A stretch of DNA of 64,000 nt from Moniliella sp. 'wahieum' (lineage: Eukaryota). The translations under genes and the position numbers were made by a program. The notes below the pieces were generated by a model. It was not told where the DNA came from. It was given only the letters and a program-made list of their open reading frames with translations, and did not search any database. The stretch covers positions 62,001-126,000 of the forward strand of contig RSEE01000133.1 in NCBI GenBank assembly GCA_003971905.1. The letters run 5' to 3'. Of this stretch, positions 1 to 64,000 are shown piece by piece; within the stretch, counting starts at the first letter, position 1; each line of letters begins with the position of its first letter.

Positions 1-732
1 TGTTTGGTAAAAGTCACGGTTCGCCTCGCCCGGCAAGCCCGTCTCATAGAAAAACGTTTTTGGAGAAACCTGAACATCCTCGAGTATGAACATGTACGAG
101 TGAGTCACGACCAAACGTAGCTCCGTCGCACTGGGGAAAGATTTGACGGGGTAATCGGCCACCACCCTTGCATCCGGCTGGTCCAATCCGACACTTTGCA
201 TAGTCATTGCGTCGCCAAGGGACGCGGTTCCCTTCCACAGGAGAGTATGGTACAAAAGGAACGCGTCGGCCCTGGCAATTTCCAAGGGCAGTAAATCTTT
301 GTCAATCCGGTCCGTCACTTGCTCGATGATCTGTCGAGCGCGGTCCAATTGCACTGCCTCGCTCTGAGCTTCCTCTCTCGACAAGTAGCGGGAATCGTTC
401 CTGATTAACTTGTCGAGCAAGCGGCTGTACAGGCGCAAGAAAGAGATGCCTTTATCCATCATTAATTTGAGATCCCGCCTGTCATTTCTTCGCACATTGC
501 GCAACATGACTTTTGTGAAGTGTGCAAACGGCGGGTTGCGCACACTTTCAAGGTTCAGCATCACCTTTGCCATCGGGAACCCCCTCATATAGCGCAGCAC
601 CGCCCTCTCCATCGGTCTTGTTCGTGTTCTTTCGTTTGTTTCTCGAGTCGTTTGTTCCTCGTTTGTTCCTCGTTTGCACTTCGTTTGTAAAGTCAACTCC
701 GCGCGACTGGACCTGTGTGGCCTTTCGTTCAT
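1..732 (-). CDS. Hypothetical protein, 5' part, runs off the window edge
   Basis: Manual translation gives a stop-free minus frame from about 768 to position 1 (MNER...MRGFPMAKVMLNLESVRNPPFAHF...LLYHTLLWKGTASL...). It is absent from the ORF track, probably because no stop lies in the window. No family recognised. Confidence 0.45.
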   Translation of the reverse strand, partial: MNERPHRSSRAELTLQTKCKRGTNEEQTTRETNERTRTRPMERAVLRYMRGFPMAKVMLNLESVRNPPFAHFTKVMLRNVRRNDRRDLKLMMDKGISFLRLYSRLLDKLIRNDSRYLSREEAQSEAVQLDRARQIIEQVTDRIDKDLLPLEIARADAFLLYHTLLWKGTASLGDAMTMQSVGLDQPDARVVADYPVKSFPSATELRLVVTHSYMFILEDVQVSPKTFFYETGLPGEANRDFYQT

Positions 733-1060
733 TTCCTCAACCCCCCCCCCGCTACCATTTGTGGTGCTCTACCCTTACTACGGTCAAGTTGCATGGTTCG
801 AATGTGTTGCGTTGCGGGTCGCCTTTCCTTTTGTTCTCCTCACCCCCACCCCCATCCCCACCTTTGTAGAAGCGTATTCCTGCATGCCCCGTGTCTCCCT
901 CCTCCAAACTCGGCTCTCTGTCCTGGTTCTGGACTTCTGCGACCCCCCCGCAGGGGACGCATCAATAACGAACAACAGACAGACATGGCAAAGCGGAATT
1001 GGCGCAGGCTGCCGCCCCGCCCCTCCGTGCAGCCCGTACAGCCCATACAGGCATGCGTAC

Positions 1061-1970
1061 TTACTTTTTGACCGCCATGATTTCGAACACGCTCAGCATG
1101 GCAAAGCACGTGTAGAACAAGCCGAGCGGATAGGCGACCAACAACCGTTGCTCGCTCATGCCTGTAATCGAAACAAAGATGCCCGACGCACTGGATGCAC
1201 ACCACAAAATCGTGAGCGAGGCAAACAAGTACCCGTACCATTGACTGACCGCGCCCGCGCGAGCCGCCGTCAGTACTGTGCCTTGTTGTGGATCGAAAAG
1301 AGCCAGAGGGAGAGGGAGAGAGGGAGAGGGAGGACGTACTCGAGCCGCAAAAAGAGGCCTACAAACGCCGGGAGGCAGAGGGGCAAGATGCAGTAGCCGA
1401 GCACGGAGGAGACGCGGTACATGTCAATTCCATCTTCGAGCATCATGTTGAGCAGGAGGTAGATGGAGATGTCGCCGAGCACGGCGACGCCGTAGATGTA
1501 GCCAAACTGGGACTTGCCGGCCAAGAGCAGCATGGTGCCAAAGAGCATGCAGAAGATAAAGGGGCCGGCGAGGTCGGCGTCGTCCATCATGTGGGCGTCG
1601 CGCGGGTGGGAGGAGGAGTAGGAGTGGAAGGGGGACAGGACGGTGAGGGTCTTGTCGCGGATGTGGCCGAGGTTGATGCCGAGCTCCTCGAGGAGGCCGG
1701 GCTCGTCGGGGAAGCCGCCGGTGGTGAGGGCGTCCCAGAGGGTCATCTCGCCGCCGACGCGGCCGGCGAGGGCGGCGGGGTGGAGGGGTAGGCGCTGGCC
1801 ATGGAGCCCTCGAGGGCGGGGGTGGAGAGGGCGCGGCCGGGGGCAGGCGGGGGGGCGTACGCGTCCTGCGCGTAGCCGCCGCTGTAGAACTGGAGGCCGG
1901 GCGCGGCGCGCGCGTAGGGATCGTACCCGCCGCCGCCGTAGGGCGTCGAGGAGTCGAAGAGCGCAGACAT
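1061..1970 (-). CDS. YIP1: Yip1-family ER/Golgi membrane protein
   Basis: Motifs EPGLLEELGIN, DADLAGP, FGYIYG and SVLGYCILP. Intron 1245-1339 (GTACGT...TACTGAC...CAG). Last exon QWYGYLFASLTILWCASSASGIFV...QRLLVAYPLGLFY ends at TAA 1061. One frameshift near 1750-1790. Start is 1970 or 2030. Confidence 0.93.
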
Positions 1971-2127
1971 GGGCGTGGCGGTGGCAGCGCCCTGGGCGGC
2001 GCCTGGCGCACCCAGCCACGTCATGCTCATGGCGGTCGTCCTCACTACTCAGCGGATGGGCTGCCCAGTAGGGTTGGCCGGCGTGGGGGTACCGTCGGCA
2101 CGCCACTACGCCCCGTCCTCGCACCAC

Positions 2128-2216
2128 TCCTCGATGGTCCAACGGCTATGATGTGACGCTCTCACTGCCCCCGCAGAGGATCCGTCAAGACCCGGGTTCG
2201 ACTCCCGGTCGGGGAA
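2128..2216 (+). tRNA. tRNA-Glu(CTC) with a 17-nt intron (2165-2181)
   Basis: Acceptor stem TCCTCGA/TCGGGGA, anticodon stem TGACG/CGTCA, loop CT-CTC-A[intron]C, T-arm CCGGG-TTCGACT-CCCGG. Followed by a T7 Pol III terminator at 2218-2224. Confidence 0.93.
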
Positions 2217-2393
2217 CTTTTTTTCCATGCGCAGTGCCGAGCGCAGCGCCGGCTGAGCTAAGCACGCGGGGCCACCGCTGGCGGGCTGCTCGTCGGCGCC
2301 GCCTGCTGGGGCTTTGTGGCCGCCCTCGCCGTCGCCGCCGCCATCGCCACCGCCGTCGCCACCACCGGCCCCCACCCCCATCCCACCGCCCAC

Positions 2394-4128
2394 ATGTACC
2401 CCTACCGCCCGCCCCCCCGACGCCGACGCCACCGCCAGCCTCGCCCAGGGCATGTCCGCCGTCGCCCTCGACGACGCCTACGCCGCGCCCGCCGCGCCTC
2501 CCGCCGCCGCCTTCTACCCCCAGCCCGCCTACGCCCCGCCGCCCGCCGCATACGAGTACGACGCCGACTACGCCTCCGCCGCCGGCCCCAGCCACACCGC
2601 CGCCGCCCCGCCCCCCCCCGTCCCCGCCCCCGCCCCCGCCCCGCCGTCCCCGCCGCGCGCGCCGCAAGCCCGCCAAGCCCCTCGGCGGCGCGCCCACCCT
2701 CCCCTTCAACAAGGCCTTTGTCGACGAGTACCGCACCCGCATGAAGGCCGACCCCGACCCCGAGGCCCAGTTTGCCTATGTCCAGTACCTCATCGAGGCC
2801 GCCCGCCGCATTGCCGACCCAAGCGACTCGGCCAAGCAGCAGCGCAAGTACCGCGATGCGCTGCTCCAAGAAGCGCTCAAGCTCGTCAAGCGGCTCGCTA
2901 CCACGGGCGCGTCGGTGAGTGACCGCCATGCCTCCTCGCCCTCCTCGGCGGCCACGGCGGTGCCGTATGCCGAGGCACAATTCTTCCTTGCCAACTGCTT
3001 TGGCAACGGCTCTCTTGGCTTGGCCGTCGACCACGAAAAGGCATACAACCTCTACGTCCAGGCCAGCAAACAAAATCACCCGGCTGCCACCTACCGCACT
3101 GCCGTCTGTTCCGAAGTGGGTGCCGGCACGAAGCGCGACCCGGCACGCGCAGTGCAATTTTATCGCAAAGCGTCCGCCTTGGACGACACGGCGGGCATGT
3201 ACAAGTACGGCATGATCCTTCTTCATGGCTGGCTCGGCGTGCCCAAGAACCCACGCGAAGCATTGGTCTGGCTACGCCGTGCGGCCGACCAAGCGGACGA
3301 AGAGACGCCACATGCGCTGCACGAGCTGGCGCTGCTGTACGAGCGTGCTCCAGCTCCGTCCCACCCCAACGCACGCAACGCCGTCGTCTTGCGCGACGAA
3401 CAGTACGCCCGCGACCTTGAGTTGGCCGCGGCGCAGTTGGGCTACGCACCGGCCGCGGCGCGCTTGGGCGTCGCATACGAGTTTGGGCAACTGGCCTGCC
3501 CCGTGGACCCACGTCGGAGCATTGGGTGGTACACGCGCGCAGCGGCCAAGGGCCATGCCGAGGCCGAAATCGCCTTGTCGGGATGGTACTTGACCGGTGC
3601 CGAGGGCGTGCTGGGCCAGTCGGACGCCGAGGCGTATCTCTGGGCCCGCAGGGCCGCCCAGCAGCACAATCCCAAGGCCGAGTATGCGGTTGGGTACTAC
3701 ACCGAAGTTGGAATTGGCGTCGAGGCCGATCCGGTCGAGGCGAAAAAGTGGTACATGCGCGCAGCAGGTACGTTGGTTTTGGTTTAGGTGTTAGTTTTGG
3801 TGTTGGTTTGGGTGTTGGTTTGGGTGTGGTTGGGGTCGCTCCACAGTCCTGCCGAAAGGGAGGGAGAAAAGAAAAAGGAAACACCCCCCACCCACACCCA
3901 CACACCACCACCGTACGCAGGCGAGCTGCTGCGACGCACCGAACGTGAGCAATACTGACTGACTGACTTTGGATCTGCTTCGGATCGACGTGACCTGGCT
4001 TGCTATGGACAGCGCAAGGCAACAAGTCGGCTGTGGACCGGCTGGCCGAACTCAAAAGGCAAGGTGCGGCCAAGAAGGGGTCCCGACCGACGCGCAAGGA
4101 TGCCGAATCCGAGTGTGTGGTTATGTGA
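2394..4128 (+). CDS. SKT5: Chitin synthase activator Chs4/Skt5 (Sel1-like repeats, C-terminal CaaX)
   Basis: Multiple SEL1 repeats (AEAQFFLANCFGNG, AAKGHAEAEIALSGWYLTG, KAEYAVGYYTEVGIG). Intron 3768-4012. Last exon AQGNKSAVDRLAELK...ESECVVM* ends in a prenylation CaaX box, as in yeast Chs4. The Pro-rich N-terminus has frameshifts in C-runs. Confidence 0.92.
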
Positions 4129-4551
4129 CTGGTTCGCTGCTGCGGACGACCGAGCCTCGGGCCCACCTGTCCCGCTTCCCGCTTCCTGCTTCAAGGTTCC
4201 AGCTCTAAGCTTCAAGCGTCCGGTTCCGGCTCCGGTTCAGGCTCAGGCTCAGGTTCAAGTTCAAGGGCTGGAGGGTTAATGCATACTGGAGACTACGGGG
4301 GTCGCTCCTCGCGCCTGCTCGGGTGGCTCTTGATGCTGGTGGGGGGTGGTGGGGCGGTTGGCTCGCGGCCGACGGGGCGCTGGAGGAGCTACATCCTACC
4401 TGGCCTGTCGGGCGCACGAGGACCCATGCATGCAAGATGAAGTTGAAGTTGAAGATGAAGATGGGGATACCGAGATGGGGAGGGTCGGAGGGGCAGGGGG
4501 GAGGGGGGACGTGGACTTGTGTGCGCTACGGCTATTGCTAGTGTACGTTCG

Positions 4552-7003
4552 TTAGAGCAGCAGGTACTCGTTCCATGGCCTGCCGTCAGGCTGGACCAGC
4601 AACCTACGCTGATCAATGCAATCGCTCAACCACTCCAACTTGACCAGCGGCACGGTACCGAGGTGGGTGACGCCGAGTTTGTGCAGCTCGACGCGCGCTT
4701 GGGCGGACGAATAGCATGTCAGCACGTACAGACCACGCTCGCCCGCGCCGCGCGAGGGGAACGTGAGGCCCATCCAGTGCACCTTGGCTTGCAGCTCGGT
4801 AGCCATCGACGTTCCGGCAGCGGTGGTGGTGGTGGGACCTGGGACGGGAGAGGTGGAGGCCAAGGCGGTAGGTAGGTCGGTAGCCACCGCCGCACCATGG
4901 GACAAGACACGGTTGACCCACACGAATAGTCGTTGGTCGTACGTGGCCAGGAGGTAGACTGCGCAGCGGGACAACAAGCCCGGTGGGAAAGGACGGTTGT
5001 CCGCAGTGGGCGCGACGGGTGCGCGGCGAGCGTACGCGGGATGGCAGGACACCGTTGTGCGACCCATTCCAGGTGCGCGGGCAGGGTGCGGATCTTGGCG
5101 CCCTTGGCTGACGGCGGAAGGGGCACCGTCGTAGCCCGCCCGCAGCCCGCGTTCGTCCACTCGCCACGTCTTTGCTTGTCGAGCTGGAGCGGGTCGGAGC
5201 AGCGGGTGCGCGCCCCGCCCGCACCGGCACCGGCACCGGCACCGGCACCGGCATCCCACTGGACGACGCAACCGCTTGTGCCGGCACGGCTGCCACCGGC
5301 TCGGCGGGACCCCGCCCCGAGGCAAGCCGACGTCGTTTCCGCGCCGTATTCATGTCGTCATCCGGCGCAACGAAACGCAGCGCCGCGGGCGGGTGAGGGT
5401 GCTGACGGTGGCGGTGGCGGTGGCGGTGGTAGAGGTGATAGGATGGCCGCGCTTGGGTGCAGGAGGTTGGTAGCGTGCTTGCGGGGGGGGCGAAGGCGAG
5501 TCGGGTCGGGGCGTGCTTGCGTCGGTTGGCGCGGCAGGAACGGCAGGCAAAGTACGCACGCTGTCCCTCTCCCTCTCCCTCTCCTCTCCCTTGTGCCGCG
5601 CTCGGGCGGGGGCGCAAAGTGCAGGACGGTGGCTGAGGGGGGCTTGGCCATCCGGGCGGCCAAGCGGCCCGGTGCCCCCCCGTCCGACGTGCGGGCGGCG
5701 GGGTCGAGGTGGTGTGGCGAACGGCTGCGCTGCTCGAGTCGGACCGGGTGGGCACGGGCGTGCGTGCGGGTTGTGCGGGCGCAAGCACCGTTCCCCCAAA
5801 GTAGTGGCAACTTTCAGTTGGCTTGAGCCGCTGCTCGCTCATCTCCATTTCCGAAATGGAATCGTCAGTCCCTCTCCGGGCGCAACGTCGAGACTAGGAT
5901 CCGTCACATCTTGGCTCTCAAGCCACCGCGTGCAAACGTGCGTTCGTGTCCGGGTTTGCGGTCGAGCTTGCGCGGGAGCTTGCTTGGGAGGTGGAAGTGG
6001 ACGAGAAGGAGCGGCAGACACAGGATCCCGCCATGCTGGTTCGGTGGGATGCGTCGGAGGAGCAGCAGGAGCAGGAGGAGCTGGCCGGGAAGCCCGACGT
6101 CGAGGCAGGGCCGGACCGGAAACAAGTTCCCTATCGGGCCAGGCTGATTCTTCGGTCAAACTGGCAGTTTGGCTCGCTGCGCCCCATGCCGAACGAGGAC
6201 GCGGCCGTGGCTCACGCTCCGGCCTGGCGGGCGCCTCGTCGAGCGGAGGCATACTCTCTTCCCGACTCCTCTCGCTCCCATCCGACTCGCCTTCTTCCAA
6301 CACGGGCAATCGTGTTCGGCGGGTTGCAGGCCCAGGCGAAGGCCCGGGAGAAGGTCCGGACGAAGGCGCGCGGGCCATGTCGCGCAGCGCCGGGTGGATC
6401 GTCGGTGGGGCAGGCGTTTCACCACTGTTGGCTAGTAAGGGGCGGAGGCGGAGGCCGACGCAGAGGAGGAGGCGGAGGCATTGGTACCTTGATCTTGATC
6501 AGCATGATCTGAGGTCCGAAGCAGGCTGCGGCGCCCCAAGGAGGCAGAAGGGCGCAGGGGCGCAGGGGCGAGTAGTGTGTGCCAGGTGGGCGAGGTGGTG
6601 GTGCGGCGGGCACAACGGACGAGGCGGGCATCGACGTGGGCCCAGTCGAACGCGATGGCCGCCGCTCGTGGTGGGCTACGCGGCGCGGCACACAGACGCA
6701 GACGGTGCTGGGCGATGCGCTGGTCGGCGGCGCGGAGTCGCTTGGCGTGCTCCGCGCCGGCCGAGGGAGCCGGGTGGGCCATTCTGCGTGCCGGCACACA
6801 ACGCCGCCTGAGCACGAGTGCCTGCGGGCCGGTGGTGGCGACGGTGGCGACGGTGGCGACGGTGGGTTCGCGCGCTCCCAGCCGGCGCAGGAAAGTGTCG
6901 GGCCGAGGGGAAACGGACGAGAGGATGGATGTCGAATGGCTCGCAGCCAATCCAGTCTTTAGCAGAGGCCAGCCGCAAAAGCCCGCACGCGTCAAATTCC
7001 ATT
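4552..7003 (-). CDS. Low-complexity protein with a C-terminal BRCT-like domain; boundaries uncertain
   Basis: The C-terminus GLLSRCAVYLL...RVLSHGAAV...PLVKLEWLSDCIDQRRLL fits the BRCT W-x3-C signature. The upstream part is overlapping Pro/Ser/Arg-rich ORFs that would need several frameshifts to join, and the 5' end is a guess. Confidence 0.5.
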
Positions 7004-7964
7004 CCGCCGGTGGTTAAAGCACCTGTCACCCATTTTCTCCAGAGCACGTATATAGCACGACACCTACCTATACCTCGTCTATGGCCACCACGACCCCTGC
7101 CACCTCGCCAACGGCGGGCAGACTGATCTTGGCCCAACATTCCCAATGCCGAGCTTGTACGGACGCTCGAGGCATGCGCCTCCTGAGCCAGGCATAAACA
7201 CAGGTATGTCACGGTGACTGCATCATCGGATAATATAGTCCCCATTTCGAGTCGCGAGGAAAATGCACTACGACGCCAAAGACAGAACTGGCCACAGAAC
7301 GAACGGGCGAGGGGAACGAAAAGGAGAGAGAACAACAAGGATGTGTCGGGTGGTATCTAGAAAAGCATAGGAGGGACAGTAAGTGAGGGGGGGAGATCCG
7401 TTTAGCGATATGCCGTTCGGCCAACAAGAATAACAGTGTGCCTGGATGATGAGATCGAAAGAACATGCATATATCCCACGGGGGGGTGCGACAGAAGGAG
7501 ACGCACACTTGCCACAACGCTATAGAAGATCTACCAAAAGGCAAATGGGAAGGTAGAACTACCCGATATATGCGTCCTTCAGTTGAGAGAAAATATCGCA
7601 GAGTGAATCATTTAAAGAAGGAAAAAAGCAAAGGGAGAGAAGCCCAGAAACCAGTCTGGTACGACCCCGTTATTGGAGTTGATCAACGTTCCGATTCTTC
7701 GGTTCCTGCAAAGCCAACGGGGCGGAGGAGGGAGAGAGAGAAGGGGGAGGTATGGGGGGTTGAGGGCCACACAGTGACCTTCCATCGAGGTAACCCAGCA
7801 CAAGTCCAACCGGAACCAGCTGACCCAGCTGACCCAGCTGAACAAACTGAACAAAATTGAACACAAAACGAAATAGAGTAATAGAGACCTTCACTTGCTC
7901 GGCGTATATGCAAAGCAAAGCCCTAAGCCCGAAGTTGGTTGGTCTGGTGCACCGTGCAACGCAC

Positions 7965-9128
7965 TTACAAGCTCAAGCTCAACGATTCGCTCGAAGGGAG
8001 CGACGAAGAGAGCTTGAACGGAAGCGAGCCCGAGCCCTTGGGCAGAGCGATGGACGAAGCGGTTGGCAGGGACACCGAGCTGGAAGCAGCCTTGGCCAGG
8101 CTCGCCAGCTCCGACGACAAGGATGGGAGCGCGGCCGAGTCGAGGCTCAGCTTGGACTCCGACCAGGAGCGAGCCTTAAGCGAAGAGGCCTCAGTGGGCA
8201 GCGAGAGCGAACCAGTGGGAACCGAAAGAGAGCCACTGGGAAGCTCAAGGGACGAAGCGCTCAGCTGGGCCAACTTGGCGGTAGGGATGCCGCTCGGCAG
8301 CTTGAAAGACGAGCTCTCCGTGGGAAGAGCAATGGACGAGAGCTGGGCCTTGCGTGCCGGGTGGGCCTTGGGGGCCTTCTGGACAGCGTGGGCCAGGGGA
8401 CTCTCCTGGGGGAGCGCGCTGGACAGATCGCCGAGCAGCGAGGTAGGCAACGCAGCGGACGCGGAGCTGGCATCCGACAGCTCCCCGAGCAGCTCCGAGA
8501 CGTTGATCTCGCTAGCTTCCGGGGCAGCAGGGCCGGCACGCGCCGAGAGCGAAGGCAGAGCGGTGGGGACCGACAGAGACAGGCTGGACAGCGACCCAGG
8601 CAGCTTCCCCGCCAGACCCGAAGGCAACTCCGCAGCCAAGCCCGACGGAAGCACGGGAGCGGATGAACCGGAAGGCAGCTCCGAGGACAACGAAGCGGGC
8701 AGCGACAGAGACGCATCCGGCTTGAAGGCACGACCGTGACGGTTGCCACGGCGGTGTTGGAAGGGCTTGGTGCCAGCCGAGCGAACTCCTTGGCAACCGA
8801 TGGCTTGGCTCCCTTAAGGGCCGAGCTGATGTCGGATGAGAGCGAGGCCACGTCGGTAGGCAGCGAGGCCGAAGCCGAACCCTGCGACGGGAGGGCGAAG
8901 GGAAGGCTGATCGACTGCGAGAGAGTTGGCTCCGCTTTTGGCAACTCCGACGCAGGGAGCGACAGCGACGGATGGGCCTCTGCATGGGTGGGTTTTGTCA
9001 GCACGGTAAGAGAGAATAAAAAGAAGAGGCCAAGCCGGGGCACGGGGATGGCGTCGAAAGAAAGGAAAAGACGTACGAACGGACACGGCCAGGGCCGCGA
9101 GGGCAGCAAGGAAAGCAAAAGAGCGCAT
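7965..9128 (-). CDS. Secreted Ser/Leu/Ala/Pro-rich repetitive protein
   Basis: After splicing intron 8980-9076 the N-terminus reads MRSFAFLAALAALAVSVQA|HPSLSLP, a classic signal peptide. The body has recurring SLP(S/T) and ELPSG units and one frameshift near 8720. TATA-like sequence near 9257. Confidence 0.8.
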
Positions 9129-11549
9129 CTGGTTGGAGATTGAGAAGGAAGAGAAGGGAGGTAAGGGGGAGGGAGAGGGAGACGAGACAAAGGAGTGTCG
9201 AGAGGGCGATGGAACGATGGGCGGAAGGAGGGGGCGAGAGTAGGGGGGGAGGGGGTTATATAGTGGGATGAGATATACACAGGCGAGGAGGATAGGCTTT
9301 TGGCTCCCATCGCACCCTGTCCTAGCGGCAGGCAAGGCGTAAAGGGGGGCGGGGAGGCGCTGTGCGCAATGCGCGACACGGACGCCCAGGGGGAGGGAGG
9401 CAGTGCTAGTGCGGCAGCAGCGCGCGCGCAGGGAAGATGAAGAAGGGCTGAAGCTCTGAAGTTGCCACGGTTGGGTGAGATGATCGATGAGTGAGATGCG
9501 AGAGATAATATGGAGAGTGTCGGTGTGTGCGTGACTACTGGGCTGGCGCGCGGTGCGCAGTGGGTGTGGCTGGGGCATGGGGGCGGTGTGTATGCGTTGA
9601 TCCAGCGCTTGGGGTACATACTGCGGAGACTCGCGCGAGGCACGAGTTGGATGTCCAAGGCAGAAGGCGTCTCGCTGCCCCCGGCTCGGATGGGACACAC
9701 TGGCCCCCTGCTGGGATGGGCTGCGACACAGTGCGACACATTGCGACCCACAGACGGCGCGAGCGACCTAAAAAGCCCTGGGAGGCCCTGTCAACAAGCC
9801 GCCCGAGCAACTTCTCTGAGGTCTCACATCCTCGCACCTCTCCCCATCATCTGCATCATCCACCTTGCGTGTCATTGCGTCATCAATCCATCATCGACAC
9901 CTTCTATACCCCAGCCACGCCTTGGGCTCCATGGCCGGTGCATGACCGGTGACCGTGTCCTCTGGCATGGGTGCGATCTGCAGTGGCAGCCGAGGACCGC
10001 GGGGGCTGGCGCTGAAGCTGAGAAGGCACTGAAGGGCTGCAAGCATTCCATCTTCAAGCTTCAGTTCAGACTGAGTTAGCTCTCACGCGCGTCGTTGGCC
10101 ATAGAGTCATCTCGATCTGCATCATGCCACCCTCTCCATGTCCGCGGCGATGCAAAAAGGTGGCTGGACACGAAGTGTGACGCGTGAGGTGAGGCTTGAG
10201 AGCTTGAGCGCTTCAGCTTCAGTGCGCTGACACCGCCATTAATAACCGATGATGGTGAAGCCAGCGGAGCTGGAAGCTGGAAAAGCCAAGAGCTCGATGC
10301 TATGCACCACCCAGAAGGCCCTCGAGAGATGCCAGTGGCGATTCGGTCGATCATGTCGATCAGGACAGAGGTGGGCGGCCGAAGGCTAGACAGGACGTGG
10401 AGGGGGTACAGGGCGTTGGTATAGTAACCAGGCAGCACCAAGCGCCAAGCGCTAACCTGTAGAGCTTGATGCGCTTGAAAAGCTTACGAATAAGCTGTGT
10501 GGACGCGTATGTGTTGAACGTTGAACGTTGAACGTTGAACTCAACGTTGATCCATCCAATCGAATCGAATCCAATGTCCAATCCAATTCAATCCAATGCA
10601 TCGTACACAAACCAGCGAGGTCGTTTGTAGCCCTCCAGTTCTGACATAACACAGGATAGCACGTGCAGCGCAGCCACTCGCCACCAGGACGCTACTTGGG
10701 GGGAAATCAGATCCGCAACGAAGGACGATGGGACGATGGAACGGTGGAACGGTGGAACGGTGGAAGGTGGCTACGGTGGACCAGCACCCAAGCTGGGCCG
10801 TCGGCCCGGTGGTCTCCTAGTGTTGAACATAGGATGTCGAATGCGAACGTCCACAGTTCAAGGTGAACATTGACCGTCTGATGAAAGGCTCGCGATGGAA
10901 TGCGAGCCAGGCAGGGGAACTGAAGGTCTCAGTGGTGGTGATGCGCTCAGCTGTAATCAGGCGAACGTATACGCTGCACAGCGCAAACATCGAGGTCGTA
11001 TTGCACACGGTGGTCTGTCAAGAGGTCAAAAGGTATATCATGCCTATATGTCACAACACTTCCCTTCAGGCGTTTCTTTAAATTGAAGACTCGTCGCTGC
11101 TCGCCGTGAGCACTTTGCCTTGACTCTTAGTTCGAAAGCGGCTTTACAGTCAATCCCGTAGGATCCCCGAGAGCTCGGCCGAATGTTTGGGGCTCGCGGT
11201 CCCGTACATAGGCCAAGGTTATCACCCTTTGCCCCTTTTGACCTCCGAAGCCTCCAGTGCATACTCAGGCTTGTTTGAACATCTGTCTCAACCTAACCAC
11301 CACCACTGCGATTGCATTGCTATACGTTTCCAGAGGCTCTTCATCCAACCTCTCGGGTTCCTCCGGTCTTACACCGAAGTCGCAATCTATAGCAAACAGT
11401 AGTACCGACCCTTAACTTTTCACGGGGCAGTACTACCTAGACCTTCATCTTATGCGCAGGTGAAGCAGACATATGGTGCAATTCATGCATCGATACATAA
11501 GAGCCGAGTACTGTGTGCCACGAAGAGAGTACACACGTTTTGGGCTCAT

Positions 11550-13054
11550 TTAAAAGCCCATAGCAGCCCAGTTGGCCTCGACCTTGGCCTGGATGTCAGC
11601 GGGGAAGGAGCCCTTGACGCTGGCATCTTCCCAGTTGGGTCCGGTGGTGTACTCGACGGAAGGAGCGCGTCACAGACAATATTACCACCCACAAGAGGGT
11701 TAGCGTTGCCATGACCATTGTACGGGATGAGAGGGAACGCCGCCTGGTCATCAAAGTGGTACTCGTCCGTGCCCGGGCGGCAGCGCGTCGTGAACGCCCA
11801 CATAACATCGTTCCAGTTGAAGATATCAACGTCGTAGTCGCCAATCAGGATGAGCCGGTGAATGGTGTAGCCAGCCTTGTTGCCATACACGATGTTACCA
11901 ATCTTGTTGGCAAATTCTGCCGGGGTGGTCTTGAGCTCACGAAGCGCTTTTCCATCGATCTGAATCACGCACCAGGTAACGGTGCTCTGTTCCGGGCTGA
12001 AAGCCTGCTTGACGGGCACCCCATTCTCGCGCAACAGTTCACGGATCCGCACCGCGGCCAGGGGCCCAATCATCGTGTGCGTCTCATCGGTAATGCGCCC
12101 ACAGTTGCACACGGGCATGATCGCATTGTCGCGGTAGGTGACCACATCGACATTGTACACTGGCTGCGGGTGGCTATCGCCCGGGAACACGTAGCCGTGC
12201 ATCTCGCCGAACGGTCCCTCGGGCGCGGTGGCCGACGTGGAGATTGTGCCTTCAAACACGATTTCCGAGGATGCAGGGAGCAACAGGTCGTTCGTCTCGG
12301 CTTTCACCACCTCCACCGGCTGACCCGTCAGTGCACCAATGAAGCCCGACTCGCTCATGCCGCCAGGGATGGGCATGCTGGACGCCATGATGGCTGCCGG
12401 GGGCACACCAAAGGCCAGCACCCAAGGAACGTCCTTTCCAATTGCCTTCCATTGCGACCAAATTTGCCAAATGTGCTGCGGCTTGATAACTAGACCAACG
12501 AGATGCTTATTGTCGTACACCATGGCACGAGCGATAGACCAGTTGGTCCACTTGCCGTCCGGGGTTTGCACAATGTGCATGCCGTACGTCTGGATGTACT
12601 TGCCACCATCCGACTGGTGCAGCAGCGGCGCAGGCCATTCGTTGAGACGGATCGCGTCGCCAGTGAGCTTGTTCTGCTTGCACGGCCCAGTCTCTACCAC
12701 CTTGGGCGGAATGGCGGGCTCATGGAGCGCACTGGCCATCTTGTCGAGGATCTCCCCCCAGCCGGACGTGACGGGCAAGCCGAGGTGGCGTGCAAGCCGA
12801 CCGTACTTTTGCTTGGGGTCCGAACGGAGCGAGTTGGGGGCTCCCAAGATGCGGAAGAACCCGTCCTCTTGCTGGCCCTTGAGCTTGTTGAACAATGGAG
12901 CCTTTCCGTTGGTCTCGCATACTTTGCGGATAATCGCGCCGGCTTCCAGGTGGGGATCGACCTCGGTGTTGATCTCCACAATGTCGCCGTCAGCCTTGAG
13001 CGCTTCGACGTAGGCGCGGAAGTTGAGATGGGGGAGGGCGTTAGCGTCGGACAT
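11550..13054 (-). CDS. FDC1: Ferulic/cinnamic acid decarboxylase (UbiD family, prFMN-dependent)
   Basis: Intronless, starts [19 protein letters not shown]. Motifs [29 protein letters not shown] and GRITDETH. A one-base correction near 11660 restores the conserved end [12 protein letters not shown]...[19 protein letters not shown]. Confidence 0.96.
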
Positions 13055-14306
13055 GGTAGTGCAGGCGAGTATGTCTGGTGCTAGGGCGAGAGTGGTGTGT
13101 GGCGGTGATGTGGGAGGGAGAGATGGGGGCTGGGGATGGGTGTTGGTGCAGCTCCAAGGCTCTGGATGGGGTGCTATTATACTCGGGGTTCCCAGCCTAT
13201 GGGCATGCATCTGATGGTGCGGCTGTGACGTGGACAACATCCGTCTCTTCGGCGACACGGAGGCGTCGACTGCCGGGAGCGGATGAGGCGGTAAGGCGGG
13301 GTTTGATGGCGATGATGAAAAGCACCATTGCGCCCTGTCTCGGCTGCGTCATGAATTCATTGTGCCGCCAGAGCGGCATCCATGATAGAGATCATTTCTG
13401 GACGGAGGGCTGAGGCTGTGAAGCTTGAAGGGCAAAATGATCGGTCATACACACAAGATTGAGGGCCGAAGTTGAGGTCAATGCTTGGACACGTTCGATT
13501 CGATGGGCCAACAGAGTTCAGACCAACACAGGCTACAATGTGGTATGACCGCAGGGCCGGCCAGGGCGGCCACGGATGGTCACTGTGCCAACGTCACCTG
13601 CCACGGGGTCCGGCCAACCGGCCAAGATTGCAAGCGAGTTCAAAGCCAAATGGGCGCGGTGCATAATGAGCGGCAACATGAGCACGGCGTTAACCGCAAC
13701 AAGCTCGTTGGAATGGCGCAGCTGCCTCTTAATGTGGGTGGTGGGTGTGGCCGCAATGGGTGGCAATGACAGATGGGTGTGTTGTCAGCACGCCGATGCC
13801 GTTTGATGTGTGCCGGCAGATGGCGTCTGTGTTTTGCGCCTCGCCGGCAGTCCGGAGTCATTTGCTCCGGAAGGGGAATGCGCACCCGCCACGTCTTCAA
13901 CTTTCAAATCCAGTGTTGCATCGCACACTGCCGCCGAGCGCCCAGCCCGCTGCAAGTTGCAAGTTGCAGGGTGCTGACGAGCGCCGCATCACACATTGCC
14001 GCGTCGGAGGTTCGAACGGGCGAGGGCGATGGATCGAATGGTGCGGCAGAGGCTACCGGCAGCGCCGATAATGCTGCTGCCTGTCTTCTCTGGCCTGGTT
14101 TCGCATGCGGCCGAATACGCCCGTCTGACGTCTGTGGCGCATCGCTTGCATATCCTGTCTTTTTTTCGCCATACGCAGCCTTCCTGGCCGCACCACAATC
14201 CACCCGGCCCGCAGCAGGACAACGTAGACACCGCCATATATACCCACGCCGCCTCGATCCATGCCGTCGCTCTTGCTCTCCGTATCGCCCACCCGCCTCC
14301 ATTCGC
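13055..14306. promoter_or_regulatory. Shared divergent promoter of FDC1 and PAD1
   Basis: About 1.25 kb between head-to-head ATGs. TATA-like CATATATA near 14236. Several CGG/CCG pairs, e.g. CCGGCCAACCGG at 13610-13621. Confidence 0.65.
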
Positions 14307-15127
14307 ATGTCCCTGCTCACCGCCACCACCACCAGTGCCCTCCTCCGGCCGCTCCAGACCGGGCTCCGCGCCGCCCCCTCGCTTGCTGCCCGCGGCGTGC
14401 ACACGCCCCCTCCTGCCCCCCCCGCCCCTCAGCCCACCCCCACCACCAGTGCTGACACACCCACGCTCCCGGACCTGACGTCCCCTCCCAACGAGTATTT
14501 CAAGGTCGCCGCTTCGGCTGGGTCTTCGCGGCGCAAGAAAATCATTGTGGGGCTCACGGGAGCAACTGGGGCGCTGATTGGCGTACGCGCGCTCGAAGCA
14601 CTGCGCGAGCTCGATGTCGAGACGCACGCCATCCTGTCCAAATGGGGCCTGGCAACGCTCAAGTTCGAAACGTCCCTGACCGAGAAGGACATCCACAACG
14701 CGCCACCTACCTATACGGCATTAAGGATTTAGCTGCCGGTCTTTCCAGCGGCTCCTACCCCACCGATGGCATGATCATCGCCCCCTGTAGCATGCGTACC
14801 CTAGCAGCTACGCGGGCTGGTCTCTGCGACGACCTGGTGGTGCGTGCGGCCGATGTGTGCCTCAAAGAGCGCCGCAAACTCGTCATGGTCGTCCGCGAAA
14901 CGCCCCTTTCGGCGATTCATTTGGACAACATGCTTGCTCTCACCCATGCTGGCGCCGTCATGTTCCCTCCTGTGCCGGCCTTCTACCATTTCCCTGAAAA
15001 CATGGACGACGTGGTCAACCAAACGGTCGGTCGCTTGCTTGACCAGTTCGGGCTTGATTCGGGTCATTTCCGTCGCTGGCAGGGCGGACTGCGCAAGGAC
15101 AAGCAGCCCACCGGCGTATCAAGTTGA
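14307..15127 (+). CDS. PAD1: Flavin prenyltransferase (UbiX/Pad1) with a mitochondrial-type presequence
   Basis: KKIIVGLTGATGA, SSGSYPTDGMIIAPCSMRTLA, RAADVCLKERRKLVMVVRETPLSAIHL and PPVPAFY. Arg/Ser/Leu-rich, acid-free N-terminus. One frameshift near 14700. Confidence 0.96.
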
Positions 15128-16011
15128 CCAAACCCAGTGTTATTTATGTCCTAACTAATAACAACCTCATTCCATACTATGTGGTCGACAAATACCCTCT
15201 CTCCCGTCCATCTATATTACGCACACAATCCAAGTGGGTGCAGTTATGTGACTGGCGTTCGTTGGGGATGTATAGCTGCAAATATGCTACCCCAGTTACC
15301 CTTCGTTGAATGTAGGCCATTTTGGATCATAGACAGCAGCTCTTCTCCTACGAGGCATGTCGAGGCCATCCATTCCTCTTGGCTTTCAGACGCGAGGCCG
15401 GCAGATTTGACCTGAAATCCATCTCTTCCCAGTCGTCCGGGCGGTCACGCGTAACCACAGACAGTTGCTACCGTCGTCCAGGCCTAGCTATTAACGCCCA
15501 GAGGAGCACCAAGAGCAGCAAATGGGAATGGCGGTCGATGGAGATCAAAAATTGCGAAGGCGGTGGCGAACCCAAATTATCATGGAGTCGTAAACGCCAC
15601 GTCAGAAAAAACGTCACACATGCATCACATATGATGTCACTTGACCTTGGCCACAAATGACCACAGGTCAATGCTAGCACGCCGGCTCGTTCAGATTTTC
15701 TGCCAGAGCCAGCCACACCATGAAATTGTGCAGGTGATTCTGTCATCGCGTTACTTGTGCTCATGCAAACGTACAATACATAATCCTACTATCCTCTGTA
15801 TCTGGTTTGTACAACAACACAACCACTATCAACCTTTTTAAAGTGAAAAACAGTATGTATCGAAGTCAGCCGAGTGCTTGTTTGGATGGCACCGGAACGA
15901 AAAACGGTTGCAAGCAATAGAGCAATGCCTGTAACCCACCTGGTGAGCTTGTAGGACTGAGTGCCGCTCGATGAGCTCGGCAATCATTGCGCTCTAGCAA
16001 ACCGAAGATCC

Positions 16012-16646
16012 TTACGGCTTGACGAGCGGGGCCGGGTTCTTGGCGCGGCGGAGCACAAAGTAAAAGTTGGCAGGGATGTCGCGGAAGTCCATCGTGCCAA
16101 AGAGGGTGTCATCGTCGACCTTGACAACTGGAGGTAGTAGACACGTACAGAGTGGTAGTGTTAGTCGTGTGTCTGCTTACTATTCAGAATAAAAAAGAAA
16201 GGGGCCCACACCACACGTACAGGAATCAATGATGGCAAGGTTGTCGTACACCATCGACGCGCAAGGACGTCCACGGACCTCAACCGTGCGAATGCGGGCG
16301 GTCGGGCCGGCAACATACAAGTCCTTCCATTTGGCATCGACCTGGTCCGGTTCGACTTGGAATGACTTGACCGGTTCCACCTGGTACACCGACTTCCGGT
16401 CCGGGGCCCAGAACAAGAGCGGGTACGCCTCTTCCGCCGTTCCGTATTCTTTCCGTACCAATGCGACGATTCCAAGCGACCATCGAGCGGGTGTCCCGTG
16501 AAGAATCCACTTCCCTCCCAAGTGGCGTGGAGGACATCGCTCTCAGCCGCGGGCGGGAGCGAGTCAAAAAGCGCTTGAGCTTCCGCTTCCGTGTGCTTCT
16601 TGCCGGGCTGCGCCAAGGCGTGGAAGTTCTCGACTGGGGAAGGCAT
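16012..16646 (-). CDS. GXWXG + DUF4334 domain protein
   Basis: ALFDSLPP...ATWEGSGFFTGHPLDGRLESSHWYGK (GXWXG domain) and ARIRTVEVRGRPCASMVYDNLAIIDSFVKVDDDTLFGTMD...YFVLRR (DUF4334) after splicing intron 16128-16220. One frameshift near 16450. TATATA near 16752. Confidence 0.88.
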
Positions 16647-19600
16647 TATGGGTGTGAGGTAGTTGGAGCGAGGGGGGCTTGAGGAGTGTTGGAGAAAGGA
16701 GGAAAAGATGTGGGATGAGGGATATGGACAGCGTTCGGCCAAGTTGCGGCGTATATATAGTAGTTGGCGCTAGGTCTTGATTCCCGGTAGCGTGGGGTAC
16801 TGACACTAGTCTTGATTTCCGCGGCGTGCATTGCATTGCAGTAACCATGTCATTGGCAGTGCTTGTTACGAAGGCTAGGACAAGGAAACGCTGATGGGGC
16901 TAAGTAAACTGGCCTGCTCATCTGCGGTGGGTGTTGCTTGTTGGCACCATACCCAGTTAGGGAACCAGGGGAATCGGCTGCGGATCATTATAGTGCGTGT
17001 CCCGCAGAAGAGACGGTTTCAGACCTAATGTCCGTTGCGGGGTGGGGCAACGTCGCGTCTTCTCTTACAAAAAACCCTTTGGCTCTTGCCATCTGTCATG
17101 GCGTGTGTCAAAGGAAGAGTCCTTGGCGTAGTTCTCGGTACCAATCGTATCCGGAACGCCGGCGAGTGCAGGCCACGTGATGCTCTTAGCACCGGTAATC
17201 CCCACGACAGAACTTATTCTGGCGTTTCCCCCATGGGCCAAAGTGGGGTATACGCCATGGTTGGCGGGGTTAAAAATGGCCAGTGTGTTCAAGTGGCCAA
17301 AGACTAATAGCGAACGATTGGCGACTAATACGCGGGACGAGTGGCTGTCTCCACAACCAAGTCTCTCTCGGGGCACCACAGCAGTGGCGCACCCCATCGC
17401 TAAACACTATTTGCCCGCGTGTATCAGGGTGGTCCCCCCGACGCCCCAGCATTCTTCGGATCCGGCCCTTTTCTGACGTGAACGCGTGAACGTTGAACTC
17501 AGCTTCAACGATGCATGATGCCTGATGAACCATCGAGGAACCCTCCGATGCACGTTCTCCATCAGTACGCATAGTGCGATGGGCAGTTTCACTATGCACG
17601 CAGCCACGCCTCTTTTCGGTGCGTCGGCTCCGATTCCTACGTGGAACATAAGGGTGTGTAACAGCGCTTGTGGCTGGTGGCGCTGTGGTGGCCAGTGAAG
17701 CAGGTGACCGGTGACCCCAGAGCGGAGACCGAAGACCACCGCACGGGCCATTCGCCCGTTGTGGCGGCCCACTCCTGTCGTCGTGTTGGCAACACCTAAC
17801 TTCAATCCGATTGACAGCTCTATATACGAAAACAACACGGTGGCATATATGCTCCTCGCGTTCATGTGGTGACAGAGGTCTCGCATCAGGCCGTGACCGG
17901 GTGACCTGCGCCGCAGGCCCGTCAAAGTTGTGACAAAAATGTCAGGTATATATCAGCCTTGCAGCCCGCCCCGTGGAGGTCCGTGGAGTCGCTCGTAACG
18001 CGTAAACGTTAAGCGTTAAACGTGTACGTTAAACCGCGAAGACGTGCCGCCTTGACGGCATGATGTTGAGCGACCGCCGGTGGCTCGTGCTTTGGCCAAC
18101 GTCCCTTCAGGTCCTCCTCAGGCCTCAGGCCTAGGAGTTCCGTTGCATTTTCTCTCTTGTTTTCCTTGTTCCGCTTAGCCTCTGGTGGCGACTCGCTGCT
18201 CGATGTTCCTCTGTAGGCGTTGCGGGTTGGCTTATACCACCAGCACACAAGCGTGATTGCATAATCGCCCTCGAGGACTGGCACCAGGACTCCAGACCTC
18301 ATAAACTTGGTCTTATTCTGCTTGAGTCCTTTCTCTTCTCTGTCCTATACTTCGGGTATATAGTAGGAATGGGTCGATGGCGGTCTGTGTCGCAGCATAT
18401 GCTATTCACCACGCCCGCTCCCCCCTTTTTCCTCGTCTTATTACGGGGCGCTCCGGTTATCTCCGGATGCTGAGCCCCGCAAGGACATCTCAGCCCATCA
18501 CACATCAGTCCTGTTAGTAGACTAGCGAGAGTGAGCTAGTCGACACCTTATCCATGCCGCTGATGATATCCGCGGACCGCCATGGTCGCATGGGCTTATC
18601 GGTACGATGCTTTGTTCCCATTCCGTCCATCAGTCTTGGCAAAGCCTTCCTGCTGCGCCCGACTATGCAGCGTCAGCGCCTTGAGGACACGGGGTGCGTT
18701 AGTCTTTACCGGTTACCTCTCTGGAAAGTGCACCGCATTTTGTTTATACCTGTCACGAGGCGCTTGGGGCCCCTGGTTCCTTCTGTTGTATATAAAGCAG
18801 CCATGTCTAAGGGTTACTAGCTGTGGTCCTGGTCGACCATCTGGCTTGGGTCTCCCCGACCACACGTTTCTCTCGCTCCTCCACCTTGTCCACTCGGGAT
18901 TCCCCCCATGACACGTCTGGCCAACTCCACTCCTCTATTAATACAAAGGTAAAGAGGGCCTATACTCTAACAGCTCATCTCGTCCCTGCTTCCATCCCCT
19001 TTGGCTGCGCCCGCACCCGTGACACGGACGGTCTATAAGTCGACTGCTTTTTTGGCCAGTAATTTTCCATCTATATGTAACAGCCGGGGCAAACGTGAGG
19101 GAGACCAAGGTATACGGGGGCGGTATCTCGGTATAAAGGGGGGGTAGGCATTTTAAATCTTAACCCGCTCGTGGTCTCGTCACGCGTCATTGTCAGCGCC
19201 ATCATGCATGCAGCTGATCACGCATCACGCATCGCGCTGTTCTATCCGACTCCTCTATGTTCTGCCCCTAACGGGCTCCTCTCTTGGAATAGATCCATCA
19301 CCTCCCTCTGTCTTTTCTTTCCGTAGGCTTTTGTCCTCGCATTTAACAGTCATTTCCGTCTCCTCCCGTATTATATCTGGAAAGTAGATGAGGAGGAAAG
19401 GGGGGTGGGGCATGATGCATGACATGAGCCACGACGTTGCCTTCTCCTTGAGCGTGTGGTGATTAATTAAGGACAAAGAGAAAAGGGGCTGCCGCGACGA
19501 GAGAAGAAAAGCGTGCGACACAGGCACAGCGACACAGGTGTGTGATCGAGGTCTATATCCTCTCCCTTATTGTAAAGAGTTAGTAATGTGGCAATGCGGA

Positions 19601-19875
19601 GAGAGGAGGTGGCGATGAGTACCATGAGTACTGTGAGCACTCAATGATACATTATTATTATAGGGGATGCAGAAGAGGCATGATATCTTTTAGTGTTGAC
19701 GTCACAGATTTATATCGTACAAATCACTGCCTCCTACTGTTGTCTCGCCTACTAATATAGTAGTAGACGCTCCAACCCCCACTCTCTGTGATCTATCGAT
19801 AACTGGATATAAGCAACGGATCCGCCCCCAAACGAGGCACCACTCAACTTCAACACAACATCCTCGATCCAACCA

Positions 19876-20974
19876 TGACCTTCAGACTAACAACACCCCC
19901 GGCACCTCGACGACGTTGACATCAACACTCAGGCTGCGGCTCTCGAGATGCTCACCTACGTTCCACCGGGTCCGAACCTCACGGCCACCGAACATTCCCC
20001 GCGTCCGGACCTCACAACCATCACCGAACAGTCCCCGGGTCCGAACCTCCCGACCACAGAGACGGATCCGATCTCTACAGTTGCGGGGGCCAACAGGCGA
20101 TACTTCTAAGCGAAATTTCCAACAACAGTAGCTTGATGGCCCAATCCTTCAACCAATCGCCGATCCAGTCCAACTGGAACAACATTCTTTTTTGGACAGT
20201 TACGGGCAATAACAAACCTTTTATTGCAAGATGCATGGCTGCGCCAAATTGCAGCCGCAAGAACCAATGCAGACACACTTGGGCAATCCATTCCGCCATT
20301 GGGTTTTCAGTTGAATGTTGACTCGCCGAACTTCAACAGCACTTCTTTGCAAGACAAAACCATCAACACACCCATTGGGATGGAGACCTCACTGGAAGAA
20401 GGCGAATCCAAGTCTGCCCTTGGATTAAGCCATGCCGCACTTGGAGACCTACCAGTGACACCAGCTTCGCTACTGCCCTACGATTTGTTACAAGGTCATG
20501 TCCCTTCTGTGGTTCGGATGGAACCATTGGGTACACCTCTACCATGTCTGCCACATCGGAAGGTGACCTTAATTCCATTCAGCCATTGTCGACTGGTATC
20601 AGCACCAGTGGCTCAGCAGAAGCGAAGGGGTCCAGTACCGGACCTGTCGGCAAGAAACTGAGCAAGTCTCCATCCAAAAGCTTCACGGCGGTCGCATCGC
20701 ATGCAATCTGTGCCAACAGACATTTACCCGCGTATCCAATAGAAACGCTCACATCCGTGATGTCCATGGACCAGAGCGGCCTCGTCCCCATGGGTGCCCA
20801 GTTTCATACTGCAAGTATACCTTTCACCACAAGTATGAACTCAAGCGGCACCTACAGAGCCAACATCTCAACCCGAAAAAGGAGATTGTACCTCCTTCAG
20901 AGCATGATGCCATCCGGAGACTCTTCTCCAACCTTGAATTCAACTCGGCTCCCCCCTCTCCTGATGGTAAATAG
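19876..20974 (+). CDS. C2H2 zinc-finger transcription factor (two fingers at the C-terminus)
   Basis: A frame absent from the ORF track encodes IACNLCQQTFTRVSNRNAHIRDVH-GPERPRP-HGCPVSYCKYTFHHKYELKRHLQSQH from about 20696, ending at TAG 20972-20974. Upstream Ser/Thr/Pro-rich ORFs join through frameshifts. The start is approximate. Confidence 0.8.
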
Positions 20975-21612
20975 GTACCTGGCATCTGCACTCAACGCTT
21001 TCTGCTCGATGTTGCTATCATCTGTTTGCCATTATCACACCTGTTTCCTTTCCTGGTATATTATGCCCCGCCCATTCTGTTTCCTGGACACAACATGCCT
21101 CTCTCTCTCAGGTCTATTGCATACATTGCATCTCTTTCCCCAATTTGATGTATATGCCCTTAGTATATTAGCGGGGGCCAGGGCCATGCAGAGGCGAGAC
21201 GCGGTGGTTCATCGATTTTTCACCATACTTTCTTGTCGGAGAGAGGGTGCGAAAGAGATAAATGAACGGCACAGTCGAGAGGGTGGGTAAGAAAAAGGAA
21301 GGAGAGAGATGCTCCAAGCATGCAGAATCCACCATGGGAGATGGGATCCAGGACGGTTATTGAAAAACTGTCTGGGAATGATGACGCGTCACGTGAAGGT
21401 GGACCCCACATAAATCAAACGAGGCTATATGAAGACAGTAAGATCTAAGACCGACTCGGATACATTTCAATCTTACAAACCGTCTGCTTTCAACTTGGAA
21501 TCCCCGTTGAACATTAATGACATTGATGTCAGTAGCTTGTCTCTGGAGCTGGATTCGAACAGTTGATGGTTGATGTGATTCTCTTCCTCCTCCTTCGTCT
21601 CCTCGACGTCGC

Positions 21613-23264
21613 CATGCCGCCATCCGAGTCCGCCGGCAGACCGCCATCGGATCCCCCGGTATGGGAGTCAGACGGAATACGTACCCGATCCTGGAGACGG
21701 CCAAGAGCAGGCGGGTGCAGCGCATTCGACCCCCGCAAGTCGCCTCGCTGCGCTTTCCTTCTCCCCGCCCGAATGACCGGACACAGGCTGTCAAGCTGGT
21801 CTGGATCGCGCCATCGCTGGGCGAATGCCCTCCTCCATCCAGCTCTCGCCATCCAATCCAACTCAGAGCAAGGCGAGGGAATATAAAGAGACAGGGCGCA
21901 AGAGCAAGAGCAAGGACATGGTTAAAGGCAAGACCATGAGCAAGAAAGAGAGCAAAACCATCCCCCTCCTCCCACAAACGTTTGTCCTCTGCAGGCCGCG
22001 TTTACGTGCAGCCACTCCAACTGCCTCTTTTCTTTTCGCGCTTCTGGTCCTCGTCCGCGTCCCCGTTCGCCGACACTGACACTGACACTGACACGGATCA
22101 TTCCACTCCTCATGTGGCGAATGTGGATGCGTGCATGACGCGCAGGTAGGATGAGCATGCAGAGTGCGCGAAGGTGCACCTCCGTACCAAACGTGCCCCA
22201 AAGGGCTGGTGCGACCAGGTCCCAGCCACCCTGTCGCGACACGATTCCGCTGCGTGGGGTAAGATGAGTGCTACGCGCGTCTTGGCGGACACGCCGCGGG
22301 CTGGACTGTACGTCGACCTCGTGCGCAGCTGCCATGGAGATGGAGATGGCACGAACTGACGTTTGGTACGATCTTGGCACACCCAGCGCTTTGGTAGCTC
22401 CGACGCGGCGTGGGTCGAGGTAGCGTCGACGATGTACATCCGTCAACACAAAAGCTGTGGTGTCTCCAGCCGTCACTCAGTCTCGGCCAATTCGTTGGGC
22501 ACGCTGTGGCCCCTATGGCCAGCCAGCTGCCTGCTCAGCACCCTTTACTTGCCGTGTGCCTGTCCCTCCCTATTTGTTGTTGCTCGGACCGAACGAGCGT
22601 CTGAACTAGGATCGGATGGGGCGTCCGGTTTCCAATACGACTCCGACGAACGTGGCGGGAACACGGGCGTCTTCGCTTCGTCCGCTGGCATATGTCGACC
22701 GGCTCCCACATTCCCTGATCGAGAGCTCGGGCGCGCGAAACCTGCTTCCGCGCCCTCAGGGGTCACCCCCTTTCTCGCCCGCCAACCCTGCCCCGATCTC
22801 GCCCGGCTCACCCCGAAAGTGCTGGACACACGCGACTTGTCTTGGTGTCAAACGGTACGTTCTCGTCGTCTGTTTTTGCTTTGTGGGGGGAAGCCGACCC
22901 ACTGACCCTCCCGTTGCCCAGGGCATCGACTCGGCCTCAGGCCCAGCTCAAGCGCGCCCCCACAGGCAAGAAAGCCGCCAAAACCGCCACTGTCCCTCCT
23001 GCCTCGACGCCCGCTGTCCTTTCCCCTTCATCGTCCTCTTCTTCTTCTCTTCTCTCCTCTTAGGATCTCACTCCCATTCCGTCCGACACGGCCAGTGCGG
23101 GACTGGTGAAAGGCAAGGCTGGATGCCACGTCGCGGCCGCTACCTGTGAAACGCGGGAGGCAGCCAACGTCCGGCGGGGGAGCAGGCGGACAGTCTGGCA
23201 ACGATTAATGATGACTGGGCCTACGAGGCCGACGAGTACGACAAGGATCCACGCTCGTCAGTGA
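21613..23264 (+). CDS. Probable multi-exon gene of unknown function
   Basis: Clear intron 22856-22921 (GTACGT...CTGAC...CAG) and further polypyrimidine-AG acceptors near 22609 and 23063. No family recognised; the ends are uncertain. Confidence 0.3.
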
Positions 23265-25639
23265 TGGTGGCACTGCGTCCGTCGTGGGTTGCGTGTACCC
23301 CCACGGCTTGTGGACTGCCTATGTCCCATGGGGCTACGCTTGCCGCTTTGTGCCCAACCCTCGCCTGACCCCCTTTGATGTGTTTGCTAGCTTTGAATTG
23401 CTGTATGTGACAAGGACAAGGAGCCCCGTTCGAGGTATTATCGTTGTTCCGCTCCGCTACCTTTGTTCTGCTTTGCTTTTCTTTCCTTCATCGGTTTGCC
23501 CCAGGGGGAGGGGGGGGGGTGCGAGTAGGAAGGTGCCGCGTGGGCCTCCTCGGTGCAGAGACTACTACTTGACCTCTGTACCATGTACTTCCCGTGCGTC
23601 TGTTTTTGTTTGTTTTTGTTGTTGGTTGTGTTCTTTGGTTTTCTCTCAGACTGGTCGTGCCCGCGATCCCTGTTCCTTCAAGTTCCAGACCAGTGCTACG
23701 ACTACCCCCTGTTTCCTATTGTACGGCATGTACGACGTATGACCTCGGACCTAGGACCCTCAACTATCAAACCGATCGACGCCGCGAAATGATACCCCCC
23801 AAGTCGACTCTTCTGTGTTGTTGTGCTTCGCTGGAGGGACTAAGGTGAGGTAGTATCGATCCCTGCTGCCTATTGCTTGGCTCATCTGTCGCTATGCATA
23901 GCTCCGAATGCACCATTCTCGCTCTGCCTCGCCCGCGCGCTTTCCTTCGCTTGGTCCCCTTGGTTGGCTTGGCTTTTGGGTTTCCACCTTGGTCTTGCCT
24001 CTGCTTGTATACTTTTTACGCAGGGCTTGTTGGCATATGTGTCTTTTCATCTCTTCCCAATGGGGCCGAAAGTCTCCGGCTTCGACCTGAAACCGCCATC
24101 GTCAATATTGTCTTCCTCGACTTCTCCAGAGCTTCTCCACCCCCATCTGGGTTCCGCCTGTCTTACATCCTGCAGGCGTCATCAAAGCTAGTAGTATCGA
24201 TATGAGCCGATCCTAGCTCAGCGCGGAGGGTTACGGAAGGGTAAACACTCTCAACGTCATAGCGTGCTGGCATGCGCATGCAGCATGAGTGTAGGGTTCT
24301 AGTTGGAGAAGCAGACGGTGGTGTGAGACGATTCAATTGGGCCCCCTGAGCTGAGGAACTTGACGCCCACCACTCAACGATGACAAGAAGCATCCGTTAG
24401 CATCGGCTCGATTCCTGTGGGAGGGCTGAGGGCTGAGGCTGAGCGCTGGGGACTGCTGAGGGGAATGCTACGTGCTGTGGAGAGAGTGGTGTGTGCAAGA
24501 CAGGATATGAGAAGAAGATGGATGGACAGAGGGAGAGAGAAGAAACGCCAAGGACGGAGGTGGAGTGGGATGTTGGGGCGCAGCGAAGCGCCCAGCCGCT
24601 CAGCCTGGCAAGCAGGGTGACGTGGCTGCGCACATATAGCGCCCGTTGGTCTGGGTGGCATTCATGGGCTGCGCACGGAAGAAAGCACGCGCAGCCCTTG
24701 GTAATCCCACCGGCTTGTTTTTCTAGTGAGATGAAGAAAGCAGAAGCAACGCCCGCCCGCCGCTGCTCTTATACCGCCCCGCCATTCCGCCCGCCAGGTG
24801 GAGGGGCTGCACCAGTTCCGCCCGGGGGGGCATGTGCGCAAGTACTGGGGCGCACCCAGTAGGGTTACTGGGCGCCTGTACGTACATGGTACACCGCTCG
24901 CCTGTCGCCTGTCCCGTGGGCGTCTTAGAGTTAGTTGGGCCCTGAGCCTCACGCCCAACGCCTTATGTCCGACAGACGTGTGGGGGCTAATGCGTAAGTG
25001 GCGCCCACGCCGCCCACTACCCCCTCTGTCCAGCCAGCATACTCTCTACGGACCACGATCGGCAGCCTGCTCAAGGGGTAACAGGGAGTGGTGAAGCTTG
25101 AAAGAAAAAAAGGGGGGGTGGGCAGGGGCCAATCGCCCCAACCAGCGCGGGCAGATAGACCAGAGATACCCCCCCCCTACCCCTCCCCCTTCTGGGCGAA
25201 TCAAACGATAGGGGCGAGCGGCCAGATAAGATGGATCAGCAGGGAGGGCAGGGCCAGGCCTGGGGGGGGGGGGGTAGAGGAAAGAGGGGGGTGATGATGC
25301 GAGGATGGGGGGACGGGGGCAGGGGGGGGGAAGGACTGTTCCGCAGACATGGGACAGGAAGAGGATCCCATCGAGCCACCGCGTCGATGAGCCGGCCTTG
25401 ACAGGGAGGCAATAGGGCAAGGGAGGGAAGAGAGATGCCAGAGGATGGGATGGAATGGGGTGCACACAGAGAGGGGAGAGAGAGAGAGAGAGAGAAAGGG
25501 AGAGAGAATGCTGTGTCCAAGTCGGTGGGGGAACACATACACCGAATTCAACTCTGGTCCATCGGCGCATCCACCTCGTTACCCGGGTCGGCCAGGGGGA
25601 AGGGGGGTAGTCACAGCAAGCGGGAAAGTGGACACGGCC

Positions 25640-26073
25640 TCATGCGACGGCCGGCCAGTAAACCCAGCTGTGGATCCTGGGCCGGGAGCCGGGATGGGGG
25701 CAGGGGCGGGGTAGGGGTGGAAACTCAGCCGAGGTGGTGGCGGCCGAGACGAGGGCGCCAGTGGCCGGTTCGGCGCTCACGGCGTGCGGGACATCGGCGG
25801 GCGAAGGAATCGCCGTTCCCAGCGGTTCGCCACCGGAAACACCAGCCTTGGACATGGCATAGTCACCGCTGTCAAAGAACTTGCGCTCGCGCATGCGCCA
25901 TCGCCGCGGTGGCCGCGCTGCCGTTGAGCCGGCAGGCAGGCGGCCGTACTTTTCCAGCGCGGTGCGCTCCTGCGGAGACAGGGTCTGGGGAGGAGGTCGA
26001 TGAATAGCGCAGACCGAGGGCGGTCGGAGAGACGTACGCTGAGATCGACCTTGTTGCGCTGGGCAGGCAGCAT
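25640..26073 (-). CDS. IGO1: Endosulfine (ENSA/ARPP19; Igo1/2-like PP2A inhibitor)
   Basis: MLPAQRNKVDLS|TLSPQERTALEKYGRLP...ERKFFDSGDYAMSKAG contains the diagnostic FDSGDY motif. Intron 25985-26037. The 3' end is uncertain. Confidence 0.9.
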
Positions 26074-26772
26074 GGCCGAGGTGTGGTGGTGGTGGTGGTG
26101 GTCGCGGTGGTGACAGGCTGGTGCCGTCTTGCCTGCCGCCGGGCGGGCGAGCGGCCCTGGGCGCAGTGGGAAAAGAAAATCGAAAAGAAAACAACAGGGA
26201 AACGGCGGGTGGGCATCACGTGATGGGTTGCGCCAGCTGTGTGCTCGCCGCGGGCTGACGTACACGTACACCCGGGGTCGTTTGCAGGGTATTGGAAGTT
26301 GAAAGTTGGAATGAGGTCATGCACCATTTGACACGGGGGGGGGGGCGTGCGCTGGGCGTGCTGGGGCAGAGCGGGGGGCAGTGCGCTGCTCAGCAGCTGA
26401 GGCTGAGTGGGCGGCGGGGGGCCGTGTAGGGGGGCGGTGTGCGCTGGTGTACCTAGCTTAGCGTCACGATGCATGATGCATTGCATGACAGCCGGCACGT
26501 GACGCGTGAGTGTGCTGGAGCGGGTGGCACAGCGCCAGTGTGCGGGGCAATCGCCCTTGGCGCGGCCCAGCGCTGCTCGGCCACCGCCAGCAATCACCCA
26601 TCCTCCGCCTGGTCATCCCGGTCACCGGTTATCGCCCCTCGCTCGGTTGGGGGCAGTCACTCGTCACTCGTCACTTCGGCGACGCAATCGGAGCACTGGT
26701 CGCTGTACTACTAGGAGGCCTTCGCCCCGCCTCCGCTCCCTCTTCTCCCTCTGCTCCATCCCCCCCACCGCC

Positions 26773-27683
26773 ATGTCCGCCGCCGCCAGCACCCCGCTCA
26801 AGTACGCCGATGCCAAGTACATCTTCCTCACTGACTTTGACGGCACCATCACCCTGCTCGACTCGAACGACCACATGGTCGACAACTACGGCATGGGCTA
26901 CACGGAGCGCCGCAAGATCAACGAGAAGATCGTGTCGGAGCAGGTCTCCTACCGCGACGGTTTCCGCCAGATGGTCGAGAGTGTCCACCAGCCCTTCCAC
27001 AAGATGAAGCGCTTGTCCGCCGCGACGTGACCCTCGATCCGGGCTTCAAGGACTTCCACGCCTTTGCCAAGGCCAACCACATCCCATCATTGTCGTCTCC
27101 TCGGGCATGACCCCCATCATCCGCTCCATCTTTGCCAACCTCATTGGCGACGAGGAGGCCAGCAAGATCGATGTCATCTCCAACGACGTGCGCTTCACCG
27201 ACCCCGAGGGCAAGGGCGACACGTGGGAGCTGGTCTACCGCCACCCGGACAAGTACGTCCTTCTTCGTGTTCCCTTCTCACCTTGCTTGCATCTGCATCT
27301 TGCGTCTGCGTCTGCGTCTGCGTCTGTGCAGTACAGCTTACTCTCCTTCTCTGATCCCTGCAACCACGTACGCGTAGCCATACGGCCACGACAAAAGCCT
27401 CTCCATCCTGCCCTACCGCAACCTGGAGCACGCGCCCACGCTCTTTTTTGCCGGCGATGGCATTAGCGACATGAGCGCCGCGACGCATGCGGACGTGCTC
27501 TTTGTCAAGGACAAGCCTGACAACGATCTGGGTCGGTACTGCGACCGCAAGGGCTACCCCTACAAGCTGTTTAAAGATTGGACGCAGATCAAGGCGGATG
27601 TGCAGGCGATCATTGATGGCAAGGCGGCGCCCAAGGAGATCATGACTGACCTGGGCAAGACAAACGGGCAAAACGCCCGCTGA
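26773..27683 (+). CDS. HAD-superfamily phosphatase, Pyp1/YNL010W (MtnX-like)
   Basis: Motif I FLTDFDGTIT, motif II VVSSGM, GHDKS and motif IV GDGISDMSAA. Intron 27253-27377. Frameshifts near 27010 and 27085. Confidence 0.88.
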
Positions 27684-28711
27684 ACTGGAAGCCGAGGCAG
27701 CCGCCAAAAAGGTTTCTGCCAAGGCGTAGGATCTCTACCCCATCTCCACTTGCGCACTTGCAGCAGCACACTGCCTCCGCCACGGCATTAGCTCCCTAGT
27801 CACTAGTCACTCTAGTCCCTCCTGGCGCTCCAACTCGTCACCCCACCACCCCTTTTGTAGCTTGCCCACGCTTGCCCAAGCTTGCAGGATCGGCAATCGA
27901 ATCGATTCCTGCTAAGACAAGAGCTCACTGCCGCATCACACCACGCCGCGTGCCACCCTGCGCAGGTAGGTAGGTAGACCACGGACTGACCCCCCCCCCC
28001 ACACTCCTGCCCCACTGCCCCACTGCCCCACTGCCCAGCCGTAGCCACGCCTTCGTATTCACCAGGCAGAAAAGAAAAGGTGGCAGAGACGGTTGCGTCT
28101 CGATGCGCCCTGGCCGCTACCACCTAGTCCAGCCCACAGCTGCAGGGATGAGATGGGGGGATCCAACAGGGACGAGGACCAGGTGCGAACTAGGTCCACC
28201 TCGGGGTTCCTTGGTCTTCTTCTCCACTTTGGGTCTTCCTTGCCGCAAACAGCAGATCCGGGGACAGAGACCGCGACCGCAGTCGCAGCCGCAACCGGTG
28301 CCCGGGAACCCTCCGTATTCCGTCCCTCTTTCGCCATGAGACTGAGAATTGAGAATTGAGACGAGCGCCGCTAGGGGCGCGGCGAGCACAGTGGTGGATG
28401 GCTAGGGACCAACAGTGACTCTAGTGACTAGTGACTGGGATCATACATCGTCCCAATGGGGGGTGCCCTGCGGGAAGGGTGCCATGTTAGATCTTAGATT
28501 ATCTGGCAGGCGGGGGTGCTACTATGATTAGTGACTAGAAGGAGCGAGGTCGATTCGATTATCCTGTCACATTGGTGTTAACTATAAGGGAAACGGCAGC
28601 CCGGCAGCGTTTTTGATCTCCTGCCCTCTCGTGCGTTTCGTACGACGGGAGCACTCGCGATCCGCAATCCATGCATCAGCTGCCACGCAGCCGTCAGATC
28701 CAGGCGAGGCG

Positions 28712-28756
28712 TCAAGCTTCAAGCTTCAAGCTTCAAGCTTCAAGCTTCAAGCTTCA
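28712..28756 (+). repeat. Heptamer tandem array (TCAAGCT)x6
   Basis: Six exact copies plus a terminal TCA, read directly from the sequence. Confidence 0.95.
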
Positions 28757-29625
28757 AGGCAAAGTGGGTGGGAGGTGAGGAAGGGAGTGGGGAGCCACCA
28801 GTCGTCAAGCAACGTCAGATCTCAGAGGGGAATAAAGCCTAAGGAGATAGGTGAGATCCGAGAGAGGGAGATGCAGCGAGCAGGGAGTGTGTGGTAGGGA
28901 GTGTGCAGTAGTGCGCAGCCTGGGAGCGCAACCCTTCTAGGCGAACGTCACGCGTCACCGGTCACCCGATCAACTGAGTACGCAGACTGAGTACACTGAG
29001 TAGCGTAAACTAGTAACTGAGTACCGACAAGTCCCCAGACGGGCCGGGCCGGGGAACGCTCGCAACCGCACTGCTCCGCAGTTGCTTGCTGGCTTTTGCT
29101 GTGCAGTGCAGTCGCCAGGGTGGACTTGTTGCTTGGCTTTCTTCAGACTTCAGGCGAAAGAGGGAGTTCCACCGAGAATCTGCGCGTATTGGGCCGACAG
29201 GGCGTGCGGGCGAAGACAAGAGGCCAGTGACTAGCCGGGGACGAGGGAGCTGTCTAGTGACTACGCAGCGCAGTCGCCAGCCCGTCGCGAGTACTCAGTA
29301 CTCGGTCTGCTCCAGCCCGGCGCACGGCCGGCACGGGCGGGGGAGGGCTGTGGGGAGGCGGTGGGGGTGGTGAGACACGGCGTGCAGTGTGCTGGGCTAC
29401 GGGTTGAGCAGTACATGCTATTATACTGTACGCACTAAGCCCTGGGGTTTGCGCGCGAAATCGACCGTTTGCATTGGACCGAAAACCGCTCGCCTCGACC
29501 CCGGCCGAGCGGTCGGTGGGGGAGTGATGGGGTTCGGCCCTTAGGGTGTATATATACCCCTCGGGCGTCCAGCTGGCACCTAGTGCCAACCGACCGACCG
29601 ACCCACTGCTGCTAGGCCGCCCCTG

Positions 29626-30748
29626 ATGCCGAAACCTGCTCCCCACTGGAAAGACAGCGAGGCAGCTGCCGAAGCGCCTCCGCCGAGCTACGACGAAGCG
29701 ACCTACACCTCTCCTGCGGCTGGCCTGGCGGTGCGCGCGCTTCCGCGCCGTTGGGCTCCCCTGCGGCCGGGCCGAGCGCCAGCGCGAGCACGGCCGCCGC
29801 AGGCTCGGTGTTCGCCCAGGCCAAGCAGATGTATGGGAATCCGCTCGCGTCCATGCCCAGTGGGCGGCGACGGAGCAGGATGCGCGCCTGACGCAGCTGC
29901 CTACGATTGACTTTATGTTGCGTGTCAAGGCACGTTTGGGTCGTAAGGCTGGCACGCCATTCGACCCGCCGCCCGTGAGCTTTTCCGTCCCGTTCCGCGC
30001 TCGGTCTCGAAGGCGGCAGCGGGTGCGGGATCGGCCTTTGCGCCACTGGTGACGCCGTCGCTGGGTAAGGACCGGCTGATCGGGGCCGGGTTTAAGCCGA
30101 CTACTGTGGTCGGGTGTTGGCTGCGCACGATGTGAGTGCGGCGGACTATGCGCGCTTTTTGGAGGACATATTTACGCGGCGGCAAAGTGGGTGGGAAAGG
30201 TCAGTCGTGGCTAACGTTCGCCGATTGCGATGCACATGGGCATGACGGGGTACTTTGTGACGAAAGCGATTGTCAAGCGCTTTGCACGGCGCAACGAGCC
30301 CTTGGTCGTACATACCATCGAGACGTGGCAAGAGACGTTCTTTGGCCCACGGGGGATAGATATGTACGTGGTGCAAAATGAGAACGCGCGACAGCTCAAG
30401 CCGTGGGTAAGGATACGGTGCCCCGCCCACTCCCGCCTGAAGTGGTCCAAGCACTACATGCTATGCCGCCGGCACCTGATTCCGACTCGTCCAGTTCTTC
30501 CTCTAATTCCAGTTCCAGTTCCTCCTCCAGCTCCAGCGACTCGGACTCGGATGCACCCCCGTCTGTCCAAGCGCGAAAAGAAGGAGCGGAAAAAAGCGCA
30601 AGAGGGACAAGCAGTTGGCCAAAAAGAACCGCGTCAAGAAAAAGAAGGGTACCTACCTCGTCTTTGCCCCTCTGCGGAATACCACGTGGCCAGCGCCCCC
30701 CGCGCCCCGCCCGGTCCGTCCTGGCGCGCTGGGTACGATGCCAAGTGA
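29626..30748 (+). CDS. Fungal DUF4646-like protein
   Basis: N-terminal PPPSY, HDVSAADYARFLEDI, IETWQETFFGPRGID, then a Ser-rich tract and Lys-rich tail. The pattern matches my recollection of DUF4646. Several frameshifts. Confidence 0.55.
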
Positions 30749-31639
30749 GCCCATATATCTACTCGGCAGCCCACTGCACGCGGGCCGAAACAACGGGTGT
30801 GGTTCCAGTCAAACTACGGTTGTTCACGTCTTTGTAGTTTGGTCTCCCTCTTCTTTCCTTTTGGTCCTTTGTTGGCTCAAATTCGTTCCCCATACTGATG
30901 GGCTCGCGATGTCATTTGGTGTGATGGTATGGTTCGGATCGCCCCCACTTATTGGGCGCAGAGTTAGCTTGTATGCATATAGGGAATTGGTACTTTTCTC
31001 TGTTGTACTTACAGAATCGATGGACAGATCTGTTGTCCTGAGTCGCCATGCTACGCTCTTCATAACATAGAGACCTCGATATACAAGTTCCCTCATCGAC
31101 ATCACAGTGGATCCATTCTGTTTTTCCCGCTTGGCACCATCTACCACCAAGTCGTACGTTCAGGGTAGCAAGCGTCTGGGAACCCACCCCCACCCCCGGG
31201 GCTGCTATTACGGCAATGCTCGTGCCAGTGAGTTACGTATGATTTGTCGAGCCGGGGCTTTTACGGCCCACTGCAGTCGAACGAAGTCCACGGGCCTTGC
31301 GTTATTTTGGTTGGCCTTGAATACGACAAGACGATAAGGAGAGGTGGATGAACTTCTCCCATTTCCCAGCCACAGAAACGTACAGTGCTGCGATAGAATG
31401 CACTCAGTGTCTACCACTCCGACCCAAGTCAACGTATAGTCAACTGGTCCAACAGAGGTGAGGAGTAAAGTACGTGTACTAATGTACTAATTCTCACGCC
31501 ACAGTGATGCACATGTGTAGTTGTGCTCTCATTCTCATATTCCCATCCTCTGCGTATTTTCACTACTTGCTGCGCTTCACACTTGCAGCTTGTCACTTAA
31601 ATTCAATCATCAATACCTTGTTCTACTCACGGCGGTTGG

Positions 31640-34600
31640 TTACGCTGTTGGCGCGTCTTGGCGAAGCTTGTTAATGTGCTGGTAAAACTGCACATGAGAC
31701 GCGCCTGAGCCATGGGCATAAATGAAAGACGCCGCGACAAACGCGGCAAAAGCCGAGCGAGCATATGCCACCGGGATGCGCGCCACCAGCACGTCCAGGC
31801 CCACCTTGTTCCGCAGCGTAGCCGGGAAGACATGTGCCATGACGCTACGCCGCACGCCCTCGTCGTCGTACAAGTTGGTCGCTGCAATTTCTTCCGAGAG
31901 CAGGTTGAGCGCAGTAGACAGTTCGGTCGACAGTACCGAGCGTGCCCGGCCGAGGCTTGGTGTTCCCTCCAAATCGCTTCGAATTCCATCGCTGCGTTGC
32001 GCGCAATGATCGACTGAATGTCCCGCACATAGCCTAGGTAAAACGGCGTCGGCTTGCCCCCCTGGAACGTCATGTTGAGCAAAAACTCCTCGTCCGTCAG
32101 CGACAGCCCGCACAGCACTTCCAACGACGACGAGGTCACCCCGCCCTTGTTGGCACTCGCATCGGGGTAGAATCACGCCGTGCTTCTCGAGTTCAATCCG
32201 CGCTTGGCGCGTGATAAACAGGTTGGCACCCTCGACAATGTACTTAAAGTGGGGCTTGCCCTCGGCGTCAAACAGTTTGCCCACATTGGAAATGTTGATC
32301 GCTTCGGGACGCCCGCCACAGGGGACAAAGAGATCGGCATGAAAGTTGAGATGGGCTGTGTTGCGGTACGACAGACCGTCCGGGACCACCTCGCCTGATG
32401 GCAAAGTCACATCCTTGTCTTCGACCAGGACGCGGAAGCCGCCCTTGCCCAGTTTGGCCAGGTCAAACTGATTGATCATCTTGCGCAGCTTGGCCAGGCG
32501 CACCAGTTCCGCCCGGTCCAGCCCGGCCGGATCGTGCAGCACGCCCGCACCATCAATGATGGTTGTGGTCCGGTCCGAAGAGAGAAGAATCTCGTTCGAG
32601 CCCAGGTCGCCGTCTGGACCGCCAGTCTGCACCTTGGTCACCTCCTTCTCCTCCAGCCCGAGGCGACGGTACAAGCCCAACACGTACTGCCGGATCGAAA
32701 GCGACGTCATCCCCCACACGTCGTGTGGCACCCCGCCCAGCGTGGCGGCCGTCTTGCCCGTGGTAAACGATTTCCACCAGGGCGCGCCGCGCGCGCGCGC
32801 ATGTTCCGCGCCCCAGTCCATAAACTCGGCCGTGCCCTCGTCCGGACCAAAGAACAAATCTCCTCCTTGCCGTACAAGTCGACAATTTCTTCCTTGACCC
32901 CGGGCGTCTCGCCCTTGATCAGCAAGTCAATCACCGCATCCACGTACTTTTCAAAGCACACTTGCGGCGTGGCCTCGAGCGTGGGCAAAATGGTACCCTT
33001 GGACCCACCTTCGGGAATGTCCTTGTTCTTCAGGTGCTGGGTCCAGGCCAAACCATAGTTCTCATCAAACAACGTGCGTTGATTGATCGAGTAATTTTCC
33101 CGGTTGCGCGACCGCACAATCCGAATCCCGCCACGCGCAATGTCGGCAAAGCGGACGTGGAAGCCACGGAAATCCGACCCAACCACAAAAAAGATCCCAT
33201 ACGGCTTGACGGGGTACTCGACCTCGGGCAAAAACCCAGGATCCAACCGGAACGAAAGCGCCACCTTGGTAGGCGTGTAAAAGTTGGTCTTGAGCACACT
33301 CTTGTTGAACGCCAACAACGCTTCGAGCACTTGCAGTTCATGGGTATTGTTCGTGGCCTTGCGGATGCGGCGGTCGTGGATTTGGGTATCGGTAAGAACT
33401 TCTTCCTTGACCAGACGCTGGTACGAAAGCGTCGGCACCAGCTCATCGTCCCCGGCTCCACCGGGGTAATGAATATTGGCAAAGTGAACGTAGAGCAGCC
33501 GGATCAGGTCCGGGAAACGCACCAGCACATCTTGGATGCTGGCCCGGGTAAACGTCTCTTCACGGAACCGCGTCTTGATCTCGTTGAGGATCGAGGCTTG
33601 GGCTGGATCGGTATCGTCCAGCAGGTTGCGCAGCGCTTGGTACGACTGGCCCAGACGGTTGCAAAAGTGCTGGGCAAAGAGCCAGCCTACGTAGGCGTAC
33701 GTGGCCTCTTGCACCGCATGGCCTTGCTGCGGGTTGGTCGGGTCGCTGACCTGGAAAAAGGGGTTGTCGGGCAACGTGTAGAGCAGAGAGGCTTCCCTTG
33801 TGATCTGGTTGATCGAGTGTTCAATCGGTGGGTAGCCCGAGACCGGGAGCGGGTTGAGGTAGGCACACAAAATCGTCACGCCATTGCTAAACTGCTCCAC
33901 GTACTTGCGCGAAGAGAAGAGACCATAAAAGTGGTACAGGTCGCTAAAGCTGGAGAAGTAGTTGCTGGTTGAGCCTTGGCGGTAGCCAATCACGACACGG
34001 TGTTCGAGGCTGCCTTCCACTTGGTAGACCTCTATACCCAAGGACAACCGCGGAACCAAAAAAGAGATGCAAAGTCAGTACCTAATAGTCGGATATACGG
34101 GGGGGGGGTTAGAGACGAAAGCAAAAGGCAATACATACCAATGACGGGACCGGATCGACGTAGGACCTCAGTCATGACTTCCTGGTACATGTCGAGGGTT
34201 TTCTGCGAGGCGCGGGCCAAAAAGTTCTTGTCGGATACCTTGCGCAAGTCGGTAAATGCAGCTGAGGCCGGCTGGGGCACCGGCTGGACAAAGTCCGACT
34301 TGGTGAGAAAGTAGCAGCGCAGCTGTTGCTTCGACTGGGCCGAGACGGATCCGGTGGAGCGGTACGACTCGAGGCGGTACGAGTGCTGAAGCGTCGTGTT
34401 GTTGAGGTAGCGCTGGTCAATGCGGCGCTCCCAGTCGGGCTTGTTGCTCTGGCTAGCGCGGCCGGGCTGGGACGAGTGGATGTAGAGTGCGCCCGAGCCA
34501 TCGTCCGCCTCCTTCTCGAGGTCGACATCGAGGCTGGGGGTGTGGTTGGTGTAGGCGAGGATCTTGGCGCCAAAGAGGGCCATGACATGGTCCGCAATGG

Positions 34601-34886
34601 TCGCGGGCGCCTCGAGGGCAAAGTAGTTGTCGTCAATGCCGAGGCCGCGGTAAAACCACTGGACTTCGGGTTCGACAAGACTGGCGGGGATAAAGCCCTT
34701 GCTGTGCAGCAGCTCGACCACCTTGGCTGCCTGCTCGTCCTTGCCCTTGAAGACGGGCGTGGCGTAGCCGGCTTGGTTGGGGATGATGTGGTCGGCGGGC
34801 GTGGGGGCGGCGGGGGGTGGCTGTGTCGGCTTGAGCGCGGCGACGGGCGGGGACGCCCGAGGCGGCGGTGGCGGGGGGGGAGACAT
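31640..34886 (-). CDS. GDH2: NAD-specific glutamate dehydrogenase
   Basis: FRGFHVRFADIARGGIRIV, KNKDIPEGGSKG, FFGPDEGTA, KSFTTGK, QTGGPDGDLGSNEI, FVPCGGRPE and IVEGANLF. Intron about 34030-34138. A few frameshifts. Confidence 0.96.
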
Positions 34887-36539
34887 GAACCCTACGAAGA
34901 CGGGGGAGGCGTCGTGGCGAGCGGAGAGGACGCGGGCGAGGCGAGACGCTTAAATACAGACGCGAGGGGCGCAGTGGGGTCTGCGCGACGGATGGCTGTG
35001 GAGGGGCTGGATGGAATAGTGAGTACTGAGTGCTCTCTTCAGCGGAAGGCTGCCCAGGATGGAGACGGCGGTCTGTGCGCAGCCGAGGCGGGCGACAGAG
35101 GGATGTGGCGCCGTGTGCGGGAGGCGGGGGGCACTTGCGGACACAGACACGCCAGCGGGGCAAGCCGGCCCGCGATTTGCCGTGCGTCGGCCGTGCGGGC
35201 GCACAGGAGCGCACTGGATGGGCGCCCCAACCGGCGCCCGCCAGGCACACACCACGACGACCCTGGCCACCCCAGCCACACCCAAGACACCGCACGCGAG
35301 AGAGGCCGCACTGGCCAGCCCTGCCGCCCGCCCCCATCCATCCACCGCATCCCTCCCAAGCCCATCCACAGCCATGTCACCATGTCACCGCCTCTGACGA
35401 GCTGACCCTCGGCGGGTGCGCTCGGAGCGCGGGGAAAGACGGCGCGCGGGGCGGGCCATGGCGCCAGTGCCTCACCAATACACAGACCCCCTTCCGATGC
35501 CGATCCTCTCTTCCCGTCGCCACGGCCAGACGGAAGCAATGGCGAGCGGCGTTTAGCACGTGGCGTTTGGCGTTTGGCGTTTGGGGCGGAGCGCGTAGCG
35601 CTTATTAGCGCACCGACCAGCGTCAGTAACCTAGTAACCATTGGGGGCATCGGGCAAATAGCGGGGGAGTGGCGACTTGCACGGCCCAAACGTCTCACCC
35701 GCCTGCGCGCCCATGTGGGGAACGCACTACGCCAGAGCCCCGCGCAATGTTGCCATGCGCTCCAAGGGTTCACACTGACACGTCGACACCACGTCCACGC
35801 AAATGCCTTACACGTTACCCTCCGGCATTGCGTCAGCGCAACACACCACCGACAGAGACGCTCTGCGCTACCCCCCCCTCTTGCAGCTTAACGCCTTAAC
35901 GCCGCTCCTCTCGGCGTCTTCCACCTTCGGGACCTTTTGGAACAGGTATTTTCATCGTCACCCCCACTACAGAACGCGACAAGACCGTGTGGGGCATCGC
36001 CACGGGGGAGACAGTGACATGTGTGCTTCGTCCGTGGCAAGCCAACTGTCACGGTCCTCTTAGCTAATCAGGTAAATCTTCTCCCCGCTCTTCGCCGATC
36101 CTGTTCTCCTTTCTCCTACCAGTGCATCCTTTGCTTTCCTTGGTGCTTGGCCTCACTCGTCTTGCCCGACTCTTACACCGAGGGGGGGAATGATGGGATG
36201 CGCCCATCCACCGCGACGGAGGCGCACAGGAGACGATGCATCTGGGGGATGTGGGGGGAGAGCTAGTAGTGATGCGAGTGACGATGACCGGTGACCGGTG
36301 ACCACTCAAGAAGGGAGATGGCCAACCAAAGCCAAATCGAACATTCGACTTTGGATTCTCCAGCGCCGGGCGGCGCTTGGCATTCCGCTCGCGGCGGGCG
36401 GAGTTACGTGGCAAGCCCGGACATCGGACATCGGACATGGCACATGGGACATGGGCCTGGGCAGGAAAAAAAACCCAACGCGGCGCTCTTCTCGCTTTCT
36501 CGTCTCCCCCACCACCACCTTCCCCATCTCGATCGCGGC

Positions 36540-37305
<766 letters not shown>

Positions 37306-37798
37306 CCTTGTCGTTGTTCTGGTCTCCCTCTCCCTTTCAATCTTTTTCCCTGCCCCCCTCCCCCTGCCCTTGCTCCCTGCACATGTAGGTTAGCCAACGG
37401 GAAGGCAACTGTTTTTTTTTATCCGCAGGGATACCATGTGTTTTTGTAGCCCTCCACGGCCCTTAGTCACGGACGGAAGTGAATGAATATCAAGTGCGCG
37501 CCCACAGCGTCTCTCGGTGGTTTGCGTGGCGTGGCGTGGCGTGGCGTGGCGTGGCGTGCGTGGCGTGGCATGGCATGGTATGGCTGTCGTTGTCATCGTT
37601 TCTGTCACAGTGCTGCGTTTGGCTTAGGTAGGCCAGCTCTCTTGCTCATCTACGTGGTTGAGTTTGCTTTTGGCTGGTCCCCGGCTGGGCCTGGTTGGAT
37701 GGAGAAGCGGATGGATTTTCAACCTAGGAGGGAGAGAAGGCGAGAAGCCCCGAAAGGGGGCTCGACGTTTCGTTTCTCCCGTTTGGCTCGATGGACCA

Positions 37799-39109
37799 CT
37801 AGAGGCCCGCGGCCTTGCGAACTTCGGCAGCAAAGTCAGCTGGCTCGGCGCTGTCGTCGGCCGTTGTCTCGCCCACGGCCCAGCGGCGCAAGCCGGCCGC
37901 CTGGGCGTCCACCTGGGTCGCCTGGCTCCAGGCACGAAGAACGTCATGGACCGACTGGGAAGCGTCAGTGGCCGTCTGGGGCGGAAGCGCCGAGGGGAGC
38001 ATGAGGAAAGGTTGTTCCAGCAACGCTTCGGACGTTTCTTGCGCCGGCACGTGGTCTGCCAGCGGAGCGTCGCCCGAAAGAGAGGCAGTGGGCATGCCAG
38101 CCGCTTGACGTGCCAGCGACCGACCCAGTGAGCGCACTTGTTTGCTCAAATCGTCCGGGATGACATTTTGAGGTGCATTGTTAAGGTGGGCCAGGACCAA
38201 GGCACCCACTTTGCCCACGGTGACCGTATGCCCAAGCTGCTTGTGCGCGGCCTTGGTCGCGTCGGACACCTCGGTTTCGCACGCCGGCTCGGCAAATGCA
38301 TTGTGTGCATACGCAGCGATCACAGGTACCGCCGTCGTCGGCGCAGGGAAGAAGGCGGCAGCACGACGCACCTGGATGTTCTCGCCCAGGCGCGCAACAG
38401 CGTCGACAATGGCTTGGCCAATAGTGATGGCCGACTTGGGCGGCGCAGCGCCCGGGTGCGAAGGCAGAAGCGGAAGCGCGGTAAGCTGCTTCACCTCAAT
38501 GTCCTGCAACCCGGTCTTCTCGCCGCCAGCAATCATAGGGAAGTTGGCGGCGGAATGGACAATGTCACGGGCGAGCGTTTGAAACAGCTCGCTCTTGGCC
38601 ACAAAGTCCGTCTCGCACGCCACTTCGACAATCGCCGCGCTGGCGGGCGCGCGGGACGGCGGGCTGGTGCGCGGGACAAAGTTCCACCCATCGTTGAGGA
38701 CAGCCAGGGCGATCGCACCCTCGTTAGCTGAGCGCGATCCCAGTTTGGCTGCCTTGGCTGCGCCGGACGCTTGCCGGTCCTGTTCCAGCCACGCAATTGC
38801 CGCCTCGAGCGAGTCGGCGCCCTCGGGCCCGTCTGGACGCGACGCCAACAACGCTTCCCGCGCCTTGGTCAGCGACGTGCCCGGGACCCGCTCCCGCACC
38901 AACTTGATGTTCTTCACATCGGGCTTGCGCACCTCGAACTGCACTGCCGAGCCGTGCAGACGCGCGACGCCGCCCAGCGCCAAAGGCCGCCGCACCGGCG
39001 CCATCGCCATCGCACGCACACTCGGACACACACGCGCAAACCTACGTGCCCACACGGACGGACGGGGGGTTAGCGCCGGCAAGCAGGGGGGAAGCAGCAC
39101 GCACAGCAT
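37799..39109 (-). CDS. TSF1: Mitochondrial translation elongation factor Ts
   Basis: UBA-like KNIKLVRERVPGTSLTKAREAL, AAKAAKLGSRSANEG, EVACETDFVAK and RLGENIQVRRA. Basic presequence-like N-terminus; the start may instead be 39010. Confidence 0.92.
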   Translation of the reverse strand: MLCVLLPPCLPALTPRPSVWARRFARVCPSVRAMAMAPVRRPLALGGVARLHGSAVQFEVRKPDVKNIKLVRERVPGTSLTKAREALLASRPDGPEGADSLEAAIAWLEQDRQASGAAKAAKLGSRSANEGAIALAVLNDGWNFVPRTSPPSRAPASAAIVEVACETDFVAKSELFQTLARDIVHSAANFPMIAGGEKTGLQDIEVKQLTALPLLPSHPGAAPPKSAITIGQAIVDAVARLGENIQVRRAAAFFPAPTTAVPVIAAYAHNAFAEPACETEVSDATKAAHKQLGHTVTVGKVGALVLAHLNNAPQNVIPDDLSKQVRSLGRSLARQAAGMPTASLSGDAPLADHVPAQETSEALLEQPFLMLPSALPPQTATDASQSVHDVLRAWSQATQVDAQAAGLRRWAVGETTADDSAEPADFAAEVRKAAGL

Positions 39110-39576
39110 CGCGAGTGGTTTGGGAGCGACAGAGGTGGTTGGGACGCTTGTCCCTCATTTCTTCTCAGAGCCCGCGCCAAATAAGAGCCGCGCTTCCACC
39201 GACTCATTAGCCCTGCGCGACGGAAGGAAGCTTCCGCGTTTCAAATGTGCAATTGGCGGCGGGCAGTCGGGGCGGATTCTTTTTGCCGCCGGCCGCCGCC
39301 ATGTCGGCTGGCCTGCCCGCCGGGTCGGATGGGCGGCGTGGCCCGCACGGAAGCGGCGGCCGAGGCGGAGGCAGCCTGCGCACCCGACGCGCCCGAGCAA
39401 CCACACGAGCTTCCGCCGGCTTCTCTCTCACATATCAGGTCGATCTCAGGTGTGGCCGCGCAGGGCAAACGCCCACACAACACACGGTCACATGTGACGT
39501 AAGAACCCAAATCGACCGCCCTTCGTTGGCCCTCGCCTTTTCGCACCTCGCACCCGTCCACTTGCATCCGCCACCC

Positions 39577-40285
39577 ATGAGCCCCTCCGCCACCGCCTCC
39601 GCCCCACGTCCGTGCTCTTCGTCTGCACCGGCAACATCTGCCGCAGCCCCATGGCCGAGGCCGTGCTGAAGCACGTCGTCAAGCAGCAGGGCCTTGCCGC
39701 CCACTTCTCCACCATCGACTCGTGCGGTACGGGCGGGTACCACGTTGGCGACGCGGCGGATTACCGGTACGTGGTGGTTCGTGCTACGACGGCAGCGACG
39801 GCAGCGAACGCGGGGCAGGAACCTACGCTGAGCCTTGCTCCCCCCCCCTAACCCCCGTTGCTTGCCTGTCCTGTAGACCGAGCGGTCAGCTGACGCCTCT
39901 CTCTGGCCTCCCCTGCCTCTCCCCCTTTGGTTTGCATACGCGGTTTTTGGTCGGCTATCTGCATGGGCGCATGCGCAGTACGCGTGCGGTGTGCCGGAAA
40001 GAAAACGTAGTGTGCGACAGTGTGGCGCGCAAGTTACGTGCGACCGACTTTGAGCGGTTCGACTACATATTTGGGTTGGACCAAGGCCATGTGCGCTACC
40101 TCCGTTCGCGTGCCCCGCCAGGGTGCAAAGCCCAGATTCGCCTCTTTGGCTCGGTCGACGATAACTTGGACGTGGACGATCCTTACTATGGCGACATGGC
40201 CGACTTTGAACAGTCGTTTGTCCAGTGCGATCGCTACGCGCGCAAGTTCCTCCAGTCCCTTGGCTTGGCCGGGAGCAAGGCCTGA
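39577..40285 (+). CDS. LTP1: Low-molecular-weight protein tyrosine phosphatase
   Basis: P-loop VLFVCTGNICRSPMAEAV, IDSCGTGGYHVG and DDPYYG. Intron 39767-39978. Confidence 0.95.
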
Positions 40286-41355
40286 GGTTCAGCCGTGAGC
40301 CTGAGAGCCAAGCTGAGCTGGGTCCTTGGTAGATAAGGGAGGCGCGTTGCGATAGCAGGAGCTGGCCTCCGGTGTTGGGAATACCATGGTCCTTGGCGCT
40401 GGGAGGCGCAAGCGCAAGCGAGCCTGCTGGAAACTGTGTGCTGATCATGGTTCGGGGAAACAGTATCCTTCTTTGTTGCCATGTACTGATAGCACAGGTG
40501 CCCCCCCCACCCACACATGCGCACTGGGGCCTTACGCCTTACGGGGGCGGCGACTTGAGCCTTCTGCACAACAATGTTGGGTGTGGTCTCTGGTCTCTAC
40601 GAGCGGACGAGGAGGTGCCTAGTGTGGTACCCGGGGAAGGGCACGGCGAGCCAGTTGATGGATGGCCATGATCGATTATCCATTCGGGCCGGGAGCAGCA
40701 GAGGCTGAGGACAGGATGGCTAGAAGAGAACCTGGCGTCCATGTACAGGAGAGAGAGGAGAAGCGCACGTGGTGCTCGGTGGATGATTGATCGATGGAGC
40801 AAGGCAGTGGAGAGGAGGCAGACACAGTCATCGATTCGTCAAGAGGTGTCTACTAATATTCCATGGCGTGGACGATGCGGACTCAGTACTCACCAACCAA
40901 CAGCACCGCCCTTGCGCCGCCACGCCATCGTGTACTGCTGACAACTGTCCAGTAGTACGAGGGGCACGTAGCGGGAGCAGATGGAAAACAAGGGAGAGAC
41001 AAGCGATGGCCGGGCGGGCCAAATTGCCATGGGCGTTAGTACGATTGAATCTTGATGGCGCGATATCTGATGTAACATGTAACACGTAACTGCTGCACTG
41101 AGTTACTGATGGTTCGGAAACTGTGGTGCTTGCAAATTCGGCACGCCGTGCCGGAGTTCATCTCGGCGATGGGATGCTGGGGATGGATGCTGGGGATGGG
41201 TGTCGAGAGGAAGACGAGAAAGAAGAAAAAAGAAAAGACACCAGTGGCTGCGATTGGCAACCGAGGGCAAGGTGTGTTAATATGTGAAGGCACAGCGCCT
41301 GTGTGGCGCGCGCGCTGCTAAGCTAAGCCAAGCCCAGCCAAGCCACAGCGAAGAC

Positions 41356-43633
41356 ATGCGCCGGAAGCCCCACCACCACCATCGCCCGCTGCCTCCACCT
41401 CGTGTGCTGTGTGTCGACGATGCCCAGCGCCATGCCCAGCGCCCTCCCCAGCGCCCTCCCGGCCGCCCGCCTCCGCCAGCCCCCCCGCCAGCCCCGCCCG
41501 CTCCCGCTCGGCCAGCACTTCCGCCGATGTGTTTGCGCCCGGCATGTTTGCCCGCCCCGGCGCCCACGCCCCGCGCGCCCGCGCCACCCGCGGCAACTCG
41601 CTCGCCACCCCCGCCGCCCCGCACGCCGCCTCAGCACCCGCCCACATCGCCGCCCCCCCCTCCCTCACCAGCGCCCGCGCCCGCCCCACCCGCCCGTCGC
41701 CCGCACGCCCTCCTGCCCATCATCCCCGCGTCCGTCCCCGCGCCCGCGCCCGCGCCCGAGCCCGCCTTCGACACGCCCGCCGACGCACACTCCCTCCACT
41801 CGGCCAGCATCCACTCCGCTGCCTCCTCCCTCGCCTCGCCCTACCGCGAGTCCGTGGCCATCCCCCGCCGCGCCCGCGCCCGCCCCTAACCCCGGCCCCC
41901 GCCGCCACCGCCGCCACCGCCGCCACCGCCCTGCCCTCGCCCTCGCTCGACGCGTCCAGTGTCCCGCCGACCCCCTCCTCCGACCCGGCCCTCGGCTCCA
42001 CCCACCTGACCCCGCGCGACTTTGGCCGCCGCAGCTCGCGTGCGTCGGGTCCCAAGTCGTCTGCTTCGCCCATCCCCCCCGCGCCCACCCAGCCGCCCGC
42101 TGCGCTCTCCTCCCCGCGCTCGTCCCTCGTGCCCGACTCGCCGGTCCACCGCATCCCCACCCCGCGCTCGCTCGTGCTGCCCCCGGCGCCTGTCGTCGAC
42201 TTTAGCCAGCTCTCTGCCTCCACCTCCTCGCTTCCCGCCGCTCCGGTCACCACCCCGCCTCTCTCCCCCGCCCCGTTGACGGCGTCGAGGCCGGCGTGGC
42301 CAAGCTCGCGCTGTGGGAGCCGTCGCAGAGCACGTCGGCTGGCGCTAGCCGCGCTTCCTCGCCCCTCGTGCCTGCCTCCGACACGGCGTCCGGGCAGGAA
42401 CAGCTGCCTTCCATGGCCACGTTGGGAGAAGCGAGTCGGACGGTGGTGTACAAGGAAAATGGACAGGGGATCAAGTTTGGTCAATTGTTTACCACCCGCA
42501 AGACAGTGGTCATCTTTGCGTCGCAATGGCAATGCCCCCACTTCCAGAACTACGTCAAGACATTGTGCAATGTCAACATGGCTGTCTTGGGCAAGGCTGG
42601 CTACTCGTTGATTGTGCTCGGCCCGGGCCCGGTAGCGGCCATGACCCACTTTCAAGAAACGTTCCCGGTACCCTTTTCGTTGTATGCGGACCCGGACCAG
42701 AGCGTGGCCAAGGTGCTTGGCATGCACGCCTACGTGCCCGACCCTTCGCCGGACCGAGCCGGGAAAAAGGCAAGCAAAACCACGTTGCGTAAAGTCGGTT
42801 TGCTCCATCTGCCCTCGGCGCACCATGGCAGCAGCACCACCCACCCTGCTAGCTGGACCATCCGCCACCCTGTGCTGGGGGGGCAGTTTGTGCTGGGTCC
42901 GGGCCTGCGGTGCAGCTGGGCGCACCGTCTGACGCGTGCGTCGGACTACCGCGAGATCGAAACGGTCTTGTTGGCGGTGGGCGTGACGAATGCCATGTTA
43001 CCGTTGCGGCAACAAATTGATCCGACCGATCGCGCGCGCGCGCCATTGGAAACGGTCGATTACTGGTCAGCTGAAAAACCGTACTACACCAACCCCACCC
43101 CCAACGCCACCCACCAAGTCAAAAAGAACAACTCGAGCGGCTCCTTGGCCCCGCCACCAACCACGGCCTCCCATGGCGCCACAGCCTTGTTGCACGAAAG
43201 CAAACAACGTATCTCGCTCTTGCTCGGTCGCAACAAACAACACCAACACAACACCAACATTCTCCTCCTGCTTCCTCTGTGTCAGGCGCGACGCCGTCCC
43301 TGCCTACGCCCTCCCAGCGTGGCGGACTGGAAAGCGTATCGCACTTTGCCCCAAGCTTGCATAACCCCGATCCCAGTGCCGCTGCTTCCGCCTCCGAGCC
43401 ACCGCCACTTGTTCCTAGCCCTACTAGCCCGCACCCGTGGCGCACGGACGAGGCACGGGTACGGCCCTCGGGCTCGCTGGACCGAGTCGAGTCGCCAACG
43501 GTCGCGTCCGCCGTCACGGGCAATGGCAGTGCTAGTGGTAGTGGTGGCGGTACTGCCCCCAGGCCAGCCGAGTAAAATGTCCATTCGACAACTTACCACC
43601 GCCGCTCTCCAGCCTATGGATACGCAGGACTAA
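41356..43633 (+). CDS. AhpC/TSA-like (PRXL2-type) thioredoxin-fold protein with long Pro/Ser-rich extensions
   Basis: GQGIKFGQLFTTRKTVVIF...YSLIVLGPGP...FSLYADPDQSVAKVLGM...LGGQFVLGPGLRCSWAHRL. The termini are low-complexity and frameshifted. Confidence 0.75.
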
Positions 43634-43754
43634 GCAGGATCCAGGACGACGAATCTATCGTGTCATTCATTGTCGTTCTTTTCCTGCTTCTGCTCGTGCT
43701 TCCGCTCCCGCTTCCGTCTCGCCCACACGCACACAAACATGCACATGCACATAC

Positions 43755-44090
43755 ATCTCCCTTTTACTTTTCTCTTTTTTCGCTACTCTTTTTTCAGGTT
43801 TCCTCTGCCCAAGTGGGCTCTTTGCCTTGGCTCTTTGTCCCGTATACCCTCTCTCTTTCTCTCTTTCTCTTTCTCTTTCTCTTTCTCTCCTCGGATGCAC
43901 CCTATTCCACCCGTTCTCTTCCCCTCCTTTAAGGGGCTCCTGATTACCACTCTTTCCTTTCCACCTTGGATTGCCTATCGTTTCGTTGCGTTTCGTTTCG
44001 TTTCGTTTTCGTTTCGTTTCGTTTCTTTCTTCCTTTCTTCCTTTTTTCTTTTTTCTTTTTCTCTTTTCCTTTTTCTTTTTCCTTCTTGTT
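43755..44090 (+). repeat. Polypyrimidine and microsatellite tract, (CTCTTT)n and (TTTCG)n
   Basis: CT-rich simple repeats read directly, downstream of the AhpC-like gene. Confidence 0.85.
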
Positions 44091-47000
44091 GGTGCCAGTG
44101 CGACCTCCCTGTATACCTGCCCTTTCTTCGTTCCCGCCGCTCGCGCATCGCGTTGCGCTGCGTCCGTTGTTGTTCTTGTAGCCTCGTTCTCGGAGGGGGG
44201 GGGTGGAGGTAGTGGCTGTGGTCGGGGTTGGGATGTGCTTGTCGGTGTGGCGAGGAGGCGGTGAGAGAGGTGGCTGCTTCAGCGGTGGATGCGATGCGGA
44301 TACGGATACGGATACGGATGCGGGTGTGGGGTGTGTATCGAAGCAGGGGGCGGGACGGGTCGGGGGTTGGAACCCTCAGCCAGAAGCGCTACGAACCCTG
44401 CACTGATGGTGTGTACTTTGCGCTCGACACCGGCTCTGTCCCAAACCATCATGCTCTTGGGTCACGGCTCGACGACCACCTCCATCCTTCCTTCGTCTCT
44501 CTGTGTGTCTTCATATACCATTTCTCCACCTTGTGCGCCAAGAGGCCACCACGAAGTGGCTCTGAGTCCATGCATCCCATTTCCCCAGAAGACTCTAGGC
44601 TGGTCGTAACGCAAGTCGAGATAGGGGCAAGAGTCGGGAGAGCGGGAGGTCGCTCCGACGCCACAGGACAGTAGTCGTATACGCCATCCACGCTCTCGTC
44701 CACGTTGGCAGCCAGTCGGGGACACACACTGCAGTACAGTAGAGCCAGATCCTCTTTACTTTCATCCCCATCGTGACCGGGTCCGATGGGTGCATAGAGG
44801 TTCAATGCTTCTTGGGCGCAATTGGCTTGCGTCCGCGGCACGTCATCCTTGCCATATCCGCCCAACCGCGGCAGGCTCAGCCTTGGGGCGTAGGTCTTGT
44901 GGCTCCCGTTTGGCCCGGATACGTTGTGGCCCGAACGGTTGGTGGTCCCCTCTCCCTACTACTACCACTGCAGTACGTGTGGTCTGGTCCGCGTTTCACT
45001 TTGCTTTTTTTGCTTCTCTTCATTGTTTTGAGCACAAACGAACCTCGATCACGCCTTGCTAATACCGTTAAGAGGCACCACCACCAGGGTGGAGGAAGAG
45101 GAAGAGAGGCACCGAACGAGAGTATATAATACTCGTCTGTTCGCTCCTCGATTCGTCTGGCCCAATCCAGCTTCAAGTGGGTACGATAGGGTAGATTATA
45201 ACGATCGTAGTAGTAGTTGGCTTTTATTCGTCGTGCTCCATCTCGGGAGTCGTAAAATGGAGGTCATTGGAATTGAACATCTGACGAAATCTAGTCCCAT
45301 CTCCGATCCTTGTACCATGTGCCGTATCGACCAACGAGGCTATCGACAATGGAGCTCAGCAAACTAAGGAACCGGTAACAGGAGATGGAGATGGGGGAAA
45401 GGATGAGGATCCTATTCATCGAGTGGGAAGAAGGCGAGGTATATATGCCTCGGAGAAGAAGCGAACATGCGAACCAAGTCACACGGAGAAAGAAAAGGGA
45501 GCATAGACAAAGTGGGAAAAACAGGTCTAGAACAATTCAGGGACCAATCAACCTGGTGACGAGAAGTGTGACCAGGTAGGTCTGATCCCGACATAAGGCC
45601 TAAAAGGTCTCGACGGTCGATCGTTTCTTGCTTCGGCATGGCCGCTGTAAGGGAAACTGGTGGCATGCAGAGTGTAGGGCATTGGTTGGCAGCCCTCCCT
45701 CCAGGTCCGGTTCGCTGGGGCTGCCTTCGTTCGGTCCCGATCCGATGCTTTTGCTGGGGGATAAGACAAGGCCGGAATCATGGAAGCAGGGACGTCGGGA
45801 GTCTCTCTTGTCTCTTTTATCCTTTCTCTGTTCTCTTCTCTGTTCTCTTTTCGGTTCTCTTCTCTGTTCTCTTCTCTGTTCTCTCGCCTGGGTATCCCAG
45901 TTGTGCTGCCTCGCTACTCCTCCAGGCAGCCGCATGGACAATGCACAATCCATGGTGCGAAACCATCGAAGACCGATGGGAGGGTTCCTCCAAACGGAAA
46001 GGTCTTCCAACCGGCACCAGTACGCTCTTCTCTGGTCTGAAAACTGAGTAATGGTCTAACTGATTCTCATTGCTACTGCTTTTTTGACTCTTCTTTTGTT
46101 TACCAGTTACTAGTGATACTGATGATCTAATATTTGCGTATACGTTCAACGTTCAACATTCGAGGTTAATGCATGTGTGGCATATCGCATCTTCCTCGCC
46201 GCTCCATCGACCATGCATCGTTCCATGTTTCCCGGTTGGCTTCTGCTCCATGTCCCATTCGGAGGACGTTGCGGTCGGGCCGGGGGACCGGGACGCGCTT
46301 CCGAACGGCCTCTCTTCTTCGCCGGCCTAAAAGTATTACTCTTCTCCCAAGCTTTCGTCAGATAACCCTGCGCATATCCGCCATCTACCAACATTGTCTG
46401 GTCTGAAGCTGGACTGTAGCTGGACTAGCTCCAAGCCTGCAAGCATCTACTGGGCTCGAAAAGCTTGGCAAAGCTGGAAGCTTGACACTGGACATTTGAC
46501 GAATTTGACGAGTGGGTGAGGCGCGTCCCAGGCATGGCGCTGCGAGGGGACGTGCAACGTGCAGGCGTTACGTCTGAGTCTCAGGGCCGAGGGTCTGAGA
46601 TTCTGAGATTCTGAGATTTGAGGAGCAGGCATGTCTGAGGGCAAGGGCGGCGTCCTGACCGGCTGGGCCGGCTGCGACTGGATACTGGGTACTGGGTGTC
46701 GGTGGTGCAGTGGGTGGGTACTGCAGTGTAGTGACTGACTGGGTCGGCTCGGCAAAATCCCAGCCGGCTGGAACACACGGCAACCCGCCGGAACCGACGG
46801 ACATCGGTGGGCGAAGCGATAGATCAGTCTGCCAGATATCAGGGAGGGCGAGGCTGATACTGATGCTGCGCTGATGCATGATGCATGATGCATGATGTCC
46901 TGAGTACTTGACCGAGTACTGATGCCGATCGCCAGCAGCGGCAAGTCGGGAAGCATCCGAAGATGAAGATGAAGATGAAGATGAGGCTGAGCGCGCTGAG

Positions 47001-48812
47001 GCCGGCAGGGGCTTAGGATTATCGCTTCCTAGTTACGCCGTCGTGTCCCCGCTTCTCCTGGTCATAGGGGGGGCGAGGGGAGGCGTGGGGAGGCACTGAT
47101 GGAGAGGCTCAGTTATGACGCGTGAGACCCACGCGCTCACGGTGCAGTTCACCGGTCAGATCTCAGATTTCAGATCTCAGAGCGAACTAGGAACTAGTCA
47201 GTACTCAGTATGTACTTTCCTACGAGTACGTACCCAGGACGCAGTGAGTTACTAGTTGCTAGTTGCTGGTTGGTAGTTACTTGCTAGTCACTAGTAGCTA
47301 GTCACTAGTGAGGATTTGATCTGGCGCGTGGATCAAATTGATGTGCTCCTGAGCGTGTCGCAAGGGTGTGTGGCTTGCTGATTTGTTCGGCCTCAGTTGC
47401 CACGTACCCAGCGTGCAACCCGGCTGAAAGGGGGACGGGCGGAAGGCAGTAGTACGCAGTGGCAGAGGCCGGGTGGGAACGGGTGACTTGGGTATGCGTC
47501 CGCCACCCCTGGGAGAGGCAGGCACGCGATGGCACTTTTTTCTCCTGTTTGGTCGGAATGAAAGCGCGACGGGACATGTCCATGCCAGCGCACAGACGCT
47601 GCAGGGCTGCTTGCTTGGCGGGGGCAGGCCTCGGGGCAAGGCAGGCGACATGGATGAGCACCAGCGCGGGTGGCGGTGGCGCGTCTCTTTGTGGTGCTGC
47701 GCCCTCGCCTCGTGGCAGCTGAGCGCTGACGGGATGGATGACGTCGCACGGGGTTTGTCACGCGAGGTCACGTGGCTGGCCCACCGCCCAAGCCGGCGGG
47801 GTGCGCGCCGAGGCTGCGGGCTGGTGGGTGCGCGTGGCCGGAACGCCATCCGGGCCTCCGCCCGCACCGCGCAGACGCCGCGCAAAGCCATTAAAGGGTT
47901 TGGCCAGGTTTGGCACCCTGTGAGGAGTGCCTGGGACGGTGTGTGCCATGCGCTGTGTCTGCGTCTGCGTCTGTCGCCGCGGCGTCTTTCTCTGTTGATT
48001 GATATGTTGATGTGCCCCCGCATTGCATCGCATCTTTTACACCGCCTCTGCGTCCGCGAGAGGGGTTGTGCGGCCCATGTGACTCTCCATGCCTCTCCAA
48101 GCAATGCAGATTGAATTGAATGGGCGCCCACCGACAAGCCGAGCAGGCGGGCCCTGGTGGCGAGGCCTTAGGGCGTGGACAGAGAGGGGAAGACGGCAGA
48201 GAGCGTGCGGCCTGGCCAGACAAAACGGCACTGGGGCCGCCCACGGGGCGCCCCAAGCGAGGCCATGGCCGCAGAGGCCCCAACGGTGGGGTCCAGCCAG
48301 CCGACGCCGCCCCCCCCGCGCGCAGCCCATGGCGGCCATGGCGGCGGCGGCGGCGGCGGCAGGGTGATTGGGGCGTGCGGGCGGCTGCGAGGCAGACAGA
48401 GCGTGCCTGGCGATAATCGATAGTCGATAGTCCGATGATAGAGTTATCGATAAGCCAGCGCCGGCAGCCGCCCCGACCACCCCGCCCAGGCGTGGCGCCA
48501 GTGTGTGCGCCGCTGCTGCTGCGTGCTGCCTGCCGCCATCTCCGAATCACCGCCCAGCAGACGCGCCCCCGGCCCCCGCACCACACCAGTGTCGCCCCGC
48601 CGCCTCGTGTGATGTCTTCTCTTCTCTGCGCTCTTCCACTCCAGCATTCAGTACTCGGTAAAAGTACGCAAGTACGATGGCCGTGCTTGGATATTAAAGC
48701 CGCTCGCCACCCCTCCTCCCGTCCATCACCATCGCCACCGCCACCGCCACCGCATCCCACCCCCTCCCTTCCTCATCCACCTCCCCCCCCACCCACCGCC
48801 ACCCCCTCCACC

Positions 48813-50913
48813 ATGCCGCTTGAAAACGGCGACCGCACGCTCGGCGTCCGCGACGTGCCCCGCGTGCTGCTGGGCAAGGCGCGCTACCTCACCACCCGCG
48901 ATGCCTGGGTCGGCCGCGGCACCGACTGGAGCGGCCTGCTGATGCCGCGCCTCTGGCCATGGGGCGCAGCCGTGGCGGCGCAACCGCGATGCCGCAATGG
49001 CCATTGTGGCCAACCGGCACAATGGCCGCGCCGACCGCTTCTCCTCGGCCCGCTCCACCTCGAGCATTAGCAAGGGCAGGACATTGTGCCTGCGCCCGAG
49101 GTGGGCCGTCGCAGTACGAGGTCAAGCAGCAAGTCCAGGTCGACAATATCGAAGAGACGCGCGAGGCAGAGGAGAAGGAGGAGATGCCGTTTTATGGCCT
49201 GGACGACGAGTTGCCGCTGCTGATTGCCATCATTGCCGGCTTGCAGCACTGTCTCTCCATGTTGGCTGGTATCATCACCCCGCCCATCATCTTTGCCTCG
49301 TCGCTCCAGCTCGATGGCCACAGCCAGGCGTACCTCGTGTCGGCTGCGCTCATCACCTCGGGCATCCTCTCCGCTGTGCAAATGTCGCGCATCCCACTGC
49401 CGTTCAATCGCCAGCTGGGCACGGGCCTGCTCTCCGTCGTCGGCATCTCCTTCTCCACCTCAGCACGGCCAGCTCCATCTTTAGCAACATGTACAAGGAC
49501 GGCACCTGTCCCACCTCGGTCGCTCCCGACGGCACAGTGACCAAGTTGGCCTGCCCCGACGCGTACGGCTACTTGCTCGGCACGTCGGCCGTGTGGCACT
49601 GATTGAGATCCTCATGTCCAACATCCCCGCCCGCATCATCCAGCGTATGTTCCCACCATCACGACGGGCTCGGTGGTGTTCCTGATTGGGCTGAGCCTGA
49701 TTGGGTCCTCGGCCGCGCCCAACTGGGGCGGCGGATCGAACTGCATGGGCCGGCCTACGGGCGAATACGCCGTCTGCCCACAAGTCGGCGGCGCACCCAC
49801 CACTTTGCCCTGGGGCAGCCCGGCCTACCTCGGCCTCGGCGGCTTGGCTTCCTCCTGATCATCATTACGGAAATCTGGGGGTCGCCCGTGATGCGCAACG
49901 CAAGTATTGTCATTGGTCTTATCTTGCCCCTGGCCGTGGCCGGACCAACGGGCTTCATCTCGCGCCAATCCATCGACTCGGCTCCGGCTATCACTTCCTC
50001 TGGACTACCACATTCAAGTTGCGCGTTTATGGCCCGGCCGTGCTGCCCATGCTGGCTGTCTACTGTGCCTTGGCCGCCGAGGCCGTCGTGACATTACCGC
50101 CTCGAGCGAAGCGTCGCGCAACCAGTGTCGGGCGAACTGTTTGACAAACGTGTCCAAGGTGGTATCCTGTCCGATGGCTTTGGCGGCATTCTGTCGGCTC
50201 TGTTTACGTGCTGCCCCATGTCGGTGTTTGCTCAGGTACGTTGAATTGCCTTTTCTTTTCTTTTCTTTTCTTTCCTTTGATGGCGGAGGATACCAGCACG
50301 TCCCCGAAGGGGATGGGAAATGGGAGATGGGATACTGACGCAAAAGTTACCAGAACAACGGTGTGATTGCGATTACGCGGATCGCCAATCGGCGTGCCGG
50401 GTACTGGTGCTGCTTTGGCTGATCCTGATGGCATCCTGGGCAAGTTTAGTGGCGCGTTGTTGGCCATTCCGAATTCGATTTGGGTGGAGTGACATGTTTC
50501 CTCTTCACGACGGTGGCGGTGAGTGGGTTGAAGATCCTAAGTACCATTCGCTACACGCGCCGGAACCGGTTCATCTTGACGTGTGCACTGTCGTTGGGTT
50601 TATCGATATTTTGTCGGGGGACTTTTTCAGTTACCTATTTGCGGATGTACATTCGTCCAACCGCAGCTTGATGGGTTTCCTCAACTCGATCGTCATCATC
50701 CTCTCCACCCCGTTCCTCCTCTGCGCCATCGTAGGCATCCTCCTCAACATCATCTCCCCAAGGACGTGGAAGATTACGTGGCCGAATACGAATTGCAAGC
50801 ACCCGCCTACCCAGGCCAGAAATTTACCCGCCTACCCAACCCGAGACGAAATCGCTCCCGTCTCCTCCTTCCCGCCCGACATGGCCCGCTCCCTGGACGA
50901 GAAGATGGCATGA
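48813..50913 (+). CDS. NAT/NCS2 purine (xanthine/uric acid) permease, UapA/UapC-like
   Basis: GLQHCLSMLAGIITPP and GTGLLSVVGISF. The NAT signature Q|NNGVIAITR forms across intron 50236-50353; TRRNRFIL follows. Many frameshifts. Confidence 0.93.
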
Positions 50914-52650
50914 TGCCCGGCTCGACTCGGCTTGGGTCCCGTGGGGACTCGGCTCGGCCTCGGCTCGGCTTGGGATGCCAGCTGAGTTGGGTGTCCAGTT
51001 GGCTGGTTGGCGAGCTTCCTAATTTGCTTCCCTCCCCACCTCTCCTGCCCTCCTGCCCCTGCCTGTCGCGGCGAGTGCGATCCGATTCGTTCGCGACGCG
51101 CACGGCGCACCACAGTGTAATTATTAATGGTTACGTTTTTCTGCACGCTCCCTCCACGCTCTACTTTGTGATCAGGAAGGTGAACATCTTGACCAGGCAG
51201 TACTTCCAAGGTAGGAGCATGAATCGGATCGGCATTGGAGTGGATGGATGGATGGGATGGTCGATGGATGGCGGCGACAGAGATGGATGGATGCGTTCGT
51301 TACACGGCCGTCACATTCCCAGTTCCATCCGATCGTTCTATCATCCCGACCTGAACGTCGTGAACATGTGAAGTGTTTGACGCTAGCCACAGTGACTAGT
51401 TGGTAAATGCTAACTAGTACCATGGGGCCCGTCCTGACAATGACTACTCACCGGTGACTAGTGAGGCCAGTGAGCTAGTGGGGCCCCCGCAGGCCTGAGG
51501 CCGCGACGTGATGCATGATGGATGATCGATGATCCGCCGGTGGATAACAATGGTGCATGATATGATCGATGATCCTATTTGGCCGGCGTTGTCCCGCGTG
51601 TGGGGCTAATCGGCGCGCTAATTGCCATCGATAAGCAATCGATCGAATTTCCCCCCTCCACCATCCCCACCTGTCGCCGCCATCGCATCAGCCTCAGGCC
51701 TGAGCCTCAGGCCTCAGGATAGATTAGATGGCGAGTGTGTGTTCCGAGTCGAGAGACGTTAGTGAAGTTAGTGCAAAGCTATTGTTGTGCTTAAAGCTTT
51801 CCAACTTGAAGTTCAAGACGTTCAAGACGTTCAAGACGTTCAAGCAAGCCTCAGGCCCGAGGCGCGAGAAGATAACCGGGATAATCGATAACCGGCCGAA
51901 CCGTGATCGAAAGAGGGCGGATGGAGCCTGGCGGTTCCGAGATCCGAGCTGTGTACGCGCCCAAAGGAGTGGCTTTTCATCTTCTTCTCGACCGACCCAG
52001 ACCATCCCTCCAGATCACACAAGTCACGTGCCCCTGCTTCAAGCTCCTCTCGCCACAGCGCCACAGTAATAATGCCCGGGCGATTGTAGAGGGAGCGAGG
52101 CGCGAGGACGAGGAGCGAGGCGCGAGCCCTCCAGAGCGAGGTGGAGTCGGCCTGGGAGCGCACCGAGTATACTCAGTACGCACAGGCCCCCCACCCAGCC
52201 AGCAGGGGGGGAGTGTGCTTGCTTGCGCCACTTGCCTTGTTACACACACTCGCCCCGCGCGTCCCCTTTTTGCTCTCCCAGCTGGGCAGCCATCGTGAAG
52301 CTTGAATAAGCCTGAAGCTTTTGAGCTCTGAGACTGCAACACCAGCCGTGCTCTCCGTGCTCGGCCGTGCGCCCTCGGCCCTCGCTGCCCTGGCGGAGGA
52401 GAATCGTTCCTGCGACGTCTGAGAGCGGGCGACGGCGGCCGTGGCAAGACATAGGCAACACGCGCGAGTCTGCTATCCGTACTTGAGCTTGATCTCTGCC
52501 AGGTGCCTGCAGCCATCGCTCGCGGCCCTGGTGGGGACAACGACCTTGGTGGGCGGCGGCCGAAGGGCTTGGAAAAGGCAAGAGGCTCAATGGGATCGGC
52601 GGAGGGTGCCAACCAACAGCAGTAAGTATACCCGCGATGCATGGCGCAAC

Positions 52651-52808
52651 TGTTGACATCCGTCCTAGGACCGCGCGGACCCTGAGTCACGTGAGTCAGC
52701 TTTCATTCCTTCCGAGCTCGCACCAGTCTTCTGGACGAGTCAGTCGCAGAGCTTCTTAGTCCATACGACGTTCAGTGCTCACATTCTGTGGTAGTAGCGA
52801 GGCCGACA
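52651..52808 (+). repeat. 5' LTR (158 bp)
   Basis: Matches the 3' LTR apart from three single-base homopolymer deletions. Confidence 0.97.
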
Positions 52809-52862
52809 GAGTTACATCCTTATCTGCTCATCCCTGAGCTGGCCAAAACTACACCCACAACC

Positions 52863-54097
52863 ATGGGCGCCAACGCTAACACCGATCTCTCGGTCAGCGA
52901 CACCACAATGGTGAACAAGCGCGATTACTGGACACCAACCGGTCGCGATCCGCCACCGATTGGCACCGACAACGAGGAACTCATGATGCTTTGCGCCGAA
53001 GCGCACCTGTGGTTCAAGAAGACGAACGACATCGATGTCGTTAAGAAGATCACAGAGCTATACACGACAGAGCCGAGGCTGGATGGAAGACGAACCTACG
53101 TCTATCACGACAAACTGGGTTCGACGGGCTAACGAATTTGTGGTGCAAAACATCCACCAAATGGAAACTCAACCCAACAACTTTGGGGGCACCTACAGGC
53201 GCAGCCTCGCGACCCGAGTACGACCTTTACAGATCACTACGCGAGTCTCCCACCAAGAATATCAAGTGGCCTGATCTGAACAAAGACCCGTCCGCCTACA
53301 GCGCTGGAAGACGATTTCTCTTCGCGATAACAGATGCCCACCCCCACGCAAGCGACGTCGTCCAGAATGGTCGCAGCTCCCGCTACTTCACCGAGGACCT
53401 CGACAGACGCTTGCACAACCTTCTTAGGGAAGCCATGCCGTCAACCCTCTTCCGGACGATCCGCACCCACCACGAAATATCATGCACCCAGGACACGCTG
53501 AACATGCTGCGTCAGCGGTATGGATATACGCCTACCGCAAACAGAGGGCCTCTACTCATTCGCTACTTTTCGGCCGACCAAGGAAACCGATCGGGTCGAG
53601 ACTACCTCGACTACATGGAAGAGATCAGTGCAAGCCTGACGCGAGCGGGCATCCCACTTACGGAAGAGCAGGAACGCACTGGGATCCTACTCGGCTTACG
53701 CGACATGAGCATTCGCCAGCGTGAAGAGCGCTCGAGTCTAGACAAGTTACGGCAGGCCGTGATGGACATACCAGCCGCCACGTATCCCGGTGGAGAAAGG
53801 AAGAGAAACGGAGGCAAGCCGGTCAACGGAGGAACGCCTTGGACTCGACCCGACAGCGGGGGACGACCCACCAGCGGGGGAAAAAACTCCAGCGGGGGCA
53901 AAGCCGGCGACGACAACCTCGCGGACACAAAGACCAAGGGGCAAGACCGCACCAACCAACCCTGGCGCAGCGCGACGTCTAATAAACCTGTTGTCCCTCC
54001 GCGCAACCCAGGCCGAGCCAACGCTCACGTCGCTCAGAGAGCGAGCTCTCCCGAGTCTGAAGTGATTGACGTTGATGCGGGCACAGCTGACTACTAG
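52863..54097 (+). CDS. gag: Retrotransposon Gag
   Basis: ATG 52863, PRLDG...NW motif and a UBN2-like helical region (YLDYMEEISASLTRAGIPLTEEQERTGILLGL). Two apparent frameshifts near 53105-53190. Ends at TAG 54095-54097. Confidence 0.8.
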
Positions 54098-57000
54098 GAA
54101 CTCGGGGGCGAAATGCGAATCATCCGGGCATTATATGACAGTGGGGCATTCCCATCCATTTGGAAAGACAAATCCGTCTTCACATCCATGACCCCTTGCG
54201 ACGACGAGATAGAGGTTGCTAACGGGACACATGTAAAGGCGGAAGGACGAGGCACGGCCACAATCCGTATCCGATGCTTAGGAGGACACCAAATGGAGAT
54301 AAAACTCCCCAACAGCCTATACATGCCCCGTTTCAGCCGAAATCTCGTCAGTGTAGCACACCTGTCGAACACCGGAATCGCATCATACTTCGCCCCACAC
54401 CAGAAGGGTATCTGGCTTGGTAACCCAGGATCCACCCTACGAAAAGTAACCGGCAGTGACTATCAATTCACGATCTTACACAACCCGCGAACGCCACCCA
54501 CACCCCTGCGGGCCATGGCGACCAAACCGATCAAACCGGCCGACCCACCCTCAACCCCAAACTCCCTCGCAGCATCCCTGGCCCTGGACCACGTCTCTAA
54601 AGCCCACAAACGCTGGAACCACGCAGCCATCGACCTCCTCCCCTGGCTTACACGATCGGAAACCGCAGGCCTCCGCGTCACAGCCAAGCATATCTCCCTC
54701 TGTCGTTCAGAGTGGGATTGCCCAACATGCGCGGTGGCACTAGCGACAGCATCGCCCCATCCGAGCCGGGACCGCCTCCGATCCAAAAGACCTTTCGAGG
54801 TCCTCCACGTCGACGTAGTAGACCTCCCCCGGGTAACCGGCATGGGGCACGGATACGCCCTCGTCGCCGTTGATGACTTCACGCGGTACGTCTTCACCAC
54901 AGCGATCCCGACAAAGGGCGCTGCAACGAAGGAACTGCGGAACCTCATATTGCGGGAGCAACGCTACGGCCCGGACAGACTGCTGCGGACTTTGCGCACG
55001 GACAACGCCCCCGAATTGACAAGCGCACTGCAACCTTTTCTGGACGAGCAAGGCATCACGTCAGAACGGACAATCCCGGGGCAGAGTGCTAGCAACGGTG
55101 TGGCTGAGCGTGCCATCCGAACCATAACGACTCGTGCAAGGCAGTTGCTCTTGGGTACAGGTCTTCCGACGTCGGACTGGTGGGAACACAGCCTCCACGC
55201 TGCGTGCTTCACCCAAAACCAAATGCCACTCAAAACATCCGGGGAAGACAACAAATCGCGATTTGAGCGATACAAAGGCCACGCATACTCGTTACCGATG
55301 CAACCCTTTGGCCGCTTGCATACCTCCATCTGCCCGAGTCACGCCGCGAGCACAAGCTCAGCGCGCGGGCAGAGGAAGGTATGCTGGTAGGATACCACCA
55401 TCAGCGCGGATCAAAGGGATGGCTCTTCGCCACATACCAACCATCCCTGGGTACCTTCACCTACCGCTGGTCGAAACCGTACAAATGGGGCAACGCCATC
55501 TACCCCCATCTCCACCCCGACCACTTCCCACCCGACATCTCCAAATCACCTCAAATTAAAATCGACAGTGAAAAAGACGCTAACCCTACTCCGCCAGCCG
55601 CGGCAGCACCCATGCCCCGAACCGCCGCCACACCCCAGACACCCGCTCCCACCACCACCCCCCCTCCGCGCCGCTACCCCCTCCGCCAGCGCACCACCCG
55701 CACCTCCCTCGACCTGCACACACTCCCAATCGCTGACGACCCCACCGACACGACCTACCATGCTCGTGCTGCAGCCGCCACGCCCCACTGCGCCGCACCA
55801 GAGATCGGCATCGCCCGCCCCCTACCTGACACATCCGCCCCCCCGTTTGCCGACACAGTTCAACCTCCCGAATACGCCGCCATGACTGCTCTCAGCGCAC
55901 CCATCCACCCGGACACGGTTCAGCTCACCAAGGATGGCGTACCCCTCGCTCCCAAGACGCTCAAGGGTCTCGAGACTCACCCCTCCTTTGCCATGGTCAA
56001 GCAGGCTATGGCCGACGAGGTGGCCACACTCGCGCGATACGGCACCTACGAGGCTACGTACCCACCACCGGGTGCACAAATCCTCATAGGACTATGGCGC
56101 ATCACCACAAAGACGGACGCCGAGGGCCGGTTCCTGCGCCACCGCGCGCGCTTTGTCGCGGGCGGACACCAACAATCGGCCGAGACTTGGGGCCAGACGT
56201 TCGCACCATCGGTGCGCACACCTGCCATCCTGACCCTCGTCGTGCTGGCCGAGAAGTATAAGTTTGGCCTCTTCTCGGCGGACGTCAATGCAGCGTACCT
56301 GAACGCCCCCCTCGAAGAAGCAGTCTACATCCGCCCACCCCCCTACTTCCCCGAAGCGGGTGGTCGCGTGTGGCGTCTCAAGAAGAGTCTATACGGGCTA
56401 CATCAGAGCGGAGCAAACTGGGCACGATACATCCGGAACCTGCTGCGTGACAAGCTCGGCTTCACGCAAAGCTTGACCGAGCCCTGCTTGTTCGTGCGCG
56501 CTGCACCACCGGGTGAGCAGATCCTCCTGGCGGTCCACACCGACGATCTGCTCCTCGCATGCAAGTCACACCAAAAGTACGAGGAGTTTATGGCCGAGAT
56601 AAACACACACATTGATGTTCGTGGTAACGGTCCCCTTCACTACCACCTGGGATGCCAATACGATCGGATCGGTGGGGAGCTGTACCTGAGCCAACCAAAG
56701 TTCATCGAGGAAGTGGTGGCAAAGCACCACATCAAAGCCCCGTGGATCCGGACTCTCCCACATCCCGTACGGATGATACCGCCCCGTGCCGACCCTGAAC
56801 CCCCATCCCTCCCAGCCTTGCGCAAGGCATATCAGGGGAAGATCGGATCGGGACTGTGGGCTGCACGAATGGGCCGGCCTGACTCCCTCTTCGCTATCAC
56901 GGCCCTCAGCAGAGCCGCTGCCGACCCATCGCAGCAGCATCATCAAGCAGTCGATGACTTCCTTCGCTACCTGTACCATACTCGAGGAAAGGGCCTGAGG

Positions 57001-57540
57001 TTGACCCCAACATCAGATGCACCGGCCATTGCGCTGTATACAGATTCCGACTTGGCGGGAGATCCCATCCAGGCACGCTCCACATCTGGATGCCTACTGA
57101 TGGTGTACGGTGTGCCGGTGTCGTGGCGATCCATTCTTCAGCCGAAGAGCGTTACCAGTACCGCCGCCGCCGAATATACGGCAGGATATGATGGACTGGT
57201 TGACGCCAACTATGTCAAGAACATCATGATCGAGCTTGGGGCCATCGGCGAGGGTACACCCATTCATTGGTATTGCGACAATAAGTCTGTCGTCGATCTC
57301 GCCCACAAATTTGGCAGCACCGGCAAGCTCCGAGAGCTGAAGATCCGGTACCACAATGTACGGCAACACGTGGACTCGGGCGAGGCCATACTTGTACACA
57401 TCCCCGGCGAAAGGAACCCAGCGGACGTCCTCACCAAGCCTCTCGGCCGTCCCGCCCTGACAAGCCATCTTGCTCAACTCCGCGTCGAGGAGATGGATCC
57501 AGTCCACATGACTGGGCCCTCCGGTCAGCGGGGGTGTTGA
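54098..57540 (+). CDS. pol: Retrotransposon Pol (PR-IN-RT-RNase H)
   Basis: Protease LYDSGA. Integrase HKRWNH..CPTC, LHVD, RTDNAPE and SNGVAER. RT ADVNAAYL, LKKSLYGL and HTDD. RNase H YTDSD, AEY, CDN and NPADVLTK. One frameshift near 55310-55380. The stop TGA lies inside the 3' LTR. Confidence 0.96.
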
Positions 57541-57695
57541 CATCCGTCCTAGGACCGCGCGGACCCTGAGTCACGTGAGTCAGCTTTCATTCCTTCCGAG
57601 CTCGCACCAGTCTTCTGGACGAGTCAGTCGCAGAAGCTTCTTAGTCCAATACGACGTTCAGTGCTCACATTCTGTGGGTAGTAGCGAGGCCGACA
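57535..57695 (+). repeat. 3' LTR (161 bp)
   Basis: TGTTGACATCC...GGCCGACA followed by the TSD GCAAC. Confidence 0.97.
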
Positions 57696-58096
57696 GCAAC
57701 TCATCCGCTCGCCACACATCCACGTCGTGGGCAAGCCATGCTGCTTCATCATCCCATCACTCGTCACCAGCAATCGTTAGCCAATCCTCCGCCCTGTCTG
57801 CTCCACACTTGGGCTCACCGGTCACCGGCCACCCCTGCCGTCTCGCTCCCTCCACACAGCGGTTTGTCCGTCGTCCGTATATAGTTCCCATCCCACCTCA
57901 CCTTCTCTAGTTGTCCTTCCTCCATCGCCGCCATCAGCATCACCCCCCCCTCTCTACACACACCTCTTTTGCGTCCGCCCGTCTCCCATCACTCTCCTTT
58001 TTTCCCGCGCTGCGCTCGCGCTAGCATTCCAATCGTTTTTGCTCCCCCACACAACCCCTCGCACGCGTTCCCGCTTCCTCTCTTCGGTTCTCGACC

Positions 58097-59443
58097 ATGC
58101 AGATCCTCGCTTTGGCCCTCGGCCTGACTGCTCTTGTCGGCGCAACAAACGCCACGCCGTCGCACCAGCACCAACGCATGGTCCATGCTCGTGCCGCTGC
58201 CTCCGCCAGTCAGTCTGCCACCAAGCCCAAGTTCACCTACAAACCCCCCACCAACACCTACCCCGGCGTCGTTGCCTCGGGCAAGATGGGTCCGACCAAC
58301 CCCGACAAGCCGACGCAACACGCCTGTCAACCAGACATCCCAAGCGCGTTTGCCTCGCTCAATTCCATTGACGATTGGTGCACGTTTGGGCCGGAACCTC
58401 TCAACAATACCGATACGCTTGGTGACCTCGAAGCCACCACGGTCGCCTATTGCACCAAACCGCGCAACAATGCGCGCGTGATTGTACGTTCTCGTCTGCC
58501 CTTTCTCTGTGGATTGCGCCGAGAGTTTATATGGCAGTGTTGGCTGACCCATCTACCCGTCTTTCTTGTCTTGTTGTTAGCCCGACGGATCGATCAAGAC
58601 AGCGTCGTTCATCCGCACCCCGCTGTACATCGAGCTGCATGCCACGGGCGACTTTACCGCGCTCAATTTCGCCCCGGGCGACTCGGGTGGCGAGCTGGAC
58701 CCGCACGGCGCAACCGAAAGGGCAACCCGGTCGGGGGCAACGTAACGTCGAACGTTGTGGATGGCAAGACAGATGTGTCGTACCAAGAGTGGATGAACTA
58801 CGTGTCAGCGAGCGAACTTTGTTTCCGTGTGCATTGCCGGCTCGGACGACGCGACACCGTCAGAGATTTGCCAGCACACACTGGACGAAGTGGGTTGTTC
58901 CTGGATCATGCCCAAGCGCCATCCAAGACGGCATTTGAAACGTGCGACGCTGACGCTGCTTACCCGCCGGGCTGTACCCTCAACCCAACGGCTCCACCTC
59001 CACGTTCACAAGTACTTTACAGGTCAGTACACCGTCAATGGCCAAACCAAGGGCTACACCAATGGCGCCTCGACAGAAACCACCCGACCGCCGCGTACTC
59101 CGTCCCTTCCTCTAGCAACTGCAAGCCCCAGCCATCGCCCAGCAACGGAATCGCCTCTCTCAAAAAGGGCGGCGGATCGTCCTCGGCACCGTCGTCCTCG
59201 GCAGCGCCTTCCTCAGCACCGCCCTCCTCCGCCGCACCCACCTCGATGACTGTTGTGAATGGTGGCTCCGGATCGGGATCGGGATCGGGTCAGGCACCCC
59301 AGAAACAAGCCGGGTCCCAACCTGGGGCTGTTGCCCCTGCGCAACAGGCCGTGGCGAAGGCTAGTTCGGCCACGCTCCCTTTCTCCCTCCCGCTTGGGTG
59401 GCTGCTTGGTACTGGTTTCGTTGCCGGAGCGATGCTGGCGTAA
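58097..59443 (+). CDS. Secreted, probably GPI-anchored Cys-rich mannoprotein (Cryptococcus MP88-like family)
   Basis: Signal peptide MQILALALGLTALVGA. Motifs NSIDDWCTFGP, VAYCTKPRNNARVI|PDG, GGELDPHGA, GNPVGG, QEWMNY and CQHTLDEVGC. Ser-rich stalk and hydrophobic C-terminus. Intron 58484-58580. Confidence 0.85.
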   Translation: MQILALALGLTALVGATNATPSHQHQRMVHARAAASASQSATKPKFTYKPPTNTYPGVVASGKMGPTNPDKPTQHACQPDIPSAFASLNSIDDWCTFGPEPLNNTDTLGDLEATTVAYCTKPRNNARVIVRSRLPFLCGLRREFIWQCWLTHLPVFLVLLLARRIDQDSVVHPHPAVHRAACHGRLYRAQFRPGRLGWRAGPARRNRKGNPVGGNVTSNVVDGKTDVSYQEWMNYVSASELCFRVHCRLGRRDTVRDLPAHTGRSGLFLDHAQAPSKTAFETCDADAAYPPGCTLNPTAPPPRSQVLYRSVHRQWPNQGLHQWRLDRNHPTAAYSVPSSSNCKPQPSPSNGIASLKKGGGSSSAPSSSAAPSSAPPSSAAPTSMTVVNGGSGSGSGSGQAPQKQAGSQPGAVAPAQQAVAKASSATLPFSLPLGWLLGTGFVAGAMLA

Positions 59444-60090
59444 ACCTAGTCAGCGCATGTGGACTGTCAGTATAACCGCGTCAACCTCCCCCCCCCCCCC
59501 ACCGTGCCAGGGAAACTGTGCATCTGTTCCATTTCTTGCTTGTGCTCACGATTGGTTTCAGAAGCCTTGTTGCTTGCCTGCTTACGCCCCCTTCCCGCCT
59601 CCCCTCCCTGCCTGCCCTCCCCGGGCGTTCCCGCTTGTGTTTGTACGACGCTATACCTTTTCTCCGTCTGAACTTGAACGCTATACCTTTATCGGAACGC
59701 CCCATTTGCTGTGGGTGTTTTTTTTTTCCTTCTTTTTTCGTCCATCGCCCCTCTTGTTGTTCGAGTCTCGGTGGCGACTAGCGATGCCCATGGAGGCATG
59801 CTCGATAGGGTGTAGGACCAGGAGAATCGCCGCCGTTTCGTATAGCAATAGGGCAGCGCGCTTCACAGTTGGCTTTGCGCAGCCGAATCCAGCCGCTCTC
59901 GCTGCTTGTGCGGCGGGCAGTAGGGTTGGGCAACCCTAGCGCGCCGCTGCCGTCGGGCGCGGGGGCACTCCTCGACGTGTGTGCGCTGGGACGAGTGACC
60001 GGTGACCATCCCTCGATAGCACGCTGGACGCGTCGCGCCCTGCTCCCACCTTCTCTGCTCCTCCTCCTCTGGGCTGCTCTGCGCGCGGCC

Positions 60091-61937
60091 ATGCCGACCC
60101 CGCCGCTCCACCCGCGCACGCACCACCGCCGCCTCGCCTGCGCACAGCACACGTCTCGGCTCCTCCCCGCCGCCGCTCCGCACCTCGTCGCGCAAGTCAG
60201 CACGGCGAGCAGTGCGCGCACCCACCTCGCCCCCCTCGCAGCGCACCTCGGCCTCGCCGCCCCCGCCCCGGCTGCCTCCGACACCGAGTCGGTCGAAAGC
60301 GCCGAATACGCTTCCCCCCCCCCCGCCAGTCGCAAGCGCCGTGCGCTGCCCCGTCCACAGCACGCGGCAAGCGCCGTGCACCGACCTGGCCACCCCCGTT
60401 GCGGCCGGTACGCACACGGCAGAGCCACCGGAGACGGCGGACGATACCGAGGCCATCGAAGGTGCCGAGGACGCTGATGCAGATGCAGATGCAGATGGTG
60501 CAGAGGGGCCCGAGGCCGAGGTGTGAACATGCGGAAGAGGAGACCAAGTCGCGCTCGCGCTGGATCCGGCGGGCGAAACCAAAGTGACTCGTATGGCGTG
60601 TTGCGTGGCGGGCGGCAACTGCGTTGTGCGGCACTGACGTTCCTGAGCGTGGTGCGCACGAGTTTGTCTTGACGCGCGATGCGGCGCGCACGCTCGAGTA
60701 CCGCGACTCGATTACTTTGCCAAACTTAACAAGCCCCTTCGCCTGGTCCAGCTCCACCCGAGAGAGGGAACGGTTGGTCCAGCTCGAATTGATCAAACCT
60801 CATCTCAGGAATCGACCGATCACCGTGGTGTATGCCCGGGATCTCTTCCAACGGTTTGGTGCGCGCATCGTGGTGGGTACGTCTGGCTGGGGTTCCTTTT
60901 CTTTCTTCTTTTGCCCCCCACGCATGCGCTGGCGCTTGCTGGGGACAATCCGGACTCACACTGACCCCCCCCCCCCCATCTGCATCCAGAGGGGAACAGG
61001 TCGTGGACGATTACTACGAACAGCAAGCGATCGAGGATGGGGCAGTACGCGGCCAGCTGGCTGTGCCTATGACCGCGAACGGATGCGGGACGAGTACCGG
61101 AGGCGTGTGCGGGTGGCCAAGGCACAAGCGCGTCTACGTCTGGCCGAGGAGACCGAGGAAGCACCTACACCTACCATGGACGAGTCGGGATCGGAGCAAG
61201 GTGAGACTGGCACGGGCAAAGCACATGCCGATCCCTTACGCGAAATATACGAGAAACGCGAACGGGACCGAGAACGTGAAAAGCAACGGCGCCGACTCGG
61301 TTCCAGTTCTTACACCCCCTCACTCCTTCGGGGGAAGCTGTCACGACCACCTTTGGCGATGCTGGTGCCGACCCTTGGACCCGCCTCGGCCCGGGCTCAG
61401 GCAAAAATATGGGCCGCAAAGCGGTGCTTCATCGCGACGGCCTGGATGAGCGCAATTGGGTCTTGCGCCTCGCTTTGGCCGCCTCGGCTTCGGCTCGGTC
61501 CCATGCTCTGGCACGCGAACGCCATCGTGTTCGTCTCCCCGTGCCGCTGCTGCAAGAAGGGAGGGGGGGACGGACGTACCCCTGCTGCTCGTGTCGGCCG
61601 AGCAGAAGGATAAGGAGACTGCCAACGAAAAAGAGAATGAAAAGGAGCAGGAGCAGGGCAGGAGCAGGAGCAGGACAAGAAGGATGAGGAACAAGGGGAA
61701 GAGGACCACTCGTTGTCTTCTTCTGTGTCGGATGGATCCGATGCCGAGGACGTTCCAACGGGAGTGTACGAGCCCGGGACGAATCGGGTGCACGTACCGG
61801 CCTATACGCAGTCTACGTGGGCGCAGTGGAGCCGCGTGTCGCCCACTCCGCGCGTACCGGACTGGAACCAGAGGGGACCAAACGTCTGCCTTCCTTGGCC
61901 GACTTGCCCCCGCTTGCCTCGCGCTCATGGGGGGTGA
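60091..61937 (+). CDS. Rsc7/Swp82 (Npl6-like) chromatin-remodelling subunit
   Basis: DPAGETKV, GGR, DAARTLEYRDS, YARDLFQRFGARIVV, VVDDYYE and a C-terminal GVYEPGT...TQ. Intron about 60877-60989. Frameshifts present. Confidence 0.8.
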
Positions 61938-62311
61938 TGAGCGTATCGACCAGCGCGCTCGTCCCCGCCAACTTGGAACAAGACAGAATGTAACTCAATG
62001 GTACCTGTGAACTGGTAACTGTTCTTACTGTGAACTGTGAACTGCGAGCTGGAACGTGTAACGTGTAACGTATAACGTGTTTATTTTCGCTGTCCATCTC
62101 CTCTCTCGCCCCGACCTGGCTTTGCAGAGCCCACCGGCCAGGGGCAGAACCTTCCAGGAGCCGAATCCGCAGTGGACAGACGCAGCGGACCGAAGCAAAC
62201 GATAAATGCAGTAGGCAGAAGTGACAGATAGATGGATGGATGGATTGCATATGCAAGGCAAAATGTGAACAGGGTGTCAGACGTATGAGAGGGTGCGAAC
62301 TGTGCAAAAAA

Positions 62312-62370
62312 GGGCAAGGGGCAAGGGGCAAGGGGGCAAGGGGGCAAGGGGGCAAGGGGGCAAGGGGGGC
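62312..62370 (+). repeat. (G3-6 CAA)n G-rich tandem repeat
   Basis: Eight G-runs separated by CAA, immediately past the phosphatase stop codon. Confidence 0.9.
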
Positions 62371-62371
62371 G

Positions 62372-63206
62372 CTAGTCCCGGTAGGGATGGGGGCGCGGGG
62401 AGTGCCGAAGGGAAAGCGACGAAGGAGGAGGAAGCGCGCGTGCTCGTTTCAGCGGCGTTGGCGGTGGTGGTGGCGGGTCGTGGGCGGGGAAGGAGCGTTT
62501 GGTGGCGGTTGTGGGCACGTCAGGGACCGTCGGTGCCAGTGGTTGGGACGGTTGGGATGGGTGGGATGGGTGCGGGGGCAGCGAGGGGGGCAGATTGAGC
62601 AGCTGCTCCCACTCGGCCAGCTGGGCCATAAGAGACCAGTTGGGCGACACGGCCGGCGAGAGCGCCTTGACACGGGCGTACACGTCGTGCATGCGCGCCC
62701 GGCTGGCGTGCATGATGTACGCCATGACGGCCGTTGCTGAGCGCGAGACGCCGCACTGGCAGTGCACCAGCACCCGCCCGCGCGCAGCCATGTGTGCGTC
62801 AATCAGTGCGCACAGCCGTGGAAAGCCCATGTCAACCGCGGTTGCCAGGTCGGCCTGGGTGTGGGTCCAGGCGAGATGCACGGCCTCGCGGCCGGCCGGC
62901 ACGGCGGCACGGCGCATTCGGCAGCGACGGTGAGGACGAGGGTGATGCCGTAGCGCTCGCAGATGCGCGCGTCGTGCGCCCTGCGCTCGTCGGCGAGGAA
63001 GAGGCGGGGGTAGACCTCGACGGGGCCGGTGTGGTAGGCGCGGGCGCGGGCCAGCGCTGCGTCCTCGCCGTCGGGCACGCGGGACGCGAGGGCGCTGGCT
63101 GCTGAGGCCGGCGCGAGCGTGAAGTCGCGGCGGGGCGGGGGCGGCGGCGGCGGAGGAGAGGGAGAGCGCCGGCGCGGCGGCGCGGCGGGAGCGTCGGCGC
63201 GAGCAT
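62372..63206 (-). CDS. Dual-specificity MAPK phosphatase (Msg5/Pmp1-like)
   Basis: GPVEVYPRLFL, catalytic VLVHCQCGVSRSAT, AYIM and SPNWSLMAQL. Frameshift near 62900. Confidence 0.88.
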
Positions 63207-64000
63207 GGCGGTGGTGGTGGTGGTGGTGGGGGGGAACCTATAGGCTACATCAGCAGTTATATTCCCTCGGTTGCCCATTTATTTCTCCTCTCGGCTGGTC
63301 CGGAGGAGCAGGCGCAGAGACTGGCGTCGTGCGAACGCCCGCCGCTCTGCTCCACCTCGGCGCCACCTGCCCGGCTGGAAAGCCAACGCACTCCACCACG
63401 CACACATCGCCGCCCCGCCAGCTCCGCGCGGCGATCGCCCGCCCGCCCGGCCCGCCGCTGCTTGCCGGACACGGCGACATGGCCTCCGCGCACGTCCTGC
63501 CTCCTCCACGCCATCCCCTTCCCTTGGCGGAGGCGGTGGGCCCGACAGACTACGACAATACTATACCTCCAGCGCAGGCAGCATGCATTCCGCTCCGAGT
63601 CCGCGCGGTCGCCCCTCGTGCACGCACCACCTGCAACACCGCCACCCGCAACGGCCCACTGTCCACTCCATGCCGCCTGCCTCTCGCAGCATGTGCCGCC
63701 CGGGTCGCCTGCCCTCCTCGCCACGCACATCGCTTGGCCGGCGTATGCATTGGCCTGCCTGAGCAGATGGTGCCCCTGGCGGCTGATGGTTGCTCTCATC
63801 GACAATGCCCCGGAGGGTACTACTAGTAAGAACCCTCTCGGTGTGGTCTGTTGTAGGCCCGTGTAGAGAGTAGATGGTGCCTTGACTTCACGATCTATAC
63901 TTTTGTGGTATATACAACACAATCGAAGACTGCTGACCAAAGCACACTGGTTAGAGAGCATCCAGCAGCCAGTGGGGAGCAACTGACCAACAATAGTACT

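Follow-up and report, generated by a model that had tools for sequence, protein, structure and literature searches.

In its non-coding DNA, the window (the whole 64-kb stretch that was analysed, on contig C133) carries a recurrent motif of two TNA trimers separated by a 4-bp palindrome. The motif obeys a flank rule: a target abTNAcd corresponds to a site abTNA-cd-rc(cd)-TNAcd (right-flank form) or to its mirror image (left-flank form), rc marking the inverted copy. Compliance is found at 48/56 sites in the window and at 119/135 sites on contig C1. These sites are called scars here, in anticipation of the reading proposed below, and +7, +8 and +9 give the net gain over a single target. The sites are listed with their state in C126, a contig of the sister subgenome.

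9481..60005, no strand: 56 same-middle-base matches to TNA-palindrome-TNA (41 loci when collapsed), outside all tested open reading frame (ORF) stretches
9845..9860, plus strand: +9 scar in which both full 7-mers (CATCATC) flank TG, an inverted 2-nt copy
9943..9952, plus strand: right-flank scar TGA-CCGG-TGA-cc
10054..10063, plus strand: left-flank scar ct-TCA-AGCT-TCA
10515..10538, plus strand: array (TGA-ACGT)3
17487..17496, plus strand: scar, right-flank rule; C126 is 7 nt shorter
17892..17906, plus strand: +8 scar CGTGA CCGGG TGACC; unscarred single target CGTGACC in C126
18706..18715, plus strand: TTA-framed scar; unscarred single target CTTTACC in C126
21439..21448, plus strand: TAA-framed scar TAA-GATC-TAA; unscarred single target AGTAAGA in C126
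28712..28756, plus strand: array (TCAAGCT)6.7; C126 has three fewer units (slippage or repeated hits)
28948..28964, plus strand: two-core chain cg-TCA-CGCG-TCA-CCGG-TCA-cc, a left-flank and a right-flank event at a single target
36285..36301, plus strand: array (TGA-CCGG)2-TGA
36402..36408, plus strand: unscarred target AGTTACG; C126 has the left-flank scar TTA-CTAG-TTA
40883..40892, plus strand: left-flank scar ac-TCA-GTAC-TCA; unscarred single target ACTCACC in C126
46495..46510, minus strand: +9 scar CGTCAAA-TT-CGTCAAA
46872..46895, plus strand: array (TGA-TGCA)3-TGA
47149..47311, plus strand: dense scar cluster; C126 has two additional TGA-GGCC units past 47309
51509..51532, plus strand: two adjacent +7 events with TGCA and TCGA cores, neither in C126
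51811..51844, minus strand: period-9 array built of +9 scars
52296..52305, plus strand: TGA-AGCT-TGA; C126 has one unit more

The original prediction named 32 sites with a palindromic core framed by T[CG]A (TSA), and all 32 coordinates read as described. TSA-N4-TSA occurs 106 times in the window. The core is palindromic in 54 cases (36 once tandem copies are collapsed), compared with 2.6–3.2 in block shuffles (maximum 10; 60 shuffles each with 2-, 3- and 4-letter composition preserved). Palindromic N6 shows no excess (1 versus 0.5–0.8 shuffled) and N2 only a mild one (17 versus 8.6–12.6). The TSA frame is in genuine excess but was drawn too narrowly: the frame is TNA, since TAA..TAA and TTA..TTA also comply (the window has 8 such TWA-framed sites, and 25 occur in 200 kb of C1). 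Among 269 sites, the middle base is C in 117, G in 107, T in 25 and A in 20. The two trimers are direct repeats, with identical middle bases in 48/54 window sites where about 1.5 are expected. The TNA-palindrome-TNA pattern is genome-wide. In 200 kb of C1, 116/264 TSA-N4-TSA sites have a palindromic core, and a search with one 17-mer array pattern matched 2,457 times in the genome, its reversed control 0 times. Scar loci number 252 in 464 kb, which extrapolates to about 35,000–38,000 genome-wide. Sites are clustered (gaps below 300 bp, 47% versus 16% for randomly drawn TSA sites), and 215/256 runs are single units. The sites are non-coding, as claimed: of the 2,022 TNA trimers in the window, 453 fall in ORF stretches (17,660 bp), which contain 0/56 sites. 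A shift of the reading frame by +7 insertions would account for this.

The core had been described as not conserved. It does vary, but it is not free, being copied from the flanking dinucleotide. Of the 32 sites first named, 24 have the same middle base and a flank-predicted core, four have the same middle base without a flank-predicted core, and four have opposite middle bases. The dominant geometry, a 5-bp repeat beginning with TNA plus two inverted bases, accounts for 348/537 cases versus about 6% by chance; most other geometries of duplication and inversion lie close to chance. At non-palindromic flanks in 464 kb, the +7 form is found at 190/1,294 TNA versus 5/710 ANT anchors, and the +9 form at 25/632 versus 2/518. 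A permuted-spacer control gives 0.5 for the 25 +9 forms and 2.2 for 50 +8 forms. Both forms, which keep up to both full 7-mers, are less common than +7, and +10 or +11 forms with inverted bases from both sides are represented by 0 scars. Six of eight two-core chains are predicted from both flanks. The scar palindrome is even and no base is lost. Fully palindromic flanks are enriched (46 versus 14 permuted); partial complementarity of both overhangs is not (29 and 23 versus 35 and 34 permuted).

Comparison of C133 with C126 reveals the insertions as polymorphisms. The inverted rule at TNA fits 11/39 net-7 indels, nine of which are inexplicable as plain duplication. The remaining 28/39 do not fit at TNA; three clear net-7 indels obey the rule at TCC/GGA centres instead, and plain 7-bp duplications are common. 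None of 14 net-9 indels fits. Sites are intact between the two contigs in 36/85 cases, versus 52% of flanking 10-mers. Direction is given by an LTR family in which 1/7 copies has a private, rule-conforming +7; the motif is also found within LTR copies and within a transposon. Contigs C72 and C51 align almost solely over GDH2 and were of no use as outgroups, and polarisation of indels from three public-run contig sets, which are mainly exonic, was not achieved.

Transposons with terminal inverted repeats (TIRs) occupy matching targets. Family 2 consists of TIR elements with ends CTCACTGA..TCAGTGAG. The border, set by a 7-bp target-site duplication (TSD), gives the termini CTCACTG..CAGTGAG and not CA..TG or CAC..GTG. 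Exact TNA-centred 7-bp TSDs with differing outer flanks are present at 5/7 two-ended elements, and the flanks of the other 2/7 do not match. The copy on C35 has a single-copy empty site in its sister contig C46, located by synteny. The copy on C23 has 78-bp TIRs (90% identity) and matches an EnSpm profile of relatives (iE 4.3e-12); its frames alone have no Pfam match, and the allele of its site in C8 is rearranged. For the C20 element, no sister site was found by pattern search. Family-2 ends contain repeated short units, and subterminal tandem repeats are a feature of EnSpm/CACTA elements.

Family 1 has CACAGTG termini, of the CAC..GTG type, and was found as single ends only. Of 12 independent ends, nine lie flush against NN-TNA-NN (TNA background rate, 0.033 per position), and two further ends abut NN-TNA-NN plus the inverted 2 nt, which suggests that the family-1 TSD is likewise 7 bp. 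No partner end lies within 1.5 kb of any of the 18 hits or within 5–13 kb at seven loci, and inspection of the ends showed no nonamer-like block. The copy on C17 contains a remnant of PF02992 (Tnp2 DDE transposase; E 8.3e-14). The best match of its structure model is RAG1 (Z 8.3, rmsd 5.3, 221 aligned), with BbRAGL and HzTransib also matched; similarity of a modelled fold is not demonstrated chemistry. The C(2)C motif is invariant, the C17 copy included, and an HxLLH-like stretch can be read in the broken frames of C34 and C23. Every transposase copy seen is broken. The C34 remnant has no recognisable ends, and its sister site was absent in a DNA search. Distant EnSpm proteins used as queries retrieved no additional copies, a separate search for longer homologues gave none, and no solved structure related to EnSpm/CACTA-type transposases emerged from a sequence search of the PDB. 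The element ends found total only about 30, with none of either family in C133 or C126. Scanning 778 kb de novo for TIRs with a TSD gave no convincing element: there were 0 hits at TSD 7, and what was picked up at other lengths proved to be chance matches or paralogous genes in inverted orientation. TNANN-CACAGTGA sites exceed control matches (42 versus 18 and 57 versus 28) and include no convergent pair. An apparent 29-bp mini-element was rejected, as it has no TSD. All 26/26 tabulated TNA-centred element flanks are TSA but 45/269 scars are TWA-centred, and families 1 and 2 are therefore perhaps not the sole agents.

The motif is best read, with a probability of roughly 80%, as the donor-site scars of cut-and-paste transposons of EnSpm/CACTA type (CMCT clade) with an unusual 7-bp target duplication. 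The proposed mechanism is as follows. (i) An element would insert at abTNAcd and duplicate all seven bases, as seen at family-2 sites. (ii) Excision would cut exactly at the border of element and flank, and each flank would be sealed as a hairpin, as with RAG1/Transib. (iii) Opening of each hairpin by the host, 2 nt past the tip, would produce overhangs of 4 nt, cd-rc(cd) on one side and rc(ab)-ab on the other. (iv) End joining would overlap both overhangs and keep one; full overlap would yield TNA-palindrome-TNA with a net +7, the main product, and overlaps of 3 or 2 the observed +8 and +9 forms. (v) The scar would present a fresh, often palindromic NN-TNA-NN target, so that re-insertion could generate two-core chains and arrays, which slippage may extend. 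(vi) As +7 disrupts the reading frame, scars would persist only in non-coding DNA. Artemis opens hairpins at +2. No excision was seen directly, and it is the shapes of the products and the modelled fold that point to a hairpin route. A broader proposal, given slightly less than even odds, is a CMCT lineage, so far undescribed, that combines TNA-centred TSDs of 7 bp with RAG-like chemistry, flank-hairpin excision and an occasional one-end cut rejoined with P nucleotides. Such a lineage would re-target its own palindromic scars, a self-feeding engine that writes repeats, with about 35,000 insertions and a class of heptamer microsatellites as its output.

The original prediction had offered a choice between a mutational footprint and binding arrays. 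The former was right in kind, although generic template switching fails on the single geometry and on the matching 7-bp TNA-centred sites of the TIR elements. A literature search prompted by its remark on Ustilago heptamer arrays gave nothing relevant. A host process, either template switching in replication or repair or a nuclease that cuts TNA, could still write the 5+2 insertion while transposons merely share the TNA preference. Such a process would suit the roughly thousandfold excess of scars over known element ends and the indels at TCC/GGA centres. It would also suit the allele data: no site was found with an element in one subgenome and a scar in the other, the sole clean sister site being empty. 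It is nonetheless considered unlikely, as the +9 form is the whole 7-mer twice, exactly the element TSD, the inverted 2 nt adjoin the element itself at two family-1 ends, and the alternative geometries are mostly near chance. Half-site arrays for a dimeric DNA-binding protein, which the non-coding location and clustering of the sites might recall, are highly improbable. Motif columns are no better conserved between C133 and C126 than their flanks (mismatch 6.5% versus 5.8%) and carry gaps at three times the rate (16.6% versus 5.0%), the flank predicts the core, the motif occurs inside LTRs and a transposon, and its absence from ORFs follows from frameshifting.

Ordinary slippage had been dismissed as an explanation, correctly as regards origin. 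Nine polymorphic events insert an inverted dinucleotide, beyond the reach of slippage, and most runs are single units, which makes microsatellite slippage a scarcely credible source. As an extender of existing arrays it is plausible: some long arrays (28712, 52296) differ by whole units between subgenomes, and plain 7-bp duplications occur. A Tc1/mariner-like element that duplicated only the three bases of TNA and left 2 nt from either TIR behind would automatically yield a direct TNA repeat around a palindromic 4-nt core; the probability of this reading is close to nil, refuted by a core that tracks the host flank and not a fixed element end, and by the 7-bp element TSD. Footprints of another, unfound element with a 7-bp TSD, hAT7 or Kyakuja, are very unlikely. 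Both make 7-bp TSDs in basidiomycetes (PMC12730594; this and the other papers cited are represented here by excerpts), and the TWA-centred scars have no counterpart among the element flanks seen. A search for PF05699, the hAT dimerisation domain, gave no match here, but also none in 14 control genomes. Ac/Ds footprints of the hAT group centre on the complement of the element-adjacent base (PMC5873905), whereas the scars are even with no base lost, and the elements found with TNA-centred 7-bp TSDs have TIRs and EnSpm-like remnants.

If the transposon reading is true, a large, rule-governed layer in the genome of this smut-related fungus is the product of everyday transposon movement. A single rule would cover this conspicuous layer (the 252 loci in 464 kb) and the origin of many heptamer repeats. 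Elsewhere, excision footprints tend to be scarce and diverse, and are not easily recognised in genomes. The scar shape predicts a transposase chemistry of EnSpm/CACTA type in which the border is cut and the flank hairpinned, as with RAG1, and would constitute genome-scale evidence for it. Target duplications in the CMCT clade, with a stated range of 2–5 bp, would extend to 7 bp. Because the flanks of thousands of scars are known, the genome would offer a natural collection of the ways in which hairpins are opened and ends joined, and both the opening step and the choice of overhang by the fungal end-joining machinery could be measured directly. Motif finders would take such scars for regulatory elements.

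The closest known relatives are the fungal EnSpm/CACTA elements of the CMCT clade, CNIRT6 of Cryptococcus and rust EnSpm (PMC12810828, PMC12730594). Shared features are Tnp2/PF02992 with its C(2)C motif, TIRs, the CAC..GTG ends of family 1 and the subterminal repeats of family 2. In the excerpted descriptions, TSDs are 2–3 bp (CMCT range 2–5 bp), unlike the 7-bp TNA-centred TSD here, and neither the CTCACTG start of family 2 nor a stereotyped genome-wide scar is paralleled. No description of a comparable scar was found in the open-licence excerpts; supplementary TSD tables of PMC12730594 could list 7-bp EnSpm families. The 7-bp TSD is shared with hAT7 and Kyakuja of basidiomycetes (PMC12730594), which belong to other transposase families; Kyakuja has no TIRs, in contrast to the 78-bp TIRs of the C23 element. 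RAG1/Transib coding joints contain P nucleotides (PMC1131882) and resemble the scars in the even palindrome at the flank end and in the absence of base loss. The CACAGTG heptamer at family-1 ends and the top structural matches of the model are further likenesses. The RAG1/Transib TSD is 5 bp against 7 bp in family 2, no RSS-like nonamer (12/23 spacer) is visible in the ends here, and, as excerpted, RAG1/Transib joints are diverse (PMC1131882) where one product dominates here. Ac/Ds footprints, known from plants, S. cerevisiae and C. albicans, are also hairpin-derived palindromic insertions at empty donor sites (PMC5873905); they are heterogeneous (28 types in 128) and have the complement of the neighbouring base at their centre, whereas the scars are even and one form dominates. 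Genome comparison revealed footprints in rice, as here, and these are mostly deletions or filler, with 8/94 perfect (PMC4423477). In the excerpted account the rice footprints follow no single rule and seed no arrays; the scars described here do both.

The TNA-palindrome-TNA motif is a real, genome-wide feature. All 32 sites of the original prediction, which described T[CG]A trimers (TSA) enclosing a 4-bp palindrome, read exactly as given, and their excess is confirmed: the window (G000:C133:62001-126000) holds 54 matches against ~3 in shuffles preserving 2-, 3- or 4-mers. The same middle base occupies both trimers in 48 of the 54, and the frame is therefore a direct repeat. The TSA frame holds for these sites but is too narrow as a limit, since TAA and TTA frames follow the same rule. 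In a 464-kb non-redundant set (contigs C133, C1, C72 and C51; 0.7% of the 69.5-Mb, 223-contig fungal assembly), cores are palindromic in 314/647 TNA-N4-TNA sites, compared with 14/355, 60/945 and 62/1,115 at the control anchors ANT, CNG and GNC. The set contains 252 collapsed loci, which extrapolates from this 0.7% sample to ~38,000 in the assembly. The predicted non-coding location is borne out: none of 56 window sites lies within 17,660 bp of ORF stretches, where TNA counts predict ~12.

The core is specified by its flanks. For a target abTNAcd, it joins cd to the reverse complement of cd, or is the mirror-image arrangement built on ab, at 48/56 window sites and 119/135 sites of contig C1 (25/31 and 65/79, respectively, at isolated sites). 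A scan of duplication lengths 4-7 against inversion lengths 1-3 returned a single dominant geometry, a 5-bp repeat beginning TNA plus two inverted bases (348/537 cases). Junctions were counted with palindromic flanks excluded. A net gain of 7 bases is enriched (190/1,294 versus 5/710 for the ANT control). The +8 forms match 50 times, where permuted spacers give 2.2. Two complete 7-mers are kept in the +9 form, with the inverted 2 nt in between; it matches 25 times at 23 places, against 0.5. No +10 or +11 form turned up in these counts. Both flanks predict 6/8 chains of two different cores (for example, window 28948). The core-supplying flank is biased among 133 isolated sites of the 464-kb set: TC wins 16:2 and AG 11:3, with the opposite bias for CT (1:9) and TG (9:20).

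The motif arises by mutation, as an insertion. Contig C126, a second copy of the window region with 89% identity over 140 kb, was taken as the sister subgenome. Among 39 clean net-7 indels between C133 and C126, 11 follow the rule at TNA with an exact core, nine of them incompatible and two compatible with plain duplication; a further one duplicates 7 bp at TNA without mismatch, three follow the rule at TCC/GGA centres, and the remainder fit loosely or not at all. The rule fits 3/12 net-8 and 0/14 net-9 indels. Single-base details are uncertain because 1-bp indels are abundant (798 of the clean indels). In an LTR family of seven copies, one carries a private rule-conforming +7 and another a +11 without a clean fit. 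The proposal that the motifs form binding arrays for a DNA-binding protein is largely ruled out by absent conservation: at the 85/103 alignable sites, the motif shows 6.5% mismatch and 16.6% gaps between subgenomes, against 5.8% and 5.0% in its flanks, so that the motif is conserved no better than its surroundings and is more gapped.

Other features of the region were recorded. GDH2 (window 31640-34815) has its top named matches in Ustilaginomycotina (75-79% identity). Its copy on C126 stands at 91% and four others (C72, C123, C51, C131) at ~79-80%, hinting at an older duplication or hybridisation. A divergent pair of FDC1 (UbiD) and PAD1-like genes occupies 11546-14732; the top named FDC1 matches are ascomycete (67%), unlike those of GDH2, so horizontal gain is possible. 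A Copia-type LTR retrotransposon with a 5-bp target duplication (TSD; 52651-57695) is missing from C126, and solo LTRs lie near 19190-19345 and 36047-36178. Stretches of 711 bp (27965-28677) and 842 bp (22290-23133), with junction homology of 3-6 bp, are also missing from C126; several motif sites lie inside the former.

Two transposon families have ends at TNA-centred flanks. Family 2 is defined by CTCACTGA ends and subterminal repeats. It was first found by TNA-requiring patterns, and five flanks are thus biased; later copies came from a flank-blind DNA search, in which 10/10 flanks are TNA-centred. Five of seven two-ended copies carry an exact 7-bp duplication.

Exact 7-bp target duplications of family-2 copies
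Contig C23: GATCATG
Contig C35: CATCAAC
Contig C34: GTTGATG (outer flanks differ from the C29 copy)
Contig C29: GTTGATG (outer flanks differ from the C34 copy)
Contig C20: GATGATG

The other two (loci L147/L148 on C11 and L142 on C38) have TNA-centred yet non-matching flanks, suggesting recombination between copies. The C35 site is empty in sister contig C46, which has one CATCAAC. The C23 copy (4,968 bp, 78-bp TIRs) matches a profile of EnSpm relatives (iE 4.3e-12), with no match to Pfam on its own. Of the sister alleles L158 (C23:153503) and L159 (C8:478694) of one family-2 end, one has an additional CT at its junction, for which inverted flank bases, slippage and assembly error are candidate explanations.

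Family 1 has CACAGTG ends. A pattern search blind to the flank found 18 ends at 12 independent sites, all single, with no two-ended copy among them. At nine sites the end directly abuts NN-TNA-NN; at two, the inverted dinucleotide stands between NN-TNA-NN and the end, and the remaining site lacks a simple fit. At L114 (C20:522364) and L116/L120 (C29, C53), NN-TNA-NN and the inverted 2 nt precede the element end, like a one-ended cut then rejoining; the L114 remnant is 17 bp, flanked by CCTGAGG on both sides. PF02992 matches two loci in the assembly. The terminus of a transposase remnant on C17 reads CACTGTG then GTTCAAC. The predicted structure of this fragment (pLDDT 72) has RAG1 as its nearest match (Z 8.3, rmsd 5.3, 221 aligned), then BbRAGL at Z 7.2 and HzTransib at Z 5.4; unrelated folds score under 4. 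These moderate scores reflect fold, not chemistry. L070 (C34:513200-516700) is a second, divergent EnSpm-like remnant that contains long open frames; a family-2 element lies ~8 kb away. No recognisable ends or sister copy of this remnant were found.

A symmetric transposase with T at -5 and A at -3 from the junction would duplicate 7 bp around a central TNA, a duplication that is present in family 2. Between the insertions and the products, both observed, we infer the following steps. (i) On excision, both flanks would be hairpinned exactly at the element border. (ii) Each hairpin would be opened 2 nt beyond its tip, giving ends cd-rc(cd) and rc(ab)-ab (rc, reverse complement). (iii) If the ends overlap by 4, 3 or 2 on joining and one strand is kept, the +7, +8 and +9 products would result. 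(iv) The resulting scar would be a new palindromic site, available for re-targeting. Palindromic flanks are over-represented among scars (46/179 versus 14 permuted), as expected from re-targeting. At window 21382, 39488, 47302 and 51694, where the two middle bases are opposite, the 10 bp form a perfect palindrome (6 such palindromes versus ~1.7 expected); these may be longer inverted copies, made by hairpin opening farther from the tip. Hairpin excision has a parallel in V(D)J recombination, and the motif works like a RAG/Transib-type donor-site joint.

The scars were most likely made by EnSpm-related elements whose TSD departs from that of the EnSpm family. Only ~30 element ends were found, none in the window or C126; the searches returned no intact transposase and no element-versus-scar allele pair. 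Tabulated TNA-centred element flanks are all TSA (26/26) and 17% of scars are T[AT]A, so more families may be involved.

Known systems share parts of this pattern. Ac/Ds footprints have at their centre the complement of the adjacent base (PMC5873905), and rice excisions mainly leave deletions or filler (PMC4423477). The RSS heptamer and a 5-bp Transib TSD are described in PMC1131882. TSDs of 7 bp occur in hAT7 and Kyakuja (PMC12730594); CNIRT6 duplicates 3 bp and CNEST duplicates TA (PMC12810828). In the open-licence literature searched, no description of the pattern or of a 7-bp EnSpm TSD was found. EnSpm/CMCT transposases have motifs in common with RAG1, and fungal EnSpm elements have CAC..GTG ends and 3-bp TSDs; the CMCT range in that account is 2-5 bp (PMC12730594), in contrast to the 7 bp of family 2.
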